Source of the DNA: an uncultured delta proteobacterium
GTDB taxonomy: Bacteria; Desulfobacterota; Desulfuromonadia; Desulfuromonadales; BM103
Direction of reading: 5' to 3'
Assembly: GCA_963715335.1 (NCBI GenBank)
Contig: CAVQRZ010000005.1
Span: forward strand, 64,001-128,000
Length of the DNA stretch: 64,000 nt
Shown: positions 1 through 64,000 of the stretch, one piece after another
Layout of the letters: each line of letters begins with the position of its first letter
Position numbering within the stretch: the stretch's first letter is position 1
Position numbers and translations under genes: made by a program
Notes under the pieces: model-generated
The model's database searches: none
Seen by the model: the letters and a program-made list of their open reading frames with translations, nothing else
Told to the model about the DNA's origin: nothing

Positions 1-723
1 AGCCACCGCTTGTCAATCGTGGCTTTCTGGTCCTTGATTTTCATGTATCTCTGGACCGGAGCACACCACCTGCTCTGGACCCCGGTCCCCGACTGGATTC
101 AGACCCTGGCCATGGGCTTTTCGATCATGCTGATTGCACCTTCATGGGGGTCAGTGTTTAACGGCTACCTCTCGATGAACGGGCAATGGCACCAGATGCG
201 GGAGAACTACCTGGTGAAGTTCCTGATCCTCGGCATCACCTTCTACGGCCTGCAGACCCTGCAGGGGCCGATGCAGGCAATCAGAACTTTTTCGGCCTTC
301 ATCCACTACACCGACTGGGTCCCCGCACACATTCACATGGGTACCATGGGTTGGGTATCAATGATCGCTTTTGCCAGTATCTACTTCCTGGTCCCGCGTA
401 TTTATGGCCGGGAGGTCTACAGCATCCCCCTGGCAAACCTGCAGTTCTGGCTGATCCTGATCGGCCAGTTGATCTGGTCCATCTCCCTGTGGGTCGCTGG
501 TGTCCTGCAGGCCGGGATGTGGAATGCCATGAACCCTGACGGCAGCCTGACCTATACCTTCATGGAGACTATGGTTGAGATGTATCCCTACTGGTGGGCG
601 CGCGCATTCGGCGGTCTCGTTTACCTGCTCGGGCTGATCATCTTTATCTACAACCTGTATATGACAGTAACCAAAGGCAAAACAACCACCGCACAGACGG
701 CAACTGCAGAAGGGAGGGCCTGA
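1..723 (+). CDS. ccoN: cbb3-type cytochrome c oxidase subunit I (5' end outside the window)
   Basis: Frame is open from base 1 (SHRLSIVAFW). Contains WTGAHH (CuB His pair), APSWG, and HYTDW..AHIHMG heme ligands typical of C-family heme-copper oxidases. Confidence 0.95.
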   Translation, partial: SHRLSIVAFWSLIFMYLWTGAHHLLWTPVPDWIQTLAMGFSIMLIAPSWGSVFNGYLSMNGQWHQMRENYLVKFLILGITFYGLQTLQGPMQAIRTFSAFIHYTDWVPAHIHMGTMGWVSMIAFASIYFLVPRIYGREVYSIPLANLQFWLILIGQLIWSISLWVAGVLQAGMWNAMNPDGSLTYTFMETMVEMYPYWWARAFGGLVYLLGLIIFIYNLYMTVTKGKTTTAQTATAEGRA

Positions 724-725
724 TC

Positions 726-1601
726 ATGTGGGAAAAGAAACCTGTCCTCCTGCTGGTCCTGGCGACAGCAGCCATGCTGATCGGAACCATCATAACCATG
801 GTACTGCCTTTCGCCTGGGTCAATACCGAGGCCGACCGGATCGAAGGCGTCAAACCTTATACGGCACTGCAACAGGAAGGCCGCGATATCTACATTCGTG
901 AAGGCTGCAACAATTGCCATTCCCAGACGGTCCGCCCCCTGGTTTCAGACGTTTTGCGCTACGGCGAGTATTCCAAGTCCGGCGAATTTGTTTACGATCG
1001 TCCCTTCCTCTGGGGGTCAAAGCGCACCGGTCCGGACCTGGCCCGCCTTGGTGGAAAATATCCGGACGCATGGCATTACAAGCACATGGAGTCGCCACGA
1101 TCCATGGTCCCGAAGACCAACATGCCCGACTACGGTTGGCTCTCTGAAAACCGGCTCGATACGGCGATGATCGAGCGCAAGATGGAAACCCTTGGCTTTC
1201 CATACACGGCCGCCGAGATCAAGGCTATCGAGGGTAAGAATGAAATGGATGCCATTGTGGCCTATATGCAGAAGCTCGGCAGCGACATCCCGTGGCGGGA
1301 AAGCGCCAAAACCGAAATCGTCGGCGACCTGGTGAACCCTTACGCCGGAGTTGACCACGGCACAATGGAGCCATGGGAAGAACTTTACGAGCAAAATTGC
1401 GCCGCCTGTCACGGCGCGCATATGGAGGGAGAAATAGGGCCGGAGTTGGTTGGTGAAGATTATGACGATGAGATTCTATTCGAAATTATCTACACTGGCA
1501 TTGAAGATAACGGCATGCCGAGTTTCTCGAGTCTGGGAACCGACAAGGTCTGGAAGCTGGTTAATTTCATCAGGTACTACAAGCAGGGTGAGAGCCACTG
1601 A
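726..1601 (+). CDS. ccoO: cbb3 oxidase subunit II fused to an extra C-terminal cytochrome c domain
   Basis: ATG at 726 just after the ccoN stop. Has GRDIYIREGCNNCHSQ and WGSKRTGPDLAR, plus a second CAACH near the C-terminus. Confidence 0.92.
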   Translation: MWEKKPVLLLVLATAAMLIGTIITMVLPFAWVNTEADRIEGVKPYTALQQEGRDIYIREGCNNCHSQTVRPLVSDVLRYGEYSKSGEFVYDRPFLWGSKRTGPDLARLGGKYPDAWHYKHMESPRSMVPKTNMPDYGWLSENRLDTAMIERKMETLGFPYTAAEIKAIEGKNEMDAIVAYMQKLGSDIPWRESAKTEIVGDLVNPYAGVDHGTMEPWEELYEQNCAACHGAHMEGEIGPELVGEDYDDEILFEIIYTGIEDNGMPSFSSLGTDKVWKLVNFIRYYKQGESH

Positions 1602-1603
1602 TC

Positions 1604-1744
1604 ATGGACCTGGCCTCGATTTTTTACCTTGGCATAACTTTCGGCCTCTTTGTGATCTTTGCTCTGATTGTCGTGCGCACCTACAGCAAGAAGCGTAAGG
1701 ACGAAGGCGAAGCCGCCAAGTACCGGATGATGGATGATGATTAA
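1604..1744 (+). CDS. ccoQ: cbb3 oxidase small subunit, 46 aa (absent from the ORF track)
   Basis: Manual translation MDLASIFYLGITFGLFVIFALIVVRTYSKKRKDEGEAAKYRMMDDD: one TM helix and a charged tail ending DDD, between ccoO and ccoP. Confidence 0.85.
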   Translation: MDLASIFYLGITFGLFVIFALIVVRTYSKKRKDEGEAAKYRMMDDD

Positions 1745-1791
1745 AACCGGTCAAGCCGAAACGGATTGACTTTTGCCAAAAGGATATTCAC

Positions 1792-2292
1792 ATGAGCACA
1801 ACGGACCCTCACCACGAAGAGCATGCGGACGGCATAGTCGAAGACCGTGAAAAGGCCGCACCGGTCTACTTCACCATCCTGTTTTATGGCCTGATCATCT
1901 GGGGTGTGGCTTTCATGGCATTCTATCTGCTTTCCGGCTGGAGCTCAGATGCCGAATTCCAGGAGAAGATGGCCGCCCACAGAGGCGAAGCGCCGGCACA
2001 GCAACAAGCCGCAGCGCCTCCAGCAACAACTCCGGCACCAGCAGCCACGCAGACCCCGGCTGCAGTTGCCGGCGGTCAGGAATTGTATGCCAAATACTGT
2101 GCAGGCTGCCACGGTGCCGATGGCAAAGGCGCTTTCGGTCCGGACCTGTCAGGTGAGTACAAGTACGGGAAAACCACCATGGCCGTTGAAGAAAGTATTG
2201 CTTTTGGCAGGCCGGGGAACATGCCAGGTTTCGAGAAAAAGCTCTCCAGCGAGGAGATCAAGACCCTGACCGAATTTATTCTGAGCCTCTAG
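1792..2292 (+). CDS. ccoP: Short CcoP-like monoheme cytochrome c
   Basis: N-terminal H.DGI.E...P.YF segment like the CcoP N-domain, TM helix, Ala/Pro linker, single CAGCH and MPGF axial Met. Confidence 0.8.
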   Translation: MSTTDPHHEEHADGIVEDREKAAPVYFTILFYGLIIWGVAFMAFYLLSGWSSDAEFQEKMAAHRGEAPAQQQAAAPPATTPAPAATQTPAAVAGGQELYAKYCAGCHGADGKGAFGPDLSGEYKYGKTTMAVEESIAFGRPGNMPGFEKKLSSEEIKTLTEFILSL

Positions 2293-2301
2293 AGTTATCG
2301 T

Positions 2302-2337
2302 GAGGCAGGGGTTAATTCCCCTGCCCTCTCACTTTTC
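2302..2337 (+). terminator. Hairpin between ccoP and ccoG (terminator or mRNA-stability hairpin)
   Basis: GGCAGGGG-ttaatt-CCCCTGCC followed by a short T tract. Confidence 0.5.
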
Positions 2338-2339
2338 TC

Positions 2340-3582
2340 ATGTCAGAGCCATCCTGCCCGACGAAGGGCCCCCGCCCTCCTCTCCCCCTGGCGACGCCGC
2401 TGCCAATGGGGAGCGACCCTGCTGTTGTTATTGATCCCGTGGTTCCATATCAATGGCAACAGCGTACTGCGTGTTGATATCCCCGAGCTGTCCCTGTATT
2501 TTTTTGGCCAGACCCTGCGCATCGAGGAACTCTACCTGGTCCTGCTGTTCAGCCTGCTCCTGACCCTCGGCTTCCTTCTGCTCACAATGGTGCTCGGACG
2601 AGTGTGGTGCGGTTGGCTCTGTCCGCAAACAACCTTGACGGACCTGGCAGAATGGTTTTCCCGACGCCTGGGATATAACCCCGGGCGTAAAAAAAATATT
2701 TTCAAAAGTTTCACATTACACGGCTTTTATCTCATCCTTGCCTTGCTGGTCTCTGCAAACCTGCTCTGGTATTTCATCGAGCCGCAGAACTTTTTCACCA
2801 AACTGGCCTCCGGACAGATGCACTATGCGACCTGGATCTGCCTGGTGCTGGTTGCGACGACCATCTATCTGGACATGGCCCTGATTCGTCGCCTGATGTG
2901 CAGTGATTTCTGTCCCTATGGCCGATTCCAGACGACCCTGGCCGACGAAACGACTTTGGCCCTGCACCTCCCCGAGTCCGAGCTGGTGCGTTGCATAGAA
3001 TGCAACTCCTGTGTCCGGGTCTGTCCAATGAAAATCGACATTCGGCGCGGTTACCAGGTAGAATGCATCAACTGCGGCCGTTGCCTCGATGCCTGCCGCC
3101 AGGTCATGGCCAAACGGCATCAACCGGGCCTGATCAGCTACTCTTTCGGCACGGCCGGTCAGGGTGTCAGGGCCCTGCTTAATCTGAGAACCCTGCTGCT
3201 CTCCCTGGCCACTTTGGCCCTCTCTGTGATCCTGGTCTTTGCCGTACACCAAAGACCGGAGGCTTCATTGAAAATTTCGGTTTCGCACACCGTAGCCAGC
3301 CGAATTCTCCAGGATGGCAGCCGGGCAACCTTTTTTAACGCCTGGGTGAATAACCGAAGCAATCAAAGCGCCAGTTACGATATCATTGCCCGCCAGACTG
3401 CTGACGCCAACCCGTTGACTGTGAAGGGTCAGACCAACGGGATCGCCCTGGCAGCAGGCGGAAATCTTCGCATCGACTTTGTGCTGATTACGCCTGTCAC
3501 TGAAGCCCGGCTAGAGGTGGACTTGGTCCTGCTGGATCAGACTGGCACTGAACTGGCTAGCGCCGCGGCATATATCGATTAA
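2340..3582 (+). CDS. ccoG: cbb3 assembly 4Fe-4S membrane protein; 5' end probably frameshifted
   Basis: Motifs GRVWCGWLCPQT, CPYGRFQ, CIECNSCVRVCP, CINCGRCLDAC. Removing one C from the run at 2369-2373 joins ATG 2340 to the in-frame PWRRRCQW segment. Confidence 0.88.
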
Positions 3583-3601
3583 CCCACGGGTGTAACGACT
3601 G

Positions 3602-4054
3602 ATGATGAAAAAGACCAACCTGTATCCTGCCTTCGTCCTGCTGATTCTTGGCAGTTTTATCTGTTTTCTCGCCTGGTCGGCCATGCGGGCTTCTGATTCC
3701 GCACCACAGGTGACCGACGCCGACTACTACAGTAAAGGCTTGAGGTACACCTCCACAGTTCTGGAGAAAAGAGCTGCGGCCGTACTTGGCTGGCGCGTCG
3801 ACACACAGTTGTCAGAACGGACCCTGCAGCTGCAGTTGAGTGACAAGGAAGGACAACCAGTCAGGTCAGCGAACGGGGTTATTGCCATCTACATGCGGAA
3901 CCGTGGGGAAAGCATGCTCTTCCCTCTACAGGAAGTCAGCGCCGGGATTTACCAGTTGCACCTGACCGACAGCATGACCGGGGAGATGACTGCGCGCGTC
4001 GAGTTTGAACGCGACGGCGCCCGTCTCAGCCGGCAGCTGCTGCTGAACCTCTGA
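3602..4054 (+). CDS. ccoH: FixH/CcoH family protein
   Basis: N-terminal TM helix, VTDADYYSKGLRY motif, position between ccoG and ccoI. Confidence 0.8.
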   Translation: MMKKTNLYPAFVLLILGSFICFLAWSAMRASDSAPQVTDADYYSKGLRYTSTVLEKRAAAVLGWRVDTQLSERTLQLQLSDKEGQPVRSANGVIAIYMRNRGESMLFPLQEVSAGIYQLHLTDSMTGEMTARVEFERDGARLSRQLLLNL

Positions 4055-4058
4055 GATC

Positions 4059-6503
4059 ATGGCGGCACCTGATCCCTGCGTCCATTGCAACCTGCCGATA
4101 CCGCGCGCCGACCTGGTTGTCGAGCAAATTGACGGCAAAGAGCTGCGATTTTGTTGCCATGGCTGTCAGGGGGTCTACCGAATCATCACCGGCGCGGGAC
4201 TGGACAGCTTCTATCGCAACCGCCGCTGGGATGAGCTGGGCGTACCAACCGGCGCCTTCGAGGCCGAGTACGATGAGGCCAGCCTGGGCGGACACGTCAT
4301 CCGTCGGGATGAAACCACGGCGGACATCGCCCTGATTATCGAAGGCATCCGCTGTGCTTCCTGTGTCTGGCTGCTGGAAAAGCTGCTGCTCAGGGAGGTC
4401 GGGATCACGGCGATTCAGGTCAATTACGGCACCCATCGGGCAGTGATCCGCTTCAACCCGCAAGCGACAACACCGGCAAAGATCTTTACATCAATCAGCC
4501 GGCTCGGCTATCTCCCCCATCCATTCTCGCCCGGCGCAGCACAGTTAGCTGCAGCAAGAGAGCAGCGTACACTGCTGATCCGTTTCGGTACCGCCGCCTT
4601 TCTCTCCATGCAGCTAATGGGCTTCTCCTTCGCTCTCTACGGCGGCTACTTTCACGGTATCGACCCGGGAATCCGTCAGTTGATCCAGTATTTTGCCGCA
4701 GCCGTTGCGACTCCGGTGGTTTTCTATTCGGGCTGGCCGTTTCTGGCTGGCGCCTGGCGCAGCCTGAAGAACCGGGCGGCGAGCATGGACCTGTTGATCA
4801 GCCTCGGCGTATCGACTGCTTACAGTTACAGCCTTTACGCCATGTTCAGGGGTGGCGAGGTCTACTTTGACACGGCAGCCATGATCATCACCCTGATTTT
4901 GCTCGGCAGGCTCTTCGAAAGCTCGGCCCGCAGCCGCTCGATCTCCGGCATTGACAAACTTCTGCAACTTGCCCCCAACTCGGCAAACCGGGTCGACGGC
5001 GATGAAGTCAACGTGGTTGCCAGTGCCAGCCTAACCCCTGGCGACATCATCCTGGTCCGTCCGGGCGAACGCATTCCTGTCGATTGCCAGGTCCTCACCG
5101 GTGTTACGGAAGTTGACGAATCAACCATCACCGGCGAACCTATGCCGATATTGCGTCAGGAAGGCGACAAGGTTTCAGCGGGCAGCCTGAACCTTTCCAC
5201 GTCGGTCAGGCTGCAGGTAGATCGTGTTGCGGCTGAATCTTTTGTTGCGCGGATGGCACGCCTGGTCGAAGAGGCACAGAACCGCAAGGCGCCAATCCAG
5301 TCGATGGCGGACCGGGTGGCCACGCTATTTGTGCCACTGGTAGCCACCGTTGCCGTTGGCACCTGGGCATTCTGGTGGTTCAGCGGGGCATCACACGCCG
5401 AGGCGCTGTTAAATGCTGTTTCGGTGCTGATTGTCGCCTGTCCATGTGCCCTTGGCCTTGCAACACCGACAGCTGTTCTGACAGCATCCGGCAGTGCAGC
5501 AGGCAACGGGATTCTGTTCCGCGGTGGTGATATACTTGAAGCGATATCGCGCGTGGATTTGGTCGCGTTCGACAAAACCGGGACCTTGACCTGCGGCCAG
5601 CCAACCGTAAAGAGAATAATTCCCGCAACGGGACAAACCGGGGCGGCGCTTCTCGAACTTGCCAGCCGTGCAGCAAGCGGTTCGAACCACCCGCTGGCGA
5701 TTGCGGTACTGGCCAGTGTCAGAGCGGCAGGGGTTCAGCCAGGGACAGCAGGGCCGGTCACTTCAATGCCCGGTCGCGGCTTGAAAACGCAGGGGGAAAA
5801 CGGCGAGATTCTGACCGGCAGCCGGGCCTTTCTGACTGAAAACAGCATTGAGGTTCCCGCGATTGATTCGGCAGCCGAAACTGAGGTTCACGTCAGCCTG
5901 GACGGGGTTTGGCAGGGGCTCCTGCTGCTGCATGACCCGCTCCGCACAGAAGCCGAACAGACCATCAGAGAACTGAAAGGCCTCGGGCTGAAAACGGTCC
6001 TTCTAACCGGAGACCGCCCCGAAACAGCACGTCAGGTCTGCACGACACTGGTCCTGCCTGACTTTCATGCCAACATGAGTCCGGCAGACAAAACGTCCTG
6101 GATCGAAAGCCAACAGCGTAATGGCCACACGGTGATGATGGTCGGTGACGGCATCAACGATGCCCCGGCACTATCATTGGCAGATGTCGGATGCGCCATG
6201 GCCGGAGGCACTGATATTGCCCTGGAAACTTCGGACCTGGTTCTGACCAGAACAAATCTCGCCTCTCTGCATGAAGCGATTTTTATCGGCCGCAAGACCA
6301 TGCAGGTTATTAAGCAGAATCTGTTCTGGGCCTTCACCTACAACCTGATCACCCTCCCGCTGGCCGCGGCCGGCAAGCTGGCTCCGGTCTGGGCGGCAGC
6401 GGCCATGGCCGGCAGTTCGATTCTGGTGGTCAGCAACTCATTACGTCTGGGCAGGCTGGTCCGCCGCACCTTTTCGATTGCCAAGCCGCCGACGAGCAAT
6501 TAG
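4059..6503 (+). CDS. ccoI: Copper-translocating P1B ATPase for cbb3 assembly
   Basis: CVHC...FCCHGC N-domain, CASC metal-binding domain, TGE, CPC, DKTGT, GDGINDAP. Confidence 0.93.
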   Translation: MAAPDPCVHCNLPIPRADLVVEQIDGKELRFCCHGCQGVYRIITGAGLDSFYRNRRWDELGVPTGAFEAEYDEASLGGHVIRRDETTADIALIIEGIRCASCVWLLEKLLLREVGITAIQVNYGTHRAVIRFNPQATTPAKIFTSISRLGYLPHPFSPGAAQLAAAREQRTLLIRFGTAAFLSMQLMGFSFALYGGYFHGIDPGIRQLIQYFAAAVATPVVFYSGWPFLAGAWRSLKNRAASMDLLISLGVSTAYSYSLYAMFRGGEVYFDTAAMIITLILLGRLFESSARSRSISGIDKLLQLAPNSANRVDGDEVNVVASASLTPGDIILVRPGERIPVDCQVLTGVTEVDESTITGEPMPILRQEGDKVSAGSLNLSTSVRLQVDRVAAESFVARMARLVEEAQNRKAPIQSMADRVATLFVPLVATVAVGTWAFWWFSGASHAEALLNAVSVLIVACPCALGLATPTAVLTASGSAAGNGILFRGGDILEAISRVDLVAFDKTGTLTCGQPTVKRIIPATGQTGAALLELASRAASGSNHPLAIAVLASVRAAGVQPGTAGPVTSMPGRGLKTQGENGEILTGSRAFLTENSIEVPAIDSAAETEVHVSLDGVWQGLLLLHDPLRTEAEQTIRELKGLGLKTVLLTGDRPETARQVCTTLVLPDFHANMSPADKTSWIESQQRNGHTVMMVGDGINDAPALSLADVGCAMAGGTDIALETSDLVLTRTNLASLHEAIFIGRKTMQVIKQNLFWAFTYNLITLPLAAAGKLAPVWAAAAMAGSSILVVSNSLRLGRLVRRTFSIAKPPTSN

Positions 6504-6512
6504 TATCTGCCA

Positions 6513-6698
6513 ATGATCAAGTCAATTATCATTCTGATTGTTCTGTCACTTTGTATCGGCACCGGTGCCTGGCTGCTTTTTATCTGGACGGTCAAGCGCG
6601 GTGATTTCGACGATATTGAAGGACCCAAGTATCGCATGCTGGACGATGAGGATGAGAATTCATCGCTCCCGGGTGCATCTCAAGGAGAGAAAAAATGA
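6513..6698 (+). CDS. ccoS: cbb3 oxidase maturation protein
   Basis: TM helix then W.VKRGDFDDIEGPKYRML, the CcoS signature. Confidence 0.9.
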   Translation: MIKSIIILIVLSLCIGTGAWLLFIWTVKRGDFDDIEGPKYRMLDDEDENSSLPGASQGEKK

Positions 6699-7111
6699 AA
6701 AGACCCGTTCGCCCCGGCCTTATGATCCTCGCTACCATAATCCTGCTCAGCAGCTCAACCGTCCTGTTCGCGGCGGAAACGAGCCTGGAGAAACCAGCCT
6801 TCAAGTCTGGCAAGGTTACGCTGACTTTTGCCGATGCACCGCTGAAAACGATGACTGAGACGCCCTTTGCAATAAAAGTTACGGGTGCTACCGGTATCGT
6901 TATCAGCGATGCCAGACTGAGTATCGACCTCGACATGCCGGACATGCCGATGCCACCGAACCACCCTGCAGCGACCTGGAAGGACGGTGCCTATCGAGGC
7001 GTTGCGATCTTCACAATGGCTGGCGCCTGGGAGATGACTGTTAACGTCCAGCGCCCCGGTTATGATCAGGAACACGTCATTTTCAAAATTGATCAAGTCA
7101 TGATGAAATGA
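6695..7111 (+). CDS. Exported FixH/YtkA-like Met-rich protein (possible copper chaperone)
   Basis: Signal peptide, MPDMPMPP and FTMAGAW motifs; ATGA overlaps with both neighbours. Confidence 0.65.
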   Translation: MKRPVRPGLMILATIILLSSSTVLFAAETSLEKPAFKSGKVTLTFADAPLKTMTETPFAIKVTGATGIVISDARLSIDLDMPDMPMPPNHPAATWKDGAYRGVAIFTMAGAWEMTVNVQRPGYDQEHVIFKIDQVMMK

Positions 7112-7791
7112 GCGAATCGCTCGTTTACATGGCCTTTATTACCGGTCTGCTTGGAACCGGTCACTGTATAGGTATGTGTGGCGGGTTGGTCAGTGCCCTG
7201 TCCCTGTCGGATGTCGGGCAGAAAGGTGGCTGGCTGTTTCATCTGCTCTACAATACCGGACGCATTGTAACTTATACCTTTATCGGTGCAGTGGTCGGCT
7301 GGCTCGGCTCCGCTCTGGCCTATACAGATCAGTTCAGGACCGTGAGCCGCACCCTGCTGCTATGCTCGGACCTGTTTGTCATCCTGGTAGGCCTTGGTAC
7401 CGCTGGCATGTTCGCATGGCTCAATGTCGCAAAACTCGATTTCCCCGGGCCGATGCGGTTGATGGCGACTGCCGTAAGCGGGTTGAGGCGCCTGCCACCG
7501 GCGCTGGCTGCCCTGCCGCTCGGTCTCCTGTTCGGCTTCATTCCCTGCGGGTACCTCTATGCCGTTGCCATCACGGCAGCCCAGAGTACGAATGTCATCA
7601 CCGGTGCCCTGATGCTCCTGGCCTTCGGCCTGGGGACGGCGCCAGCACTGTTCTTTTTCGGCAGCGCTGCCCAATGGTTGAGCGGCAAGGCCCGGACATG
7701 GATGCTGCGCATCGCCGGGATAGTCGTTGCCGGCATGGGTGTCATCAATCTTTTCAGTCACTTGAGAATGATGGGCATAATCGGGCCGTAA
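7108..7791 (+). CDS. DsbD_2/TauE-SafE-like membrane protein associated with cbb3 clusters
   Basis: GHCIGMCGG, YNTGRI, PCG.LY and FGLGTAP motifs. Confidence 0.85.
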   Translation: MSESLVYMAFITGLLGTGHCIGMCGGLVSALSLSDVGQKGGWLFHLLYNTGRIVTYTFIGAVVGWLGSALAYTDQFRTVSRTLLLCSDLFVILVGLGTAGMFAWLNVAKLDFPGPMRLMATAVSGLRRLPPALAALPLGLLFGFIPCGYLYAVAITAAQSTNVITGALMLLAFGLGTAPALFFFGSAAQWLSGKARTWMLRIAGIVVAGMGVINLFSHLRMMGIIGP

Positions 7792-7879
7792 AGGCTATCT
7801 TTTGGCTCTACTTGCGTTCTGTTTTGATATTAACGTCTGCCGCTGCCCCCTCCTTATCAAGATCCGTAACCTGAATTAC

Positions 7880-7972
7880 AAAAAAAAAGCCCCACAGCCA
7901 GGAGGGGACTGTGGGGCAACGGGTTCTATAGGGTTTTTCTTTAGGAGGTAGAACATGAAGAAAGTATGTTCT
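7880..7972 (-). ncRNA. Candidate ~93-nt sRNA-A, antisense to the RBS/start of the cytochrome c7 gene
   Basis: Own promoter, 5' hairpin AGAACAU/AUGUUCU, internal ACCUCCU, and a terminator with 9-bp stem, loop UCCCCUCCUGG and U9. Confidence 0.7.
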
Positions 7973-7979
7973 GGTTATT

Positions 7980-8007
7980 AGATTACCATTTTGGTCAGAT
8001 ATGTCAA
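7980..8007 (-). promoter_or_regulatory. Sigma70-type promoter of sRNA-A
   Basis: Minus strand reads TTGACA-16 nt-TAATCT with TG in the extended -10 position. Confidence 0.7.
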
Positions 8008-8183
8008 CATGAAAAACACAATAAAAAACCACCCAAGCGCGAACCCGGGTGGCAAGGATCTCCTTGGCTGGAGAGTTTGTAAATATCTCTGTCAACAAGA
8101 AGCCGGTTTTTGTTGCGACATTGGTTACTTACAGGCAGATCTGAGTCAAGGCGAAAGACCCTCCACTTAAGCTTGAATGATCG

Positions 8184-9236
8184 TCAAGACCTTAATTCTT
8201 CATAAATTTCGGCAAATCTTCCGCGACATTTTCGGAAAACCTCCAGAACCTCCGGGTCAAAATGTTCTGGCGAGGTACGATCGCTCCCTTGCAGAATAAT
8301 TGTACAGCTCTTCTCATGGCTAAACGCCTGCTTGTAAGGGCGTTCGCTTCTGAGAGCATCATATTGATCGCAGATATTCATGATTCGCGCGGTGAGAGGT
8401 ATTTCTTCACCCTTCAGGCCGTTTGGGTAGCCCTTGCCGTCCCAACGCTCATGGTGGTATCTGGCAATATCCACCGCCATCTGCAGATACGGAGAATTTG
8501 AGCCTTCCAGTATCTCGGCACCGATGGTTGTATGGGTCTTCATAATCTGCCACTCTGAAGCATTCAGCGGGCCCGGTTTCTGCTGGATAGCATCAGGTAT
8601 GGCCACCTTACCGACATCATGCATCGGCGAGGCATAAAAGATACTCTCGGCAAATTCGCTGCCCAGGTTACAGGCTTCAGCGATCTCCCTGGAGTAATAA
8701 CTGATGCGACTGATATGGGCACCGGTGTACTCATCCTTGAATTCTGAAGCCAGCACCAACCGGTGGATGGTGTCGATATAGCCCTCCCGTAGCAACAGGG
8801 TTCGCTCTGCCACCTGTTTCTCCAAGAGCTGCTTGTGCTCTGCCAGAAAATCATGAAACTCCTTGTTGCGAAGATTGTTTCTGAGTCGCAGAGACAGTTC
8901 CTCATTGTCGATCGGCTTGGTCAGGAAATCATCAGCCCCGATGGCTATGCCCGCCAGCCGATCTTTCCGGGAATCGAGACCAGTGATTATAATCACGGGG
9001 ATATGGGCCGTGTCCTTATCGTTTTTCAAATGTGCCGTAGCTTCAAGACCATCCATCTCCGGCATTACCACATCCATCAGGATGCAGTCTGGATGCTCAG
9101 TACGGGCAAACTCCACGACCTCACGGCCGTTCCTGGCCTTGACAGTTTCATACCCCAGATCTCTACACAGTTCCTCCAAAACCATGATGTGAAACAACTG
9201 GTCATCGGCGATCAGAATTTTTTTTGATGTGGTCAT
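8184..9236 (-). CDS. Response regulator with HD-GYP c-di-GMP phosphodiesterase domain
   Basis: Receiver residues DD/D/K; HDVGK and HHERWDGKGYP. Confidence 0.92.
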   Translation of the reverse strand: MTTSKKILIADDQLFHIMVLEELCRDLGYETVKARNGREVVEFARTEHPDCILMDVVMPEMDGLEATAHLKNDKDTAHIPVIIITGLDSRKDRLAGIAIGADDFLTKPIDNEELSLRLRNNLRNKEFHDFLAEHKQLLEKQVAERTLLLREGYIDTIHRLVLASEFKDEYTGAHISRISYYSREIAEACNLGSEFAESIFYASPMHDVGKVAIPDAIQQKPGPLNASEWQIMKTHTTIGAEILEGSNSPYLQMAVDIARYHHERWDGKGYPNGLKGEEIPLTARIMNICDQYDALRSERPYKQAFSHEKSCTIILQGSDRTSPEHFDPEVLEVFRKCRGRFAEIYEELRS

Positions 9237-9394
9237 GTACCTCTCTTTGATTTAGCTGGATCCATCTCTTGAAACTCTCCAAAAACCCGCCACTGACTCA
9301 CGGGAAAATATCACTGAAGCCAAACATTTTCAATGTTCCACTTCAATCAACACGGAACGCGCACAAAGCTTATACTCTTTGCAGGGAGAAAATA

Positions 9395-10216
9395 TCAGTC
9401 CTCTGGCGGTTTATACAATTTTGGCGGGGGAAGCTTATGCTGCCAGAATCGCTTGGCCAGCCACAGCAGAACCAGCCACAGCAACGCACAGGGCGTGTAA
9501 CGGAAGAGAAAAGTCACCAGCACCGAGGTTTGGATCTCCAGACCGACGACCATGTAAAAGCATACAATTATGTAAGGAAAGATTGGAATCATGGCGAGTT
9601 CACGCCAGCGATAACGGTAATGCCACAACATATGCAACTGCAGCAGGAGGTAGGCCGGGATCGATGCAAGGTTGAGGAAGAAGACAATATCGAAGAGAGC
9701 CCCGTATTTCTGTGGGGAGGGGTCGTAAACATAATCGACCTTGCGTCGTTCGGCCCTGATCATGGGGGGAACCCATTCTGCAGGCTTCCTCGACTCGACT
9801 GAAGCGACATCCTGCCACGTCACGTTCACCTCATGGGAGACCTGCTGCAGCGTCTGCCATTTTTCATCCAGAACGACTATCCTGACGGCATCGACATGCG
9901 TCGGGTTCGTGTACATAACCCACGCCAGGGACTCCCCCGCCCCAGGGGCATGCAACGTTGCTGGATTTCTAATCGCTCCGACTTCGAGTGGCAAGCCATC
10001 CAGCATGGCAATGGCCTGGAAACGCAGCGGGACATCGGCCTCGTAGCGGACCTTGACATACAACTTTTCATCATTGCCGAGCGTTGAACTGACGGCAGGA
10101 TCGACAGCGACAATATCGACTCGCATACCATCGACTGATTGAGCAAAAGCAGATGTCAGGCTGATGCAAAGGAGAAGCAGGCAGAAGAGGAGCGAAGCGG
10201 ATTTCAGATGAGTCAT
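9395..10216 (-). CDS. Hypothetical membrane protein (signal peptide, extracytoplasmic domain, about 3 C-terminal TM helices)
   Basis: Start moved to MTHLKS (10216), which precedes a signal-peptide-like segment; the upstream extension is AT-rich and looks non-coding. Confidence 0.65.
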   Translation of the reverse strand: MTHLKSASLLFCLLLLCISLTSAFAQSVDGMRVDIVAVDPAVSSTLGNDEKLYVKVRYEADVPLRFQAIAMLDGLPLEVGAIRNPATLHAPGAGESLAWVMYTNPTHVDAVRIVVLDEKWQTLQQVSHEVNVTWQDVASVESRKPAEWVPPMIRAERRKVDYVYDPSPQKYGALFDIVFFLNLASIPAYLLLQLHMLWHYRYRWRELAMIPIFPYIIVCFYMVVGLEIQTSVLVTFLFRYTPCALLWLVLLWLAKRFWQHKLPPPKLYKPPED

Positions 10217-10341
10217 ATTGTTCTTTATTATCAGGGTAATAATTCTACTAATTCCGGAGATTTGATTATACCCCAAAACACGTTTCGCATCATAATTATT
10301 TGTAAAAAACGGTCTAAGGAAATTTCGGAGATAGCCCGCAT

Positions 10342-10381
10342 AAAGCTCGCCCCGGTTCATCGGTGAACCGGGGCGAGCTTT
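10342..10381. terminator. Perfect 18-bp hairpin, likely a bidirectional terminator
   Basis: AAAGCTCGCCCCGGTTCA-tcgg-TGAACCGGGGCGAGCTTT. Confidence 0.75.
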
Positions 10382-10590
10382 TACCCGTCGAAGGAGGAGG
10401 GCGGGCTGATTAACTTTTGGGTGGCGGTTTGGCTGGGCTGCGCCCTGCCTTGAATTTTGGTCCCTGAAAGCCGCTTCAGGCGTCCTGCTCGATGGCAGGC
10501 TTGCTCACCACGCTTTACCCGGGATGTTTTCTTTTCAATGTTCTCGACGCTGCCAGACCGGATACCGCGCAACCCAAATTCTATTTGCCT
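10342..10590 (-). ncRNA. Candidate ~250-nt sigma54-dependent non-coding RNA with a CUCCUCCUU loop
   Basis: Lies between a -24/-12 motif and the 18-bp hairpin; no convincing ORF. Confidence 0.45.
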
Positions 10591-10600
10591 GTACTAAGGT

Positions 10601-10616
10601 TGCCAATCGCATGCCA
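10601..10616 (-). promoter_or_regulatory. Sigma54-type (-24/-12) promoter
   Basis: Minus strand TGGCATGCGATTGGCA has correct GG-N10-GC spacing. TGTGTCA/TGACACA repeats lie 115-160 bp upstream. Confidence 0.6.
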
Positions 10617-10885
10617 AAATTGTAAGGCTATGGCGGAAAGAACCGTCAACAAACAATTATCATCAATTATTACAGGTGTTTAAGTGACAGAAAAGTTTAC
10701 TCTCATGATAATCGGCAGGTGCTCATGGGTGTGTCAGAACAGGCTTGTGTCACATATCTTGCCACCGTTGATGACACATTTTGTCGCCGTATTATACGAA
10801 CAACAAGAACGCAAACGACCATACATTCAGTCGTCGACCTGCTATACTGAACGTCGTTATTTTATTACCCCTAAGGAGCAATGTC

Positions 10886-11047
10886 ATGGCCGTTGTCAAA
10901 ATTCTTCTGGCTATTTTTCTTCCCCCTGTTGCAGCCTTCATGCAGGTCGGACCGACGCTGCACTTCTGGGTCAATATAGTTCTTACCCTTCTCGGCGTGT
11001 TGCCTGGTATGGTACATGCGCTCTGGCTGGTCGTCACCAAGAAATAA
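10886..11047 (+). CDS. YqaE/Pmp3 family membrane proteolipid, 53 aa
   Basis: RBS AAGGAG; ILLAIFLPPVA...NIVLTLLG.LPGMVHALW. Confidence 0.9.
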   Translation: MAVVKILLAIFLPPVAAFMQVGPTLHFWVNIVLTLLGVLPGMVHALWLVVTKK

Positions 11048-11842
11048 ATGACAGGATCATCCCAGCCTGTCGGGATATGGATCATGACATCGCTTCTCGA
11101 TCACCCACTCATCAGTGAACGCTACTTTTTTCCCCGTCCGGAGGCACCGGCACAACCATTCTGGGTCGATTGCATCGATGGGATACGTCTGGCCTGTGCG
11201 TACCAGGAAACGAATCCGACCGCGCCAACCGTTGTTCATTTCCATGGCAATGGTGAAGTCGTCGCCGATTACCTCGACGATTTTGCCGGGTTGATCAACC
11301 GGATGGGCTGCAATTGTTTTTTTGCCGAGTTTCGCGGGTACGGCGGGTCTACGGGAACGCCACAGCTTGGTAAAATGCTCGACGACGTCTTGCCAACGAT
11401 CAGGTCAATTGGCTGCGCCGAAGAAAAGATAATTTTGTTCGGACGTTCCGTCGGCTCACTCTTTGCCGTCAAGGCTGCGGAACTGTTTCCAAATGTTGCA
11501 GGAATGATCCTTGAGAGTGCTATCGCGGACCCGATTGAAAGGCTGCTGCTGCGAGTCGATCCCGGAGAAGTGGGAACAACCCCTGCTGAACTTGTAGCGG
11601 CAATCACTGATGCGGTCGATATCAGGGAGGTCATGTCTCAGTTTTCCCGACCGACCCTGATTCTGCACACGCTTCACGACGGACTGATCGACGTCAGTCA
11701 TGCCGAGAGATTGGCCGATTGGTGCGGTGGGCCAACCCGCTTGAAGGTCTTCCCGAACGGCAACCATAACAACATCATGTTCGTCAACGGGCCGCAGTAT
11801 TTCGGCCTGGTCGATGATTTTCTTGCAGCTTTCCGGGAATGA
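11048..11842 (+). CDS. Alpha/beta hydrolase
   Basis: HFHGNGE, RGYGGS, GRSVG nucleophile elbow, plus D and H of the triad. The start could be at 11084. Confidence 0.88.
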   Translation: MTGSSQPVGIWIMTSLLDHPLISERYFFPRPEAPAQPFWVDCIDGIRLACAYQETNPTAPTVVHFHGNGEVVADYLDDFAGLINRMGCNCFFAEFRGYGGSTGTPQLGKMLDDVLPTIRSIGCAEEKIILFGRSVGSLFAVKAAELFPNVAGMILESAIADPIERLLLRVDPGEVGTTPAELVAAITDAVDIREVMSQFSRPTLILHTLHDGLIDVSHAERLADWCGGPTRLKVFPNGNHNNIMFVNGPQYFGLVDDFLAAFRE

Positions 11843-11845
11843 GCG

Positions 11846-12227
11846 GTGAGTTACCGGTTTCTGGCTGACCTGACCCTGGCCCTGCACCTCTGCTTTATCC
11901 TGTTCGTCCTCTTCGGTGGACTGCTCTGCCTGTTCCGAACCAGCATGATCTGGCTTCATCTGCCTGCGGTAGGGTGGGGAATCTGGGTGGAATGGACCGG
12001 TAGAACCTGCCCGTTGACCCCTCTTGAAAACCGTTTCAGGCAGTTGGCTTCCGGTCAGGGCTTTTCTGGTGGTTTCATCGAACACTACCTGATCCCGATT
12101 ATTTACCCTGACCATCTATACGCTTCATTACAATGGCTTTTGGGGACTTGTGGTTATTATCGTCAATCTCGCCGTCTACCTTTTCGTGCTAAGCAGGGTA
12201 AGGAAAAGCTCTCAACAGGTTGACTAA
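11846..12227 (+). CDS. DUF2784-like membrane protein; C-terminus probably frameshifted
   Basis: H..FI.F..FGG, CPLTPLEN, GFIEHY..PIIYP. Removing one G at 12142-12145 restores a final TM helix (GLVVIIVNLAVYLFVL) ending at TAA 12225-12227. Confidence 0.75.
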
Positions 12228-12273
12228 TGATTGCAGTGCGTTACCTTTTAGTAAAACGCGAGGAGGTTATCCC

Positions 12274-12453
12274 ATGTCTGAAAATGATTGCTCAAACCCG
12301 GAAGAACATTGCGAACTACATATGTGTCAGTTGAAAGCAACAACACTTAATGATGAGATCAACAAGCTCTACGAGAATCCGCGTTATGTCTGCGCCAACT
12401 GTGGCGCCAAGGTCAACAGGAAAGAGAATTTGTGCAGTCCGAAACCGATTTGA
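12274..12453 (+). CDS. Small Cys/His-rich protein, 59 aa
   Basis: Strong RBS AGGAGG; HCELHMC, CANCG and a terminal C; followed by a terminator. Confidence 0.75.
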   Translation: MSENDCSNPEEHCELHMCQLKATTLNDEINKLYENPRYVCANCGAKVNRKENLCSPKPI

Positions 12454-12469
12454 ACAGTAACCAGTAATG

Positions 12470-12507
12470 AAAACAGCGCCATTGGGTACAAGGGCGCTGT
12501 TTTTTTG
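12470..12507 (+). terminator. Intrinsic terminator (probably bidirectional)
   Basis: AAACAGCGCC...GGCGCTGTTTTTTT. Confidence 0.8.
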
Positions 12508-12549
12508 TCTCCAGACCATGTTTATAGAACGGTTCGGGGTTTGAGAAAC

Positions 12550-13470
12550 TCACTGAAGGCCAGGGGCAGAAACAAACCGGCCTTTCTGCTTATCCCAGGT
12601 ATAATTTCCGCCATCCCAGAGGTTCTCCAGGTCAACCCAGTCGATGTGTACACCGGCCATGTCTTCTATGGTAAATGAACCCTCGAGCATTTCGGCATCA
12701 TCAATTCGACCATCGGCATTTGTGTCCACCCAGTGAACAGGTGCGACAATGACAGAGCGTTCTCCCTGAATTGGAACTGCCGACTGGCTACCCTCCATGC
12801 TGGCAACGATTTCCCCCTGAAAACCTTCGCTCGACTCCAGCTTGGCTTCCGAATCAACCTCGACAAGATATACGACCCTGTCCCGGACATCACCTGCCTT
12901 GATGATCCAGCGCGCGACACCGTTCACATTATCCAGACTCGAGGCGGGTGGATGGGATTGTGTGATCTTCCACCCTTTCGGAAAATACTCCCGCAGAATC
13001 ACGCCGCCACTCTGGGTACGATGCGTCAGGCGAATCTGTACCGGGATAGTGCTTCCGGGCGCGGCATAAACCGGCAAGAGCCTTTCTGCAGTAACCATCG
13101 CAGGCGGCAGGGGTGATTGGGTCAAAAGAGAACCGATGACGAGAATAGCGAGAAGGAGCGAAACCACAAATGCCAACCAGACGAATGGCGCTTTTGCCCG
13201 TGTGGTGACTACCGAGCCTGGCTCGTCTGCGACAGGCTTAAGCAGGATATCATCGAGCTGGACTTCCAGGGCTTCAGCCAGCTTCAGGGCATTTTCCCGA
13301 CGGATGGTCGGATAGCGGTTATTCTCCCAGCGGGAGATCGTGTCGGTGGTTACACCGACCACCTTGCTGACATACAACTGGGTCAGCTGCGCGTCTTCGC
13401 GAATACGCTTGACCTCTGTTGCATCGATACAGACCTTCGATACCCTGTCTTCCAAACCAGAATGATTCAT
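12550..13470 (-). CDS. XRE-family HTH protein with TM helix and extracytoplasmic domain
   Basis: IREDAQLTQ..VSKVVGVTTDTISRWEN HTH, one TM helix, and an EF-hand-like DTNADGRIDDAE loop. Confidence 0.8.
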   Translation of the reverse strand: MNHSGLEDRVSKVCIDATEVKRIREDAQLTQLYVSKVVGVTTDTISRWENNRYPTIRRENALKLAEALEVQLDDILLKPVADEPGSVVTTRAKAPFVWLAFVVSLLLAILVIGSLLTQSPLPPAMVTAERLLPVYAAPGSTIPVQIRLTHRTQSGGVILREYFPKGWKITQSHPPASSLDNVNGVARWIIKAGDVRDRVVYLVEVDSEAKLESSEGFQGEIVASMEGSQSAVPIQGERSVIVAPVHWVDTNADGRIDDAEMLEGSFTIEDMAGVHIDWVDLENLWDGGNYTWDKQKGRFVSAPGLQ

Positions 13471-13701
13471 ACCGCTGAGTCTACCAAGGGATCAACTAAC
13501 AAGCAAACGCTAAAAAACCCATGTCGACCAACTAGATTTTTTGTTACATAAGACACTGAAAATACAAAGAATAAGCCCTACATCTAGCGACATACGACTC
13601 GATGTCTGATGTCATCCCCATAATATTCGGCTATAAATACATCAAACGTTGTTAAGGCAATTGTGCCGAGAACAAAACACTTTTAACTCAGGAGGAAGAA
13701 C

Positions 13702-13971
13702 ATGAAGAAACTGGTAATCATCATGATGCTGCTGGCGTTCGTCGGTGTCAATGTTGCTATCGCAGCAGACAGCTACACCTACGAGAACAAGAAGGGTAAC
13801 GTTACTTTCGACCACAAGGCTCACCAGGACAAGGTGGGTGACTGTGCCAAATGCCACCAAGGCGAGCCGGCAAAAATTGCTGTCGACAAGGAATACGCCC
13901 ACTCGACTTGCAAAGACTGCCACAAGGACATGAACGGCCCGACCAAGTGTAACGACTGCCACAAGAAGTAA
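13702..13971 (+). CDS. ppcA: Periplasmic triheme cytochrome c7 (PpcA family)
   Basis: Signal peptide, GNVTFDHKAH, three CxxCH motifs, GPTKC; RBS AGGAGG. Which paralog it is cannot be determined. Confidence 0.9.
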   Translation: MKKLVIIMMLLAFVGVNVAIAADSYTYENKKGNVTFDHKAHQDKVGDCAKCHQGEPAKIAVDKEYAHSTCKDCHKDMNGPTKCNDCHKK

Positions 13972-13992
13972 CCTTAACTTACGCAATGCTGC

Positions 13993-14025
13993 AAAAAGGC
14001 CACCGGTTTTAAGGTGGCCTTTTTG
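13993..14025. terminator. Bidirectional intrinsic terminator
   Basis: AAAAAGGCCACC-ggttttaa-GGTGGCCTTTTT between convergent genes. Confidence 0.85.
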
Positions 14026-14070
14026 TTCTTTGATTCCACTCCCAGGCAGCAACGAGTCCCAACTATCTAT

Positions 14071-14988
14071 TCAGAAAATCGACAGCCTGGTCTTGGTTGT
14101 AAACAGTTCCAGAGCCTTGGTCCCTGCGTAAGAGTTCCCGGCTGAATTCAGTGCCGGCGACCACACACACAGAGACATCTGGCCCGGCACAATAGCGACG
14201 ATCCCGCCCCCTACACCGCTTTTTCCCGGCAGGCCGACACGATAGGAAAAATCGCCCGCCGCATCGTAAGTGCCACACGTCAACATAACCGCATTGATCC
14301 GTTTTGCGTGCCTCCGACTGACGATTTCACCAGAGATAGGGGAAACGCCTTGATCCGCCAGGAAAAGGCTCGCCAGGGCCAGTTCTTTGCAGTTCATCAT
14401 CACCGCGCACTGAAAAAAGTAGAAATCAAGAACGTCCTCCACACTGTGCCGAAGATTATCAAAATCCTTGAGCAGGTTGGCCAAGGCCCGGTTGCGATGT
14501 CCGGACTCGATTTCAGCTTTGTAAATGGTCTTCGAAATCTTCATCGAAGGGAGGCCCGTGACTTGTTGTAGAAATGCAAGATACGTTTCCTTGGGGTCGT
14601 CAACGTGGTCAAGGATAATATCCGCAATGACAAGGGCGCCGGCATTGATGAACGGGTTTCGGGGAATTCCGCGCTCATATTCGAGCTGCGTAAGAGCATT
14701 GAAGGGCGTGCCCGAGGGTTCCCTGCCCACCCTCTTCCAGAGCGACGTTCCAACCAGCCGGAATGCCAGCGTCAAAGCAAACAGCTTGGAGATGCTCTGG
14801 ATGGAGAACCTTTCTCCCGCGTCGCCGATCTGACAGGACTGGCCAGCGGTTGTCTGCAGAGCCATGCCGAATTTCTTGCCGGAGACTTTGGCCAGGGGCG
14901 GGATATAGTCCGGAACGGTGCCGCGACCGATCAAGGGCTGGATTTCGCGATGGATCTCATCCAGGACCTCCTGGTAATTCACTGTCAA
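14071..14988 (-). CDS. glsA: Glutaminase
   Basis: DYIP.L, FSIQSISK (SxxK), GREPSG.PFN, NPFINAGA, GKSGVGGG. Confidence 0.95.
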   Translation of the reverse strand: MTVNYQEVLDEIHREIQPLIGRGTVPDYIPPLAKVSGKKFGMALQTTAGQSCQIGDAGERFSIQSISKLFALTLAFRLVGTSLWKRVGREPSGTPFNALTQLEYERGIPRNPFINAGALVIADIILDHVDDPKETYLAFLQQVTGLPSMKISKTIYKAEIESGHRNRALANLLKDFDNLRHSVEDVLDFYFFQCAVMMNCKELALASLFLADQGVSPISGEIVSRRHAKRINAVMLTCGTYDAAGDFSYRVGLPGKSGVGGGIVAIVPGQMSLCVWSPALNSAGNSYAGTKALELFTTKTRLSIF

Positions 14989-15032
14989 CGTCTATACCTC
15001 CTGAAGGGCTGTCGTAGCCGTCCTTGCAACGC

Positions 15033-15908
15033 TCAGCTGATCGCAAGCACGTCAACAGAGACTTTCAACTCATGTTCACCACTACCGAAAGCCACACCTT
15101 TCAACGGTGTCACATCGGTAAAGTCGCGTCCCCAGGCGACTGTAATGTACCGCTCTCCGGGCAGCTGGTTGTTGGTCGGGTCGAAGTCGAGCCAGCCGTG
15201 TTCAGGCAGGTACGCTGAGAACCAGGCATGTGAAGCGTCGGCGCCCACCAGCCGTTCCTTGCCAGGCGGAGGCTCAGTCTCGATGTAACCGCTCACATAG
15301 CGCGCCGCGAGGCCCATGGAACGCAGGCAACCGATCGCCAGGTGGGCAAAATCCTGGCAGACACCGCTACGGTGCTCAAGAACATCTTTTAGTGGAGTCG
15401 CAATGGTGGAGAATTCCGGATCGTAATTGAATTCGTGGAAGATCCTCTGCATCAGGTCACGTACAGCATCGATCAGCGGCCGACCCGGCGAAAAAGATGG
15501 CAGGGCGTAGTCTAAAACCAGGTCATTGACAACAAGCGTAGGCGAATCGAGAACATACTGGGATGCGTCGAGGGCTTCAGCGGACCTGGCGTTACGCAAT
15601 TGTTCCCGGGCCATCTCCCAAGCAAGAATGCCGGCTTCTTCAGGCAGGCTCGCGGCATTGGTCTCGACTTCGCTGGTCGCGGTCACGATCAGTTGGTCAT
15701 GGGGCTGCTGAATGGAGAAATAAGTTGTCCGGTTACCAAAGTAATCAAAGCGTTCGTAATAATCGTATGGCTGCGGTTCGATCAGCAAGCCGGCCGAAAG
15801 GACTTTCTGCTGAGGTAAATCGCGAGGCAGGAGCCTGGCCTCATTGTAACAGAGGCCGACCCGTGCTTCGTAACTGAACTCGGTCGTATGAGTGACGCGG
15901 TATTTCAT
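15033..15908 (-). CDS. Transglutaminase-like protein
   Basis: N-terminal Y.V.H.T...Y domain; GVCQDFAH, HAW and DPT catalytic triad. Confidence 0.92.
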   Translation of the reverse strand: MKYRVTHTTEFSYEARVGLCYNEARLLPRDLPQQKVLSAGLLIEPQPYDYYERFDYFGNRTTYFSIQQPHDQLIVTATSEVETNAASLPEEAGILAWEMAREQLRNARSAEALDASQYVLDSPTLVVNDLVLDYALPSFSPGRPLIDAVRDLMQRIFHEFNYDPEFSTIATPLKDVLEHRSGVCQDFAHLAIGCLRSMGLAARYVSGYIETEPPPGKERLVGADASHAWFSAYLPEHGWLDFDPTNNQLPGERYITVAWGRDFTDVTPLKGVAFGSGEHELKVSVDVLAIS

Positions 15909-18478
15909 ATGTCCTCATCCTGGCGTTGCGGCGACAGCTGCTGATGTGGTTGCGAATGGCTGAAATAGGTGCCGGTGAGCACGTCGGACAATTGCCAGAG
16001 GTTCTCAGTCTGCCTGGAAAGCAATTCTTCCAGCCCCTTGCAGAAGCCATCGCCCTCTTCGATTCTCGACAATTCAACAGCATCGGCCAGACGCAGGGAG
16101 GTAAAGGCTTCGAGGATAGCCCTCTCGTCTGCGCCAAGACGGTGCGACACCTGAGTGCGCGGCAATTCGGCGACGTGGCGCTGCAAGCTATCAAGCTGGA
16201 AAGCCAGAGACCTTGGGTGATGCTGGTCCATCAGAATCAGTTCGAGAACGGTGGGCAGATGCATGTACGAGTGATAACGGCGCCGGAAGGTATTCAGGCT
16301 GTCGCAGATGACCAGCACCGTCTCCATCAGCTGGCGCTTCGTCGTATCATCCATGCCGGGAACTAAGGTGGCACGCAACAGCGAAATTAATCCCAGAGCC
16401 CGTTCCAGCCGTCGACCGATGTCGAGCAGCAGCCATCCGGCTTCCCGGGTCATGCTCTCAGAAGTCAGGCCACTGAATGCAACCAGCTGCATGATCAGGT
16501 GGTCAAGGCGGTCCTGGGTACGATGGCTCCCCGTGCCAGGGTCTTCCTCGTCAACAACCCAATCCTGCCGGATCGCGTCGATGATCCTCCAGATTTCGGT
16601 CGGCCAGTGGTCCCTGACGGTCATGGCAACCTGGCCAAAGGCCTGCAGGGTCGACGTCAGGCTGCCGCTCCGGTGCGCATCCTGCAACAGGGAGCGCAGC
16701 TCAGGGCGAGGCTGCTCCAGAAGCTTTTCAGCCCCCTCATCGACAAATCCCGGGTAAGTTCCGGTCACATGGGTCAGAGCGCGCAACAGGTTGTGAAGGT
16801 AGGAGATAGGCCTCCCGCCGTTGGCATCACGCAACTCCCTCCGGAGCAGATAGATGGCCCGCAACAGGCGGGCCGTCCCCTCAGCCCTCTCGACGTAGCG
16901 GCCGGCCCAGAACAGGTTGTCCGCAGCACGGCTCGGCAGTGGCTCGATGCGAAACTGCAGGACCTGGTCTTCTTTCGGCTGCCTCCATAGGCTGACGTAT
17001 TCAACCGGTTCATTCGACAGGACCCAGGCGTCCTTGCTCAAACCGCCGGCCCGGTTGGAAACCACCAGCTCTCCTTCCCGGGCGGCAATCCGCGTCAGAC
17101 CGCCAGGCATGGCGATATAGCCATCCTCGCCGGCCACCAGGAAAGAACGAAGCACCGCGTGACGCGGCTCAACCTGACCATCAACCAGCGACGGGGCGGT
17201 CGAAAAACTGACCATTTCCTGGCCGGTGTAAAGATGCGGTTTGTGCAGAATGCGCGCGCGCAATTCGGCCTGTTCGGCTTGTGTCAATTGAGCACCAAAA
17301 ACCGAACGGTAACCCCGTGTGCGGTGAATCGTCTTTATGACCAGCTTTTCCAGATTCTCGAGAACGAACCGACGTTCATTCTCCTGACCACACCACCAGG
17401 TCGCAACCGAGGGAAGCTTGAGGTCTTCGTCAAAGAAGTGCTTCGCAATCCCTGGGAGGAACGCCAGCAGCCCAGGGTTTTCCAGCACACAACTGCCGAT
17501 CGGGTTGGCAATCGCCACGTGGCCGAGACGGGCCGACTGCATCAGTCCGGTCACGCCGAGCCGGGAGTCCTCCCGCAGTTCCAGCGGATCGCAATAGGCA
17601 TCATCGACGCGACGCAGGATCACGTCAACCTGGTGCAATCCCTCCAGAGATTTGAGCCAGACCCGCCCGTCGCGGACGCTCAGGTCATCGCCCTGGACCA
17701 ATGTATAGCCGAGGTAATTGGCAAGGTAGGCGTGTTCGAAGTAGCTCGGGCTGTAGGGCCCGGGTGTCAGGACCACGATCCGCGGGTCTTCCCGATTCTG
17801 CGGCGCAAGGCTGGCGAGACGGTCCCGGAAAGGCTGGAAGAAGCCGGCCAGCCGTCGGACATGGCAGGCACGAAAGAGCGCCGGGGCGATGCGCGTCATG
17901 ACCATGCGGTTTTCCAGCGCATAACCGGCCCCGGAAGGAGTCTGCGCACGGTCATCGATTACCCACATGCGACCGTCCGGACCACGGGCAAGGTTGGAAG
18001 AGCAGATGGTCAGTGAGCGACCACCGTTGGTGATCGACCCGACGCAGGAGCGCTGGAAACCGGCGTGGCCGAATACCAGCTCAGGCGGCAGGAGGCCTTC
18101 GAGCAAAAGCTGCTGGGGACCGTAGATATCAGCCAGAATCAGGTTGAGCAGTTCCGCCCGCTGGACCAGGCCGGCCTCTATAACCGACCACTCCTCGGCA
18201 CTGATGAACAGAGGGATCGGGTCAAGCTCCCAGGGGCGGGCCATACCGCGCAGCCCGTCGTAGATATTGAAGGTGACGCCGTTCTCACGCAGCAGGCGCT
18301 GGGCCTCCAGGTGGCGGCGTTCAAGCCCCTCCCGGCCGAGCTGGTCGAGCTCCTGCATGAGGGTTTGCCAGTGGGGGAGAATGCTCCCCTCACCGGCATA
18401 CAACTCGTCATAGGCTTCGAGCCTGGGGGCGTAATACTGGGCAATTGACTCGGAAATCTGGTTATCGGGCTGTTCCAC
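15905..18478 (-). CDS. Circularly permuted type 2 ATP-grasp protein fused to an alpha-E domain
   Basis: PSGAGYALENR, YFEHAYLA, RRVDD...DPLE, MPGGLTR, SKDAWV; then PSRAADNLFWAGRYVERAE and GRRLER. Confidence 0.9.
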   Translation of the reverse strand: MEQPDNQISESIAQYYAPRLEAYDELYAGEGSILPHWQTLMQELDQLGREGLERRHLEAQRLLRENGVTFNIYDGLRGMARPWELDPIPLFISAEEWSVIEAGLVQRAELLNLILADIYGPQQLLLEGLLPPELVFGHAGFQRSCVGSITNGGRSLTICSSNLARGPDGRMWVIDDRAQTPSGAGYALENRMVMTRIAPALFRACHVRRLAGFFQPFRDRLASLAPQNREDPRIVVLTPGPYSPSYFEHAYLANYLGYTLVQGDDLSVRDGRVWLKSLEGLHQVDVILRRVDDAYCDPLELREDSRLGVTGLMQSARLGHVAIANPIGSCVLENPGLLAFLPGIAKHFFDEDLKLPSVATWWCGQENERRFVLENLEKLVIKTIHRTRGYRSVFGAQLTQAEQAELRARILHKPHLYTGQEMVSFSTAPSLVDGQVEPRHAVLRSFLVAGEDGYIAMPGGLTRIAAREGELVVSNRAGGLSKDAWVLSNEPVEYVSLWRQPKEDQVLQFRIEPLPSRAADNLFWAGRYVERAEGTARLLRAIYLLRRELRDANGGRPISYLHNLLRALTHVTGTYPGFVDEGAEKLLEQPRPELRSLLQDAHRSGSLTSTLQAFGQVAMTVRDHWPTEIWRIIDAIRQDWVVDEEDPGTGSHRTQDRLDHLIMQLVAFSGLTSESMTREAGWLLLDIGRRLERALGLISLLRATLVPGMDDTTKRQLMETVLVICDSLNTFRRRYHSYMHLPTVLELILMDQHHPRSLAFQLDSLQRHVAELPRTQVSHRLGADERAILEAFTSLRLADAVELSRIEEGDGFCKGLEELLSRQTENLWQLSDVLTGTYFSHSQPHQQLSPQRQDEDI

Positions 18479-18526
18479 GGCAGGGGCCTCGTAGCGTCAA
18501 CATGGCATTGATTATCCTCGGCCCGA

Positions 18527-21500
18527 TTATATTCCAGGAAGGCGTCGCAAATCCACGGTATAAGGGAACTCTTCGTTCGGTTCTTCTTCAGGTGGCGTCA
18601 TCGGTCCTGTCGAACCAGTGATAGGCGTAAAAGTACCAAGTCCGACAAATGCGGGCGGGGCTGTCTGTACCGAACCCGGCTCAGCGCCAAGATCCCAGAA
18701 CCGGGTGATGCGACGGGCTTCGGCCTCAAAGGCATTGACCGGGAAGACGTCGTAACTGCGTCCTCCCGGGTGGGAGACGTGGTAGGTGCAGCCGCCGATC
18801 GCCTGGCCGCTCCAGGTGTCGACAATATTAAAGACCAGCGGCGAGTGCGGCTTGATCGTCGGATGCAGCGCCGAAGGCGGCTGCCATGCCCGGTAACGGA
18901 CGCCGACGACAAATTCGCCCTTGCGACCGGTGCTGCGCAAGGCCAGTCGCCGACCATTGCAGACCACGACGTGACGCAGTTCGGTCAGCCCATTGATCCG
19001 CAGTTGCAGCCGCTCTACAGAAGAGTCGACAAACCGGGCGGTTCCCTGGCTCCCCATCTCTTCACCAAGCACGTGCCAGGGCTCAATAGCGAAGCGCAGC
19101 TCGAGCTCCATGGCATCGATATTCACAGAACCGAAGTGCGGAAAGCGGAACTCGAGGAACGGTTCAAACCATTCCAGTTCAAACGGGTAGCCCGCCCGGT
19201 TCAGGTCAACCACTACTTCCCGCATATCCTCACGGACAAAGTGCGGCAGCAGGAACCGATCGTGGAGCTCCGTGCCCCAACGCACCAGATCGTGCTCATA
19301 GGGCTTTTCCCAGAACCAGGCCACCAGGGTACGCAGGAGCAGGTTCTGCACCAAGCTCATACGGGCGTGAGGGGGCATCTCGAAAGCACGCATTTCAACC
19401 AGGCCGAGGCGTCCCGAAGAGCTGTCGGGGGAGTAAAGCTTGTCGATGCAGAACTCGGCGCGGTGGGTGTTGCCGGTCATGTCGATCAAAAGGTTGCGCA
19501 GCAGCCGGTCAACCAGCCAGGGGGCAGGCACCTCCCCTTTCGGCATCTGCTGGAACGCGATTTCGAGTTCATAAAGCGCGTCATTGCGTGCCTCGTCGAC
19601 GCGCGGGGCCTGGCTGGTCGGGCCAATAAACATTCCGGAGAAGAGATAGGAGAGCCCCGGATGGTGCTGCCAGTAGGTGACCAGGCTGCGCAGCAGGTCG
19701 GGCCGTCGCAGCACCGGACTGTCGGCCGGGGTCGCCCCGCCGATCGTGATATGGTTGCCGCCGCCGGTTCCGGAATGGCGGCCGTCGAGCATGAACTTCT
19801 CCGTACCAAGACGGCTCTGACGGGCCTCCTCGTAGAGGATCGTGGTGTTGTCCACCAGTTCCCGCCAACTGGCCGCCGGGTGGATATTGACTTCGATGAC
19901 GCCCGGGTCAGGGGTCACAAGCAGGCGCTCCAGGCGATAGTCCCGCGGCGGCTCATAGCCTTCGATGACCACTGGCATGGACAACTCTGCAGCGGTCGCC
20001 TCAATCGTCGCTACCAGGTCCAGGTAATGTTCGAGCTTCTTCAGCGGTGCCATAAAAACATGCAGGCGGCCGTCACGAGCTTCGACGCAGAGTGCCGTGT
20101 GAGGGATCTTGATCAGAGCATCCCCGCGGCGCTCATCAGCGAGCGGTTGTTCGTGAACTTCCGGATGGGCCATCACCGGCTTTTCAACCTTGCTGTACCT
20201 TTTCGCGACTTCGCCATGGGCATCCTCAAGAACCGGCAAGGCTGCGAACTGGTCGTGCTCGGCGCTAACTTCCCGTTTCTCTGGAGCCTCCCATGGCAGT
20301 GAATCAAGCGGCAGGCGCAGGCCCATCGCTGATCCGCCCGGAATCAGGAACATCTGTCCCCGACGGAACTCCCAGGGGCCGCTGTACCAGCCGCCGCTTT
20401 TTGCGTCCCACTGTAGCGGCAGAGCATAGCCGGACGGCGTTCCGAGTCCCTTGTCCAGCAACTTGGCCAGATACTGGCGTTCAAGAGAGTCTTTGAGATC
20501 GACCTTGAGCGGGTCGACATTATCCGGCAGAGTACCCTCTTTCCACAGGTAATAGAAAACATCCTCATAGCCCGGCACCACCCGTCGCGGATCAACCCCA
20601 AGACGTCTCGCCAGTTCGCTGGCGAAGCGTTCGGCGTGCTCATGAGTTATGTCGTAACTCTTGGCAATATTGGCGAGCAACTCAGGGTTCTTCCACACCG
20701 GAACACCGTCCTTGCGCCAGAAACAGCCGTAAGCCCAGCGCGGCAGCTGTTCGCCGGGATACCATTTCCCCTGGCCGAAGTGCAGCAACCCACCACTGCT
20801 GAATGACTCACGTAGACGGCGGACCAGGTTGTTGGCCAACTCCCTTTTGTGCGGACCATCAGCCTTGGTGTTCCATTCATCACCTTCCATATCATCGATC
20901 GATACGAAAGTCGGCTCACCGCCCATGGTCAGGCGGACATCTCCGCTGGTCAGGTCGGCGTCGACCTGCTCTCCCAGAGCATCAATCCGTGCCCATTGCT
21001 CATCGCTGTAGGGTTTGGTCACCCGCGGGTCTTCGTGGATACGCTTGACGCTGTTTTCGAAATCGAAGGTCACCTCGCACTTGTCCATAGAACCTGTAAC
21101 CGGAGCCGCACTGGAGTAATGCGGTGTACAGGCCAGCGGGATATGACCTTCTCCGGCAAGCAGCCCGGAGGTCGGGTCAAGTCCGATCCAGCCTGCACCG
21201 GGGATATAGACCTCGGCCCAGGCGTGCAGATCGGTAAAATCGACCTCGGTACCGGAGGGCCCGTCGAGCGATTTCTCATCGGCAGTCAGCTGGATCAGGT
21301 AGCCCGAAACAAAACGCGCCGCCAGCCCCAGATGGCGCAGGATCTGCACCAGCAGCCAGCCCGAGTCCCGACAGGATCCGATCTTCCGTTCAAGGGTCTC
21401 TTCGGCGGTCTGTACCCCGGGCTCCATGCGCACGGAGTAATTGACCGACTCGCGGACCATCTGGTTCAGGTTGACCAGGAAATCAACGGTCGTGGTCGGT

Positions 21501-21910
21501 GAACGATCGATCTTTTCCAGCCAGGCACTCAGCAGCGGTCCACTGTCGGTTATCTCGAAGTAAGGCGTCAGTTCCTTGCGCAATTGGGCTTCGTAAGTAA
21601 AAGGGATTTTCTCGGCAGATTCTTCAACAAAAAAATCGAACGGGTTGATGACGGTCATGTCGGCGACCACCTCGACCTCGATTCTCAGCTCGCGGGTCTT
21701 CTCAGGAAACACCAGCCGCGCCAGGTAGTTGCCAAAGGGGTCCTGCTGCCAGTTGAGAAAATGCGTATCGGGAGCGATGCGCATTGCATAGGCACGGATC
21801 GGGGTCCGCGAATGCGGTGCCGGCCGCAGGCGCAGGACGTGCGGCGAGAGGTTGATCGGCCGGTCAAAGCGGTAATGCGTGATGTGCCTGCAGGCAACGC
21901 GGATGGACAT
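18527..21910 (-). CDS. Transglutaminase-like domain fused to a putative amidoligase (DUF2126-type)
   Basis: GSCRDSG/HAW/DPT triad, then GGEPTF, DPGVIEVN, GGGNH, HRAEFCIDK. Confidence 0.88.
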   Translation of the reverse strand: MSIRVACRHITHYRFDRPINLSPHVLRLRPAPHSRTPIRAYAMRIAPDTHFLNWQQDPFGNYLARLVFPEKTRELRIEVEVVADMTVINPFDFFVEESAEKIPFTYEAQLRKELTPYFEITDSGPLLSAWLEKIDRSPTTTVDFLVNLNQMVRESVNYSVRMEPGVQTAEETLERKIGSCRDSGWLLVQILRHLGLAARFVSGYLIQLTADEKSLDGPSGTEVDFTDLHAWAEVYIPGAGWIGLDPTSGLLAGEGHIPLACTPHYSSAAPVTGSMDKCEVTFDFENSVKRIHEDPRVTKPYSDEQWARIDALGEQVDADLTSGDVRLTMGGEPTFVSIDDMEGDEWNTKADGPHKRELANNLVRRLRESFSSGGLLHFGQGKWYPGEQLPRWAYGCFWRKDGVPVWKNPELLANIAKSYDITHEHAERFASELARRLGVDPRRVVPGYEDVFYYLWKEGTLPDNVDPLKVDLKDSLERQYLAKLLDKGLGTPSGYALPLQWDAKSGGWYSGPWEFRRGQMFLIPGGSAMGLRLPLDSLPWEAPEKREVSAEHDQFAALPVLEDAHGEVAKRYSKVEKPVMAHPEVHEQPLADERRGDALIKIPHTALCVEARDGRLHVFMAPLKKLEHYLDLVATIEATAAELSMPVVIEGYEPPRDYRLERLLVTPDPGVIEVNIHPAASWRELVDNTTILYEEARQSRLGTEKFMLDGRHSGTGGGNHITIGGATPADSPVLRRPDLLRSLVTYWQHHPGLSYLFSGMFIGPTSQAPRVDEARNDALYELEIAFQQMPKGEVPAPWLVDRLLRNLLIDMTGNTHRAEFCIDKLYSPDSSSGRLGLVEMRAFEMPPHARMSLVQNLLLRTLVAWFWEKPYEHDLVRWGTELHDRFLLPHFVREDMREVVVDLNRAGYPFELEWFEPFLEFRFPHFGSVNIDAMELELRFAIEPWHVLGEEMGSQGTARFVDSSVERLQLRINGLTELRHVVVCNGRRLALRSTGRKGEFVVGVRYRAWQPPSALHPTIKPHSPLVFNIVDTWSGQAIGGCTYHVSHPGGRSYDVFPVNAFEAEARRITRFWDLGAEPGSVQTAPPAFVGLGTFTPITGSTGPMTPPEEEPNEEFPYTVDLRRLPGI

Positions 21911-21944
21911 AAACTGAATAACTCCCTGGGAATCCGTCTGATGA

Positions 21945-22934
21945 TCAGATCCCTAGCTCTGTGATTGATCTTGCACGGCAGAGGTTGCCGAGGAAATCGA
22001 GAAGAAACGTCTCGAAAACAACTTTACTTACGTCATTCAGGCGGGTCTGCAAGTCGTCGATAAACTCGTGAAGGCCAATCGCCTTGATGTCGTCAATGGT
22101 CGTGTAATCGAGGTCTGCCAGCAGACGCCCGAGCGTCTTTTCAGCGCGGTTGGTAAAGCGGCCGCGCATGGTCCCCGAAATATTGCGCAGCGATAGCTCC
22201 GCGATAATCAGGCAATGGTGAATCGCCCGCGGGAACTCGGCGTCAAGCACCATGAACTCGATAATCTGGTCGGGAACAATCTGGCCATAATCCTTGCGAT
22301 ACATTTCGAAGGCGCTGGCTGAACGCAGGATCGACCCCCAGAGGATGTGATCGTAAGGCGTGCCGACATACTCTACTGAAGGCAGCAGAATAAAATACTT
22401 GACGTCGATGATCCGGGCGGTCTTGTCTGCCCTCTCGAGCATCCTGCCGAGCCGGGCAAACTGCCAGCCATCACCGTGAGTCATGGTGTTCTGCGACAGC
22501 CCGGTAAAGAGATGGCTGGCGAGCATGACTTCAACAAAGAATTCGTGCGGGAGTTCAATCCCACCGCTGTTACGTGAGGCCTCCTTGACGAGCAGGTAGA
22601 AGGTGTTGACCTGCTGCCACATCTCGGAGCTGATCCATTCACGTACCGAGCGGGCATTTTCCCTGGCCATCTGCAGGCAGGAAAGAATCGAATTGGGATT
22701 TCTGGTGTCGAATGTCAAAAACTGGACAACGTTCTCCTCGTTGAAATCGTCGTAGAATTTTTTGAACAGGTCTTCGTCGCCGGTCGTCACGATCAGCGGC
22801 TCCCACTGCTCGCCAACGCCGCTTGGCAGGTCAAGGATCATGTGATAGTTGGCGTCCATGATCCGCGCCACGTTTTCAGCCCGCTCGACATAGCGGGCCA
22901 TCCAGTACATCGATTCAGCAACACGGCTCAGCAT
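21945..22934 (-). CDS. Alpha-E domain protein (C-terminus possibly frameshifted; corrected stop at 21953)
   Basis: [44 protein letters not shown]. Confidence 0.9.
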
Positions 22935-24391
22935 GCGGCACCCCCTTCCATGACCGAACGGTCCTCGACCACCCAGGTATCCTTGCTGCCGCCGCCCTGG
23001 CTCGAGTTGACCACCAGGGAGCCCTTCTTCAACGCAACCCGGGTCAGGCCGCCGGGCATGACATAGATCTCCTCACCGTAGAGGATATAGGGGCGCAAGT
23101 CGACGTGCCGACCTTCGAAGTGATCGTCAATCAGGGTCGGCACCCGTGAGAGCGCGAGGGTCGGCTGGGCAATGTAATTGCGCGGATTGGCCTTGACCTG
23201 CTCGGCGTATTCGGCGCGCTCCTTCGAACTGGCGTGCGGCCCGACCAGCATGCCGTAGCCGCCCGACTCTCCGACTTTCTTCACCACCAGCTTGTCGAGA
23301 TTGGCCAACACGTGCTGCAAGTCCTTGTCGCGCCAGCAAAGATAGGTCTCGACATTATTGAGGATCGCGTCCTGGTCGAGATAGTAGCGGATCATCTCCG
23401 GGACATAGGCGTAGATGGCCTTGTCGTCGGCCACCCCGGTCCCCGGGGCGTTGGCCAGAGCGACGCGACCGGCGCGGTAGGCACGCATCAGGCCCGGGAC
23501 ACCGAGCATCGAGTCTTTGCGAAACACCTCCGGATCGATGAAATCGTCGTCGATACGCCGGTAGAGGACATCGATCGGTTTCAGACCTGCCGTCGTACGC
23601 ATCATGACACGGTCGTCAACCACCACCAGATCACTCCCCTCCACCAGTTCGATCCCCATCTGTTGAGCGAGGAAGGAATGTTCGAAGTAGGCCGAGTTGT
23701 AGACACCGGGCGTCCAGACCGCGACCACGGGTTTGTCACGGCGCGGCGGCGCGAGGAACTGCAGGAGCTCCAGTAGGCGGTTCGGGTAATCAACCACCGG
23801 CACGACGTGTGCGGCATCGAAGGCGCGCGGAAAGCTGCGTTTCATGACCACGCGGTTTTCAAGCACATAAGAGACACCCGACGGGCAGCGCAGGTTGTCT
23901 TCGAGCACATAGAACTGCCCGTCAGCGCCGCGTACCAGGTCGGTCCCGGTGATATGGCACCAGACGCCGCCCGGGGGATTGAGACCTATACATTCCGGGC
24001 GATAACCGCTCGCCGACAGGACCAGGTCCTTCGGGATGATGCCATCCTTGAGAATTCTCTGATCATGGTAGAGATCGTCGATAAAGAGGTTGAGAGCCTG
24101 GACTCTCTGTTTGAGTCCGGCCTCCATAACGATCCATTCGTTATGAGCGATAATGCGCGGAACAATGTCGAAGGGGAAAATCCGCTCCGTGCCCTGCTCA
24201 TCTCCGTAAACGCTGAACGTGATCCCCATCTGCAACAGGGCTTTCTCTGCCGACTGCTGGCGGCGCCGGAGCTCTTCAAGGGGCAATTCGTTGAATCGAC
24301 TGACCACGGCTTCAGTGCCGGGGCGAGGGCGCCCTTCCGCATCGAACATCTCGTCGTAGAAACCGTCGAGCGAATAATTTTCAAATTGCAT
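22928..24391 (-). CDS. Circularly permuted type 2 ATP-grasp protein
   Basis: [56 protein letters not shown]. Confidence 0.92.
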
Positions 24392-24525
24392 ACCGGGTCC
24401 TTTCGTTGGCAGGGGAATATGAAGGAGATAGCCTTACGATTCAAGCCTATTCTGTGTATTATCAAATATTTTCAGTTGTTAATGATTTTCTGTTTCAAGA
24501 TAATCAGGGTCGCAATTTGCTGCTT

Positions 24526-24554
24526 ATTATACCATACTTGAAAAATCTGTGGAA
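24526..24554 (-). promoter_or_regulatory. Extended -10 promoter of the ATP-grasp operon
   Basis: Minus strand TG-g-TATAAT (24534-24526) with a weak TTCCAC 17 nt upstream. Confidence 0.55.
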
Positions 24555-24618
24555 GACGCCGGCGGCCGCCAGGCATTGCCGTGTTGCAGTGAATTCCCGC
24601 CGCGCATAGAATGGGGCC

Positions 24619-25257
24619 ATGAATTATCGCTATATCTTCTGGGACAACGATGGTGTGCTTGTCGATACGGAACGGTTTTATCTCCAGGCCAGCAGGGAAG
24701 CGCTCGCCAGGGTCGCCATTGAACTGAGCGACGAACAGTTCGCGGAGATTTCGCTGGCAGCGGGACGCAGCATCTTCGATCTCGCGGCCGGGTCCGGGGT
24801 CTCCGAGCAGTCAGTCACCGCTTTGAAAGAGTGGCGGGAAAAGCGCTATGCGAAACTTCTCTGGCAAGAGGACATTTCTCTCGACGGGGCAGCTGAGGTA
24901 CTGAATATGCTCCACGGCAGACTCGGCATGGCTGTCGTGACAAGCTCACGGAAGCATCACTTCGACATTATCCACAGCAGGACGGGTTTTCTGCCTTATT
25001 TCGACTTCTGCCTGACACGCGAGGACTACACCAACAGCAAGCCCTCAGCAGAACCGTACCAACTGGCCTTGAAACGCAGCGGGATTGAAGCAGGAGAGGT
25101 CCTCGTGATTGAAGATTCGCCACGGGGTTTGAGAGCGGCGAAAGCTGCCGGGCTGGCATGCTGGGTCCTGCCGGGACATCACACCTCAGGGCAGGATTTT
25201 GCCGAAGCCGACAGGATTCTCTCTGATATCAGGGACGTCATGGATATCACCTCGTGA
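24619..25257 (+). CDS. HAD-family phosphatase
   Basis: DNDGVLVDTE, TSS, KP, EDSPRG motifs. Confidence 0.9.
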   Translation: MNYRYIFWDNDGVLVDTERFYLQASREALARVAIELSDEQFAEISLAAGRSIFDLAAGSGVSEQSVTALKEWREKRYAKLLWQEDISLDGAAEVLNMLHGRLGMAVVTSSRKHHFDIIHSRTGFLPYFDFCLTREDYTNSKPSAEPYQLALKRSGIEAGEVLVIEDSPRGLRAAKAAGLACWVLPGHHTSGQDFAEADRILSDIRDVMDITS

Positions 25258-25306
25258 GACATTCCAGACAGCTCACTTTTTTCTCACATTTTTCTCAAAA
25301 ATACTC

Positions 25307-25335
25307 TTGCCAAGAACTTTCTGCTTTGATATATT
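25307..25335 (+). promoter_or_regulatory. Sigma70-type promoter of sRNA-B
   Basis: TTGCCA-17 nt-TATATT with extended TG; AT-rich upstream. Confidence 0.65.
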
Positions 25336-25341
25336 TCAGCC

Positions 25342-25417
25342 AACTCTTCGATTGCCTGCAAGCCGAAGAGCTTTGGACCCCGCGTATCCCCCCCCTCCTT
25401 ACGCGGGGTCTTTTTTT
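25342..25417 (+). ncRNA. Candidate ~76-nt sRNA-B with anti-SD terminator loop
   Basis: 5' stem CUCUUCG/CGAAGAG; 11-bp stem GACCCCGCGUA/UACGCGGGGUC, loop U-C8-UCCU, then U7. Confidence 0.65.
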
Positions 25418-25466
25418 GTCTTTTGCCGTCGCACTGCGCTGTCCCTGTGTCATCCTCGATTTTCTC

Positions 25467-25495
25467 TTGACGGATCCCCAAAAATTTCTTAGGAT
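25467..25495 (+). promoter_or_regulatory. Sigma70-type promoter of sRNA-C
   Basis: TTGACG-17 nt-TAGGAT. Confidence 0.65.
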
Positions 25496-25501
25496 TCACT
25501 C

Positions 25502-25566
25502 ATGTTCCCCTGACAATGGTCAGGGCTTTTGCCCCGTGATTCCCCTCCTTCGCGGGGCCATTTTTT
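25502..25566 (+). ncRNA. Candidate ~65-nt sRNA-C with anti-SD terminator loop
   Basis: 5' stem CCCUGAC/GUCAGGG; stem GCCCCGUGA/UCGCGGGGC, loop UUCCCCUCCU, then U6. Confidence 0.62.
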
Positions 25567-25578
25567 ACCCCTCCGTCG

Positions 25579-27231
25579 TCAAATTCTGAACGCCCGTAAC
25601 AGATGGGGCATCAGCTGCTTCTTCCTCGACAACACCCCTCTCAGGTCAAACCTGCCTGTAGCAATTTGCGGATAACCGACTGCAGAGATCAGGTCCTTCT
25701 CGCCACGAACGATCAACTGGCTGTTCTGTTGCACGATATCGGTCACCAGTAAGCCGGCCAGGGCCAGGCTGCGCTTCTCTGCAAGCGCTTGCAAGCCGGA
25801 GGAGATCTCTTCCAGGCGGTCGTCGAACTCCTGAAAAGTTACAACTTCAACCTGCCCGACGCCAAATCGCCTGCCTTCAACATCATATTCCTTGAAGTCG
25901 GCGGTCAGCAGCGACTCGATATCCGGATAGGCCGCAAGAGCGCTTCCAGCCTGGAACATCTGCCGGCCAAAAGCCGACGCATCCAACCCTGAGCATTGCT
26001 CCAGCCAGCCCAGCAGTTCCCGATCGGCATCGGTTGTCGTCGGCGACTTCAAGAGGACCGTATCGGACAATAATCCCGCCAGCATCAGAGCCGCAATCTT
26101 CGGTGCCGGGTCAATCCCTGCCTGCCGATAGAGCGTCGCAACCACGGAACAGGTACTTCCCAGTGGCTGGTTGATAAAGCGAATCGGCAGTTCCGTATGA
26201 AAATTACCCAGCCGGTGATGATCGATGATTTCCAGGATTTCTACCTGATCCGCACCTGGAACCGCCTGGGTCAGCTCATTATGATCGACCAGAATCAGCT
26301 TCAGGGGTGATGGCCTGAGCAGGTTGGTTTTGGTGCCGACTCCGCAAACCCTGCCATTGTCATCAATGACCAGCACTCCGGGGGCCGTACTGCGCATCAA
26401 GACCTTGCGAATTTCGTCAAGCCGGTCGTCAGGGTGCGCGCGCGGGACATCTGCTTCGGCCAGATATCGAACCGGCGTCGACAATCTCGCCAGCATGGCA
26501 CTGGTTGCCGTGTCGTAGGGCGAGCAAAGGACGGAAACCTGCTTTTCTCGGGCCAACATGACCAGGTCTTCATCGACAGGAAGATCTCCGGTTACGACCA
26601 GCAGTCTGATGCCAAGCTGAATGGCATGTTCCAGAATATTCCGGCGATCGCCGACAAAGACGACAATCCGCTGTGGGTCAACCTTTGCTAACCGCGCCTG
26701 GAAGCTCTGCGGAGACATTGCGCCGACAAACAGCTCGAGCTCCCCGGTGCGTTCGCCGTCTACCATGTTAATCGCAGTTGCCTGCAGGCAGGTCTGTATG
26801 GATTTCGGTGAAGAAAGCACCTGGCGAATCGGTTTGCCTGCGCGCGGCAGCAGGATATGTTCTGTCATACGTTTCAGGATCATGGCTCCGAGCGGGGCAC
26901 CATCGGTATCAACGACAGGGAGCATGCGGATATCGCGCTGGCGCATCAGTTCAAGGGCATTCGCCAGCGGGGCATCGGCATCGATCAGCGCCGGGCAATC
27001 TCCCACCGTGTCGCGCAATCGCGGGTAGACATCGGTCAAGAGTTGCGGCTGCAATTGCCCGATGGTATCAAGGACAAATTCAGTCTGCCTGTTAAGCCCG
27101 CCGGCCCGTCCCGGAAAGACGTTGCTTCTTCCCTGTAGCTGGCACAGCGCTGCATATGCAATTGCGCTGCAGATCGAATCCGTATCCGGGTTTCTATGGC
27201 CGACCACAAAAACTCTCTCCTGCTGGCTCAT
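25579..27231 (-). CDS. ppaC: Mn-dependent inorganic pyrophosphatase with CBS-DRTGG insert
   Basis: GHRNPDTDS, VDHNE, IDHH, SDT..LKSPTTT, SRKKQ. Confidence 0.92.
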   Translation of the reverse strand: MSQQERVFVVGHRNPDTDSICSAIAYAALCQLQGRSNVFPGRAGGLNRQTEFVLDTIGQLQPQLLTDVYPRLRDTVGDCPALIDADAPLANALELMRQRDIRMLPVVDTDGAPLGAMILKRMTEHILLPRAGKPIRQVLSSPKSIQTCLQATAINMVDGERTGELELFVGAMSPQSFQARLAKVDPQRIVVFVGDRRNILEHAIQLGIRLLVVTGDLPVDEDLVMLAREKQVSVLCSPYDTATSAMLARLSTPVRYLAEADVPRAHPDDRLDEIRKVLMRSTAPGVLVIDDNGRVCGVGTKTNLLRPSPLKLILVDHNELTQAVPGADQVEILEIIDHHRLGNFHTELPIRFINQPLGSTCSVVATLYRQAGIDPAPKIAALMLAGLLSDTVLLKSPTTTDADRELLGWLEQCSGLDASAFGRQMFQAGSALAAYPDIESLLTADFKEYDVEGRRFGVGQVEVVTFQEFDDRLEEISSGLQALAEKRSLALAGLLVTDIVQQNSQLIVRGEKDLISAVGYPQIATGRFDLRGVLSRKKQLMPHLLRAFRI

Positions 27232-28040
27232 GTGCCCTCCTTGTCCAGATAGCCTCGTACATCGCCCAAACCGATCAGATCCTCGATAATCCCTCGGCCG
27301 GGTACGCCCTGATCATCAAACCAGACATAAAGACTGCCGCTGTTGGTGTCGAATATTTCCGGATCAACATTTACCTGGATGAGCAGGCCGTGATCCGGGA
27401 AATAGTCCTTGCTGGCCTGCTCCTCGACAGTCAGAATCCTGACTTCAAAATCGACAAAACCTTTACCTGAATAAGTGGCGATCGGAATCTTTGTGCCGCG
27501 TTGCAACGGGCCATAAATTCCGGCTCGCAGGTTATAAAATGCCGTCAACATGTCGACAGGATGCTGACCCTCAGGGATATCATGCTCCTTGGTCGAACTC
27601 ACGACACCTGCCTTGAGCTTCTCTTCAGTAATCTTCCCCCGCTCGTAATCGAAACGGCGGATCTTGCCGCGGGTTTGCCACTTCCCCCACCTCTTCTTCC
27701 TGATGTGCGACACATGCTCAATACTGTCCAGAGAGCCATCCGGCAGCAATCGCATCAGTGAACTGTAGGTCTGCGTGCGATCACCCGCGAGCCACAACGC
27801 GATGCCCAGTGTCCGACCGACCAGCTCTGCGCGCAGGACGTTCGGCTCTCCGGTCTCGACCAGCCGCAGCTCCCCCTCCGCCAGCCGGGTGAAGAAGAGG
27901 AAATCGATCCCGTAAGAATAGGCTTCGCCCGTCAACTGCGACAGTGGCTTGACGACGCCGAAATCCTGTGCCCTTGTGAAACCAGGCACAGTCAAATGGA
28001 GAGAACTGAAGATAGCTATCAGCAGGCAGGAGCGTGTCAT
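27228..28040 (-). CDS. Exported protein, DUF3108-like
   Basis: True start likely MTRSCLL at 28040 (TGATG overlap); signal peptide; GE..SY.I.F and D.LTAFY.LR patterns. Confidence 0.65.
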   Translation of the reverse strand: MTRSCLLIAIFSSLHLTVPGFTRAQDFGVVKPLSQLTGEAYSYGIDFLFFTRLAEGELRLVETGEPNVLRAELVGRTLGIALWLAGDRTQTYSSLMRLLPDGSLDSIEHVSHIRKKRWGKWQTRGKIRRFDYERGKITEEKLKAGVVSSTKEHDIPEGQHPVDMLTAFYNLRAGIYGPLQRGTKIPIATYSGKGFVDFEVRILTVEEQASKDYFPDHGLLIQVNVDPEIFDTNSGSLYVWFDDQGVPGRGIIEDLIGLGDVRGYLDKEGT

Positions 28041-28993
28041 CAGAGGAACAGGCTGGCAATGAAAAGGAGATAGGCTCCCAGCAGCAGAAGACCTTTCCTG
28101 CGATTCAGTTGCAAACGGGGCAACATCATGGTCAGCAGCCCAATCAGGAGAGCACAGAAGGCCAGCATGACCGGAAAATCGAGCTGCAGAGCCCTTGCCT
28201 CTATCGCAATCGGATTGACCATCGGACAGAGTCCGAGCACAAACAGGATGTTGAAGATATTGCTGCCGATCACGTTGCCGACACTGATATCCATCTCTCC
28301 CTTCCAGGCACTCATCACCGAGGCGGCGAGTTCCGGCAGACTCGTGCCGATGGCGACGATCGACAGGCCGATGACCATCTCGGAGACCCCAAGCAGGGTC
28401 GCGATCATCACCGCGCCCCGGACCATCAACTCGGCTCCGACCCCCAGACCGGCCATCCCGAGGACGACCAGGGTCGCATTCCTGCCGCGCCCGGCAGAGG
28501 CCGCCCGGATCGCCTGTGCAACTTGCCCATCGGCCGGCATGGCAGGGTCCCGTGCGGTCACAACGCAATAGCCCAGAAAGACCAACAGGCAGATAAAGAG
28601 CAGCAGACCGTCCAGGAAGCTCAGCACACCGTCGAAGGCGACGACATACAGGCCAAGCGAGGCAACGACCATGATCGGCACTTCACGGACCAGCGTGGAA
28701 CGTGCTACGACGACCGGCGTAATCAGGGCGGCCACCCCCAGGATCAGGCCGATATTGGCAATATTCGAACCGATGACATTGCCGGCGGCCATGGCAGAGG
28801 CTCCCCGCACTGCGGCAAGGAGGGAGACCAGGAGTTCCGGCATGCTCGTCGCGAAGGCAACCACGGTGAGCCCGACAACCAGTGGCCTTACACCAAACGA
28901 CAGCGCCAGACGGGAACTCCCGGTGACCAGGTATTCAGCACCGTAGTAAAGGAGCAACAGTCCTGCCAGAACGAGAACAGCACCCAGAAACAT
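28040..28993 (-). CDS. Calcium/sodium antiporter (YrbG family)
   Basis: Two repeats of TS.PEL...GNVIGSNI.NI. Confidence 0.92.
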   Translation of the reverse strand: MFLGAVLVLAGLLLLYYGAEYLVTGSSRLALSFGVRPLVVGLTVVAFATSMPELLVSLLAAVRGASAMAAGNVIGSNIANIGLILGVAALITPVVVARSTLVREVPIMVVASLGLYVVAFDGVLSFLDGLLLFICLLVFLGYCVVTARDPAMPADGQVAQAIRAASAGRGRNATLVVLGMAGLGVGAELMVRGAVMIATLLGVSEMVIGLSIVAIGTSLPELAASVMSAWKGEMDISVGNVIGSNIFNILFVLGLCPMVNPIAIEARALQLDFPVMLAFCALLIGLLTMMLPRLQLNRRKGLLLLGAYLLFIASLFL

Positions 28994-29106
28994 CGACAAA
29001 ATCCTATCTGCACTACTGCTATCAGGTTAAATAAGCCATCGCGTCAGTGGCAACGCGTATCAGTTTAATACCTGCATCCCTTGCTGTCGAGCACTAGTCG
29101 AAGACG

Positions 29107-29153
29107 ATATGAATATCTTGACTTGCTTATCAATCAAGGGCTAATATTCATAT
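29107..29153 (+). promoter_or_regulatory. Promoter flanked by a perfect 10-bp inverted repeat (putative ArsR operator)
   Basis: ATATGAATAT (29107-29116) and ATATTCATAT (29144-29153) around TTGACT-18 nt-TAATAT. Confidence 0.55.
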
Positions 29154-29180
29154 ATTCAATTATTAGCTTAAGGATGATCT

Positions 29181-29483
29181 ATGGCAAACGTGGAATTCGA
29201 TAAAACAATCTGTCTTGACAGGGAAGCCGAGATTCTCAAGGTTCTGGGTCATCCGATACGACTGAAGATCGTTGCCGGCCTTATGTCGCAATCGTGTAAT
29301 GTGAAAAAAATCTGGGAATGCCTCGAACTGCCCCAGGCAACTGTGTCGCAGCATCTGGCCCTGCTTAAGAACAAGGGAATTATTGATGGCAAGCGTGACG
29401 GTGTTGAGGTCTTCTACCAGGTCACGTCGATCGAGGCCCGCAAAATTGTCCAGTCACTGATGGAGGGTTTCTCCTGCGGCTAG
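29181..29483 (+). CDS. ArsR/SmtB family regulator
   Basis: LKVLGHPIRLKI, QATVSQHLALLK, R.G.EVFY. Confidence 0.92.
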   Translation: MANVEFDKTICLDREAEILKVLGHPIRLKIVAGLMSQSCNVKKIWECLELPQATVSQHLALLKNKGIIDGKRDGVEVFYQVTSIEARKIVQSLMEGFSCG

Positions 29484-29574
29484 CCGCTAAAGAGGAACAC
29501 ACATCCGGCAATTATTACTAACGGTGGTTTGCAGTGATTCTGCGCCGCCGTTTTTGTTTCGACCCGCCTGAAAC

Positions 29575-30397
29575 TTAGCCTAAGTCTTTGCTTGCCGTAG
29601 CAATAATTACTTCATAACTTGCTGGCAGCCCGGACTCGCATCGATGCTGTTCTTCATAGAATTTGATCATTGACTGCATGACCCGGCGTGACGCAAACCC
29701 CCGCGGACGACCCGCCGTCGCGTTGCTGGCACCGATCTGCTTGAGTTGTCTGAGCAGGTCAGGCACATCAAGGTGGAATTCAACCTCCATCCCGCTGGAA
29801 ATATCATGACAGGTCAGTCCCGCAACGGCGATCGCATCGGCAACTTCGCCAAGAGTGGGGAAGTCCTGCACATGGGACAGCCCGCCCCGTGTCACTGGCC
29901 GCAACGGCCCGGCGGTGGGAAGAGCGCAGCTCGCAGAGAGTCTTTTCACCAAACAGCGCGAGGGCGAAACAGCCGCCCGGGCGCAGGACTCTCGCTACCT
30001 CGGCAAAAGCCGCAGGAAGACAATCGACCCACTGGTAAACCGAACTGGAGACCACACAGGCGAATGTTTGATCGGCAAAGGGCAGTAGCCTGGCGTCTCC
30101 ATCACAGGCGGCAACAGCTGTCAACCTGTCTGCAGCCGCTCTGGTCATAGCGTGCGCGATATCCATCACAACCAGCTGCTGTCCCGGCATACACTTAAGC
30201 ATTGCCGTAGCGAGGGCACCCGTGCCGGTGCCTACATCGAGGCATAATCCGGGCTGCAATACAATAGTTGCCAATCGATCATAAAGCAGCTCGACGACCC
30301 GCTTCTGGACCGATGCGTAGCGATCATAATCCCCGGCATGGTTCGAAAAATTACCGCGCACGCGGGCGCGGTCAATTGCTTTAATCGGCGGCACCAT
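29575..30397 (-). CDS. bioC: Malonyl-ACP O-methyltransferase, split by a 1-nt frameshift near 29881-29888
   Basis: N-terminal part has YDRYASVQ and LDVGTGTG; C-terminal part in another frame has LKQIGASN and PASYEVI. Confidence 0.85.
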
Positions 30398-31203
30398 CAG
30401 CAGAAGCCCATGAGCCTGGCCGCAACATCCTGCGGCTTGCTCAGAAACGGCGCATGCCCGATGCCGTGGAATGGCACGTATTCTCCGTGAGGAAGCATGT
30501 CCGCCATGGCCTGTCCGGCACCGACCGGCGAGATCCGGTCAAGTTCACCGTGCAGCACCATCGCAGGGATACGGATGTTGTAGAGGATGTCGCGTTGATC
30601 CTGTTCGGCCAGCATGTTGAGGAGCGCAATGGCAACCTCCTGATCAGGTAAAGAGCTGGCCCGCACCGCAAAATTGCGGATCGTCCGCAACCTGTCGATC
30701 GAGATTCTTTCGCCGGCGAAGGTCAGGGCAAAGAACTCGGCCAAGGTTGATTCGAACTGCCTCTTGAGATTTCTGACCATGGCACGGACCTGGCTGACCG
30801 GCAGACCGAACGGCCAGTCGTTGCCCGCAGTGAACTTCGGCGTCGAACCGATCAGTACCAGCCGATTCACCGCAAGTTGCCCCTCACTGGCGATCTGCAA
30901 GGAGAGCATCCCCCCCAGAGACCAGCCTGCCAGTGTAACCGGTTCTGTTTCAAGAGCCGCCAACCAGTCCGTCAGGACAGCAGTAAGCCCGGCAAGATCA
31001 TTCCGCCCGGCAGGCGAAGACTTACCATGACCTGGAAGGTCCGGGACCAGAACACGGAAATTCACGGCGAGCAGGCCGGCGAGTTCCTGGAAGGCCGCCG
31101 CCGACATGGCCCAGCCGTGCAAGAGCACCAGCGGCCTGCCCTGACCGGTCTCGTACCAGGTCAGTTGACGTCCGTCAGTACGCTGGAACTGTCTTGCCCT
31201 CAT
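30397..31203 (-). CDS. bioH: Pimeloyl-ACP methyl ester carboxylesterase
   Basis: LLHGW, DLPGHG, GWSLGG, GHAPFLS; lies between bioF and bioC. Confidence 0.85.
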   Translation of the reverse strand: MRARQFQRTDGRQLTWYETGQGRPLVLLHGWAMSAAAFQELAGLLAVNFRVLVPDLPGHGKSSPAGRNDLAGLTAVLTDWLAALETEPVTLAGWSLGGMLSLQIASEGQLAVNRLVLIGSTPKFTAGNDWPFGLPVSQVRAMVRNLKRQFESTLAEFFALTFAGERISIDRLRTIRNFAVRASSLPDQEVAIALLNMLAEQDQRDILYNIRIPAMVLHGELDRISPVGAGQAMADMLPHGEYVPFHGIGHAPFLSKPQDVAARLMGFC

Positions 31204-32375
31204 CCGGTGCACTCGCCGTAAACATCAAGGATTTTTCCAACCGCGGCCGACAGTTCGGTTAGCGAGTGACTGGCCATGACGGTTGCCCGCAACCGACAGA
31301 GCCCGGGGGGCACGGTAGGTGGTCGAACCCCCTGCAGAAAAACCCCTTTTTCGAGAAGCCGTTCCGTCATTTTCATGGTCGATTCTGGTTCCCGCGTCAA
31401 CACTGGAACGATCTGGGTGGTACTGCCGAGCAGATCCATTCCACCAGCTGTCAACAGCCCGGCGAACAGGGTGCGATTCTCATCAAGCTTCCGGCGAAGA
31501 CGCCGTCCTTCATCGCTGTCAACCAGCTCAAGTGCGGCCAAGGCCGCGGCCGGAACTCCTGGCGGCAGGCTGGTAGAGAAGATGAAAGAGCGGCTGCGAT
31601 TGATCAGCGTGTCGATGATGACCCGGTCTGCAGCCAGGTAAGCGCCTGCGCAACCAAGGGCCTTGCCGAGCGTTCCCATATGCAGGTCGATGCGCTCGAG
31701 ACAGCCAAGAGCTTCGCCGGTCCCTCGGCCGTTCCGACCCGAAACGCCGGTTCCGTGGGCATCATCCACCATCAGCAGTGCGTCAAACTGGTCTTTCAGG
31801 TCACAAAGCTCAGGCAATGGGGCAACATCCCCATCCATACTGAAAACACCATCGGTGACAATCAGCCAGCGACCCTTACGCAAGGGCTTTTCCCGCGCCA
31901 TGAGTTCTGCCAGGGCGACGTGGTCACAGTGGGGGTAAACCACTGTGCGTGCGCGGGCCAATCTACACCCATCAATGATGGAGGCATGATTCAGCTGATC
32001 AGAAAAAATAAGATCATCAGGGCCGAACAGCCCTTGCAGAATCCCGGTATTTGCGGCATATCCCGAGTTGAAGAACAAAGCTGCCTCGGTCCCCTTGAAT
32101 GTTGCGAGGCGCGCTTCGAGTTCAGCGTGGACCGGCATCGTTCCGGAAATCAGACGACTGGCGCCGGAGCCGGCACCATATCGCACCGTGGCATCAATCA
32201 TCTTCTTCACCAGGGTCGGGTGATTGGCGATACCGAGATAGTTATTGGAGCAAAGCAGCAAAACGTTGCGGCCGTTGATCTGCACCCTCGGACCCTGGCC
32301 ACCATCAATAACCCTCAGGGAACGCAACATCCCCTGGCGCTGGAGCCGGGCCAGATCATCTTGCCAGTTATCCAT
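31200..32375 (-). CDS. bioF: 8-amino-7-oxononanoate synthase
   Basis: SNNYLG, GSGASRL, NHASIIDG, FSMDGD, DDAH, TLGKA. Confidence 0.95.
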   Translation of the reverse strand: MDNWQDDLARLQRQGMLRSLRVIDGGQGPRVQINGRNVLLLCSNNYLGIANHPTLVKKMIDATVRYGAGSGASRLISGTMPVHAELEARLATFKGTEAALFFNSGYAANTGILQGLFGPDDLIFSDQLNHASIIDGCRLARARTVVYPHCDHVALAELMAREKPLRKGRWLIVTDGVFSMDGDVAPLPELCDLKDQFDALLMVDDAHGTGVSGRNGRGTGEALGCLERIDLHMGTLGKALGCAGAYLAADRVIIDTLINRSRSFIFSTSLPPGVPAAALAALELVDSDEGRRLRRKLDENRTLFAGLLTAGGMDLLGSTTQIVPVLTREPESTMKMTERLLEKGVFLQGVRPPTVPPGLCRLRATVMASHSLTELSAAVGKILDVYGECTG

Positions 32376-33177
32376 GTCCCCCCCCCCACCTTGCCGCCGG
32401 TCTTATCTCGCCGAGGCTATCGAACAAAACCGGTTTCCGCTCAAGGTAATCCGTGAGTTCCGAAATCGAACAGGCATCGGATCTGACGAAAAAAATTCTG
32501 CCGCCACGCAGGTCACCGACAGACTTCAAGCTACTGATTCGCTGGTAACCGTGAGCGGGGTCAGCAACATATCCGGTGAGATATTCCGGGTCATCCGACC
32601 AGCAAAGTTCAGCGATGATTCCAGGGGCACTCAAGACCTTTCCGGCAAGGACAAGGGCCTCCAGAACGCGACGGTGCCCGAGACCCGCTTGATGCAGGCG
32701 GCCCTCAAAATCCCGCCGGCATTCCATGGCAACATCCATTCGGGAAACCCTGACACCCCGGCCAGGATCGCCTTCAAGGCGCTCTCCGGTTACGGCATCC
32801 ATGATCACGGCACCGCGCATCACTGTTTCACCCGGCCCGGCGCCCCCGGCAAGAAGTTGCACTCCCCGGCAGGCTAAGTCCCGATCAATTCCGGCCCGGG
32901 ACAGCAATTCAGCGGCAACGGCACGACCCTCCCGGTAATCATTCACCTGCCAGGTCGAAACATCGGGAAGTTTCGCATGCCACAAGGTGACAGGGTCGAT
33001 GCGTTCCGCCTGACAATACACGTCGTCGGCTACGCTGCCGGCGTCGGCGATTCCCCGCGACATGAGCTCCGAGGCGACTTGCCTGACCTCTGACAGCGGG
33101 ACAATCCTTTCGGCACCGGCGAGATGCCGACCGCACAATGAGGCGCGCATACGCACTGAAAAAAGGGGGGTGTCCAT
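32368..33177 (-). CDS. bioW: 6-carboxyhexanoate-CoA ligase
   Basis: SVRMRAS, HLAGAERI, MRGA, RGVRVS, ELCWSDDPEYLTGYV, GGRIF. Confidence 0.88.
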   Translation of the reverse strand: MDTPLFSVRMRASLCGRHLAGAERIVPLSEVRQVASELMSRGIADAGSVADDVYCQAERIDPVTLWHAKLPDVSTWQVNDYREGRAVAAELLSRAGIDRDLACRGVQLLAGGAGPGETVMRGAVIMDAVTGERLEGDPGRGVRVSRMDVAMECRRDFEGRLHQAGLGHRRVLEALVLAGKVLSAPGIIAELCWSDDPEYLTGYVADPAHGYQRISSLKSVGDLRGGRIFFVRSDACSISELTDYLERKPVLFDSLGEIRPAARWGGGHG

Positions 33178-33315
33178 GGAGGAAGAAATTATCATTGCCG
33201 ACATAGCTTGTCAACCTCAACAAGGTCTTGGTTAACAATGCTTTTAGCTTGGGTTAATCGGTTGAAAATGTTAGCTTCGCACAGGAACAACCGGCCACAT
33301 CAAGCGGTCATAACC

Positions 33316-34107
33316 ATGTCAAAAACACTCTTACATCTGCTCTTCGCAATCTACTTGATGGCGACATCCGGCTACCTTCTGCATATCTTCTGGAGACGGT
33401 CCGCCGTTGCCACGGCATCACTCGTCCTGGTCTTTGCCGGAGTCATTTTACAGACCGCCCTGCTTGGTCACCGGTGGTGGGCTGCCGGCTATCTACCGGT
33501 CACCAACCTTTTTGCCACGCTCTTCTTCTTCAGTTGGTCGCTGGCGCTGGTTTACCTTTACTTCGAACTGCGCTACCGGATTCGCGCCACCGGTCTGTTT
33601 GTCATGCTGCTCAACCTGCTCCTGCTTGGTGGCGCACTGCCACGGGACCCTGCTGTCTCTGCACTGATACCAGCCCTCGACACTCCCCTGTTCAGCCTGC
33701 ACATCATTTTTTCCTTTGTCGGTTACGCATTTTTCGCCATGGCATTTTCAATAGGAGCCTTGTTTCTCTGCCAGGGGCGCCTGAACACCACGCTCCTACC
33801 TGACCTGCCGACACTCAGAAAGATCAATGAAGAAGCGATCTTCCTTGGCTTCGGCCTCTTCACCTTCTGCATGGTCGCCGGCAGCATCTGGGCGCATATT
33901 GCCTGGGGACACTGGTTCAGCTGGAACATCAAAAGCATCTGGTCGGTTCTGGTCTGGATGTTTTATGCCGGTATGTGTCACGCCAAATTTATCCGCCGCT
34001 GGCAGGGTGGCGTTTATGCATGGCTGTCGATTGCCGGCTTTGGCGTTGTCCTGTTCACCTACCTCGGCATCGGCTTGCTGCTTGAGAGTAATCATCCCCT
34101 GGAGTAA
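33316..34107 (+). CDS. ccsA: Cytochrome c biogenesis protein CcsA/ResC
   Basis: GYLPVTN, conserved His, and WWD-like GSIWAHIAWGHWFSWNIK. Confidence 0.88.
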   Translation: MSKTLLHLLFAIYLMATSGYLLHIFWRRSAVATASLVLVFAGVILQTALLGHRWWAAGYLPVTNLFATLFFFSWSLALVYLYFELRYRIRATGLFVMLLNLLLLGGALPRDPAVSALIPALDTPLFSLHIIFSFVGYAFFAMAFSIGALFLCQGRLNTTLLPDLPTLRKINEEAIFLGFGLFTFCMVAGSIWAHIAWGHWFSWNIKSIWSVLVWMFYAGMCHAKFIRRWQGGVYAWLSIAGFGVVLFTYLGIGLLLESNHPLE

Positions 34108-34109
34108 CG

Positions 34110-35183
34110 ATGTTACCGGGAAAACCAACCAGACCATTTTTACTGAAACTGTGGGCTCTCTGCTGTTCGTTGAAGCTGGCAATTACTCTGGCTTCAATGG
34201 CGACGCTGCTGATTATGGGCGGGTCCCTGGTCATGCATTACAACCCGGCTATCTTTGCCGACATGGAGCAGGAAGTCATGAGCCGCTGGCTGCCGCAGGC
34301 GTGGGCACGCGCCCCATTGCTGGTATCCTGGGTGCCTTTGAGCGGCCTGTGTGTGCTGTTGTTCGCCCTCAACACTTTCTGCTGTCTGGTCGACTGGCTC
34401 GCCGGGATCAGAGCCCGCTGGAGAAAAACCGGCGAATACCTGATCCATGCAGGCTTCGTCCTGTTGACCATCGCTTACCTGTGGGGCAACATCAGCGGAT
34501 TCCGCTCCGGACCTCACCGGCTTGCCCCCGGTGATCGCATAGCGATCCCCGAGATGCCGGGCTATCTCCTTGAACTTGAGGATTTCACCCCGCAACTCGG
34601 ACCGAGTGGCCGGCCTCTGGATATGATCAACCAGGTAGTCCTCTGGAAGAACGGTCAACCGGTTGCGCAAACAGCCGTCCGCATCAATCATCCCCTGATT
34701 TACGATGGCTTGGTCATCCTGCCAACGTCTTACGGCCAGGACCTGCAGGGCTTTCGCTTTAACCTGCCAGGCGTCGGTGTTGTTGATCTCACACCAGGGA
34801 GTCGCTTGACGATCTCAGCCGAACTCTCGCTTGCGGTTCACAAATTTCTCCCCGATGCCCGTCAAGACAGGCAAGGCCGAGTCATGCAGGTCAGTAGCTA
34901 TCTCAACAACCCTGCCCTGCAGGTCTCTCTCTTCAGCCCCTCCGGGACGGTCTGGAAGGGCTGGTATTTCCTGCGCCAGCAAGCCCCTGAAGGGCTGTTA
35001 AAAGCCGGTGTTTATTTGCGACCGATGGAACCCGTCCTGACGACTTTCAGTCTCCTGACGATTAACCGCGACCCGGGCGACAAAATGGCCCTGGCCGGAA
35101 GTCTCTGTATCAGTGTCGGCATTATCTTTGCCTTCTTCTCTTTTTACCGAAAGCGGACAATGGGGGATCGTCCGGACTTATAA
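34110..35183 (+). CDS. Cytochrome c biogenesis protein ResB/CcsB-like
   Basis: SLKLAI, GEYLIHAG, INHPL, RDPG plus terminal TM; adjacent to ccsA. Confidence 0.8.
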   Translation: MLPGKPTRPFLLKLWALCCSLKLAITLASMATLLIMGGSLVMHYNPAIFADMEQEVMSRWLPQAWARAPLLVSWVPLSGLCVLLFALNTFCCLVDWLAGIRARWRKTGEYLIHAGFVLLTIAYLWGNISGFRSGPHRLAPGDRIAIPEMPGYLLELEDFTPQLGPSGRPLDMINQVVLWKNGQPVAQTAVRINHPLIYDGLVILPTSYGQDLQGFRFNLPGVGVVDLTPGSRLTISAELSLAVHKFLPDARQDRQGRVMQVSSYLNNPALQVSLFSPSGTVWKGWYFLRQQAPEGLLKAGVYLRPMEPVLTTFSLLTINRDPGDKMALAGSLCISVGIIFAFFSFYRKRTMGDRPDL

Positions 35184-35283
35184 AGCCTTTGCCGCTTGTC
35201 ACAACAGGTTTCGTTAGCTATTATTCAGCTAGGTTAGGCAACATACTGAACTGGTTTTATTATAGCGACTTACGGGGGCCAAG

Positions 35284-36267
35284 ATGTTGACCAGGAACCA
35301 CTCCATACTGATCGTTGACAATGTCACCGAGCGCCGCAAGCAACTCCAGTCAATGCTGTCCGAGCGTGAAGATTCTGTCATTGAAGCCGACACATCGGAA
35401 GCGGCCCTTGAGCTGATGAAGGAAATGCAGGTGGACCTGGTCATCACGGAGACCGAGCTACCGACACGCAGCGGGCTTTACCTGCTTCAGGAGGTAAAAA
35501 AGCGCTACCCGGAAACCGAGGTGATTCTCACCACGCACAACGCATCATCTTTCAACCTCCTGCAGGCCCTGAGGCATGGGGCGTTCGATTTCATTGTCCG
35601 TCCGATCGATACGTCGGAAATCCTCTTCAATATCATTGACAAGGCCTTCACCCAGATCGACCTGCGCGTTCATAACCAGGCACTCCTGGCTGAACTGGCA
35701 CATCGCAACCAGGAGATGGAGCGATCGCTCGCCATGATGACCGCTCTCAGTGAAGCGATCGAAAAGATCAACTCGGCGATTGAGGTATCGGAACTGCTGA
35801 GCCGCCTGCTCAGCTCCGCGATGGGCGCCCTGCACGCCAAGAAAGGGTTATTGGCATTGATTTGCGGTCCAGGGCAGAGCCCCTTCGGCATCAAGATGGG
35901 ACGTGGCGTTGCAGAAGAATTCGTCCAGAAGTATGCCGACAAGCTCCCCGAAGGCCTCCTGCTGGACATTGCTCGAAGTGGCAGCCCGATGGTTGTTTCC
36001 GATGTACTGCCCACTTATATGATGGATCGGGTCAACGAGGAAGAACGACATCTGGTTGCCGATCCCGGTCTTCTGGCCGTGCCGCTCTATCATCGCGACC
36101 GGGCCATCGGCGTCATGATCCTGTTCGGGCATGCGGAGGGAACCCCGTTTACCGGCCAAAACCTGCAATTCCTGGCTCAATTGGCGCATCACGCCGCCAT
36201 TACTCTGGAGAAAGCCGGGATCATCCACCAACTTAAACGACAGGGGAAAACCACCAAAAGTAAATAG
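35284..36267 (+). CDS. Atypical receiver domain plus GAF domain protein
   Basis: Receiver fold with substitutions (VDN, ITE, VRP); C-terminal LAVPL...IGVM...F...L.FL..LA GAF pattern. Confidence 0.8.
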   Translation: MLTRNHSILIVDNVTERRKQLQSMLSEREDSVIEADTSEAALELMKEMQVDLVITETELPTRSGLYLLQEVKKRYPETEVILTTHNASSFNLLQALRHGAFDFIVRPIDTSEILFNIIDKAFTQIDLRVHNQALLAELAHRNQEMERSLAMMTALSEAIEKINSAIEVSELLSRLLSSAMGALHAKKGLLALICGPGQSPFGIKMGRGVAEEFVQKYADKLPEGLLLDIARSGSPMVVSDVLPTYMMDRVNEEERHLVADPGLLAVPLYHRDRAIGVMILFGHAEGTPFTGQNLQFLAQLAHHAAITLEKAGIIHQLKRQGKTTKSK

Positions 36268-36346
36268 CGCACACAAGGTCCTCGCTTAACAGAAGCAAAT
36301 TCAGCACAACGGCACTGGTTCATCATAAAGAGATAGGAAGCGGCAC

Positions 36347-36982
36347 ATGTTGCAGATGAAATGCCCGAAATGTGAAGCAATCATCAGCTCTCCCTTCCTT
36401 GTTGAGATCGGCGCCGTCACGTGTGAGCAATGCAAACAAGATGTCACCGTCAATGATGTGTTTGTCACGACCAGCGGCTTTAAAATGCACCGCGACGATC
36501 TGCTTGCGCGAGTTCTCCATTACCGTGCCCTTTTGAAAGATGTTGAAAGGGAGAAGATGCAGATCAGCAACAGTGGCAGTGCGTCGGCTGAAGCCCAAAA
36601 AAGCCTGGACCAGTTCTACAACACCCTCCGGGAATTACTGGCTGCAGCGAGAGAGCATTTCCGACTGCAAATTGCCAAGGATTTTCCACTGGATATCGAA
36701 TGGGCCGGCAAGACGGGCAGAGGGTGTTTACTGAATTTAAGCACCAAAGGTGCCGCGATCAAATACCAGGCACAAAGGCTGCCGATCCACGGATCAGTCA
36801 TTAGATTGCAAATGGCCCTGCCGAATATAGCCGAGCCATTTTGTCTTTCGGCTGAAATTGTCTGGATCGATAAGCGTAGCAGAAATGAGCAACAGGGCAA
36901 CGTCATAGTGGGCGTGAAATTCATGGGTCTGAACGAAGTGACCCAGAATCACTTATGGAAGTACATTTCCAGTTCGCACTAG
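36347..36982 (+). CDS. Zinc-ribbon plus PilZ domain protein
   Basis: CPKC/CEQC; REHFR (RxxxR) and NLSTKG ([D/N]xSxxG). Confidence 0.8.
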   Translation: MLQMKCPKCEAIISSPFLVEIGAVTCEQCKQDVTVNDVFVTTSGFKMHRDDLLARVLHYRALLKDVEREKMQISNSGSASAEAQKSLDQFYNTLRELLAAAREHFRLQIAKDFPLDIEWAGKTGRGCLLNLSTKGAAIKYQAQRLPIHGSVIRLQMALPNIAEPFCLSAEIVWIDKRSRNEQQGNVIVGVKFMGLNEVTQNHLWKYISSSH

Positions 36983-37110
36983 AACTCCCGGTGAGCCTGA
37001 GCACTCGATAGCCATTATTCTCGCTGCAGGTAATTCAACAAGACCCCTGAAAGCTTTGAACAGGCAAAGGGCACCATCTTTTATCAGACAAGACCTACAA
37101 GGAGTTGGTT

Positions 37111-37458
37111 ATGAGAATTGAATCTTTGGTCGGGAAAATATTCATGATTGCAACTTTGGTGATCCCCGTCATGTCGATTGCACCCGCAACACATGCTGGC
37201 GAACTCCCCGATTTTTTGTACAGCAAGGGCGGCATTATTTATCCGCATACGGGTGACTCCACACAGGAAATTTTCCGCACCCCGCCCAATGTTAAAGATT
37301 TCATCGAACCGGGAATGCTCATCGGCGTCTTGCCGGAAGACTGTACCTCTGCAAGTCGAGGTACGATTGGGGATTACTATATCTGCAATCACGATCTGGC
37401 GCTTAAACCCGAAGAGCACTACGGCAAGACTGTTTATCGAGTGATTGAAGTAGACTGA
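37111..37458 (+). CDS. Hypothetical exported protein
   Basis: RBS AAGGAG, signal peptide ending THA, two Cys. Confidence 0.65.
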   Translation: MRIESLVGKIFMIATLVIPVMSIAPATHAGELPDFLYSKGGIIYPHTGDSTQEIFRTPPNVKDFIEPGMLIGVLPEDCTSASRGTIGDYYICNHDLALKPEEHYGKTVYRVIEVD

Positions 37459-37505
37459 GAGCGGGGTTTGTTTTTTACCTGGCAGATGGAGACTCTATGA
37501 AGCCA

Positions 37506-38056
37506 AGGGCATCAGATGGTTAATCTGTTGCCCTTTGCCTTTTCTTGAAATGCTAGTAAAAGCAAAACCGGCGGGTCGCGTCCCGCCACGACGCCATACT
37601 CTTTTGTCCGGCAACAAAAGTATGCAAAAGTGCCTTCTCCTTGCGGAGGGCATCTCCTTTGCCGGATGTCTGTGACTTCAAGAACCTGTTACTGATGGGG
37701 ATCCGGCCCTGTGTCAGAAGGGCCTGACCTTTCCTGCTGTGAATTTACAAGGGAAAAGCCTGAAAACATGACCTTTATCCATGCAAATCTTCACGAGAAG
37801 GAGAGGCTCTCAAGAGCCTCGGATCCTGCGGGGGAAGCGTAGGCTCTTGATCGTTTAGAACGTTCTGAATTGATGTCGCCGCCATCCCGCGCCAGACATG
37901 CCCAGCGCAGCGCAGGCCTTTTTCTGCTTACTCTTTTAGGCCAGTAAAAGAGTAAGGCGCAGTCGGGGGGCGCGACCCCCGGGTTCTGATTTTGGTTTTG
38001 TCTCTAAATTGCAGTGGACAACGACAAAGGGCAACAGATGAACCATCTGTTGCCCT
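37506..38056. repeat. Non-coding element with nested terminal inverted repeats (MITE/REPIN-like)
   Basis: 32-bp palindromic units at 37506-37537 and 38025-38056 are inverted copies (30/32). Inner degenerate inverted repeats of about 70 bp at about 37562-37634 and 37915-37990. Confidence 0.7.
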
Positions 38057-38131
38057 CTCTATATATGAAATCTGAACTTTGTCAGCATCCTGAAGGGAGG
38101 CAGAAACACTCCCCTCCTTTCGATACGGTTA

Positions 38132-40009
38132 CTATTTATCGGCCAGTGCCTCCCTGACCTTAGCAGCGACCCCGCTGGCATTCAGGCCGTAACGTTCCCT
38201 CAGTTCAGCCTGGCTGCCCTGTTCAACGAATTTGTCCGGCAGGCCAATACGCCTGACAGGCACGTGGACCCCCTCGTCACAAAAGAGCTCCAACACGGCT
38301 GAGCCGAAGCCTCCCCGGAGCGCATTCTCTTCTGCGGTAATCACACAACCGGTCCTTGTCGCTTCGGCAACCAGCAGGTCTCTGTCCAGTGGTTTAAGGA
38401 ACACCGGATCGACGACCGCGACACCTATGCCTTCGGCTTCGAGAAGCTCTGCTGCTGCCATCGCCTCAGGAACCTGGGTGCCAAGGGCGAAGATGACACA
38501 ATCATTGCCGTCGCGAAGTTTATCCCCCTTGCCGATCACAAGCGCTGCAGCTGCTTCCTCGGCAACACCTGTTCCCGTGCCACGGGGATACCTGAAAGCA
38601 AAGGGGCCATCAAAACCCAGTGCTGTCGCCACAGCGTGACGCAGATAATTCTCGTCACGCGGAACCATGAACACCAGGTTCGGGATATGCCGGAGGTAAG
38701 AGTAATCGAATACACCATGGTGGGTCGGCCCATCGGCCCCGACAAGACCGCCACGGTCGAGGGCAAAGGTGACTGGCAGCTTTTGCAGGCAGACATCGTG
38801 CAGAACACTGTCATAGGCCCGCTGTAAAAAAGTCGAATAAATTGCGACAAACGGTTTAAGCCCGCGGCTGGCGATACCGGCGGCAAAGGTCACGGCATGC
38901 TGTTCGGCAATCCCAACGTCGAAAAAGCGCTCCGGATATTGTTCGGCAAACGCTTTCAGTCCGGTCCCTTCGAGCATGGCAGCCGTGATCGCAATGATCC
39001 GGTCATCATGCGCCGCCATTTCAGTCATCACATCACCGAAGACCTTGGTATAACTGGGTGGACCGCTGCTCTTTTTCACCTCTCCGGTAGCCTGGTCAAA
39101 CGGGCCGACGCCATGGTAAATATGCGGGTTCTCTTCGGCGGGAGCGTAGCCCTTGCCTTTTTTGGTGACCACGTGCATCAGGATCGGGCCATCCATATGA
39201 GTTATATTTTCAAGGGTCTGAATCAGTTCATCTAGCTTGTGGCCATCGATCGGGCCGACGTAGTCAAAATCAAACGCCTCGAAAAGCATTCCCGGGGTCA
39301 GAAACCCCTTGACGGCCTCTTCGGCCTTTTTCGCCAAGCGTCTGAGGTCCTTGCCAACCTTCGGCACGCTATCAAGGAAATGCTCGGTTTCCCGTTTTAG
39401 TCGTACGAAAAAATCGGACGTCAACTGTCGACTGAAAAAAGAAGAAAGCGCGCCGACGTTGGGTGAAATTGACATTTCATTATCATTGAGAATGACAAGC
39501 AGGTCTTTTTTGAGATGACCGGCTTGGTTGAGTGACTCGAAAGCCAGTCCGGCGGTTAGCGAACCGTCACCGATCACTGCGACAACCCGTTCATCACCAC
39601 CCCTGGCGTCCCGAGCCGTTGCAATGCCGAGGGCTGCGGCAATCGAGGTGCTGGAGTGGCCGACATCAAAGCAGTCATGAGGACTCTCGGCACGCTTGGG
39701 AAAGCCGCTAAGGCCGTCGAGCTGACGCAGGGTATGGAACTGTTCATATCGACCGGTCAAGAGTTTGTGTGCGTAAGCCTGGTGCCCAACATCCCAGACG
39801 ATCTTGTCGGTAGGGGAGTTGAAAACCCGGTGCAAAGCAATAGTCAGTTCAACAACCCCCAAGGAACTGGCCAGATGGCCACCGTTTGCTGCGACAGTCC
39901 GCACGATAACCTCACGCAGCTCTTCCGCCACCTGCGGGAGTTCCGCGATCGGGAGTTCCTTGAGGAAAGCAATGGGATCTTCAAGCTTCAGGATGTCTGT
40001 CATGTTCAT
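38132..40009 (-). CDS. dxs: 1-deoxy-D-xylulose-5-phosphate synthase
   Basis: [21 protein letters not shown]...[26 protein letters not shown]. Confidence 0.97.
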
Positions 40010-40021
40010 CACACTTACATT

Positions 40022-40912
40022 TCAGTTGTTTCGATTGACAATGTAGCGAGCCAGCTCCTGCAAGATTTCCGCAGGCTCACCTAAAGGAGCCAGCGCAGCA
40101 ACGGCAATTTCGCAAAGCTCGTCGGCTCGTTGTCGCGCTTCATCAAGACCGAGCACCGCCGGGTAAGTCGCCTTACCTCGGGCCTGGTCGCTACCGACAT
40201 CCTTACCAAGTTGCGCCTGGTCACCAACGACATCCAGAATATCATCTGCTATCTGAAAAGCCAATCCAGCAGCACCGCCGAACCGTTTTATAGCCTTGAT
40301 TTCTGCATCATTGGCGCCGGCCAATAAAGCTCCGACCTGGACTGAGGCCAGAATCAGGCCACCCGTTTTGTGCGTATGGATATATTCAAGAGTCGGGAAG
40401 TCAATTTCCTTCCCCTCCGATTCCATGTCCACCACCTGTCCGCCAACCATCCCCTGGGAGCCCGCGTAGCGTGCCACGAGCTCGATCACCTTGAGAGCCC
40501 TGGCCGGTGGAATTGACAAATTGGCCTCGGTATCGGCAAGCAGGCGAAAAGCTTCTGTCAGCAAGGCGTCTCCGGCGAGAATAGCGGTCGCCTCGCCGTG
40601 CACCTTGTGGTTGGTCGGGCGTCCGCGCCGGAAATCATCATCATCCATAGCCGGCAGGTCATCATGGACCAGTGAGTAGGTATGGATCATCTCCATTGCA
40701 CAGGCAGCATGCAGCACCTGCCGGGCGTGACCGCCAACCGCTTCACAGGCAGCAATCATCAGGATCGGGCGCAGGCGCTTGCCTCCGGCAAAAACCGAAT
40801 ATCGCATAGCCTGGTGCAGGGAGCGAGGTAAAACGTCCTCACCCGGCAACCACCGCTCCAACCCCTGATCTACAAGTGCAGAGCGATTTTGCAGGTAATC
40901 CTTGAGGTCCAT
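40022..40912 (-). CDS. ispA: Farnesyl diphosphate synthase
   Basis: GGKRLRP, HDDLPAMDDDDFRRG, FQIADDILD. Confidence 0.95.
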   Translation of the reverse strand: MDLKDYLQNRSALVDQGLERWLPGEDVLPRSLHQAMRYSVFAGGKRLRPILMIAACEAVGGHARQVLHAACAMEMIHTYSLVHDDLPAMDDDDFRRGRPTNHKVHGEATAILAGDALLTEAFRLLADTEANLSIPPARALKVIELVARYAGSQGMVGGQVVDMESEGKEIDFPTLEYIHTHKTGGLILASVQVGALLAGANDAEIKAIKRFGGAAGLAFQIADDILDVVGDQAQLGKDVGSDQARGKATYPAVLGLDEARQRADELCEIAVAALAPLGEPAEILQELARYIVNRNN

Positions 40913-40920
40913 GGCAAGGC

Positions 40921-41160
40921 TCAGTCCTGATCGTCTTTGCCGTTGAATACTTCTGTCACCAATTCCCCCCCCGCGCCTTTTGTCAGGGTTTCAATACGGC
41001 TTTCAACCACCTGAAGCTTTTGCCGGCACAGATTGGCACTAAGCACTCCTGCTTCGAAACAATCGAGAGCTTCATCGAGAGGTATCTGCCCTTTCTCCAG
41101 CCTGACAACAGCTTCCTCGAGATTTTTCAGCGCCTGCTCAAATGTCGTCTCTTCCGACAT
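40921..41160 (-). CDS. xseB: Exodeoxyribonuclease VII small subunit
   Basis: TFEQAL..LE..V.RLE.G..PLDEAL..FE.G; RBS GGAG before MSEETT. Confidence 0.9.
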   Translation of the reverse strand: MSEETTFEQALKNLEEAVVRLEKGQIPLDEALDCFEAGVLSANLCRQKLQVVESRIETLTKGAGGELVTEVFNGKDDQD

Positions 41161-41236
41161 CCTGACTCCTTTCCTGTGCGTTGGAACGCAACGAATCGAT
41201 GTAAAACACCACGCTATCAACGTTGTGTCAAGAAAC

Positions 41237-42073
41237 TTATTCCATGAATGCCGCCAGCAACGCAAGGGGGTCAATCCGCTCCGACAAGAGCCTCACTGTA
41301 AGATGAAGATGCGCCCCCGTGGAACGCCCGGTGCTGCCGACCTTACCAAGCACATCACCGACAAGGAGTTCGTGCCCCTGGTCGACCAGAATCTCCGAAA
41401 GATGTGCGTAAAGCGAAAACAACCCTTCACCGTGATCGACAACCACGGTCTGCCCGGTGTAAAACAGATCGGCAACCATGATCACCCGGCCGTTGCTGAT
41501 CGAACGGACCGGCGTACCGTCCGGGCTGCGAAAGTCGGTTCCGCTGTGTGGTGCCCTTGGTTCGCCATTCATGAGCCTGCGCTTGCCAAAAACGCTGCTG
41601 ACCTCTTCATCAACCGGCCTTGCAAATTGCGTCCATAACCGTGGTGACTTCACAGCGAAAACTTCGCTGAGTTGTTTGCTCTCCCGGTCGATTCGGGCCA
41701 GGCTTTGCGCATCTGGAGAGACCATATTCTTCGGCAACGTCAACTGTTCGAGGGGGCGCTCCTTGTGGCCGACATGCAGTTGCAGCTCTTCCGTAGCAGT
41801 CCGGCCCTGTTGGTCAACCAGTGCCACCAGCAGAGGGTAATATCCCTCGGCGACTTCAAGCCCGATCGGTAACAAGGCAATGGCTCCGCTACGGTCCGGG
41901 TAGAGGTAGATGACACTGTCCATGAAGCGGACCACGCCGAAGGAAAGCGGCTCGCCTTGCCAGCGCAGCACAGAGACCCCGCCATTATCGACTTGAGCAG
42001 GGTGCAGAGCCAGTTCAGCCCGAACCGGCACCGAGGTGATCAACAACAGGACAAAAAGAGCAAGGAGGCGCAT
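41237..42073 (-). CDS. M23 family metallopeptidase
   Basis: HSGTD (HxxxD), YAHL, STGAHLH. Confidence 0.92.
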   Translation of the reverse strand: MRLLALFVLLLITSVPVRAELALHPAQVDNGGVSVLRWQGEPLSFGVVRFMDSVIYLYPDRSGAIALLPIGLEVAEGYYPLLVALVDQQGRTATEELQLHVGHKERPLEQLTLPKNMVSPDAQSLARIDRESKQLSEVFAVKSPRLWTQFARPVDEEVSSVFGKRRLMNGEPRAPHSGTDFRSPDGTPVRSISNGRVIMVADLFYTGQTVVVDHGEGLFSLYAHLSEILVDQGHELLVGDVLGKVGSTGRSTGAHLHLTVRLLSERIDPLALLAAFME

Positions 42074-43272
42074 CAGCTTTCAACCTCCTCGACGCGAACG
42101 GCGACTCGGCCCCGGGAAAAGCGCAGCCAGAGTGAATCGCCCGCATCCAACCCTTTAGTTGAGGTCAGCCCGGCACCATCCCGGTCATGGCTGGCGATCA
42201 CAAAGCCACGATCAAGCTGCTGCAGCGGCGAAAGCGCATTGAGCCGGCCAGCAGAAACCGCCAGGCAATCCGTATACTGGCGCATCTTCGATCTGATTGC
42301 GATGACCAGGCGATTTTCCAGTTCGGTGATCACTTCCGGAAGGGCGGCAAAATCACGAGCATAAACTTTCAGCTGCCTTTCAAGCCCTGCCAGGCGTTCT
42401 GCAACCAGGCCAAGAGACTGATCGAGCCGGGCAGAGAGTCGAATCAGCAGATGGTCGAGATGAGCTTCCAGTTCCTGGCGATTTCTGGCAACCAGTTCAG
42501 CCGCAGCGCTCGGTGTCGGTGCTCGCAGGTCGGCGACAAAATCTGCGATGGTAAAGTCTGTCTCGTGCCCGACGGCGGAGATGACCGGTACCGCAGAGCC
42601 TGCAATTGCACGCGCGACGACCTCCTCATTGAAAGCCCAGAGGTCTTCGATTGAGCCGCCGCCGCGGCCGACAATCAGGACATCCAGGCCGCCATGGCGA
42701 TTCAGTGCACTGATTGCCTCGGCGATTTCCTCTGCAGCGCCATCGCCCTGGACCCTGACCGGGCACAGCAGCAGGTGGACATCGGGTGCACGACGCTGCA
42801 TGACATTGAGAATATCCTGGATCGCGGCACCGGATGCAGAAGTAACGATACCGACTGAGCGGGGGAACTGCGGCAACGCCCGTTTGCGTTCCACAGAGAA
42901 CAGGCCCTCCTCAGCGAGCCTCGCCTTGAGTGCTTCAAAGGCGACCTGCAAATCACCCTGACCGCCAACAACCAGAGTATCGACGACCATCTGCAACTCG
43001 CCGCGCGCAGAATAAACCGTCACCGTACCGGAACAGACGACCTGAACGCCGTCGCTTGGCAAACCTCCCGCCAAACGGTTGCGGCCCCGGAACATGACCC
43101 CGCGCAGTTGGGCATGGCTGTCCTTTAGCGTGAAATACCAATGACCGGAAGCCGGAGCCGCGAAATTCGAGATTTCACCTTCCACTGTCACAGTGACAAA
43201 GTTGGTTTCCACAACCTCCTGCAACAACCCAACCAGGCCGCTTACCGATAACTTTCCGTGCAGATCAGACAC
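42073..43272 (-). CDS. xseA: Exodeoxyribonuclease VII large subunit
   Basis: GEISN..SGHWYFTLKD, RGGGSIEDLWAFN, GHETD, RAPTPSAA. Confidence 0.96.
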   Translation of the reverse strand: MSDLHGKLSVSGLVGLLQEVVETNFVTVTVEGEISNFAAPASGHWYFTLKDSHAQLRGVMFRGRNRLAGGLPSDGVQVVCSGTVTVYSARGELQMVVDTLVVGGQGDLQVAFEALKARLAEEGLFSVERKRALPQFPRSVGIVTSASGAAIQDILNVMQRRAPDVHLLLCPVRVQGDGAAEEIAEAISALNRHGGLDVLIVGRGGGSIEDLWAFNEEVVARAIAGSAVPVISAVGHETDFTIADFVADLRAPTPSAAAELVARNRQELEAHLDHLLIRLSARLDQSLGLVAERLAGLERQLKVYARDFAALPEVITELENRLVIAIRSKMRQYTDCLAVSAGRLNALSPLQQLDRGFVIASHDRDGAGLTSTKGLDAGDSLWLRFSRGRVAVRVEEVES

Positions 43273-43361
43273 GCAACAAACACCCCATATCTTGTGGTTT
43301 CATTTGACATTTTATTGACTTAACACTATATATTGGCGGACTTGAATTGCAAGGGAAGATC

Positions 43362-44762
43362 ATGTCCATACCATATATTGTTACCATTTCCAGTGAGAAA
43401 GGTGGCGTCGGCAAAACCACCCTGGCGACCAACCTGGCAATCTACCTGAAAGCCCTGCATGAGGATCTTCCGGTCACCTTGCTGAGCTTCGACAATCATT
43501 TCTCCGTCGACCAGATGTTCCGTATCAACAAGCAAACGGTGCAAGGGGATGTGGGCGACCTCTTTACCGGCAGCAATCCTGACCGCCTGGTTGAAACCGG
43601 AGAATATGGCGTGCAGTTCATCCCGTCGAGCAAGCAACTACACACCCTGCGTCGCGAGCTGGATGACCCCTCAGCCCTGGCCAGGGCTTTCGTCAAATCC
43701 TCCCTCGAGGGGATCATTATAATAGATACGCGCCCCGACCTGGACATTTTTACCCAGAGCGCCCTGTTTGCGGCAGACCGGGTCATCGTGCCGGTCAAAG
43801 ACGCACCATCGATGGACAATTGCAGGCACATCTACGATTTCTTCGACACCCATGGCCTGTCACGTCGGCCATTGCGTATTCTGCCCTGTCTGGTCGATGG
43901 CCGCATCCACTATGAGGGGCCGTTCCGCGATCCGTACCAGCTATTGAAAGCTTACGCCATCAATCGCGGCTACCGTTGCCTGGAAGGCTATATAGCCAAG
44001 AGCCCGAAGGTTGAATCACTCAACACCAACCCTGAAGGCAAAATATACCCGATCCTCACGCACGGTCGTCAGACTGATGTCCATGTCCAGATGACGCATA
44101 TTGCCCGGCAGGTCTACCTCAGCGCCAAAGAAGCCGAGACCCGACGCCTGACCGAGTACAGCACAGACATGGCTCACGCCGAAGAGGAACATCTGAGTTC
44201 GTACGAGGCCAGATTCAGCAACCTGGCAACCGGCTGCATGGTGTGCGGCAATCCTTTGCTTGAAAATGGCCGAATCGGGCAGGTCGGTTATTTTGCCCAG
44301 AGTTCTGACCAGAAGATCGCTGGCTTTATCGAGGAAGAGTGTTTTGCCGGCCTGGCTTTTCGCTACTTCTATGGTGCGAAGCGCGTCGTTGAGACCCAGG
44401 ATCCGATCTGGGACCTGTTCCGTGAATCGGCACAACGCTCCTATTTCGTCCTGCAACGTGCACCGCACACACGTAATTTCTACCTGCAGAAACTGTCCTT
44501 CTACCGCTTTGACGAAAACGGCCTGGAAGTGTCACACAAAACCATTGAACTCCAGGAATTCGAAAAACGACTGCTTGCCAAGGAACGTTCCGACCTGTTC
44601 CCGCTGCTCGAACGAACTCTGTTTGATGAGCAAGGCCGTTTGGGGGAGGCGTTTCTGCTCGTGCGCAAGGTCAGCTCCGACCTCCCGGAAGAAATCCTTT
44701 ACGATCAGAAGTTCGCCGGCTTTGCCAAGGCCATGGCCAAAGTCAGCACGCAGCTGCCATAG
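43362..44762 (+). CDS. ParA/MinD-family ATPase with long C-terminal extension
   Basis: SEKGGVGKTT deviant Walker A; IIIDT Walker B. Confidence 0.82.
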   Translation: MSIPYIVTISSEKGGVGKTTLATNLAIYLKALHEDLPVTLLSFDNHFSVDQMFRINKQTVQGDVGDLFTGSNPDRLVETGEYGVQFIPSSKQLHTLRRELDDPSALARAFVKSSLEGIIIIDTRPDLDIFTQSALFAADRVIVPVKDAPSMDNCRHIYDFFDTHGLSRRPLRILPCLVDGRIHYEGPFRDPYQLLKAYAINRGYRCLEGYIAKSPKVESLNTNPEGKIYPILTHGRQTDVHVQMTHIARQVYLSAKEAETRRLTEYSTDMAHAEEEHLSSYEARFSNLATGCMVCGNPLLENGRIGQVGYFAQSSDQKIAGFIEEECFAGLAFRYFYGAKRVVETQDPIWDLFRESAQRSYFVLQRAPHTRNFYLQKLSFYRFDENGLEVSHKTIELQEFEKRLLAKERSDLFPLLERTLFDEQGRLGEAFLLVRKVSSDLPEEILYDQKFAGFAKAMAKVSTQLP

Positions 44763-44825
44763 CAATCGCACTGGGTCTGCCGTGACAACTCCGCTGACAC
44801 CGCCATTTCAACCGCCACGGTCCGT

Positions 44826-45992
44826 CTACTGGGCACGTTCGATAATCCCGGTGATTGATGCCTGCTTCCGCAGCAGCACTGAGACAGGCACAACCGTGAT
44901 GCCCCGACCGCGCATCTCCGGCAACTCCCTGCGCAAGGCTTCAAGAGTCTCCGGATAGGGATGGCAGATCCCTATCGCCGCACCCTGTCTGCGAGCCTTG
45001 TTTTCCAGCCTCTTGATCTCCCGCACAATCGCGCCGACCTCGGCAACATTATCGAGGAATACATCACGATCCATTGTCGGCACACCGAAGTGGCGAGCGA
45101 CCTCCGTCACTCTTGATTGCCCGGTGGTTCGGCTATCGATAAAGAAGAGCCCTTTTTCCCGCAAAATTTCCATCACCGGGGAAAGCGCTCTGGCATCTTC
45201 GGTGAAGCGCGAGCCCATATGATTATTGGTGCCGGTCACATACGGGATCCTGGCAAGCAGAAGATCGAAACGGCGGCGGATTTCGGCATCGCTCTGTGCC
45301 ACAAACAACGCATCATCTCCCGGATCGACGGCGGGATATCCCTGCGGTTCCATCGGCACATGCAACATGACTTCGTGGTCTGCAGCGTGGGCTATCTGGG
45401 CGACTTGCACCGCATGAGGCTCACCGGGCAGAATCGCAAAAGTGATCGGTTCGGGAAAAGAGACCAGCATTTCGGCGGTGAGGGCACTGCGGCCAAGATC
45501 ATCCATAATGATGGTCATCAGTGGCCCATCGGGGAATTCAGGTAGCGGCGGTATGAAGTGAATGACTATCTGCGTCACCCGGGACTTTTCAACCGTCAGG
45601 GAATTCGCTTCGCGTAAGCGGATCGAATAATCTCCCGGTATTGTGCGCAGACGTTCTGCGAAACCGGCAATCAGATCAGGCGCAGGGAATTCGACAGCGA
45701 CAGAATAACGTGCCGGGGACTGATCGAGATCACGCTGAATGCTGCCGGGCTCAAGATCCATTGCGGCGAGCAGGGATTCGACTTCAGCGTGAACCTTGCC
45801 GGTATAGTCAACCGGTGGTTGTGTGCCCGGCGCGACGGCGGGTGGTTTGGGCTGCTCTTCCAGACGCGCCAGGAAGATCAGACTGATCAAGGCAAAAGCG
45901 GCAAGACCCAAAACCACGAACAGGCGTTGGTTTTTTTCTAAAAAACCAGGGCGCCGTTTTTTGGTACGGCGCCGTTTGGTTGATTTCGTCAT
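44826..45992 (-). CDS. Divergent polysaccharide deacetylase family protein
   Basis: IIMDDLG, HVPMEP, NNHMGS, DSRT, RDVFLDN, ICHP. Confidence 0.9.
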   Translation of the reverse strand: MTKSTKRRRTKKRRPGFLEKNQRLFVVLGLAAFALISLIFLARLEEQPKPPAVAPGTQPPVDYTGKVHAEVESLLAAMDLEPGSIQRDLDQSPARYSVAVEFPAPDLIAGFAERLRTIPGDYSIRLREANSLTVEKSRVTQIVIHFIPPLPEFPDGPLMTIIMDDLGRSALTAEMLVSFPEPITFAILPGEPHAVQVAQIAHAADHEVMLHVPMEPQGYPAVDPGDDALFVAQSDAEIRRRFDLLLARIPYVTGTNNHMGSRFTEDARALSPVMEILREKGLFFIDSRTTGQSRVTEVARHFGVPTMDRDVFLDNVAEVGAIVREIKRLENKARRQGAAIGICHPYPETLEALRRELPEMRGRGITVVPVSVLLRKQASITGIIERAQ

Positions 45993-46024
45993 CGGCAACT
46001 CATCAAATCAGCAGCCAGGTCACA

Positions 46025-47326
46025 TCACGCGGCCTTCAACCCCTGAAAGATCCTCCACCCCTTGAGCAGGTCCAGTGCACGCAGCAACTGGAAATCTTTG
46101 CGGGTTTCTTCATCAAGCACCGGATCCTTTTTCTGCTCGACACCTGAAGCATTCCCCTCAATGTTGAAATGATTCTTCAGGTCCTTTTCGCGGAAGTGGT
46201 TGAAATCTTCCATTTCCTTGATTTCAATCTGCTGCACCTCGATGTCCGGAATAATCCCGCGGGCCTGGATCGAAGTTCCGTTCGGTGTGTAATACTTTGC
46301 CGTCGTCAGTCTCAGGCCGGAGTCATCGCTGAGCGGAATAATCGTCTGCACAGAACCCTTGCCAAAGCTCTGGGTCCCCATGATCACCGCGCGATCGTGG
46401 TCCTGCAGGGCGCCCGCAACGATTTCCGAAGCACTGGCACTACCACCGTTAATCAGCACGACGATCGGATAGTCAGGCTCTGTTCCGTTGCGCATGGCCG
46501 AAAATTCCATCTGTGCGTCATCCTCGCGACCCTTGGTGTACACGATCAGCCCGTCAGTCAGGAACTGATCGGAAACTTCAATAGCCTGATCGAGCAAGCC
46601 CCCGGGGTTATTACGTAAATCCAGCACCAGTCCTGCAAGTTTGCCGCTGTTCTCCTCACGCAAGGTGTCAAGGGCCTTCGCAAGATCGGGTCCCGTGCGT
46701 TCCTGAAACTGCGCGAGGCGAACATAACCGAAGCCCTTTTCCAGAGTCCTGGCCTTTACACTTTTGACCTTGATGACCTCGCGTGTGAGAGTGAATGATT
46801 GTGGTTTCTCGAATGACGACCGCATGATGGTGATTTCGATCTCTGTCCCGGCAACTCCACGCATGAGCTGCACCGCTTCCATGATTTTCATATCCTTGGT
46901 GAACTGGTCTGCTATTTTCAGGATATGATCACCGGCTTGCAGACCGGCCCGTGAGGCAGGAGTATCTTCAATTGGCGAAACAATTATCAAAAGCCCGTCA
47001 CGCAGTGAAATTTCGATGCCGAGACCGCCGAATTCGCCACGGGTGTCGACCTTCATCTCCTTGTAGATCTCGGGAGACATAAAACCGGAATGCGGGTCGA
47101 GGGAGGCGAGCATACCATCGATAGCCCCGTAGACCAGGTCTTTGATAGACACCTCTTCGACATAACTGCGCTTTACGATTGTCAGGACATCAGTAAAAAT
47201 CTGCAATTCCTGGTAATCCGAAGCCTCATCGGCCGCGGCAAGCGGGGGATGTCCGACGAACGCCACTCCGCATATCAGTAAAAGCAGTAACGCAAACATA
47301 AGAATGGTCGTCTTGTTTTTCAACAT
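46025..47326 (-). CDS. ctpA: S41 carboxyl-terminal protease
   Basis: LDPHS, PDZ domain, DLRNNPGG, SASASEI, FGKGSVQ. Confidence 0.93.
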   Translation of the reverse strand: MLKNKTTILMFALLLLLICGVAFVGHPPLAAADEASDYQELQIFTDVLTIVKRSYVEEVSIKDLVYGAIDGMLASLDPHSGFMSPEIYKEMKVDTRGEFGGLGIEISLRDGLLIIVSPIEDTPASRAGLQAGDHILKIADQFTKDMKIMEAVQLMRGVAGTEIEITIMRSSFEKPQSFTLTREVIKVKSVKARTLEKGFGYVRLAQFQERTGPDLAKALDTLREENSGKLAGLVLDLRNNPGGLLDQAIEVSDQFLTDGLIVYTKGREDDAQMEFSAMRNGTEPDYPIVVLINGGSASASEIVAGALQDHDRAVIMGTQSFGKGSVQTIIPLSDDSGLRLTTAKYYTPNGTSIQARGIIPDIEVQQIEIKEMEDFNHFREKDLKNHFNIEGNASGVEQKKDPVLDEETRKDFQLLRALDLLKGWRIFQGLKAA

Positions 47327-47342
47327 GCTCTCCTCCGTAACC

Positions 47343-48512
47343 TCAGCGCGGCTTCAGCCAGTCGCCGGGGTTGAGGGGTTTTCCCCCTTGGCGAATTTCA
47401 AAATAGACCGCATCACGGCCCTCGTAGCCGGAGTAGGCAATCACCTCGGCGGCGGCCACCGGGTCTCCAACTTGCTTGGTAAAGCGTTCCATATGTGCAT
47501 ACAGGGTATAGTACTTGCTGCCATGATCAACAATCATCAACTTGCCATAGCCACGCAAACTGTTGGCAAAAATCACTTTCCCACTGGCGGCAGCGTTGAC
47601 GGGGGTCCCGACAGCCGTCTCAATATCAAAGCCATGGCTTTCGATGAGAGTTCCCAGGTCACCATGACGGCTGGTGCCGAAACCGACCCTGAGTTTGCCG
47701 GGAACGGGCCAGAGAAGACGTCCTTTTTGCGACAGGAACCCTTGTCGATTTTCAGTATAGGGTTGCACCTGATCCGTTTCAAGTTTTTTGACCAGTTCGT
47801 TGAGCCGGGTCGCTTTGGCGCGCAAGCCCTGCAGCAACTTCTCGAGCGATTTGGCATCCTGCGTCACTTCTGTCAACAGGACCTTCTTGCTTCTCCTCGC
47901 TTTTTGCAGGGTTTCCTGCTCCCTGTTTCGCCTCAGAACCACAGCCGACTGCTTTTTCTCCATCACCTCAAGATCGTCAAGTCCGGCACGATGTTCCTGC
48001 ATCTGCATCCGGTATTGATCGAGCAAATCGCGATCATGACGGACCATCCTGGACAGGAACGCATATTTCTCGGCTATGTCGCGAGGGCTCTCCGTTTCGG
48101 CAAGCAAAGCCCTGATCAAACCGACCTCGCCGGTCTTGTAAAGGACAACCAGACGGCTCCGGATCTGCTGTTCAGTCTGGTCACGCGAAGCATCAAGCTT
48201 TTCCAGGGCATTGCGTTTAAGCTTAATTTGCGCCTGTAATTCGGCCAATTGCTGTTGACTTTTTCTTTCCAGCCTCTCGATGCGGCGCACTTCGGCGGTC
48301 AGGCGCTCGAGATCCTCCGCCAACGCGCCCCCTTCGGACTGTTTGTTCCGCAAACCCTCAAGGGTCGTCCTGATCTGCCTCTGGAGCTTATCAAGGCGCT
48401 CACGACTCTCATCCAGTTCATCCGCAGCGGATGCCATCCCCGGATGCAATACCAGCGAGACAATCAACAGCCGCAGCAGCATATTTGCCATGATGCCAGT
48501 GAATCGCTTCAT
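47343..48512 (-). CDS. envC: Murein hydrolase activator EnvC-like
   Basis: Signal peptide, long coiled coil, degenerate M23 domain; downstream of ftsEX. Confidence 0.85.
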   Translation of the reverse strand: MKRFTGIMANMLLRLLIVSLVLHPGMASAADELDESRERLDKLQRQIRTTLEGLRNKQSEGGALAEDLERLTAEVRRIERLERKSQQQLAELQAQIKLKRNALEKLDASRDQTEQQIRSRLVVLYKTGEVGLIRALLAETESPRDIAEKYAFLSRMVRHDRDLLDQYRMQMQEHRAGLDDLEVMEKKQSAVVLRRNREQETLQKARRSKKVLLTEVTQDAKSLEKLLQGLRAKATRLNELVKKLETDQVQPYTENRQGFLSQKGRLLWPVPGKLRVGFGTSRHGDLGTLIESHGFDIETAVGTPVNAAASGKVIFANSLRGYGKLMIVDHGSKYYTLYAHMERFTKQVGDPVAAAEVIAYSGYEGRDAVYFEIRQGGKPLNPGDWLKPR

Positions 48513-49414
48513 GAGGCTCCGAAACGAACGAACTTGCGAAGCGCAAACAGGCTGCCCAACAGGCCGATCAGACCACCACCAACGATCAGCAACACCTGCC
48601 AGATGACCGGCAGGAAATGGATCGTGTCGATTCCGGTAATCAGCAGCAGGCTGCCCAGACTCTTTTGCAGGACAATCTCGAAAACCACGAAGCTCAAGCC
48701 GAGGGCGGTCAAGCCGCCGAGAACTCCCTGGATAGCCCCTTCCACCAGAAACGGCAATTTGATAAACAGTGCGGTGGCACCAACCATCGCCATCGCCTCG
48801 AGTTCATCCTGGCGCGCATAAAGGGTCAATTTGATCGTGTTGGCAACTATCACCAGCGCCGCGAAAACCAGGAAGCCTCCCAGCGTTGCACCGGACATTC
48901 TCAACAGAAGCAGGAAGGCCTCAAGCTTCTCCAGCCAACCCTGACCATACTGCAAATCCGTAAACCGATGGTCCACACGCAAACGCTCGACCACTGCGGT
49001 CATTGCAAGTTCCTTTCGCGAGTCATCAGTCAGACTGATTTCAAGCGATGCCGGCAACACGTCAGGTCCAAGGCCCTCGACCAGTCCGGCATCGTCTCCG
49101 AGCCGTTTGCGAAACCGTTCGAAAGCCATATCACGAGAGACAAAGTGAACCTTCGCCACTTCGGGATATTGCTCGATATCCCTGATCCACTCCTTGACGA
49201 CACCTTCCTCGGGAACTTCATCCAGGTAGGCGACTATCGTCAGGGTTTCACCCCACGACGCGGTGAGTTGCTGGACATTCAGGACAGCGATGGCAAAAAA
49301 CGCCAGCAGGGCCAGGGCGACCGCAATCGTGCCGACTGACGCCAGACTCAGCACAGGGCTCTGCCGCATGTTACGCAGTGCACGTCTGAAGAAATATCCA
49401 CCACGTAGGATCAT
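48509..49414 (-). CDS. ftsX: Cell division permease
   Basis: LPASLEI, NTIKLTLYAR..E...M..VGAT...I..PF..EG. Confidence 0.92.
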   Translation of the reverse strand: MILRGGYFFRRALRNMRQSPVLSLASVGTIAVALALLAFFAIAVLNVQQLTASWGETLTIVAYLDEVPEEGVVKEWIRDIEQYPEVAKVHFVSRDMAFERFRKRLGDDAGLVEGLGPDVLPASLEISLTDDSRKELAMTAVVERLRVDHRFTDLQYGQGWLEKLEAFLLLLRMSGATLGGFLVFAALVIVANTIKLTLYARQDELEAMAMVGATALFIKLPFLVEGAIQGVLGGLTALGLSFVVFEIVLQKSLGSLLLITGIDTIHFLPVIWQVLLIVGGGLIGLLGSLFALRKFVRFGAS

Positions 49415-50115
49415 CAGGGTTGACCTGTCACTTTGGTTTGTCCGTGGAACAGGGGCATGTCGTCCATCGCCAGACTGCCGGAGTCCAGGGAGACCACGCG
49501 GCGCGGGAACTGGCGAATCAGGCTGCGGTTATGGGTTGCCATGATGATCGTAGTACCGCGTGCGTTGGCACCTTTGAATAATTCCATGATATCCAGAGTC
49601 ACATCCGGATCGAGATTACCGGTCGGTTCGTCAGCCAGCAGCACCAGGGGGTCGACCACCAGCGCGCGCGCCACGGCCACTCTTTGTTGCTCGCCACCCG
49701 AGAGCTGCAAAGGCTGATGATTCAGACGATGTTCAAGCCCGACATTTTTCAGGGTCTGGTACACCTTCTTGCTGATTTCAAACCGTTTGCGCCCCTGGAC
49801 TTCGAGGGGAAAGGCCACGTTTTCGTACACTGTGCGGCGGTTCAGCAGTTTAAAATCCTGAAAAATGATACCGATATTGCGCCGCAGGTAGGGGATACGG
49901 GAGACCCCGTAACGGGTAATGTTCCGGCCATCGACCAGGATCTGCCCACGGGTCGGCCGTTCAGCGCAGTAGAGAAGCTTAAGCAAGGTGGATTTACCGG
50001 CTCCGGAAGGCCCGGTCAGGTAAACAAACTCACCTTTCTCTACCGTGAGAGTGACATCCTTGAGGGCGTACTGGTCGCGCTGGTAAGCTTTGCAGACATT
50101 ATACAGCTGTATCAT
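49414..50115 (-). CDS. ftsE: Cell division ATP-binding protein
   Basis: GPSGAGKST, LRRNIG.IFQDF.LL, LSGGEQQR, DEPTGNLD. Confidence 0.95.
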   Translation of the reverse strand: MIQLYNVCKAYQRDQYALKDVTLTVEKGEFVYLTGPSGAGKSTLLKLLYCAERPTRGQILVDGRNITRYGVSRIPYLRRNIGIIFQDFKLLNRRTVYENVAFPLEVQGRKRFEISKKVYQTLKNVGLEHRLNHQPLQLSGGEQQRVAVARALVVDPLVLLADEPTGNLDPDVTLDIMELFKGANARGTTIIMATHNRSLIRQFPRRVVSLDSGSLAMDDMPLFHGQTKVTGQP

Positions 50116-50521
50116 CACCAATCTCGATATGGAATGCCATTCAGACCGACACGGTCATCGCCACTGTAAACATCTTCCAGCCCGCCTTCGGCGACTTCAC
50201 CATCAAGTGGCGGGGCCGGCGGAACCTCCTCCCAGGTCTCGGTCGACTCGGTAAAGGGGTCACGGGGGATATCACGCAGGTACTTGCTGGCGACCAGATC
50301 CTCCAACGAATCAGGGTAACGGATATGATCGGCAAAATAAGTATCGATGGCCCGGCGCATCTGGTACAAGTCTTCCATCAGCACTGCTTCGCGGGCCTTG
50401 ATCAGGTTGCGCTGGTAGTTCGGCACCACGATACTGGCCAGGATGCCGATGATCGTCATGACGATCAGCAGCTCGATAAGGGTAAACCCTTTTTCTGATT
50501 TTTTCCAAACAACAGGCGCAT
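50115..50521 (-). CDS. Type II secretion pseudopilin (GspG/OxpG-like); 5' end probably frameshifted
   Basis: KG|FTLIELLIV prepilin site, YPDSLEDLV, IPRDP. ATG 50521 needs one extra base to join the frame. Confidence 0.82.
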
Positions 50522-50526
50522 CTGTA

Positions 50527-51024
50527 TCACCAGGTGTTGTAAGGTGTTCCATCCAGCGCGTAACGCTGGCTCTGGGAGTAAACATCGTAAACATCATCTC
50601 CGCTGTAAAAGGTCGAGTCGGGGTCGTCTTTGTAAGAGCGCAGTCCCCACCCCTCGTCATACTCATCAAATGGGTCCTTAGGCAAACGCCTCAGGTATCT
50701 GCGTTTGTAAGGGTACAGGCCGCCCCAGTCACTGCCTTCCAGAAGAGCTTCGAGAGATTCCGGATAGCCGGTTTGGTCAATTGTCACGATGATTTTTTTC
50801 TGTTCTACGGCTTTGTCAAAGTCCGCCTTGTAATAATCGATCGCCGTGCGGATTTCCCGTAATGACCGGCGCAGCTCGAGTTCCTTGCTACGTCTGGCGG
50901 TCATTTCCGCCATCGGCACAATCACCGAGGCAAGCACTGCCAGGATGGCCATGGCCAGGACCATTTCCAGCAGGGTCAGGCCACGCTGTCCTCTGCAGAA
51001 GCTTATGTCGTCATGAGAACTCAA
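50527..51024 (-). CDS. Type II secretion pseudopilin (GspG-like)
   Basis: RG|LTLLEMV prepilin site, GYPESLE, YLRRLPKDP; exact start uncertain. Confidence 0.85.
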   Translation of the reverse strand: MSSHDDISFCRGQRGLTLLEMVLAMAILAVLASVIVPMAEMTARRSKELELRRSLREIRTAIDYYKADFDKAVEQKKIIVTIDQTGYPESLEALLEGSDWGGLYPYKRRYLRRLPKDPFDEYDEGWGLRSYKDDPDSTFYSGDDVYDVYSQSQRYALDGTPYNTW

Positions 51025-53586
51025 CGTACTTCAATCACGAGCGCTTCGGGCACGACCTGGAGCCGGGCTCCTTCAGGATTGCGGAAGTTAACCCGATTGA
51101 CCTTGAGTTCGGTCTCCCCCGCTGCAATCGGCTTAAAAACCGCGTTGAACAGCGTACCGGAACCGGAAGCCCCTTTGCCGCCCGGTCCCTGCTTGTAACC
51201 CACGATCACTTGTCCCGTAGCCTGGTTGGGGCTGTTGGAGAAGACAGTGGGCTGGCCTCCTTGCTGGAGAAAATCACCTTCGTTGATACTGACCAGTTCG
51301 AGAACAGCAGGATCGTAACCGATAAAGAGCGGCGCACTGTGGAGCTGTTCAACCCCGCTCACCAGCACTGCGACCGTGAACTCCTGTCCCTGTTCGGCTT
51401 GTCCCGGCCCGGCAAAGCTGATGATCGCCGGGCCCGGGCTGGTTGTCTCGGCCACAATCGGCGGGCCGACTTCTTCCTTTGGCTCAAACTGTTCTGTCTG
51501 TACAGCCTCATCGGCAGCTTCAACAGTCGGCGTTGTCTCCTTCCAGGCAGTCATTTCTTCCGGTTCGGCGATCTCTTCCGCAGCAGTGGTCGGGACAGCG
51601 GTCGGTTGCGACGCCATTGCCCCTTCAAGACCTGCCGGAACCGTTTCCCCTGTCATGGCGTGCCCGGATGAGGGCGAGGGAACATTCGCATCCGCCGTGA
51701 CGGACATCGGCGTAATCCCCGGTGCGGCGAGAGGCCTTGTCGCATCAATCTCACTCAGAAACGGCCTGACAAAGGCACCGAAATTCGGGCCGTCTTTCAG
51801 ATTGTCCTCGCCACCCGACCAGATGGTCGCGACATCAACGTCGGGGAGTTCAAGCTTCTTGATGATGTAGGGTGTGATCGACAGGATGATCTCACGCTTC
51901 TCCTCGTTATTCGAGTAGTTGGTAAACAAACTCCCGAGCCAGGGGATTTCGCCCAGAAACGGCAGCGTTGACTTGTTGCTGGTCTTATTGTTTTCGTACA
52001 GCCCGCCGAGGATGGTGCGTGCACCGTCGCGCAGTACCAGGGAGGTTTCCGCATTGGTCGTAGTCAGGGCAATCGGTGACTCCCCGGTTGTGTCAGCGGC
52101 ATTCAGTCTCTCCGCGCTGCTGACCTCCAGCTTGATCTTGGTCAGCACCGTGCCGTCGAGCTGCACGCTCGGTTCGATGTCGAGCTTGATGCCGGAATCG
52201 ACGTACTGGACGTTCTGTGTCGTTGAGTCAGTGTTGCCGATTTGCGTCGTGGTCACGATCGGGTCGCGCTTGCCGATATGGACTTTCGCCTTCTCCTTGT
52301 TCTTGACCCGAATCTTCGGACTCGCCAGAAGCTCGGTCGAATTCAGCGATTTCGCAAAATCGAAGGTGGCTGTGGGGATAGTGTAAAAGGTTTGCAAGCT
52401 ACTCAAACTCGTCGTCAACCCGTCTGTAGAAGCACCTGGGCCGAGGGCATCTTTTTGGATATTGGTGCCGTCCTGGGAAAAGCCGAGGCTGGTACTGTAG
52501 GTGCTCAATTTGGGCCCGAAGTTCAGAGCATCGGTATCCCTCACGCCAAGCACTTCCACATCAAAAAGCACCTCTGAATCAGCACGGTCCGCGGCGGCCA
52601 GGATCTGCTCGGCAAGCCTGATAACCTCCGGTTTGTCACGGATCACCAGGGCGTTGCGCTCTTCGTGGACGTAAATCTTGCGCAGCTGCAACATGGTCCG
52701 CAACAGGTTGACCGCCTTCTTGGCGTCGATGTGCGACAGGTAGAAGGTCTGGATCAACTGGTCTTCGTACTGTTTGGCTTTCTCACGGGATTCGGGATAG
52801 ATGATAATGGTCTTGCTGTTGAGCACCTTCTTGCTCAATCCATTCATCTGCATGATCAGTTCCATCGCCTGGGCGAAGCTGGCTTTTTCGAGGAGGACCG
52901 TAACCTGCTGGCTGCGGATACCTTCATCAAAGATGAAGTTGATCCCGCTCAATTTCGACAGGATGGCAAACACATCCTTGATTTTGGCATCCTTGAAGCT
53001 CAGGGTGATCGGCTCGCCCGAAGCCACGTCCAGTTCAATGCCGTCCATGGAGACCGTATTCTGATCACGGTCCAGCAGATCCTTGATCGCCAGGGCCCGG
53101 GCACTGTTCGGATCCAGGCTCAACGCCTTGTCTATAGCCTTCCTGGCTGAAGCCAGGCTCCTCTTGGTGTAGAAGGCTGCCCCTTCCTCCGCGTACTTTT
53201 GTGCTTCAATGATTTTTCTCAGATCAGCTTCTTCCTGTATCCCGACTTCGATGCTGGGGTCGAAATCCTTGGCCCGTGCGTACTCGGTCAGCGCTTCGGC
53301 GTACTTTCCCGCAGTCCTTAATTCGCGGGCCTGCCTGACATGATATGCTGCAGCACGGGTCCGGGAGGCGACCAGCTTCAGTCTGTAGGTCATGCTCCCC
53401 GGTTCCAGGTCAATCGCTTCAAGATATTTTTCAACAGCCTGATCATAATCCTCTTCGGCGACCAGTTGTTCGGCCTCATCGAATGCTGAGCGGGCCTGCA
53501 TGGCGGAGGTACAGCCTCCGACCCATAACAGTGCGAGCGCCAGCAATAACCACTCCGGCTAAATGAAACTTATTGATTCTTGCCAT
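51021..53586 (-). CDS. Lipoprotein secretin with TPR region and C-terminal cohesin-like domain; 5' end probably frameshifted
   Basis: TPR-like repeats, SGINFIFD, LASPKIRV, PFLGEIPWLG.LF, ITPYI. Removing one G near 53550 gives the lipoprotein signal MARINKFHLAGVLLLALALLWVGGC. Confidence 0.88.
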
Positions 53587-54382
53587 TGACTTCTCCCTCC
53601 GGGGCATTTTCATCGCCAGGATTTTCCTGCTCCTGTACTGCATCGGGGTCATACTCTTCCAGCAATGTCTCGTCACCTTGAAAATTCTGATCTTCCTGCG
53701 GTGCGACAGGCCGTACAGGCCTGGGCCGAGGTCTTATGGCCCGCGCATTCGCCGGCTGCCTCTCCGGACCAGAATCGCGGGAGATGCTGACCGGGGCACT
53801 GACCGCCGCATTGAGTTTCTGTTTCTCAATCAACTCGATTTCTATCAGCCCCTCGCGCCCCGCATGACGTACTTTCAGAAGCTTGTTGTCGATCTGCTCA
53901 ACCAGGAATTCCTGGCCTGTACCGAAGCGTTCGCCCTGCTTGACCAGGAACAGGTTCCCGCCGCTGGAGAGAAAGACCGTCTTTTCTCCGCCTTTTTCCA
54001 GAAACCCGAGAAAGGTGAATTGACTCAGCGATTTCTGCACCACTTCGACAGGAACTACCTCGCGCACAATAACGGGCACCGGAACTTGCTTTTCAACAAC
54101 CGGGGGCACCGGCTTGATCAAGTGACGCTGGCCAAACCGGAAGATATCACGCTGCGCGCCGGTAAATTCCTGCTGTTCCGCTGTCAGGTAGGTAAAGTCA
54201 ATGCGCCCGCGGGACTCTTTTTCGTCGACCTCAGGTAATTTCTCGCTGACAGCTTGCTTGCCCCCCTGGCCGACCGCCCTTGGAGGAGCCTTTTCCAGGC
54301 GCGGTGTCGCCAGGTATGCATAAACCAGGCAGACCGCCAGAACTCCGAGCAAGGCTCCCAGGATGACGCGTTTGCGATTCAT
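53570..54382 (-). CDS. PilP-like assembly protein
   Basis: N-terminal anchor, RDIF, FLGFL...VFL...V.QGE; position in the M-N-O-P-Q order. Confidence 0.65.
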   Translation of the reverse strand: MNRKRVILGALLGVLAVCLVYAYLATPRLEKAPPRAVGQGGKQAVSEKLPEVDEKESRGRIDFTYLTAEQQEFTGAQRDIFRFGQRHLIKPVPPVVEKQVPVPVIVREVVPVEVVQKSLSQFTFLGFLEKGGEKTVFLSSGGNLFLVKQGERFGTGQEFLVEQIDNKLLKVRHAGREGLIEIELIEKQKLNAAVSAPVSISRDSGPERQPANARAIRPRPRPVRPVAPQEDQNFQGDETLLEEYDPDAVQEQENPGDENAPEGEVNGKNQ

Positions 54383-54951
54383 GTATCGCGCCCTCCCGAT
54401 CGAAAATAGGTTTCCAGTTTCAAGCGCAGGCTGACACCTTTGTCATCAGCACCCTGCAGACCGATCTGTTTGATTGCAATCAACCGGGTCGATTGCTCAA
54501 GGGAGTGGATGAACCTCTTGATCTGATCGTAACCTCCTGCGACATTGAAGTTCAGCTCGAGCCGTAAAAGTTCGCTCTCCTTGAGTTGCGTCGAGCTGTA
54601 ATTAATTCTGGTGATGTTCAGACGGGCGCGACTGGACAGGACCAGCAGCTCCTCGATCAGACCGGTGAATTCCTGGTAATCAGGTATGGACTGATGAAAT
54701 TTGGCAAGGTCCTGAGTCGCCATGAGATACGCTTGTTCCGGGGTGTTCGTCGCCCCCCCCTGGTTGCGCAGCAGCTGCCGGACTTCAGCCTGTCTTTTCA
54801 GGAAAGCGATTTCCTGTTCAGCAACGCGGGGCACAACGAACTGCTCCAGCGCGACGACGAGCAGTAAGTTGATTACAAGCAAGACACCGAGCAGCACCAA
54901 CGAGCTGCGATGGGATCTCCAGAGTTGCCCGGCCAGTTCCTTCCAGCGCAT
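54379..54951 (-). CDS. PilO/GspM-like protein
   Basis: Single TM; G.YDQIKRFI.SLE. Confidence 0.8.
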   Translation of the reverse strand: MRWKELAGQLWRSHRSSLVLLGVLLVINLLLVVALEQFVVPRVAEQEIAFLKRQAEVRQLLRNQGGATNTPEQAYLMATQDLAKFHQSIPDYQEFTGLIEELLVLSSRARLNITRINYSSTQLKESELLRLELNFNVAGGYDQIKRFIHSLEQSTRLIAIKQIGLQGADDKGVSLRLKLETYFRSGGRDT

Positions 54952-55505
54952 CAGAAAGCCTCCCTGATCACGATAGAGAACCCAGTGAGGAGCTGACTGC
55001 TGTTGCCCTGGTCCTGCTTGATTTCGCCATGACTCTGCAGGAAAGCCTGATTCAGGTCCTCGGACGCCAGGAGATTGTCGACGAACCTGGTCAGTGCCGA
55101 GACATCACGGGCAACCCCGGACAGCTGGACCGTGCGCGCCTTGAAATTCGGTTGGATCGAATGAATACTGACATCATCAGGAAGTACACTTTCAAACCTG
55201 CTGAGAAGGTTCGTCCAATGGAACCGGTCGGCATCGACGATCTCGTTTGCAAGCTCAACCTCGTCTTTAACTGCAATCAGTTTTTCCGGGGCGTAATCCG
55301 CCGACGTCCCGTGAATCCCTGCAATCTGATCATTCAATTCATGGAAGCGTTTGTCGAGCATCTGTAGCTGCCGATAGTTCCTGTATCCATAGGAGCCATT
55401 CAACAGCAACAATAGCAGCAGCAGAATACCGAACACCGATAGCCAGAGACGGACGTTCTGGCGATTCAGGTAAGGCTTGCTGGCTAGATTGAGTTTAATT
55501 TCCAT
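54951..55505 (-). CDS. PilN-like protein
   Basis: Start MEIKLNLAS; W..LL..FE..LP.DV.I.SI. Confidence 0.8.
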   Translation of the reverse strand: MEIKLNLASKPYLNRQNVRLWLSVFGILLLLLLLLNGSYGYRNYRQLQMLDKRFHELNDQIAGIHGTSADYAPEKLIAVKDEVELANEIVDADRFHWTNLLSRFESVLPDDVSIHSIQPNFKARTVQLSGVARDVSALTRFVDNLLASEDLNQAFLQSHGEIKQDQGNSSQLLTGFSIVIREAF

Positions 55506-55510
55506 AAGTT

Positions 55511-56419
55511 CTACATCATGCGCTCGGCGGCACCGAGGGCCGCAACAACCGAACCGACCGGCTGCAGCCCGCCGGTTCGACCTTCGCCACTGAATCGTTT
55601 CAGGGCCGGGTCCAGGCATCTGACTTCACGATCAAACGCGGAGGACAGCAATTTTTCGTTCTCTGCACCCAAGCCCGGGTCAACATGGGCAAAAACAGCG
55701 CAACGTTTCATCGACGGGAAAGCTTCATAGGCTTCAACAAGGGTGCGGTTGATCTCACGAAAAGCTCTCTCAGGGGTCATCTTGAACTCACGAACACGCT
55801 GATAACAGGGGCTGTGGCCGAGCACATACTGGATCCCGAGGATTCCCTGTTCCAGGCTGACCAGGATGAACTCATCCCCGAGGTCCAACCGAGGCCGGTA
55901 ATAATTGTAAAGGTTCAGCGAATGGAAAGCGATCTGGATTGCATGTCGACCGGCTTCGTTGACCAGATCCTCATACTGCTCGAGAACCGGCCGCGACAGG
56001 GCCGCGACCACACATTTCTGGCGGCCGTCTTCCCGTTTACCAAGAACCTGGTAATCCAACTGGACCTGCGCCGGGGGTGCGGGCAGGTTCGCCTTGAGTC
56101 GCCACTTCAGAATTTCCACACCTTCGTCATGCGTTTTAAAGGGTGCATCGACATCGGTCAGGTAAATACGGCCGGCCCGGTCAGGCAGGCTCAGAGCAAT
56201 ACGCTCTTCCTGGCCGGCCAAAGCATCGACGCCACGACGCAACCCCTCGACAAAGCGACGGGCATCGCGGATGTTCGGCTTACGGCTGGAAGCCTCCAGC
56301 ACACCTTCCAGGCTCTCAAAACGCAAACCGACCAACCGGGTATGCGGCCGATGCCGCTGCAAGACCGCAAAAAAAAGGCCAGCCGGCTGGACATCTACGC
56401 CGACGTAAAACCTGCTCAT
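55511..56419 (-). CDS. PilM-like protein
   Basis: VGVDV N-terminus, LSLPD, LDYQ, AALGAA end. Confidence 0.78.
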   Translation of the reverse strand: MSRFYVGVDVQPAGLFFAVLQRHRPHTRLVGLRFESLEGVLEASSRKPNIRDARRFVEGLRRGVDALAGQEERIALSLPDRAGRIYLTDVDAPFKTHDEGVEILKWRLKANLPAPPAQVQLDYQVLGKREDGRQKCVVAALSRPVLEQYEDLVNEAGRHAIQIAFHSLNLYNYYRPRLDLGDEFILVSLEQGILGIQYVLGHSPCYQRVREFKMTPERAFREINRTLVEAYEAFPSMKRCAVFAHVDPGLGAENEKLLSSAFDREVRCLDPALKRFSGEGRTGGLQPVGSVVAALGAAERMM

Positions 56420-58149
56420 GCCTCCCTCCCCGGCAACTCGACAAAGGTCACACGATTTATTTCCTCGAGCGTCGTGACTCCATTCAACAGTTTTTCCACT
56501 GCCGAATCTCGTAAAAAAGCGGTTCCTGCCGCACGTGCGGCTTCCTTGAGACGGCCGACCGGAGCCTTGTTGATGATCATGTCGCGCAAGTTATCGTCCA
56601 GATCCAGCAGCTCGATAATTGCAGTTCGGCCATGATAGCCCTGGCCATTACATTTTGCACATCCGGTCCCCTTGTAGAAGGCATGCTTCCCGTACCTGTC
56701 GTAATCCAGGCCGGACTCTGTAAAGGCCTGGCGATCATGGGTCACCGGCACTTTACAGTGCTCGCAGATCTTTCTCACCAGGCGTTGCGCAACAACACAG
56801 TTGAGGCAGGAAACAAAATTGTAGGCGTCGATGCCCATGTGCAGAAAGCGTCCGAGGACATCGAAAACGTTGTTGGCATGTACCGTAGTGAAAACCAGGT
56901 GCCCGGTCAATGCCGATTGGACGGCGATCTGGGCCGTCTCCGGGTCGCGGATCTCACCGACCATGATTTTGTCGGGGTCATGGCGCAGAATGGAACGCAG
57001 GCCGCGGGCAAAAGTCAGGCCCTTTTTCTCATTGACCGGAATCTGCACCACTCCCTTGAGTTGATATTCGACCGGGTCTTCGATCGTGATGATCTTTTCC
57101 TGCTCGTTGTATATCTCGGTCAGTGCCGCATAGAGCGTGGTGGTCTTGCCGCTACCGGTCGGTCCGGTCACCAAAACCATGCCGTAAGGCTCGCGAATCA
57201 TCCTCCGGAACCTGGCCAGCTCGTGGCCCTCGATGCCAAGCACATCCAGAGTCAGGCCATGCAGGTCCTTGGCAATACTTTCTTTATCGAGGATCCGGAT
57301 CACAGCGTCTTCGCCAAAGATGCTCGGCATGATGGAGACGCGGAAATCGATCGATTTACCGGCCATGCGGACTTTGAAGCGCCCGTCCTGGGGGATGCGG
57401 CGTTCCGAGATATCGAGGTCGCTCATGACCTTGATACGGGAGATGATCGGCCCCTGGAAACGTCCGTCGAGAGGTTCCGTTGCCCGAAAAAGGACGCCGT
57501 CGACACGGTATTTGATCTGCACTCCATCGAGGTTGCTTTCGATATGGATATCGCTGGCACGCTTGTTCAGAGCATCGAACAGGGTGGAATCGATCAAACG
57601 GATAATCGGGCTGCTGTCATCAGTCAACTTTTCTATCGAGAGGACCTCTTCACCCTTGTCCGTCTCCTTGACCAGCTGCAACTTGAAATCCTCGGAAACC
57701 TCCTGCAAAACCTGTTTCGAGCCATGTAATCGCTCAAGCAGGGTGCCAATCTTGCTTTTGGCTGCAACCTGGTAGGTCAAGCGGAGGTCGAGTTGCATTT
57801 CCAGATCATCGAGATTCGCTACATTGGTCGGATCGGCGATCGCGACAACCAGGCCGTCCTCGGTTTTTTGCAATGGGATAAAATTGTAGCGCACCGTCAA
57901 CTCGGCGGGGAATTCTTCATCCAGCACCGGGTCGGCGACAAATGCGTCAAGGTCGACGTATTCCAGGCCAAACTGCTGCGCCAGGGCCTGGGCCAGCACA
58001 TCGTCCTTGAGCAGGCCTTTGGCAATTGCGGCTTCACCGAAACGCAGACTCAGCTGGCCCTGTTGCTCAAGCACGAGGCGCACCTCCGCCGGCGCAAGGA
58101 CGCCCATTTCAACAAGTATTTCACTGATTTTGCGATGCTCGAACGACAT
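56416..58149 (-). CDS. GspE/PilB family secretion ATPase
   Basis: [36 protein letters not shown], and a Cys4 motif; start at MSFEHRK. Confidence 0.93.
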   Translation of the reverse strand: MSFEHRKISEILVEMGVLAPAEVRLVLEQQGQLSLRFGEAAIAKGLLKDDVLAQALAQQFGLEYVDLDAFVADPVLDEEFPAELTVRYNFIPLQKTEDGLVVAIADPTNVANLDDLEMQLDLRLTYQVAAKSKIGTLLERLHGSKQVLQEVSEDFKLQLVKETDKGEEVLSIEKLTDDSSPIIRLIDSTLFDALNKRASDIHIESNLDGVQIKYRVDGVLFRATEPLDGRFQGPIISRIKVMSDLDISERRIPQDGRFKVRMAGKSIDFRVSIMPSIFGEDAVIRILDKESIAKDLHGLTLDVLGIEGHELARFRRMIREPYGMVLVTGPTGSGKTTTLYAALTEIYNEQEKIITIEDPVEYQLKGVVQIPVNEKKGLTFARGLRSILRHDPDKIMVGEIRDPETAQIAVQSALTGHLVFTTVHANNVFDVLGRFLHMGIDAYNFVSCLNCVVAQRLVRKICEHCKVPVTHDRQAFTESGLDYDRYGKHAFYKGTGCAKCNGQGYHGRTAIIELLDLDDNLRDMIINKAPVGRLKEAARAAGTAFLRDSAVEKLLNGVTTLEEINRVTFVELPGREA

Positions 58150-58162
58150 CTCTTGCTCCGGG

Positions 58163-59368
58163 CTACTGTACCGTACCCGCCAACTGGAAAATCGGGATAT
58201 ACATGGCGACGACAATCCCGCCGATCAGGAGCCCCATCGTCATCATCATCAAGGGCTCGACGATCGTCGTCAAGCGATCGAGCCTACGCTCAACCTCGTC
58301 CTCATAATACTCGGACACGTCGGTCAGCATATCAACCAGCGAACCGCTCGTCTCACCGACACCGATCATCCGCAGGGCAATCAGCGGAAAATGACCCGAC
58401 TGTTCCAGTGCTTCGGAGATTTTTGCCCCCTCCTGGATACGATTGACCGCCCCGGAAAGACGTTTCTCCAGGACCCGGTTGTTCAGGGTGCCGCGAGCCA
58501 TCTGCATCGACTGGACAATCGGAATACCGCTGGCCAGAGTTGTCGAAAAAGTCCGGCAAAACGTAGAAAGAGCATATTCATTCAACAGCTCACCGAAAAA
58601 AGGCAGGCGGAATTTGAGACGGTCCACGAGCAGTGCACCACGTTCAGTCCGCGCGTAAGTACGCAGCAGAAAAATTCCAACCACTAAACCTGGCAACCAG
58701 AAGGGGAGGCCCGACACCAGCCCGTTTGCCAGGGCAGTCACCATCCTGGTCAGGAGAGGCAGTTGTACGTTGGCGTCCGCATAAACCTGGGTAAAAGTTG
58801 GAATCACGTAGAGCAGAAGAAACCCAACAACGACCGTAACGGCAATGGCCAGAATCGCCGGGTAGAATGTCGCACTGCGGACCTTCGCCTTGATCGCCTC
58901 GACACGCTTCTGATACTCGATGTAACGCCCGAGGGTTATCGGCAGGTCTCCGGACTGCTCTCCAGCGCGCAGTGAAGCAACGTAGAGTTGAGGGAACAGC
59001 TGTGGAAATTTGCCGAATGCATCGGACAGGGAACTGCCGCCTTTTACATCAGAGCGGATTTCCTGCAAAGCATTCAACAGCCCTCCGGCCTCCATGCGAT
59101 CAACCAGGGTATCAAGGACCTGCAAAATCGGCAGACCGGAACGGATCAGAACCAGCATCTCCTGGTTCAAGGAAAGGAACCGGCGCCCACCTAAACTACC
59201 GCCACCCATCCCTTTGGCAAACCACTGCAGGGAGGATTTGCGGATTCTGAAGACGAAGAAGCCCTGCTCTTCCAGGCTCTCCTGGAGGGCCTCGCGGCTG
59301 GCCGCCTCAAAGTCCTTCTCAAGCACCCGGCCATCGGCAGTGCCAATTTTGCAGCGGTAGGTTGACAT
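58163..59368 (-). CDS. GspF/PilC family inner-membrane platform protein
   Basis: SGLPI, G.SLSDA, GEQSG.L, YP, GETSG.L, EP..M, MYIPIF. Confidence 0.93.
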   Translation of the reverse strand: MSTYRCKIGTADGRVLEKDFEAASREALQESLEEQGFFVFRIRKSSLQWFAKGMGGGSLGGRRFLSLNQEMLVLIRSGLPILQVLDTLVDRMEAGGLLNALQEIRSDVKGGSSLSDAFGKFPQLFPQLYVASLRAGEQSGDLPITLGRYIEYQKRVEAIKAKVRSATFYPAILAIAVTVVVGFLLLYVIPTFTQVYADANVQLPLLTRMVTALANGLVSGLPFWLPGLVVGIFLLRTYARTERGALLVDRLKFRLPFFGELLNEYALSTFCRTFSTTLASGIPIVQSMQMARGTLNNRVLEKRLSGAVNRIQEGAKISEALEQSGHFPLIALRMIGVGETSGSLVDMLTDVSEYYEDEVERRLDRLTTIVEPLMMMTMGLLIGGIVVAMYIPIFQLAGTVQ

Positions 59369-59603
59369 TAGCCTTGTTATTTAGCACATCTCACCCGCAA
59401 AAATGAATTAAAAACCACTGACTTAGTCCTGCCAGGGACGACAAAACGGCCGGGCACAATGACCGGCCGCCAGTCATAGTCTGATCAAGAGATTCACCCA
59501 GGACAGCGGCCGGTTGGGTGCGAAGTCACGGCTCTAGAAAGAGCGGGAGCCATCTCCGGAGGCCATGCCCGGAGGGCAGGCCAAGGTCAAGTCAACGCAT
59601 CAG

Positions 59604-59642
59604 AAACAAACAAGGCGACTCCATGGCTATCAGGAATCGCCT
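59604..59642 (-). terminator. Terminator downstream of the tRNA cluster
   Basis: Minus strand AGGCGATTCC...GGAGTCGCCT followed by TGTTTGTTT. Confidence 0.6.
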
Positions 59643-59652
59643 CATCTGAATC

Positions 59653-59729
59653 TGGCGGGGCTGACGGGACTTGAACCCGCGACCTCCGGCGTGACAGGCC
59701 GGCGTTGTAACCGACTCTACTACAGCCCC
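59653..59729 (-). tRNA. tRNA-Asp (GTC)
   Basis: Cloverleaf GGGGCTG...CTGTCAC...GTTCAAGTC...CAGCCCCGCCA, 77 nt. Confidence 0.97.
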
Positions 59730-59747
59730 TTGGTTAAATTGTGAAGA

Positions 59748-59823
59748 TGGTGGGCGAAACAGGGCTCGAACCTGTGACCCTCGGCTTGTAAGGCCGATGC
59801 TCTCCCAGCTGAGCTATTCGCCC
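59748..59823 (-). tRNA. tRNA-Val (TAC)
   Basis: GGGCGAATAGCTCAG...CTTACAA...GTTCGAGCC...TTCGCCCACCA, 76 nt. Confidence 0.97.
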
Positions 59824-59834
59824 AAACTTTAAAA

Positions 59835-59911
59835 TGGCGGGGCTGACGGGACTTGAACCCGCGACCTCCGGCGTGACAGGCCGGCGTTGTAACCGACTCT
59901 ACTACAGCCCC
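59835..59911 (-). tRNA. tRNA-Asp (GTC), identical second copy
   Basis: Same sequence as 59653-59729. Confidence 0.97.
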
Positions 59912-59921
59912 GCAACAGACA

Positions 59922-59973
59922 GAAAATAGGAAACGCTGTCAGGGGGAAGCCCTCTCCCGCGTTTCCTATTTTC
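59922..59973 (-). terminator. Long hairpin downstream of hup
   Basis: GAAAATAGGAAACGC...GCGTTTCCTATTTTC, 15-bp stem. Confidence 0.55.
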
Positions 59974-60029
59974 AGGGTCTTCACAGCCGATTCCGGACGA
60001 ACCTGAAGCGACTGTATTTCTAGTTTGAC

Positions 60030-60302
60030 TTAGTTGATGGAATCCTTCAAAGCCTTACCAGCTTTGAACTTGGGAACCTTCGCTGCGGGGATATTGATTT
60101 TTGCGCCGGTCTGGGGATTCTGACCGGTGCGAGCAGCACGCTGACCTACGCTGAAAGTACCAAAACCAACCAAAGAGACTTTCTCACCGGCCTTCAGGGC
60201 ATCAGTCACTGCATCCGTGAATGCTTTCAGTGCCTTCTCTGCATCGGCTTTACTCAGTCCCGCCTTCTCTGCAATTGAATTAACAAGATCGGCCTTTGTC
60301 AC
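60030..60302 (-). CDS. hup: DNA-binding protein HU
   Basis: [33 protein letters not shown]. Confidence 0.96.
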
Positions 60303-60403
60303 AACATACCTCCACGTATAAAAGAATGATTAAGCCCTGCTGAAAACGAAATATTTATATCAGACGCTTCAAAATCTAGTCAAGCAATAATTGGCTGTGT
60401 TGC

Positions 60404-62821
60404 TCAATGATGCACCGAATTTGTCGGGTCTGAGGCATAATCTTTATTATCGACGGCCGGCGCCGCCGGAAAGCATCCCAGGATTGCTTCGTCAAGGACT
60501 TCATCCATATGTGCAACCGGGAGTATTTTCAGAGCTCGGCGGATTGTCACTGGGACCTCTTCTAGGTTCTTTGCGTTTTCCTGGGGAATCAGCACGCGGT
60601 GGATACCGGCCCGCTTGGATGCAAGGAGCTTCTCCTTCAGCCCGCCAATAGCCAGCACCCTGCCACGCAGCGTTATTTCTCCCGTCATCGCCAGGTCCTG
60701 GTCGACCGCAAGGCCGGTCAAGGCGGAGGCCAGGGCTGTTGCCATGGTGATTCCGGCGGATGGCCCGTCCTTGGGTATTGCGCCTTCCGGAACGTGGATG
60801 TGGATGTCGACCCGGGTGTAAAAGTCCTTCTCCAGGCCCAGTTCCAGCCACCGGGAGCGCACATAGCTGAGTGCCGCCTGGGCAGATTCACGCATGACCT
60901 CGCCAAGTTTGCCGGTCACGGTCAATTTGCCCTGACCCGGCAGTACCGTGACTTCGACAGTCAGGAGCTCGCCACCGGCCTCAGTCCACGCCAGGCCGTT
61001 GACAAGACCGATCCTGTGCTCTTCTTCCCGGACGCCAAAACTGTAACGCGGCACACCCAGGTATTTCTTGATTTGCGGAGCCCCGACCTGGAACCTGTTC
61101 CCTTGCAGACCCGCCCTGACAACCTCGCGGGCGATCTTACGGAACACGTTCGCGATCTCACGCTCCAGGCTTCGTACGCCGGCTTCACGCGTATAGCGAC
61201 GGATAATCTCGAGCAGTGCGGCCTCCGAGAACCGGACCTGGCCCTCTTTGAGTCCGTGCGTCTGCAACTGCTTCGGCAGAAGGTAGCGCTCCGCGATATG
61301 CACCTTCTCTTCTTCAGTGTAGCCTTCGATGCGGATCACTTCCATGCGGTCACGCAATGGCCCGGGGATCGCCTGCAACGTATTCGCTGTCGCGATAAAC
61401 ATGACCGAGGAAAGGTCGTAATCAACATCGAGGAAGTGATCACCAAAGGCATTGTTCTGCTCGGGGTCCAGAACTTCCAGGAGGGCGGAGGACGGGTCCC
61501 CACGGAAATCCGTGCTCATCTTGTCGACCTCGTCAAGCAGAAAAACAGGATTACGCGTACCGACCTTACGCAGACCCTGGATCACCTTGCCGGGCATGGC
61601 CCCGATGTAAGTACGTCGGTGTCCGCGGATTTCCGCTTCGTCGCGCACACCGCCCAGGGAAACGCGGATGAACTTGCGCCCCATGGCCCTTGCAACAGAG
61701 CGGCCCAGAGAAGTTTTGCCAACGCCGGGCGGACCGACCAGGCAAAGGATCGGCCCCTTGATCTTCTTGACCAGCGCCTGCACGGCCAGGTATTCCAGAA
61801 TCCGTTCTTTGACTTTTTCCAGCCCATAGTGGTCCTCTTCAAGGATCTCTTCGGCATGGACAAGGTCTATCTGGTCCTTGGTCCCCTTCTTCCATGGCAA
61901 AGCCACGAGCCAGTCGACATAATTCCTGACCACCGTCGCTTCGGCAGACATCGGTGACATCATCTTCAGCTTGCGCAACTCCGCAGTCGCTTTCTCTGTC
62001 GCTTCCTTGGACATCCGCGCCTTATCTATTTTCTCTTCAAGTTCACGCAGTTCCTGCTTGAACTCGTCCTTCTCGCCAAGCTCCTTCTGGATGGCCCGCA
62101 TCTGCTCATTCAGATAGTACTCTTTCTGACTGCGCTCCATCTGGTTCTTGACACGATTGCGAATCTTCTTTTCGATCTGCAGGATTTCAACCTCGCGCTC
62201 CATGAGGGCCAAAAGCTTCTCGAGCCGCAGCAGGGAGTCCATTTCCTCGAGGATCTCCTGCTTGTCGGGAATCGGCACCGTCAGGTGCGCTACAATGGTG
62301 TCGGCAAAACGTCCGGGCTCTTCGACGCCGGAGATCGATGACACCATTTCAGCGGGGATTTTCTTGCTCAGGTTCGCGTAGACATCGAAGGTCGTATTGA
62401 CGCTGCGCATCAGGGCTTCCTGCTCGGGTGACGCGACTTCCTGATCCGGCAACTGTTGCAGGCTGACGAAGATGCACTCATCTGTGTATTCAAGATCGAT
62501 CAGGCGCGCCCTGACCTTACCCTCGACCAGGACCTTGACGGTTCCGTCCGGCAGCTTCAGCATTTGCACAACCTGCCCCAGGGTCCCAATTTCATACAAC
62601 TCGTCAGCGAGGGGGTCGTCTGTTTTGGGATCCTTCTGGGTCACCAGAAGCACCTGCTTGTCGTGCTCCATTGCCCATTCCAGAGCCTGGATCGACTTTG
62701 GCCGCCCGACAAACAGAGGGGTCACCATATGCGGGAAAATCACGATATCCCGCAACGGCAGGACCGGGAATGATACAGGGGGGACAGATTCAGGCATGAA
62801 GTCTTCCGAGGGTGCGGTCAT
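60404..62821 (-). CDS. lon: ATP-dependent protease La
   Basis: [36 protein letters not shown]. Confidence 0.97.
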
Positions 62822-62863
62822 AACAATATCTTCCGGCTGAGCTAACGCCCGACAGGAACTCTA

Positions 62864-64000
62864 TCAGGCCGACTCAGCACATTCGTAGATGATAATAGGC
62901 TGGGAACCCTTGAAAATGACATCTTCATTGATAACAACCTCCCGGACCCGATCCTGGGACGGGATATCATACATGACGTCAAGCATTGCATTCTCAAGGA
63001 TGGAACGCAAGCCGCGCGCACCGGTTTTGCGTTTGAGGGCCTCCTTGGCAACAGCGACCAGGCCACCGTCGGTAAACTTGAGATCAACATTTTCCATATC
63101 AAAGAGTTTCTGGTACTGCTTGATCAACGCGTTCCTGGGCTCGCTGAGGATTCTGACCAGCGCTTCCTCATCCAGCTCATCGAGAGTCGCGACAACCGGC
63201 AAACGGCCAATGAACTCGGGGATCAATCCGTACTTGAGCAGGTCACAAGGTTCCACCAGGCACAGGACCTCACCGATCTTCTGATCAGTTTTCTGCACGG
63301 AGCTGGAACCAAAGCCCATGGTTTTGGAGCCGACCCGCTGGTTGATAACCGTTTCCAGCCCTGAGAATGCTCCGCCGCAGATAAACAGGATATTGGTGGT
63401 GTCCACCTTCAGGAATTCCTGTTGCGGGTGTTTTCGGCCACCTTTCGGTGGTACGCTGGCGGTCGTCCCTTCGATAATCTTCAATAGAGCCTGCTGCACC
63501 CCTTCACCGGACACATCCCTGGTGATCGAAGGCGAGTCTGATTTGCGGGCGATCTTGTCGACCTCGTCGATATAGATGATCCCCTTCTGGGCTTTCTCCA
63601 GGTCGTAGTCAGCCGCCTGCAAAAGGTTCAGAATGATATTTTCGACATCTTCGCCAACATAACCGGCTTCAGTCAGGTTGGTGGCGTCGGCGATTGCAAA
63701 CGGGACATTCAGGACCCGGGCCAGGGTCTGGGCCAGCAAGGTTTTGCCACTGCCAGTCGGCCCAAGCAGAAGGATGTTGCTCTTCTGTATTTCAACTTCT
63801 CCGGCTTTTTCAGAGGCTTCAATGCGCTTGTAATGATTGTAGACAGCAACCGCCAGAACTTTTTTCGCCCGCTCCTGCCCGATCACGAAATCATCCAGGA
63901 CATGTCTGATTTCAACAGGCTTCGGCAGCAGGCCTTCACCCATCGGGGTTTCATCAAGCTGGGCCTCTTCCGCGATGATGTCCTTGCACAGTTCTATGCA
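62864..64000 (-). CDS. clpX: ClpX ATPase (5' end outside the window)
   Basis: Frame open to the window edge (CIELCKDII); [37 protein letters not shown]. Confidence 0.97.

What the first reader, a model, noticed from the sequence alone, without database searches (positions are those of the whole stretch)
7880..8007. Candidate trans-acting sRNA complementary at 20/21 nt to the RBS and start codon of the cytochrome c7 gene
Seen: the minus strand reads TTGACA-N16-TAATCT (extended TG), then about 93 nt with a 5' hairpin and a U9 terminator. Plus-strand 7943-7963 (AGGAGGtAGAACATGAAGAAA) matches 13690-13710 (AGGAGGaAGAACATGAAGAAA), the SD, spacer, AUG and next two codons of the ppcA-type gene. The RNA could therefore pair across the whole initiation region, with the loop ACUUUCUUC and the adjacent ACCUCCU as exposed seeds. 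Known: base-pairing sRNAs block translation this way, and PpcA-family cytochromes are major periplasmic electron carriers in this order. Inference: post-transcriptional control of periplasmic electron transfer, encoded at the end of the O2-reductase operon, possibly as a redox or iron-sparing switch. I know of no described equivalent, but could not search.
Basis: partly seen in the sequence, partly recalled or inferred. Interest (0 to 1): 0.9.

Follow-up and report, generated by a model that had tools for sequence, protein, structure and literature searches.

The report
Multicopy anti-ribosome-site small RNA gene
The flagged stretch looks like a real small-RNA gene, one of a many-copy family in an uncultured group of metal-reducing bacteria, whose exposed C/U-rich parts could block the ribosome-binding sites of exported proteins, with the small c7 cytochrome as the best match in this genome.

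Summary
On the minus strand of 7880-8007 lie a TTGACA-N16-TAATCT promoter, a 7-bp 5' hairpin, an unpaired ACCUCCU stretch and a strong terminator. Plus-strand 7943-7963 matches the c7 start region at 13690-13710 in 20 of 21 bases.

The locus is not a lone regulator. It is one of 5 paralogues in this genome. The family occurs in 38 of 44 genomes of the same bacterial family, with at least 16 strong copies in one genome. Conservation starts at the -35 box and stops at the U-run. Both helices show compensatory changes. Rfam 15 has no match.

Three C/U-rich exposed sites (hairpin loop, linker, terminator loop) give it the architecture of Listeria LhrC. The likely mechanism is pairing across the ribosome-binding site and start codon of mRNAs that begin AUG-AAG-AA, mostly exported proteins.

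In this genome c7 ranks 1 of 3,417 gene starts. An 8-haem cytochrome, an MtrB/PioB-like porin and PccH are also in the top five. The long c7 match is not conserved, even within the genus.

No transcript evidence could be obtained. Verdict: a new sRNA family of a known kind. Targeting of c7 is plausible but unproven.

The parts
8002..8007 (-). -35 box TTGACA of the sRNA promoter, preceded by a T-rich stretch
   Evidence: Read. TTGAC is present in 81 of 84 distinct family copies. In those 81 anchored copies the next base, A, is invariant.
7994..7997 (-). Near-invariant TGAC inside the promoter spacer; a possible regulator-binding site (inferred)
   Evidence: In the 81 anchored copies: T 78, G 67, A 81, C 81. 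Such conservation is unusual for a sigma-70 spacer. No factor was identified.
7980..7985 (-). -10 box TAATCT (family consensus TAAkAT, with an invariant G just upstream)
   Evidence: The spacer to the -35 box is 16 nt.
7950..7973 (-). Predicted 5' end of the RNA (about 7972) and hairpin 1: arms 7972->7966 and 7956->7950, loop ACUUUCUUC 7965->7957
   Evidence: Fold. Opening the hairpin costs 5.0 kcal/mol. 95.4% of cells are paired and 4 of 7 pairs show compensatory change in 80 distinct copies. The TSS is inferred from the -10 position and was not measured.
7930..7949 (-). Single-stranded anti-SD stretch ACCUCCUAAAG followed by an A-rich linker
   Evidence: Unpaired in the centroid fold. CCUCC is present here in 76 of 80 distinct copies.
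7880..7917 (-). Intrinsic terminator: stem GCCCCACAGUC / GGCUGUGGGGC, loop containing CCCUCCU (a second anti-SD), then U9
   Evidence: 97.6% of cells paired and 7 of 11 pairs with compensatory change. An anti-SD motif lies in the terminator region in 77 of 80 copies.
13690..13710 (+). Predicted target site: SD, spacer, AUG and two codons of the c7 cytochrome mRNA
   Evidence: 20 of 21 bases complementary. Duplex energy -31.5 kcal/mol, rank 1 of 3,417.
13702..13971 (+). c7-type triheme cytochrome gene (89 aa with signal peptide)
   Evidence: Pfam. Homologues found in 44 of 44 genomes of the family.

Best explanation
Window 7880-8007 (minus strand) is a gene for an sRNA of about 90-94 nt. It has its own sigma-70-type promoter and an intrinsic terminator. 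It is one of five paralogues in this genome, and it belongs to a multicopy 'sibling' family found mainly in one largely uncultured family of the Desulfuromonadales.

The RNA exposes three C/U-rich sites: the loop of hairpin 1 (CUUCUUC), the linker (ACCUCCUAA) and the terminator loop (CCCUCCU). I propose that it pairs with the purine-rich SD, and after hairpin 1 opens, with the start codon and the first Lys codons (AUG AAG AA). That pairing would block 30S binding and so repress translation. Hfq may assist: the genome has an hfq gene, and the RNA has a U-tail and an A-rich linker.

The preferred targets would be mRNAs of exported proteins. In this genome the best matches are the c7 cytochrome, an 8-haem cytochrome, an MtrB/PioB-like porin and PccH.

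Shown here: the gene anatomy, the family, the structure covariation and the complementarity ranking. Inferred: transcription, pairing in vivo, repression, a role for Hfq, and the identity of the regulon.
For: (1) Gene anatomy. In the 5 own-genome copies and in 22 aligned copies from 19 genomes, conservation begins at the -35 box and ends at the U-run. The flanks are unrelated.

(2) Promoter. 81 of 84 distinct copies carry TTGAC, and those 81 give the consensus TTGACATAyCTGACnAAAnnrGTAAkAT.

(3) Structure. In 80 distinct copies, 96.7% of cells are paired and 11 of 18 pairs show compensatory change. 0 of 500 shuffles reach these values, and slid controls pair at 35-48%. A-to-G changes in the 5' arm give G-U pairs only if the minus strand is the RNA.

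(4) Distribution. 38 of 44 genomes of the family have it (10 of 11 genera). There are up to 26 matches per genome, and at least 16 of those score 60 bits or more in G024. Single full-length copies occur in two further families, f22 and f6.

(5) Location. All 13 related loci in this genome are intergenic.

(6) Seed conservation in 80 copies: CCUCC in the linker in 76, UUCAU in 72, an anti-SD in the terminator region in 77.

(7) Targets in this genome. c7 ranks 1 of 3,417. The top 10 hold 4 CXXCH proteins, against 73 of the other 3,407 (Fisher p = 4.5e-5). 8 of the top 10 look exported, against 432 of 3,407 (names). In 12 controls that kept the anti-SD but shuffled the 5' 17 nt, the top 20 held 0-1 CXXCH proteins (4 observed) and c7 ranked 163-689.

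(8) hfq is present at 80 bits.

(9) A worked precedent exists. LhrC has three redundant CU-rich sites (loop, single strand, terminator loop), five copies, and binds SD regions (PMC4132741, passages read).
Against: No transcript evidence. The one RNA run found holds no contig over the locus.

The -10 box matches the consensus at only 3 of 6 positions.

Pairing to c7 is not conserved. In 27 genomes, c7 reached the top 2% of a background of 1,500 start regions in 12. It beat 90% of generic 'GGAGG + AUGAAGAA' starts in only 6. Its background fraction exceeded 0.1 in 7. That test used only 1-2 sRNA copies per genome and this genome's start regions as the background.

PccH occurs in only 13 of 44 genomes.

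The conserved GUUCU in the seed may be kept for hairpin 1 and not for a target. Copies with compensatory changes (AGAAGAU/AUCUUCU, AGAACGA/UCGUUCU) keep the stem but alter or lose the anti-AUG.

The enrichment for haem proteins was noticed after the fact. It rests on a crude gene caller of my own, which had dropped c7, so I added c7 back by hand. Energies come from duplexfold, which takes no account of target accessibility.
Confidence: 0.6

Rival explanations
1. One reading: a dedicated trans-acting repressor of the c7 (PpcA-type) cytochrome. It would act as a redox or iron-sparing switch tied to the neighbouring O2-reductase operon.
For: 20 of 21 bases are complementary. c7 ranks 1 of 3,417. 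Apart from the locus itself and one paralogue, c7 is the only 21-mer in the genome within 1 mismatch. A 19-nt pattern with up to 1 mismatch gave 104 matches in 44 genomes. Most of these are sRNA copies, but 4 are c7 orthologues (G000, G011, G045, G024). The locus lies after ccoNOPGHIS.
Against: There are five paralogues here and many more in relatives. Congeners G001-G004 have AGGAGGAAACAAUG, a spacer one base shorter. In G002 and G003, c7 pairs no better than the median generic start. Synteny with the oxidase operon is seen only in G002. Other start regions pair nearly as well: the 8-haem cytochrome at -31.4 and the porin at -30.7.
Confidence: 0.12
2. A proliferating, non-regulatory repeat. 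This would be a promoter-plus-terminator cassette, or a terminator module, that spreads through intergenic regions. Its C/U-rich loops and anti-start sequence would be incidental.
For: Copy number is high and variable, from 1 to 26 matches per genome. In this genome the terminator stem CCCCACAG/CUGUGGGG occurs only in the 12 related loci that carry it, which belong to four sequence types. Some copies share a further unit upstream.
Against: There are no terminal inverted repeats or target-site duplications, and no conserved sequence outside the promoter-to-terminator span. Compensatory changes keep both helices. The single-stranded motifs are conserved in 72-77 of 80 copies. That pattern is expected for a functional RNA and not for a decaying repeat.
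Confidence: 0.1
3. An RNA that acts on a protein or on another RNA, not on mRNA start sites. It might titrate Hfq or another RNA-binding protein. It might also pair with read-through transcripts of the convergent oxidase operon, which would be perfectly antisense to it.
For: The RNA has a U-tail and an A-rich (ARN-like) linker, and hfq is present. Copy number is high. The plus-strand operon ends about 90 nt before the sRNA terminator, and only a weak plus-strand terminator-like site lies at 7909-7931.
Against: No csrA gene was found (0 matches in a genome scored 100% complete). Only 10 of 80 copies have any GGA in the 5' part. The convergent arrangement is particular to this copy. The conserved motifs are anti-SD sequences, which have a known pairing role elsewhere (PMC4132741, PMC4615179, passages read).
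Confidence: 0.1
4. A plus-strand feature: a leader mini-ORF (MKKVCSGY) behind a strong SD, or the remnant of a c7 paralogue's 5' end.
For: The plus strand reads AGGAGG-N6-ATG, followed by an 8-codon ORF. The 21-nt identity to the c7 start is on this strand.
Against: The ATG is ACG in paralogue C1, and other copies also change it. ORF lengths differ (8, 13, 20, 21 codons) and the peptides are not conserved. Similarity to the c7 locus stops at 21 nt. The promoter, the terminator U-run and the G-U pairs all point to the minus strand. An ancient origin from an inverted copy of a start region cannot be excluded.
Confidence: 0.03

Closest known systems
LhrC1-5 family of Listeria monocytogenes (Rfam RF00616)
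   Same: Both are multicopy sibling sRNAs of about 100 nt. [quoted passage not shown] LhrC binds the AG-rich SD region of mRNAs for surface and exported proteins, including a solute-binding protein and haem-handling proteins (PMC4132741 passages; PMC5880928 abstract). LhrC was also the best, though non-significant, Rfam match.
   Different: There is no sequence or model homology: 26.7 bits against a gathering score of 110. The phyla differ. The motif here is CCUCC plus an anti-AUGAAGAA extension, where LhrC has UCCC. Copy number reaches at least 16 per genome here. The regulator is unknown here, while LhrC depends on LisRK.
Cuckoo RNAs (CcsR1-4 / RSs0680, SmelC397-type; NfeR1 is related by my recall) of Alphaproteobacteria
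   Same: Both carry anti-SD motifs in hairpin loops. Both are multicopy, with clusters of up to 9 copies in cuckoo RNAs, and both are proposed to occlude the RBS (PMC4615179 passages).
   Different: Cuckoo RNAs have 2-4 adjacent hairpins, each with the loop motif CCUCCUCCC. Here only the terminator loop and the linker carry CCUCC, and hairpin 1 has a different loop. One paralogue (C6) does have CCUCCUCCC in its terminator loop. No Rfam match was found. The bacterial class differs.
C-rich anti-SD sRNAs RoxS/RsaE of Firmicutes (from recall; no paper read here)
   Same: C-rich unpaired motifs pair with SD regions. By my recall there is a link to redox and respiratory metabolism.
   Different: RoxS/RsaE is single-copy and has a different sequence and structure. 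Nothing about it was tested here beyond the absence of an Rfam hit.
sRNA candidates catalogued in Geobacter soli and G. sulfurreducens
   Same: They come from the same class of bacteria and are proposed to modulate extracellular-electron-transfer genes. In G. soli, 30 sRNAs were differentially expressed and only IntaRNA predictions were made (PMC6013743 passages).
   Different: Those are transcript catalogues with no defined families or mechanisms. The present family was not found as such in the two main families of the sister order: 3 of 39 and 4 of 26 genomes gave only weak matches, and the six I read were terminator-like only.

Membership tests
LhrC (Rfam RF00616) | Match to the family covariance model at or above its gathering score | tested here: not met
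   26.7 bits against a gathering score of 110, E = 0.26.
LhrC (Rfam RF00616) | Three C/U-rich single-stranded sites: hairpin loop, linker, terminator loop | tested here: met
   Fold. Motif counts in 80 copies are 76, 76 and 77. This is a resemblance of architecture only.
Cuckoo RNA (CcsR / RSs0680 / SmelC397 type) | 2-4 adjacent hairpins, each with the loop motif CCUCCUCCC | tested here: not met
   The window copy has ACUUUCUUC in loop 1 and CCCCUCCUGG in the terminator loop. No Rfam match at E up to 10.
Trans-acting base-pairing sRNA (generic class) | Own promoter and intrinsic terminator, conserved as one unit, in an intergenic position | tested here: met
Trans-acting base-pairing sRNA (generic class) | Conserved secondary structure with covariation, and a conserved unpaired seed | tested here: met
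   Note that the alignment was fitted to the model, which favours the structure.
Trans-acting base-pairing sRNA (generic class) | A discrete transcript of the predicted size and strand | tested here: inconclusive
   One metatranscriptome run was found, and no contig covers the locus.
Trans-acting base-pairing sRNA (generic class) | Regulation of a target through base pairing | not testable with these tools
   Only complementarity ranking was possible.
MITE / REP-type mobile repeat | Terminal inverted repeats and target-site duplications | tested here: not met
   None at the borders. The flanks of the copies are unrelated.
CsrB/RsmZ-type CsrA sponge | Multiple GGA motifs in loops of the transcribed strand, and a csrA gene in the genome | tested here: not met
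   10 of 80 copies have any GGA in the 5' part. csrA was not found.

The most novel reading that the evidence does not exclude
A hyper-amplified superfamily of anti-SD sRNAs acts as a global translational brake on the exported electron-transfer proteome in a largely uncultured family of metal-reducing Desulfuromonadales. That proteome includes c7, PccH, multihaem cytochromes, the porin of a porin-cytochrome conduit, and periplasmic solute-binding proteins. This genome has 13 loci of four sequence types, 12 of them sharing one terminator stem, and relatives carry at least 16 copies of the main type. All would be switched by one regulator that binds the conserved TGAC motif in the shared promoter. 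This would be the first mechanistically defined RNA control of extracellular electron transfer.
Probability: 0.25. Interest if true: 0.8.

Novelty: new member of a known kind. Interest (0 to 1): 0.62.

Why it matters
Bacteria of the Geobacter/Desulfuromonas type make dozens of c-type cytochromes, and how they tune these after transcription is poorly known. In the papers I could search, sRNAs of this class are only catalogued, with predicted and untested links to electron-transfer genes (PMC6013743, passages; searches).

This work provides a defined sRNA family with a covariance model, a clear seed and a ranked target list headed by c7, a multihaem cytochrome, a conduit porin and PccH. That makes the question directly testable.

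The family is also one of the larger sibling-sRNA expansions I know of, with at least 16 copies in one genome. The shared promoter, with its invariant spacer motif, points to a single unknown regulator worth finding.

Tried and rejected
RNA evidence. The look-up of sequencing runs gave one metatranscriptome run holding 0.13 of the sampled words. When laid, it yielded 2 contigs, at 7623-7773 and 8424-8456, and none over the sRNA. This says nothing either way.

Rfam. There was no match at gathering level for the window copy. There was also none for 16 loci carrying related A-, B-, C- and D-type elements, where the only hit at E up to 0.1 was a spurious miRNA match.

Earlier notes of this scan. 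By sequence, words and place, nothing relevant turned up. The two notes shown concern other elements.

PccH as a conserved co-target. It is present in only 13 of 44 genomes, and its start region is conserved only in close kin, so it is uninformative. I did not run orthologue searches for the porin or the 8-haem cytochrome.

Other rejected readings:
- Plus-strand mini-ORF.
- tRNA-like element: 0 genes found by ARAGORN in 7000-9000.
- Inverted repeats or target duplications at the borders.
- CsrA sponge.

Sister-order hits. I read six matches of 35-44 bits in families f28 and f29. Five proved to be terminators with CCUCC-type loops and no sRNA body. One, in G192, has a C/U-rich upstream stretch that I did not pursue.

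The first energy ranking used a 45-nt seed on 14,617 raw candidate starts and put c7 6th. Several of the better-scoring entries were alternative or spurious starts. I replaced it with the 31-nt accessible seed on a filtered gene set.

Full report
**1. The observation**

Plus-strand 7943-7963 and 13690-13710 agree at 20 of 21 bases. The second site is the SD, spacer, ATG and next two codons of an 89-aa protein with three CXXCH motifs. That protein hits Pfam Cytochrom_CIII above its cut-off and Cytochrome_C7 just below.

On the minus strand I read:
- TTGACA (8007->8002), a 16-nt spacer, then TAATCT (7985->7980).
- A 7-bp hairpin with the loop ACUUUCUUC.
- An unpaired ACCUCCUAAAG.
- An 11-bp terminator with 8 G-C pairs and nine U.

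The 96-nt RNA folds at -27.4 kcal/mol (z = -4.8; 0 of 200 shuffles fold as well). The tool's promoter scan did not list this promoter, because its -10 box matches the consensus at only 3 of 6 positions.

**2. It is a multicopy family, not a lone locus**

A DNA search with 7790-8190 found matches in 21 of 41 genomes. That is 20 of 24 other genomes of the same family and 0 of 16 genomes from other families of the order. Many genomes had several matches.

This genome holds five full copies, at C5 (the window), C1, C28, C43 and C6. When aligned, the copies are alike from the -35 box to the U-run and unrelated outside that span. The same holds for 22 copies from 19 genomes. This is the signature of a small, self-contained transcription unit.

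In 84 distinct copies with upstream sequence, 81 carry TTGAC. The consensus of those 81 is a T-rich stretch followed by TTGACATAyCTGACnAAAnnrGTAAkAT. A TGAC inside the spacer is nearly invariant, and the G before the -10 box is invariant.

**3. Structure and strand**

I built a covariance model (R1) from 22 copies.

On that alignment:
- 96.7% of cells form standard pairs.
- 11 of 18 pairs show changes on both sides: 4 of 7 in hairpin 1 and 7 of 11 in the terminator.
- 0 of 500 shuffles reach the observed values.
- Slid controls pair at 35-48%.

The alignment was fitted to the model, which favours the structure.

Single-sided changes in the 5' arm are A-to-G, giving G-U pairs. That works only if the minus strand is the RNA.

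The plus-strand mini-ORF (MKKVCSGY) is not conserved. Paralogue C1 has ACG in place of ATG, and ORF lengths and peptides differ among copies.

**4. Distribution**

- Family: R1 finds the family in 38 of 44 genomes of the bacterial family (10 of 11 genera), with 1 to 26 matches per genome at E up to 0.001. In G024 at least 16 matches score 60 bits or more.
- Order: 63 of 151 sampled genomes match at E up to 0.01. Full-length copies with the same seed lie in families f22 and f6, where I read six such hits (65-74 bits, plus one at 53.5). Matches in f12 and f23 are a related type.
- Sister order: matches are few (3 of 39 and 4 of 26 genomes in its two main families). Five of the six I read were only terminators with similar loops.
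- Public genomes: an exact-pattern scan of 185,579 species genomes found 34 stretches. All are in MAGs or one isolate labelled Desulfuromonadales, Deltaproteobacteria or Geobacteraceae. The exceptions are 2 stretches in a MAG labelled Shewanella.
- Rfam 15 has no family for it.

**5. A wider superfamily in this genome**

The terminator stem CCCCACAG/CUGUGGGG occurs at exactly 12 loci in this genome, and each has CCUCC in its loop. The 12 are:
- Four of the five main-type copies. The C6 copy has a variant stem.
- Five copies of a second type, with CUUCUUCAAAACCUCCUAAA and a UGCUGUGGCAGGC motif.
- Two copies of a third type.
- One copy of a fourth type.

In other families the second type has the same promoter layout, TTGACA...TGAC/TAAC...GGTTATAAAT. 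All 13 loci are intergenic.

**6. What it probably does**

The RNA shows three C/U-rich unpaired sites:
- CUUC within the first 30 nt (the hairpin-1 loop region) in 76 of 80 copies.
- CCUCC in the linker, in 76 of 80.
- An anti-SD motif in the terminator region, in 77 of 80.

UUCAU, the complement of AUGAA, is present in 72 of 80.

This is the architecture worked out for LhrC in Listeria. LhrC has three redundant CU-rich sites in a loop, a single strand and the terminator loop. It has five copies, binds the SD region of mRNAs for surface proteins, and is controlled by a two-component system (PMC4132741, passages; PMC5880928, abstract). Anti-SD loops in multicopy sRNAs are also the mark of the cuckoo RNAs of Alphaproteobacteria (PMC4615179, passages).

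I therefore propose translational repression by pairing across the SD and start codon. The genome has hfq and no detectable csrA.

**7. Is c7 the target?**

*In this genome.* Apart from the locus itself and one paralogue, c7 is the only 21-mer within 1 mismatch. Next come the start of a PccH cytochrome (2 mismatches) and an MtrB/PioB-like porin (3 mismatches). After those come periplasmic solute-binding proteins.

I ranked targets with the 31-nt accessible seed on a crude set of 3,416 genes plus c7. My own gene caller had dropped c7 in favour of a longer antisense ORF, and I added it back by hand. Results:
- c7 ranks first at -31.5 kcal/mol.
- The 8-haem cytochrome scores -31.4, the porin -30.7 and PccH -25.3; all are in the top five of the pre-c7 list.
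- The top 10 contain 4 CXXCH proteins, against 73 of the other 3,407 (p = 4.5e-5).
- 8 of the top 10 look exported, against 432 of 3,407.

In 12 controls that kept the anti-SD but shuffled the 5' 17 nt, the top 20 held 0-1 CXXCH proteins and c7 ranked 163-689. All five paralogues pair with the c7 start at -25.8 to -34.0 kcal/mol. The second sequence type pairs at -18 to -19. Opening hairpin 1 costs 5.0 kcal/mol.

*Across relatives* the picture weakens. c7 is present in 44 of 44 genomes. In the 30 start regions I extracted, a purine-rich SD and an AUG-AAR start recur, and AUGAAGAAA itself is the commonest form. The spacer varies, though. All four congeners have AGGAGGAAACAAUG, one base shorter.

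For 27 genomes I had both a c7 start and at least one sRNA copy. In those:
- c7 fell in the top 2% of a background of 1,500 start regions in 12 genomes.
- Its background fraction exceeded 0.1 in 7 genomes.
- It beat 90% of generic GGAGG + AUGAA[AG]AA starts in only 6.

That test used one or two sRNA copies per genome and this genome's start regions as the background.

A 19-nt pattern with up to 1 mismatch gave 104 matches in 30 of 44 genomes, against 0 for the reversed control. Most of these matches coincide with sRNA copies. Four coincide with c7 orthologues and two with PccH genes. I did not identify five.

Some sRNA copies keep hairpin 1 through compensatory changes that alter or remove the anti-AUG. 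The conserved GUUCU may therefore serve the stem as much as any target.

My reading is that c7 belongs to the class of mRNAs this family should bind, and it is the best match here. The 20/21 match is a feature of this genome and not of the family.

**8. Surroundings**

Upstream on the plus strand lies a cbb3 oxidase operon:
- COX1/CcoN.
- FixO fused to a cbb3 haem domain.
- FixP-like.
- A CcoG-like ferredoxin.
- FixH.
- A P-type ATPase (FixI-like).
- FixS.

It is followed by YtkA-like and DsbD_2 genes that end at 7791.

On the minus strand, a response-regulator/HD-domain gene (8184-9236) ends with its own terminator at 8053->8028, just before the sRNA promoter.

Flank synteny was seen only in the closest relative, G002 (83% identity over bases 12-401 of the query).

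**9. What is missing**

There is no transcript evidence. There are no accessibility-aware or genome-wide comparative target predictions. The regulator has not been identified.

**Verdict**

This is a real feature, very probably an sRNA gene. It belongs to a new family of a known kind, the anti-SD sibling sRNAs. The link to c7 is plausible but unproven.

Noticed in passing
G000 C5:53019-53107, C15:11894-11973, C15:30281-30361, C19:100832-100913, C28:15959-16038 (loci L025, L027, L028 hold three of them); outside the window: A second sRNA-like type with five copies. It has a 5' hairpin with the motif UGCUGUGGCAGGC, then CUUCUUCAAAACCUCCUAAA, then the same terminator stem with ACCUCC in the loop. 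Relatives with the same body and a TTGACA...GGTTATAAAT promoter occur in other families of the order (f12, f23), once as a tandem pair. Rfam has no match.
   Followed up: partly
G000 C15:24788-24870 and C28:28396-28469 (third type); C12:22277-22403 (fourth type, locus L026): Further small units share the terminator stem CCCCACAG/CUGUGGGG, with C-rich loops containing CCUCC. The fourth type has a promoter like that of the main family.
   Followed up: no
window 8028-8113, minus strand: Just upstream of the sRNA promoter lie a 30-40-nt motif (AACCGGCTTCTTGTTGACAGAGATATTTAC) and a terminator whose loop region reads GGGTTCG, like a tRNA T-loop. The same pair precedes sRNA copies in G002, G024 and G045. 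The motif alone recurs elsewhere, for example at G000 C19:788-825. It may be a second small transcription unit, or the 3' UTR of the response-regulator gene. ARAGORN finds no tRNA.
   Followed up: partly
window 7994-7997 and family promoters: TGAC inside the promoter spacer is nearly invariant across 81 copies. With the -35 box it forms TTGACA-N3-CTGAC, a possible direct-repeat operator for an unknown regulator. The second sRNA type in other families has a similar layout.
   Followed up: partly
window 7791-7975, plus strand: The cbb3 oxidase operon ends 90 nt before the convergent sRNA terminator. Only a weak plus-strand terminator-like site follows, at 7909-7931. Read-through would produce RNA perfectly antisense to the sRNA.
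   Followed up: no
window 13690-13712; G000 C22:46690, C19:80412, C22:30293: The start regions of c7, PccH, the MtrB/PioB-like porin and an 8-haem cytochrome share the core GGAGG-N3-5-AACAUGA(A/G)GA. This shared motif is what places all four at the top of the target list.
   Followed up: partly
locus L185 (G192 C1:1081906-1082243): In a 3.8-Mb single-contig genome of the sister order, the weak model hit has a C/U-rich stretch (CCUUCCUCUUUUAACCCAUCCUCCCG) before a terminator with CCUUCCUCCUG in its loop. This may be an unrelated anti-SD sRNA candidate.
   Followed up: no
loci L075, L082: Two of the 34 exact-pattern hits lie in a MAG labelled Shewanella sp., alongside a Desulfuromonadales MAG with a similar name. 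This is probably a binning or labelling problem and not a true occurrence in Shewanella.
   Followed up: no

Follow-up and report, generated by a model that had tools for sequence, protein, structure and literature searches.

A dispersed family of candidate small RNA genes sharing an anti-Shine-Dalgarno terminator loop in Desulfuromonadia

Units A, B and C, located in a window of 64,000 nucleotides (the whole stretch of DNA analysed) from an uncultured member of the Desulfuromonadales, belong to a dispersed multicopy family with 16-19 copies in this genome, three of which were missed by the covariance model and found by a pattern search. They are probably short non-coding genes, and we infer that their predicted 65-95-nt RNAs are transcribed and repress translation in trans by pairing with Shine-Dalgarno (SD) regions, likely aided by Hfq. 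The original prediction, in which stand-alone small RNA genes form a modular family whose members differ in their 5' parts and have an anti-SD terminator loop in common, is supported at the sequence level.

Layout of the three units and their terminator loops

The plan proposed for all three units comprised a promoter, a 7-bp 5' hairpin, a CCCC/GGGG-based stem with a pyrimidine loop and a U tract (Table 1). Stems, loops and U tracts were found as described, and so were promoter-like sites for B and C (B site 10/12, C site 9/12; two found in the scan versus 0.2 in shuffled sequence). The same scan returned no site for unit A, the -10 box of which matches 3/6. In the predicted folds, the CCUCC motif is unpaired with a probability of 0.99-1.0 in each of the three terminator loops. 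A 5' hairpin was likewise seen in the folds of all three units; that of unit A is weak and AU-rich and its fold differs between relatives, while single folds of C-type units retain the hairpin as its sequence changes. RNAalifold, applied to a MAFFT alignment of the C-type units, missed this hairpin, since the sequences of its stems cannot be aligned.

Table 1. Features of units A, B and C (window coordinates)
Feature	Position	Strand	Basis and conservation
Unit A -35 hexamer	8002..8007	-	invariant in 31/31 A-type copies
Unit A -10 hexamer, 16-bp spacer	7980..7985	-	T, A and last T conserved; consensus scan negative
Unit A 25-bp imperfect palindrome (9-7-9), spacer and -10	7978..8002	.	candidate operator of an Rrf2-family repressor
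Unit A predicted RNA, ~93 nt	7880..7973	-	fold; ends inferred
Unit A weak 7-bp 5' hairpin	7950..7972	-	fold; variable among relatives
Unit A seed, complementary to SD, spacer, AUG and next codons (second anti-SD)	7943..7963	-	conserved in alignment
Unit A terminator hairpin, CCCUCCU loop	7889..7917, U tract 7880-7888	-	covariance model, 54 bits
Unit B sigma70-type promoter (predicted), TG extension	25307..25335	+	scan; TTG and TA invariant in 10/10 B-type loci
Unit B 5' hairpin	25344..25371	+	fold
Unit B terminator, C8-UCCU loop	hairpin 25376-25410, with U tract to 25417	+	46.9 bits; loop invariant 10/10
Unit C sigma70-type promoter (predicted)	25467..25495	+	scan; at least 8 bits at the site in 21/21 C-type relatives
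Unit C 7-bp 5' hairpin, preceded by a short unpaired 5' end	25508..25525	+	kept in 22/22
Unit C terminator, UUCCCCUCCU loop	hairpin 25531-25558, with U tract to 25566	+	45.9 bits

Within the window the covariance model matched A, B and C alone, at 46-54 bits, the next score being 12.8. A fourth candidate (10342-10590), originally proposed as a possible member, is a different RNA: it had no match to the model, carries CUCCUCCUU in an inner hairpin and has a terminator loop that lacks the motif. All three units point at a convergent gene. Contigs of environmental runs mapped on window positions 7000-26500 (2/4 runs) gave either no cover or a thin, patchy one from relatives, and the result was the same for another A-type copy against four environmental runs as contigs; this speaks neither for nor against transcription.

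Genome-wide frequency, spread and covariation

The possibility that the loop is equally frequent in mRNA terminators genome-wide, named beforehand as grounds for abandoning the prediction, clearly fails. CCUCC loops were present in 17 of 480 strict intergenic terminators, against an expectation of 1.4 and a maximum of 7 over 2000 draws. A spurious ORF filter removed B and C from this count, which includes one doubtful hairpin. An upstream stop codon lay within 80 nt of 0/17 loop-bearing terminators versus 188/463 others, and promoter scores of at least 11 bits were reached by 8/17 and 7/463, respectively. Most loop-bearing terminators have a predicted promoter of their own, and none lies directly behind a gene.

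The family was found in 39 of the 41 genomes of the class and in 6 of 117 genomes outside it, so that the three units first named fall far short of its extent; a strict pattern still recovered it in 27/41 class genomes, with a reversed control of 0. Terminator stems vary, pairing is kept and the CCUCC loop is retained, as had been claimed. Among 77 hairpins, 94.3% of cells were paired, a value inflated by the choice of the set by hairpin pattern, and double changes occurred at 7/10 pairs; the covariation score was 0.586 versus 0.197 for shuffled and at most 0.125 for slid alignments. B and C form an old tandem that is kept across the order.

That the units are selfish or neutral repeats is, in our judgement, highly improbable. 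They are indeed dispersed paralogs, 75-90% alike, and their positions shift; on the other hand, no copy has more than 12 blast matches around it, the likeness between A paralogs starts just 5' of the -35 box and ends with the U tract, and both the B+C tandem and the C-type structure persist across the order.

The unit A branch, its palindromic box and predicted targets

Unit A belongs to a family-restricted branch: the A-type promoter and seed occur in 19/41 genomes, with at most 10 copies each. In all 31 aligned relatives the -35 hexamer is invariant, as are three bases of the -10 box (T, A and last T). Beyond what was first proposed, unit A carries a second anti-SD outside the terminator loop, the anti-SD part of the seed being on average 0.85 unpaired over 31 copies. 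Read in reverse, unit A offers an SD, an ATG and a frame of 8 codons, and its loop becomes AGGAGG; since the motif of CsrA is a GGA within a loop, according to the accessible part of PMC11934962, the opposite strand might act as a sponge for CsrA or encode a small peptide. We give this almost no credence: the genome has no CsrA, the frame ranges from 3 to 34 codons, the ATG is missing in 2/31 copies, and promoter and U tract lie on the C-rich strand.

The spacer and -10 box of unit A coincide with an imperfect palindrome whose arm symmetry averages 6.4/9 over the 31 A-type copies. A matrix of this box matched the genome 17 times versus 5 in shuffled sequence; five of the matches are A-type copies, and four of these were part of its training set. 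Sites lie in the upstream regions of rrf2 and of genes verified as ahpC, aceBA (malate synthase, isocitrate lyase), yceI, Lactamase_B and PEPCK; a further site is near FeoAB. A similar core precedes rrf2 in 22/29 loci versus 0.37 in shuffled sequence. An Rrf2-family repressor, assigned by position alone, is the likely ligand of this putative operator. HgtR was rejected as the regulator, its site as given in the accessible part of PMC2817479 being a different sequence, and so were two Rrf2 genes present in this genome, one IscR-like and the other CymR-like, which lack an upstream box (scores -12 and -1, respectively).

At the sequence level the units have the marks of Hfq-type small RNAs: they are intergenic, with a promoter-like site of their own, an intrinsic terminator, a U tail and a conserved unpaired seed, in a host that encodes Hfq (E 3e-22). 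Of the four hexamers that occur most often upstream of start codons in this genome, three are AAGGAG, GGAGGA and AGGAGG. The 3' end of 16S rRNA was sought in this assembly and not found, and the anti-SD match is therefore deduced from SD usage and general background. The best target of the A seed was an mtrB-type porin, with a predicted pairing of -28 kcal/mol. As a generally conserved target mtrB found no support: pairing in genomes with A-type genes was no better than in those without (-15.9 versus -15.0, p 0.40; 17 versus 8 loci, three with wrong starts). In two genomes an A-type gene lies directly behind mtrB. Signal peptides were predicted for 18 of the top 50 targets versus 17.8% (p 0.0015), a figure nearly equalled by random 5' hexamers (controls 4-16, unit A alone 16). 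A bare 7-nt anti-SD loop has little specificity.

We propose that the open CCUCCU loop would pair with the SD regions of many mRNAs and cover their ribosome-binding sites, and that A-branch RNAs would gain extra pairing from their second anti-SD/anti-AUG stretch. The shared 3' module would be a likely general docking site, combined in every branch with a promoter and a 5' part specific to that branch. The A branch is likely kept silent by the order-wide Rrf2 repressor and induced under redox or Fe-S stress, alongside ahpC, aceBA, yceI and a metallo-hydrolase; its RNA would then weaken translation from SD-AUG-AAG starts, which are common in exported proteins. Alternatively, the C-rich loop could bind a protein or other small RNAs as a decoy or sponge. 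A loop fixed across branches that share nothing in their 5' parts, a high copy number suited to titration and the failure to find a single conserved target would all agree with such a role. We nevertheless regard it as unlikely, because the A seed is complementary, in register, to SD, spacer and AUG, as expected for pairing with mRNA, and the loop matches the commonest SD hexamers of the genome.

Relation to atoC RNA and other known RNAs

The closest known relative is atoC RNA (RF01733), described in the accessible part of Weinberg et al. (2010, PMC2864571) as a cis-regulatory RNA of delta-proteobacteria with 8 sequences, mostly single-copy. It occurs in the same class of bacteria and shares with the units an unpaired 5' end, a P1 hairpin, a 5-nt linker and a CCC-based P2 terminator with a CCCUCCU loop and U tract; P1 and 5' sequences are unlike. 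The UUGCGAG-opened P1 was absent from A-C, B and C having a P1 of other sequence in the same place, and none of the three lies 5' of a same-strand gene. A search of the window with RF01733 gave no match (genome best 25.1 bits, unit A 17.9, cut-off 50), whereas three relatives, found by a pattern built from A-C, scored 52-60 bits. Conversely, a model trained without atoC sequences gave atoC terminators 14-29 bits and listed the atoC site in none of five genomes at E <=1; at such scores common descent is unproven. The suggestion that the family is undescribed is therefore only partly right: RF01733 shares its loop and its layout of two hairpins, though A-C themselves fall short of the cut-off of that model. 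The literature searched held no description of the family; the atoC text in S1/S3 of Weinberg et al. and one Geobacter transcriptome paper, which may bear on novelty, lay outside it. No such hairpin family appears among the multicopy features in the parts covered of PMC3543383 and of PMC2700814 (without files 13-19, and with alignments split into letter groups), and no characterised base-pairing small RNA was found for Geobacter and relatives.

Following the Rfam typing of atoC RNA, the units might be cis-acting leaders or attenuators of a downstream gene. A same-strand gene does begin 136-318 nt downstream of 9/18 copies, and about 14 of the 20 top atoC loci precede an Fe-S protein gene of one kind. 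The other 9/18 copies, A, B and C among them, face a convergent gene, neighbour genes differ between copies, and atoC-type units (with two that exceed the Rfam cut-off) stand tail to tail with rrf2 in 16/29 loci; we consider cis action very unlikely. With promoters of their own and often no gene facing them downstream, atoC RNAs resemble stand-alone small RNAs.

Returning to repression in trans, a broader picture is offered here tentatively, as possible rather than probable: the metal-reducing bacteria of this class may share a small RNA toolkit in which one anti-SD terminator module serves repeatedly behind different regulated promoters, with atoC misfiled as a cis element. In this picture the A branch, amplified to as many as ten copies, would be the RNA arm of an Rrf2-controlled redox/Fe-S regulon and would stop the translation of exported cytochromes and porins. 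If true, it would restrain extracellular electron transfer at the post-transcriptional level. Geobacter and its relatives encode Hfq and are models for electricity-producing, metal-reducing respiration. As they stand, the results supply candidate small RNA genes for nearly every genome of the class, a likely regulator and regulon for the A branch, and grounds to list the Rfam atoC RNA among the stand-alone small RNAs and no longer as a cis element. Complete genomes of the class contain an atoC-type member, which makes the idea directly testable in cultured strains.

C-rich motifs in an open linker and a terminator loop are known from Listeria LhrC, Pseudomonas ErsA, Xanthomonas sX13 and RsaE/RoxS. 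These RNAs belong to other phyla or classes and score far below their cut-offs here; LhrC was the top Rfam match of unit A (26.7 versus 110), and ErsA reached 25.8 versus 50. The double-hairpin or toxic small RNAs of Burkholderia (RF02278) are also similar: as far as the accessible part of PMC5688073 goes, a genome has three to five of these short homologues, which have two hairpins and a shared upstream motif and are predicted to mask the ribosome-binding site with open, CU-rich regions. They are betaproteobacterial, matched nothing in the window and gave relatives here 20-22 bits versus 50, and they differ from the present family, in which several branches with unlike promoters have one terminator module in common. 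Cuckoo/alpha-r14/CcsR RNAs (RF02344), according to the accessible part of PMC4615179, have 2-4 adjacent hairpins, each with CCUCCUCCC, and are likewise multicopy, with tandem copies, freely varying stems and an anti-SD motif in the hairpin loops. In contrast, each unit described here has one motif-bearing hairpin with a single CCCUCCU, placed in the terminator loop, and scores at most 32 bits versus 58.8.

The terminator loop and its distinction from ordinary terminators

The original prediction held that three short promoter-to-terminator units of the window, the predicted small RNA genes A, B and C, end in hairpins that display the anti-Shine-Dalgarno (anti-SD) sequence CCUCC, and all three hairpins were borne out as described. 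Folding left CCUCC open in each terminator loop (0.99-1.0). A promoter scan found sigma70-type sites for B and C; unit A has a perfect -35 box and a weak -10 box which was missed by the scan and is kept in relatives. With ends inferred, the predicted RNAs measure ~93 (A), ~78 (B) and ~66 nt (C). By itself the anti-SD 9-mer is no commoner in the window than expected (15 matches with one mismatch vs 17), and the unusual feature is its location in terminator loops, not its frequency.

The loop could have been equally common in ordinary mRNA terminators, but this was not the case. Genome-wide, 17 of 480 strict intergenic terminators carry it in a count that lost B and C through a spurious ORF filter, vs 1.4 expected from pooled loop letters (maximum of 7 in 2000 random draws). 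An upstream stop codon within 80 nt was found for 0/17 of these terminators vs 188/463 of the others, and promoter scores of at least 11 bits, calculated with assumed weights, for 8/17 vs 7/463. The CCUCC-loop terminators are therefore not mRNA terminators. Among 77 distinct hairpins, chosen by hairpin pattern so that pairing is inflated, 94.3% of cells pair and both partners vary in seven of ten pairs. Covariation scores 0.586, as against 0.197 after shuffling and no more than 0.125 when the controls are slid.

Coordinates of features in the window and elsewhere in this genome (G000; C numbers denote contigs)
Feature	Location	Strand	Remark
Unit A terminator	window 7889-7917	minus	fold
Unit B terminator	window 25376-25410	plus	fold
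Unit C terminator	window 25531-25558	plus	fold
Free CCCCCUCCUU motif	window 7846-7856	plus	outside any hairpin
Candidate D unit	window 10342-10617	minus	~250-nt structured unit
Candidate D two-hairpin core	window 10464-10504		40 nt
ATP-grasp operon	window 15033-24391	minus
TTTACGA-N-CCACGT copies	C5:53186, C15:24696/30449/12061, C19:101000, C28:28298/16125		seven copies
Order-wide Rrf2 gene	C19:133870-134256
Candidate regulon sites	C9:52624, C10:27327, C14:111829, C19:96398, C29:66667, C18:45646, C33:61092

The free CCCCCUCCUU motif lies on the opposite strand just beyond the unit A terminator, behind fixGHI-type and DsbD-like genes. The window also holds an operon that encodes two circularly permuted ATP-grasp proteins as well as alpha-E domains and two transglutaminase-like proteins; a glutaminase gene comes after it.

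Extent and branches of the family

The family is real, conserved and class-wide. In this genome the hairpin model gave 16 matches at E <0.001, to which patterns add three. At E up to 0.01 it matched 39/41 genomes of the class (between 1 and 18 times per genome within the order, 0-5 times in the others), where weak matches may be plain terminators, and at E up to 0.0005 it matched 6/117 genomes outside the class. A strict pattern occurs in 27/41 relatives (reversed control, 0). A scan of named genomes yielded at least 117 loci; the hairpin is formed at 82 of 125 checked loci, whose record titles mostly read Desulfuromonadales, Geobacteraceae or delta proteobacterium, and by our count 17 lie outside these groups.

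C-type units have a promoter in 21/21 relatives and a 5' hairpin with differing stems in 22/22; in the window, and likewise in nine further aligned loci from across the order, a B-type unit stands upstream of C. The A-type promoter plus seed, a conserved stretch complementary to SD, spacer and AUG, is present in 19/41 genomes, all in the host's family and with up to 10 copies. Likeness among A paralogs spans from just before the -35 box through the U tract. A-type units also carry a second anti-SD that runs on into an anti-AUG stretch. Neighbouring genes differ between copies, and 9/18 copies, A-C among them, face a convergent gene. Additional branches of this genome differ in their 5' parts and in the motifs upstream. 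Every copy of one such motif, TTTACGA-N-CCACGT, lies upstream of a family member and may be the site of a regulator or sigma factor for that branch, which in other families carries the Rrf2-type box.

Candidate D, originally proposed as a fourth member, proved to be a separate RNA. It is conserved whole in the genus, has no Rfam match and is preceded by a GG-N10-GC site that we take to be sigma54-like; its core is matched in 32/41 relatives, often in several copies. Its GCCUGCCA stretch and the conserved UGGCAGGC of a different family branch are complementary.

Predicted targets and control of the A branch

Units A-C are quite probably trans-acting anti-SD sRNAs. The SD hexamers used most often in this genome are complementary to the family loop (no 16S end turned up in the assembly); Hfq is present in the genome, and CsrA was not found there. 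Of 2855 predicted starts, the one that the A seed matches best belongs to an MtrB/PioB porin gene located behind a gene for a multiheme cytochrome (13 bp, 2x2 loop, 6 bp; -27.7 kcal/mol vs a mean of -10.9). Genomes that have A-type genes do not show stronger pairing at this site (p 0.40), and signal peptides are modestly enriched among the top hits, to a degree that controls nearly reach. Public RNA contigs gave sparse coverage from relatives, or no coverage, at A-C and at another A-type copy, and favour neither expression nor silence. We read A targeting as predicted, broad and weak at SD-AUG regions, with no proven single target. At two relative loci, L258 (genome G020) and L259 (G007), a convergent A-type gene lies within ~0.7 kb behind an mtrB-type porin gene.

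A 25-bp imperfect palindrome, the box, covers spacer and -10 of unit A; its 9-7-9 layout resembles those of IscR and RirA sites. The box matrix found 17 genome sites vs 5 in each of three shuffles, and all of the top 11 (at least 20.8 bits) are intergenic. Five sites are A-type promoters, four of which had been used for training. Further sites stand ahead of yceI, ahpC, the malate synthase-isocitrate lyase genes, the PEP carboxykinase gene and a metallo-beta-lactamase-fold gene (two copies, one checked), with another ~170 bp before feoAB. A like site stands upstream of only one of the three Rrf2 genes in the genome. This gene was found in 60/61 order genomes, with the box core before it in 22/29 loci vs 0.37 in shuffles, and its product, which matches no named NCBIfam equivalog, is the putative A-branch regulator. 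Four genomes from the other order in the class carry its closest homologue (37-40% identity) ahead of a gene for cytochrome bd subunit I (one checked). A study of G. sulfurreducens under cobalt stress reports that GSU1639 (rrf2) drops together with a cytochrome bd subunit, a peroxiredoxin and a beta-lactamase-fold hydrolase (PMC7726332). HgtR was rejected as box regulator, its site (PMC2817479) being a different sequence.

Relation to known RNAs

Functionally, A-C resemble the Burkholderia double-hairpin RNAs (PMC5688073) and the cuckoo RNAs (PMC4615179) but fail membership tests for both. Loci L070, L072, L075 (two of these three titled Ca. Binatia), L083 (Bdellovibrionales) and L051 hold two-hairpin units in which each hairpin has a C-rich loop; they stand nearer to cuckoo RNAs, with ar14 scores of up to 32 bits, and are mostly outside the class.

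An Rfam scan of the window returned tRNAs only. The proposal that the family may be undescribed needs qualification for atoC RNA (RF01733), whose consensus ends in the same loop and whose cut-off is exceeded by three relatives. None of A-C belongs to RF01733, and atoC terminators score weakly against a model built without atoC sequences; loop and plan are common to both, descent being unproven. The published listing gives atoC RNA as probably cis-regulatory from 8 delta-proteobacterial sequences (Weinberg et al., PMC2864571). It scores above cut-off in 57/121 class genomes, mostly once each. Of the 20 best loci, 19 have a TTG -35 box followed by a -10 box forming the first letters of the Rfam model. 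The downstream genes vary (names from reading translations), and in 16/29 order loci, including G343 at 60 bits, an atoC-type unit stands tail to tail with the order-wide rrf2 gene, a copy that this genome lacks. Given its own promoter boxes, varied downstream genes and tail-to-tail placement, atoC RNA appears to be an independent sRNA built like A-C, and this one look-alike branch is probably catalogued under the wrong type.

Follow-up and report, generated by a model that had tools for sequence, protein, structure and literature searches.

Between two convergent genes of an uncultured member of the Desulfuromonadales lie two small RNA (sRNA) genes, which we call A and B, and which are very probably stand-alone sRNA genes of this order, each with its own sigma70 promoter and its own intrinsic terminator. 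Judged from their sequences, they are probably a pair of uncatalogued sRNAs whose mechanism is of a known kind. As an overall reading, we lean towards A and B being anti-Shine-Dalgarno (anti-SD) sRNAs, with a third RNA, C, encoded elsewhere in the genome, as the sponge of A.

The gap is part of a stretch of 64,000 nucleotides that was analysed as a whole (the window), and extends from the stop of a HAD gene on the plus strand, at 25257, to that of a ppaC-like gene on the minus strand, at 25579. The relevant features are:

24619..25257, plus strand: HAD-superfamily hydrolase gene (TIGR01509 above cut-off), often, though not always, the upstream neighbour of A
25307..25335, plus strand: sigma70-type promoter of A, TTGCCA-17-TATATT with an extended -10 (TG), from the promoter scan
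25342..25417, plus strand: sRNA A, ~76 nt, with a predicted 5' end
25344..25370, plus strand: 5' hairpin of A, which holds GCCUGCAAGC (25354-25363) and CUCUUCG (25344-25350)
25375..25417, plus strand: terminator of A, with the invariant C7-UCC anti-SD loop (25387-25399)
25467..25495, plus strand: sigma70-type promoter of B, TTGACG-17-TAGGAT, from the promoter scan
25502..25566, plus strand: sRNA B, ~65 nt, with a predicted 5' end
25508-25525, plus strand: 5' hairpin of B, from folding
25531-25566, plus strand: terminator of B, with the loop CCCCUCCU (25540-25549)
25579..27231, minus strand: CBS-domain Mn-dependent inorganic pyrophosphatase gene (ppaC-like), convergent (NF011445 above cut-off)

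The promoter scan returned three promoter-like sites in 2 kb, against 0.7 +/- 0.8 in shuffled sequences. Both units fold as two hairpins, A (25342-25418) at -32.7 kcal/mol (z -6.3) and B (25502-25567) at -29.4 kcal/mol (z -4.9), and none of 200 shuffles was as good in either case. The U-tails of both are present on the plus strand only, and the +1 positions were placed from the sequence. The two terminators are missing from the terminator scan because their loops, of 13 nt in A and 10 nt in B, are longer than the 8-nt limit of that scan. The initial annotation had described two tandem promoter-hairpin-terminator units in this gap between convergent genes, each with a 5' hairpin and an anti-SD terminator loop, and the promoter scan and the folding bear this description out. 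Four RNA runs gave a single 151-nt contig, located within ppaC and outside the gap, which is uninformative either way.

The units are conserved far beyond the source genome. The region was matched by DNA search in 24/24 genomes of the same family, and the pattern matches fall mostly in the Desulfuromonadales. A covariance model of A found matches in 74 of 121 genomes of the order, many of them as pairs 130-350 bp apart, and the fetched loci show the A-then-B pair in many other families. The A-type terminator pattern is present in 70 of 151 genomes of the order, a count that takes in look-alike paralogues of one family (f12) and a few non-hairpin matches, and that of B in 42 of the 151, always as a single copy, with an A-pattern match within 400 bp upstream on the same strand in 21 of the 42. 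B is patchy in the source family, being recognised by pattern in 8 of 27 genomes and missing from the other 19. Its terminator pattern, the only one used in the search of the wider phylum, occurred with up to two mismatches in none of 300 other genomes, three of which belong to the order. A strict promoter rule holds for A at 44/55 loci and for B at 29/30, compared with 68 of 1700 random positions. Possession of a promoter and an intrinsic terminator, together with conservation in relatives, is what is expected of sRNA genes, and supports the earlier proposal of two independent promoter-driven sRNAs. In two loci of the same genus (L004 and L005) A is intact, but B no longer has the anti-SD loop, and its stem and its U-tail are weakened, so that it appears to be decaying. 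In another family (f19; L094, L095 and L097) there is no A before B; instead, one or two additional units of promoter and RNA, whose terminator loop is CUCCUCCCU, lie downstream of B.

The two terminators have been conserved in different ways. The stem of the A terminator covaries, with two-sided changes at 9 of 12 pairs (39 cells; 0/500 shuffles, and far lower values in slid controls), and its loop, CCCCCCCUCC (C7-UCC), is invariant, so that A presents an invariant unpaired C-rich motif on a stem that is free to vary. In B the loop is likewise invariant, and the stem is nearly frozen, with zero two-sided changes. The 5' hairpins had been suggested to be different regions for perhaps different targets, which is not supported in that form across the order: outside the source family they keep their fold and change in sequence, and only the loops are fixed. 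Since the 5' hairpins vary and the loops do not, the terminator loop is the likely seed. By analogy with characterised sRNAs, we consider it rather likely that the working part of A and B is this unpaired C-rich loop, which in A would pair with GGAGGGGG-like and in B with AAGGAGGGG-like ribosome-binding sites (RBS) and so prevent translation from starting, probably together with Hfq. In this view the 5' hairpin would serve mainly to protect the 5' end.

Within the source family the 5' hairpin of A is almost invariant, and its complement is found not in an mRNA but in RNA C. This RNA was found by searching the genome for a direct repeat that stands above the -35 of A:

25271..25299, minus strand: direct-repeat box with an 11-bp period, TGAGA-N6-TGAGA plus a weaker third repeat, just upstream of the -35 of A
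Contig C19 of the source genome (G000), about 174965-175070, plus strand, and locus L184, 665-771: RNA C, ~105 nt, ending in a terminator, located by box search
Contig C19 of G000, about 174926-175070, plus strand, and L184, 627-771: RNA C including its direct-repeat box promoter, between a receiver-BTAD regulator gene and a gene that, from a motif, we take to be glgC-like

The promoter of C has the box, read the opposite way to that of A, in place of a -35, plus an extended -10. By DNA search C was matched in 26 of 44 genomes of the family, a few of these being weak partial matches, and four more C-bearing genomes were recognised by synteny or pattern, giving a total of ~30. The block G-N-UUGCAGGC is present in 30/30 extracted homologues, its inner seven letters, UUGCAGG, having been the extraction key and the flanking G and C not, and the sequence to either side drifts. 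A second block further downstream, GAGAG or AAGAG, is found in 29 of the 30. The two blocks are the complements, in antiparallel order, of A 25354-25363 and of A 25344-25350, and a genome search for this two-block pattern gives just two places, C and the strand opposite A. The duplex between the 5' parts of A and C has an energy of -26.6 to -31.9 kcal/mol in all 15 extracted pairs (18 pairs were tried and three dropped, C not having been extracted), with 0-3 of 200 shuffles as good, and the co-fold gain is -5.6 to -12.9. At the variable position, which is compatible in every pair compared, C has U wherever unit A has residue A opposite (four genomes). Cognate A-C pairs have no advantage over swapped ones (permutation fraction 0.81), so that co-evolution of A and C is unsupported. 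The extended complementarity between these two stand-alone RNAs is nevertheless conserved in the source family, and on this evidence we regard the pairing as probably real. C would pair with the 5' hairpin of A through the 10-nt block and the second block of 6-7 nt and open the hairpin; granted the pairing, C may on balance be taken, by analogy, for a sponge that removes A. In three loci (L305, L306 and L308) a second box-preceded unit with a conserved AUUUCCUGCCUCC and a hairpin follows the regulator gene; it is a candidate fourth RNA, which lies behind C or, in genome G124, replaces it.

The box provides a possible link between the two promoters. Upstream of A it stands in reverse at 23 of the 25 loci of the family, against 1 of 30 other loci, and a strict pattern gives only two boxes in the genome. 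A more inclusive matrix, built from forward boxes with a -10 behind them (with C in the training set and A not), gave 30 intergenic sites above 13 bits, the C promoter ranking first and the A promoter second (26.1 bits). The 11-bp-period heptamer repeats cover the -35 at C, and at A they are reversed and lie upstream of it. A SARP box, as described elsewhere, consists of heptamers repeated across the -35 (PMC10972967). Upstream of C lies a gene for a receiver-BTAD protein with Response_reg and BTAD matches above cut-off, for which no DNA-binding-domain match was obtained in Pfam and no informative solved relative was found; read by eye, the box is also present behind a homologue of this regulator in three of eight genomes of other families. 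The receiver-BTAD (SARP-like) protein is thus a plausible candidate, which we mildly favour, for the regulator of the box at C and A. It would bind the box that replaces the -35 of C and the reversed one above the -35 of A, and the box being common to both promoters, one signal would act on both, raising C and changing the transcription of A. Up to eight promoters have the box in family f6. In the source genome other boxes followed by a -10-like site are found on contigs C29 (48282, minus), C28 (23554, plus), C15 (19481, plus) and C1 (285706, minus), the one on C29 preceding a short RNA with AAACGACCUCCAU and a terminator.

The roles of A and C could also be reversed. In that case C would be the effector sRNA, with an unstructured seed and a U-tailed terminator, acting on mRNA targets that contain GCCUGCAA, and the 5' loop of A would be a target mimic that sponges C, the terminator loop of A keeping an older function. 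The seed of C is indeed invariant while its flanks drift, and conservation of both partners would suit a seed that has more than one target. Moreover, 2 of 2738 start windows of 32 nt pair with the 5' part of C better than A does (-35.8 and -33.0 against -31.9), and for the 18-nt seed of C alone at least six leaders equal or beat A; one of the leaders with equal or better seed pairing is the start of a transglutaminase-like gene at window position 21910. The seed is partly self-paired in the predicted fold of C. Against this reading, the second block of C matches the stem of A and not a generic site, and A is order-wide, whereas C was found in the source family only: it was not seen behind the regulator homologues of eight genomes of other families (ten were searched, two of them without a homologue). 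We therefore consider C as effector unlikely, and keep to C as the sponge of A. The better-pairing start windows, the partly self-paired seed and the lack of preference for cognate pairs count against the sponge reading as well, as do the eight genomes just named and two of five extra A-bearing genomes of the family (G008 and G124), in which C was not seen behind the regulator gene.

If A and B are anti-SD sRNAs, their mRNA partners are expected among genes with G-rich leaders. Target prediction had been suggested as a check; run on 2750 crudely called genes of the source genome with the loops and 5' ends of A and B, it returned as best partners pqiA, bioF and a receiver-PilZ gene, which simply have the most G-rich leaders. 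The bioF-like gene (31200-32375, minus strand), whose leader ends in ten G, is among the best predicted partners of both loops. The motif GGAGGGGGG-N-ATG is present in 139 of the 151 order genomes, with or without A. Among the G-rich-SD genes of relatives no target recurs, with at most two matches per gene over 70 loci (30 plus 40 picked from 150 matches listed of about 780), and in these comparisons no conserved mRNA target of A or B was found at an RBS. Control in cis of the neighbouring cytochrome gene by A or B was rejected, the loops pairing poorly with its leader (-7 to -14 kcal/mol, 30 loci).

A and B are not the only units of this type in the genome. Between its genes lie 356 strong terminator-like hairpins. 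CCUCC is located within the loop or next to it in 19 of them, compared with 0-8 for control pentamers, leaving aside the overlapping CUCCU at 13, and a promoter lies 75-170 nt upstream in 12 of these 19, against 12 of the other 337. The assembly has a contamination of 6.87%, and a number of genes are present on more than one contig as identical or nearly identical copies (C15/C28/C41, C4/C5 and others), so that copy counts in this superfamily are possibly inflated. Further CCUCC-loop units are located on the minus strand of contigs C5 (53051), C15 (11924 and 30314), C19 (100863) and C28 (15988), and on the plus strand of C15 (24840) and C28 (28442), and have an internal AACCUCCU segment and a common upstream sequence. 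One multicopy group of candidate sRNAs, which we call subfamily I, is represented in the window:

7880..8007, minus strand: subfamily I unit, a ~93-nt RNA with a TTGACA promoter overlapped by a TGACY-N5-RGTAA box
Contigs C1 (94242), C6 (77776), C6 (111301), C28 (57853) and C43 (6139) of G000: other subfamily I units
13702..13971, plus strand: triheme cytochrome c gene, found 0.5-1.2 kb before A at 14 of 30 loci of the family

The unit in the window combines the CCCCUCCU terminator loop with a 5' part antisense to SD-AUG-MKK, a segment shared by five subfamily I copies. The six promoters in the genome have a common TGACY-N5-RGT(A/T)A box, presumably IscR/Rrf2-like, and subfamily I-like units occur in four other families, with up to about nine exact seed matches in some relatives. 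Of the five copies with this segment, four give the same three best leaders out of 2738, which belong to the triheme cytochrome at 13702, an octaheme cytochrome and an MtrB/PioB porin. For the single copy that was shuffled, randomised versions retaining the anti-SD and anti-AUG letters never placed two such genes among the best three (0 of 60). The triheme cytochrome gene is a top predicted target of subfamily I and not of A or B. Pairing of the subfamily I seed with the cytochrome leaders of relatives is uneven (-11 to -31), and these targets are therefore a lead only. More tentatively, an undescribed post-transcriptional layer may exist in the Desulfuromonadales, in which an anti-SD-loop terminator has been reused with different promoters and 5' modules. 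A and B would be ancient loop-only members, A being wired to a SARP-like response regulator via C, and the multicopy subfamily I would act on translation initiation, silencing genes for electron transfer in the periplasm and outer membrane (an MtrB/PioB porin and the triheme and octaheme cytochromes). This wide reading is possible, and we hold it with distinctly less confidence than the readings of A, B and C themselves.

The same loops might instead bind a protein. A and B would then be real RNAs whose anti-SD loop is a decoy for a ribosomal, hibernation or KH protein that reads the 3' end of 16S rRNA, and not a seed for mRNAs. The invariance of the loop alone and the lack of a conserved mRNA target in our searches would agree with this, as would the B stem, frozen without covariation, and the GAU-N-CCCCUCCUUC of B, which resembles the 3' tail of 16S rRNA. 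Subfamily I, with the same loop, nonetheless carries a clear antisense copy of SD-AUG, which points to base-pairing, and the known sRNAs with C-rich loops, in the work available to us, pair with mRNA. CsrA, the usual protein titrated by sRNAs, was not found in the source genome, and it binds GGA loops, not C-rich ones (PMC11934962, in the part used here). A protein decoy is accordingly quite improbable, and pairing of the loops with mRNA remains our preferred account.

The gene neighbourhood bears on whether these elements are simply the terminators of HAD and ppaC, with incidental promoters. Convergent genes need terminators, and from the HAD stop to A the scan picked out no further terminator (among loops of up to 8 nt), so that HAD read-through probably ends at A. 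The promoters are, however, conserved at a fixed distance and the loop is invariant; in relatives A is kept without HAD and behind another terminator, and B persists before a gene of the same direction and has been lost from genomes in which ppaC remains. Where a cytochrome gene precedes A with no HAD between them, a separate terminator-like hairpin intervenes in 4/4 loci. Conservation of the gap next to ppaC had been proposed as a test, and stands only in part: A and B are conserved well beyond ppaC, which lies downstream of A in the source family alone. The link to ppaC is incidental, because of this restriction and of the absence of B, by pattern, from most genomes of that family. Plain terminators thus fit the conservation poorly, and we find this explanation very improbable. 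In many relatives cytochrome, HAD and A lie within 1.2 kb; in the window (13702-24619) a cluster of circularly permuted ATP-grasp, alpha-E and transglutaminase-like genes parts the triheme cytochrome gene from HAD.

The A and B units contain no conserved ORF. B opens here with ATG-TTC-CCC-TGA, of which start and stop are absent from some homologues, and neither of the two minus-strand AGGAGG motifs has a start codon at ribosome-binding distance, which ruled out small-peptide readings of A, B and their antisense strands. A short unit of promoter and terminator with an anti-SD segment is what a type I antitoxin typically looks like, but antitoxin RNAs, or the ends of a mobile repeat, are hardly tenable here and also fit the conservation poorly, since the antisense AGGAGG motifs are without the small ORF expected on the opposite strand, A and B occur essentially as single copies and keep their synteny in many families, and the phage collection gave no match.

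Two order-wide sRNA families, and a predicted pair of sRNA and sponge that share an operator and a candidate regulator, are proposed for a group of sulfur- and metal-reducing bacteria, together with ~19 wider units, one subfamily of which is predicted to act on cytochrome and porin genes used in metal respiration. If true, this would be the first sRNA control of extracellular electron transfer in the Desulfuromonadales. Although Hfq is present in the source genome and in 148 of 151 genomes of the order, we found no characterised base-pairing sRNA of the order, nor these RNAs, in the literature searched, which left subscription journals outside. The genome papers of G. metallireducens and P. 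carbinolicus (PMC2700814, PMC3543383) do not annotate the A and B units in the text or the supplement parts checked; six supplementary files of PMC2700814 and alignments given as pictures lie outside this, so that an earlier "conserved sequence" label is possible. The G. sulfurreducens CsrA paper, in the part used here, mentions only predicted CsrB-type RNAs (PMC11934962).

In Rfam 15 no family reached the gathering cut-off in the window (6C, Pseudomon-1/ErsA, anti-hemB and ar14 included), nor in the loci of 20 relatives or in RNA C. The best shape matches are Pseudomonas ErsA (RF01719), which has a CCCUCC loop, and Burkholderia anti-hemB (RF02837), both a hairpin plus a terminator, with scores well below cut-off (25.8-33.1 against 50, and 20-33.6 against 49.5). 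Closer in architecture is the 6C/B11 RNA of Actinobacteria (RF01066), with two hairpins, about 75 nt and a C-run in the 3' loop that pairs with a G-rich RBS (PMC6486639, in the part used here). Its two loops are C-rich, whereas in A this is true of the second loop only; the first loop of B is C-rich in many homologues, a further likeness, but not here. The 6C score is 24.6 against a cut-off of 47, and the host here has Hfq. The Cuckoo/CcsR RNAs of Alphaproteobacteria share an invariant anti-SD loop on covarying stems, but have CCUCCUCCC in each of their 2-4 hairpins (PMC4615179, in part), whereas the loops of A and B are C7-UCC and CCCCUCCU and are confined to the terminator. A and B are not members of the 6C, cuckoo, ErsA or anti-hemB families. 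They bear on a question raised in the cuckoo paper, namely whether anti-SD-loop RNAs are general translation dampers or regulators of specific leaders (PMC4615179).

Two further systems resemble parts of the proposed mechanism, as far as the portions of the papers at our disposal describe them. LhrC1-5 of Listeria are multicopy sRNAs in which a CU-rich motif of the terminator loop helps to bind the target, and their expression depends on a response regulator, which we count as a likeness (PMC4132741). The LhrC copies are near-identical and have three redundant motifs, whereas A and B are two different RNAs and A has one loop; no sequence relation between LhrC and A or B was found. In Bacillus subtilis RosA sponges RoxS (PMC8216469): as predicted for C and A, a stand-alone RNA pairs with an sRNA that has C-rich regions and opens its 5' stem-loop, and the partner is under its own transcription factor. 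RosA, however, binds the C-rich regions themselves, whereas C is predicted to pair with the 5' hairpin of A, which is not C-rich, and A and C, unlike RosA and RoxS, share one operator type.
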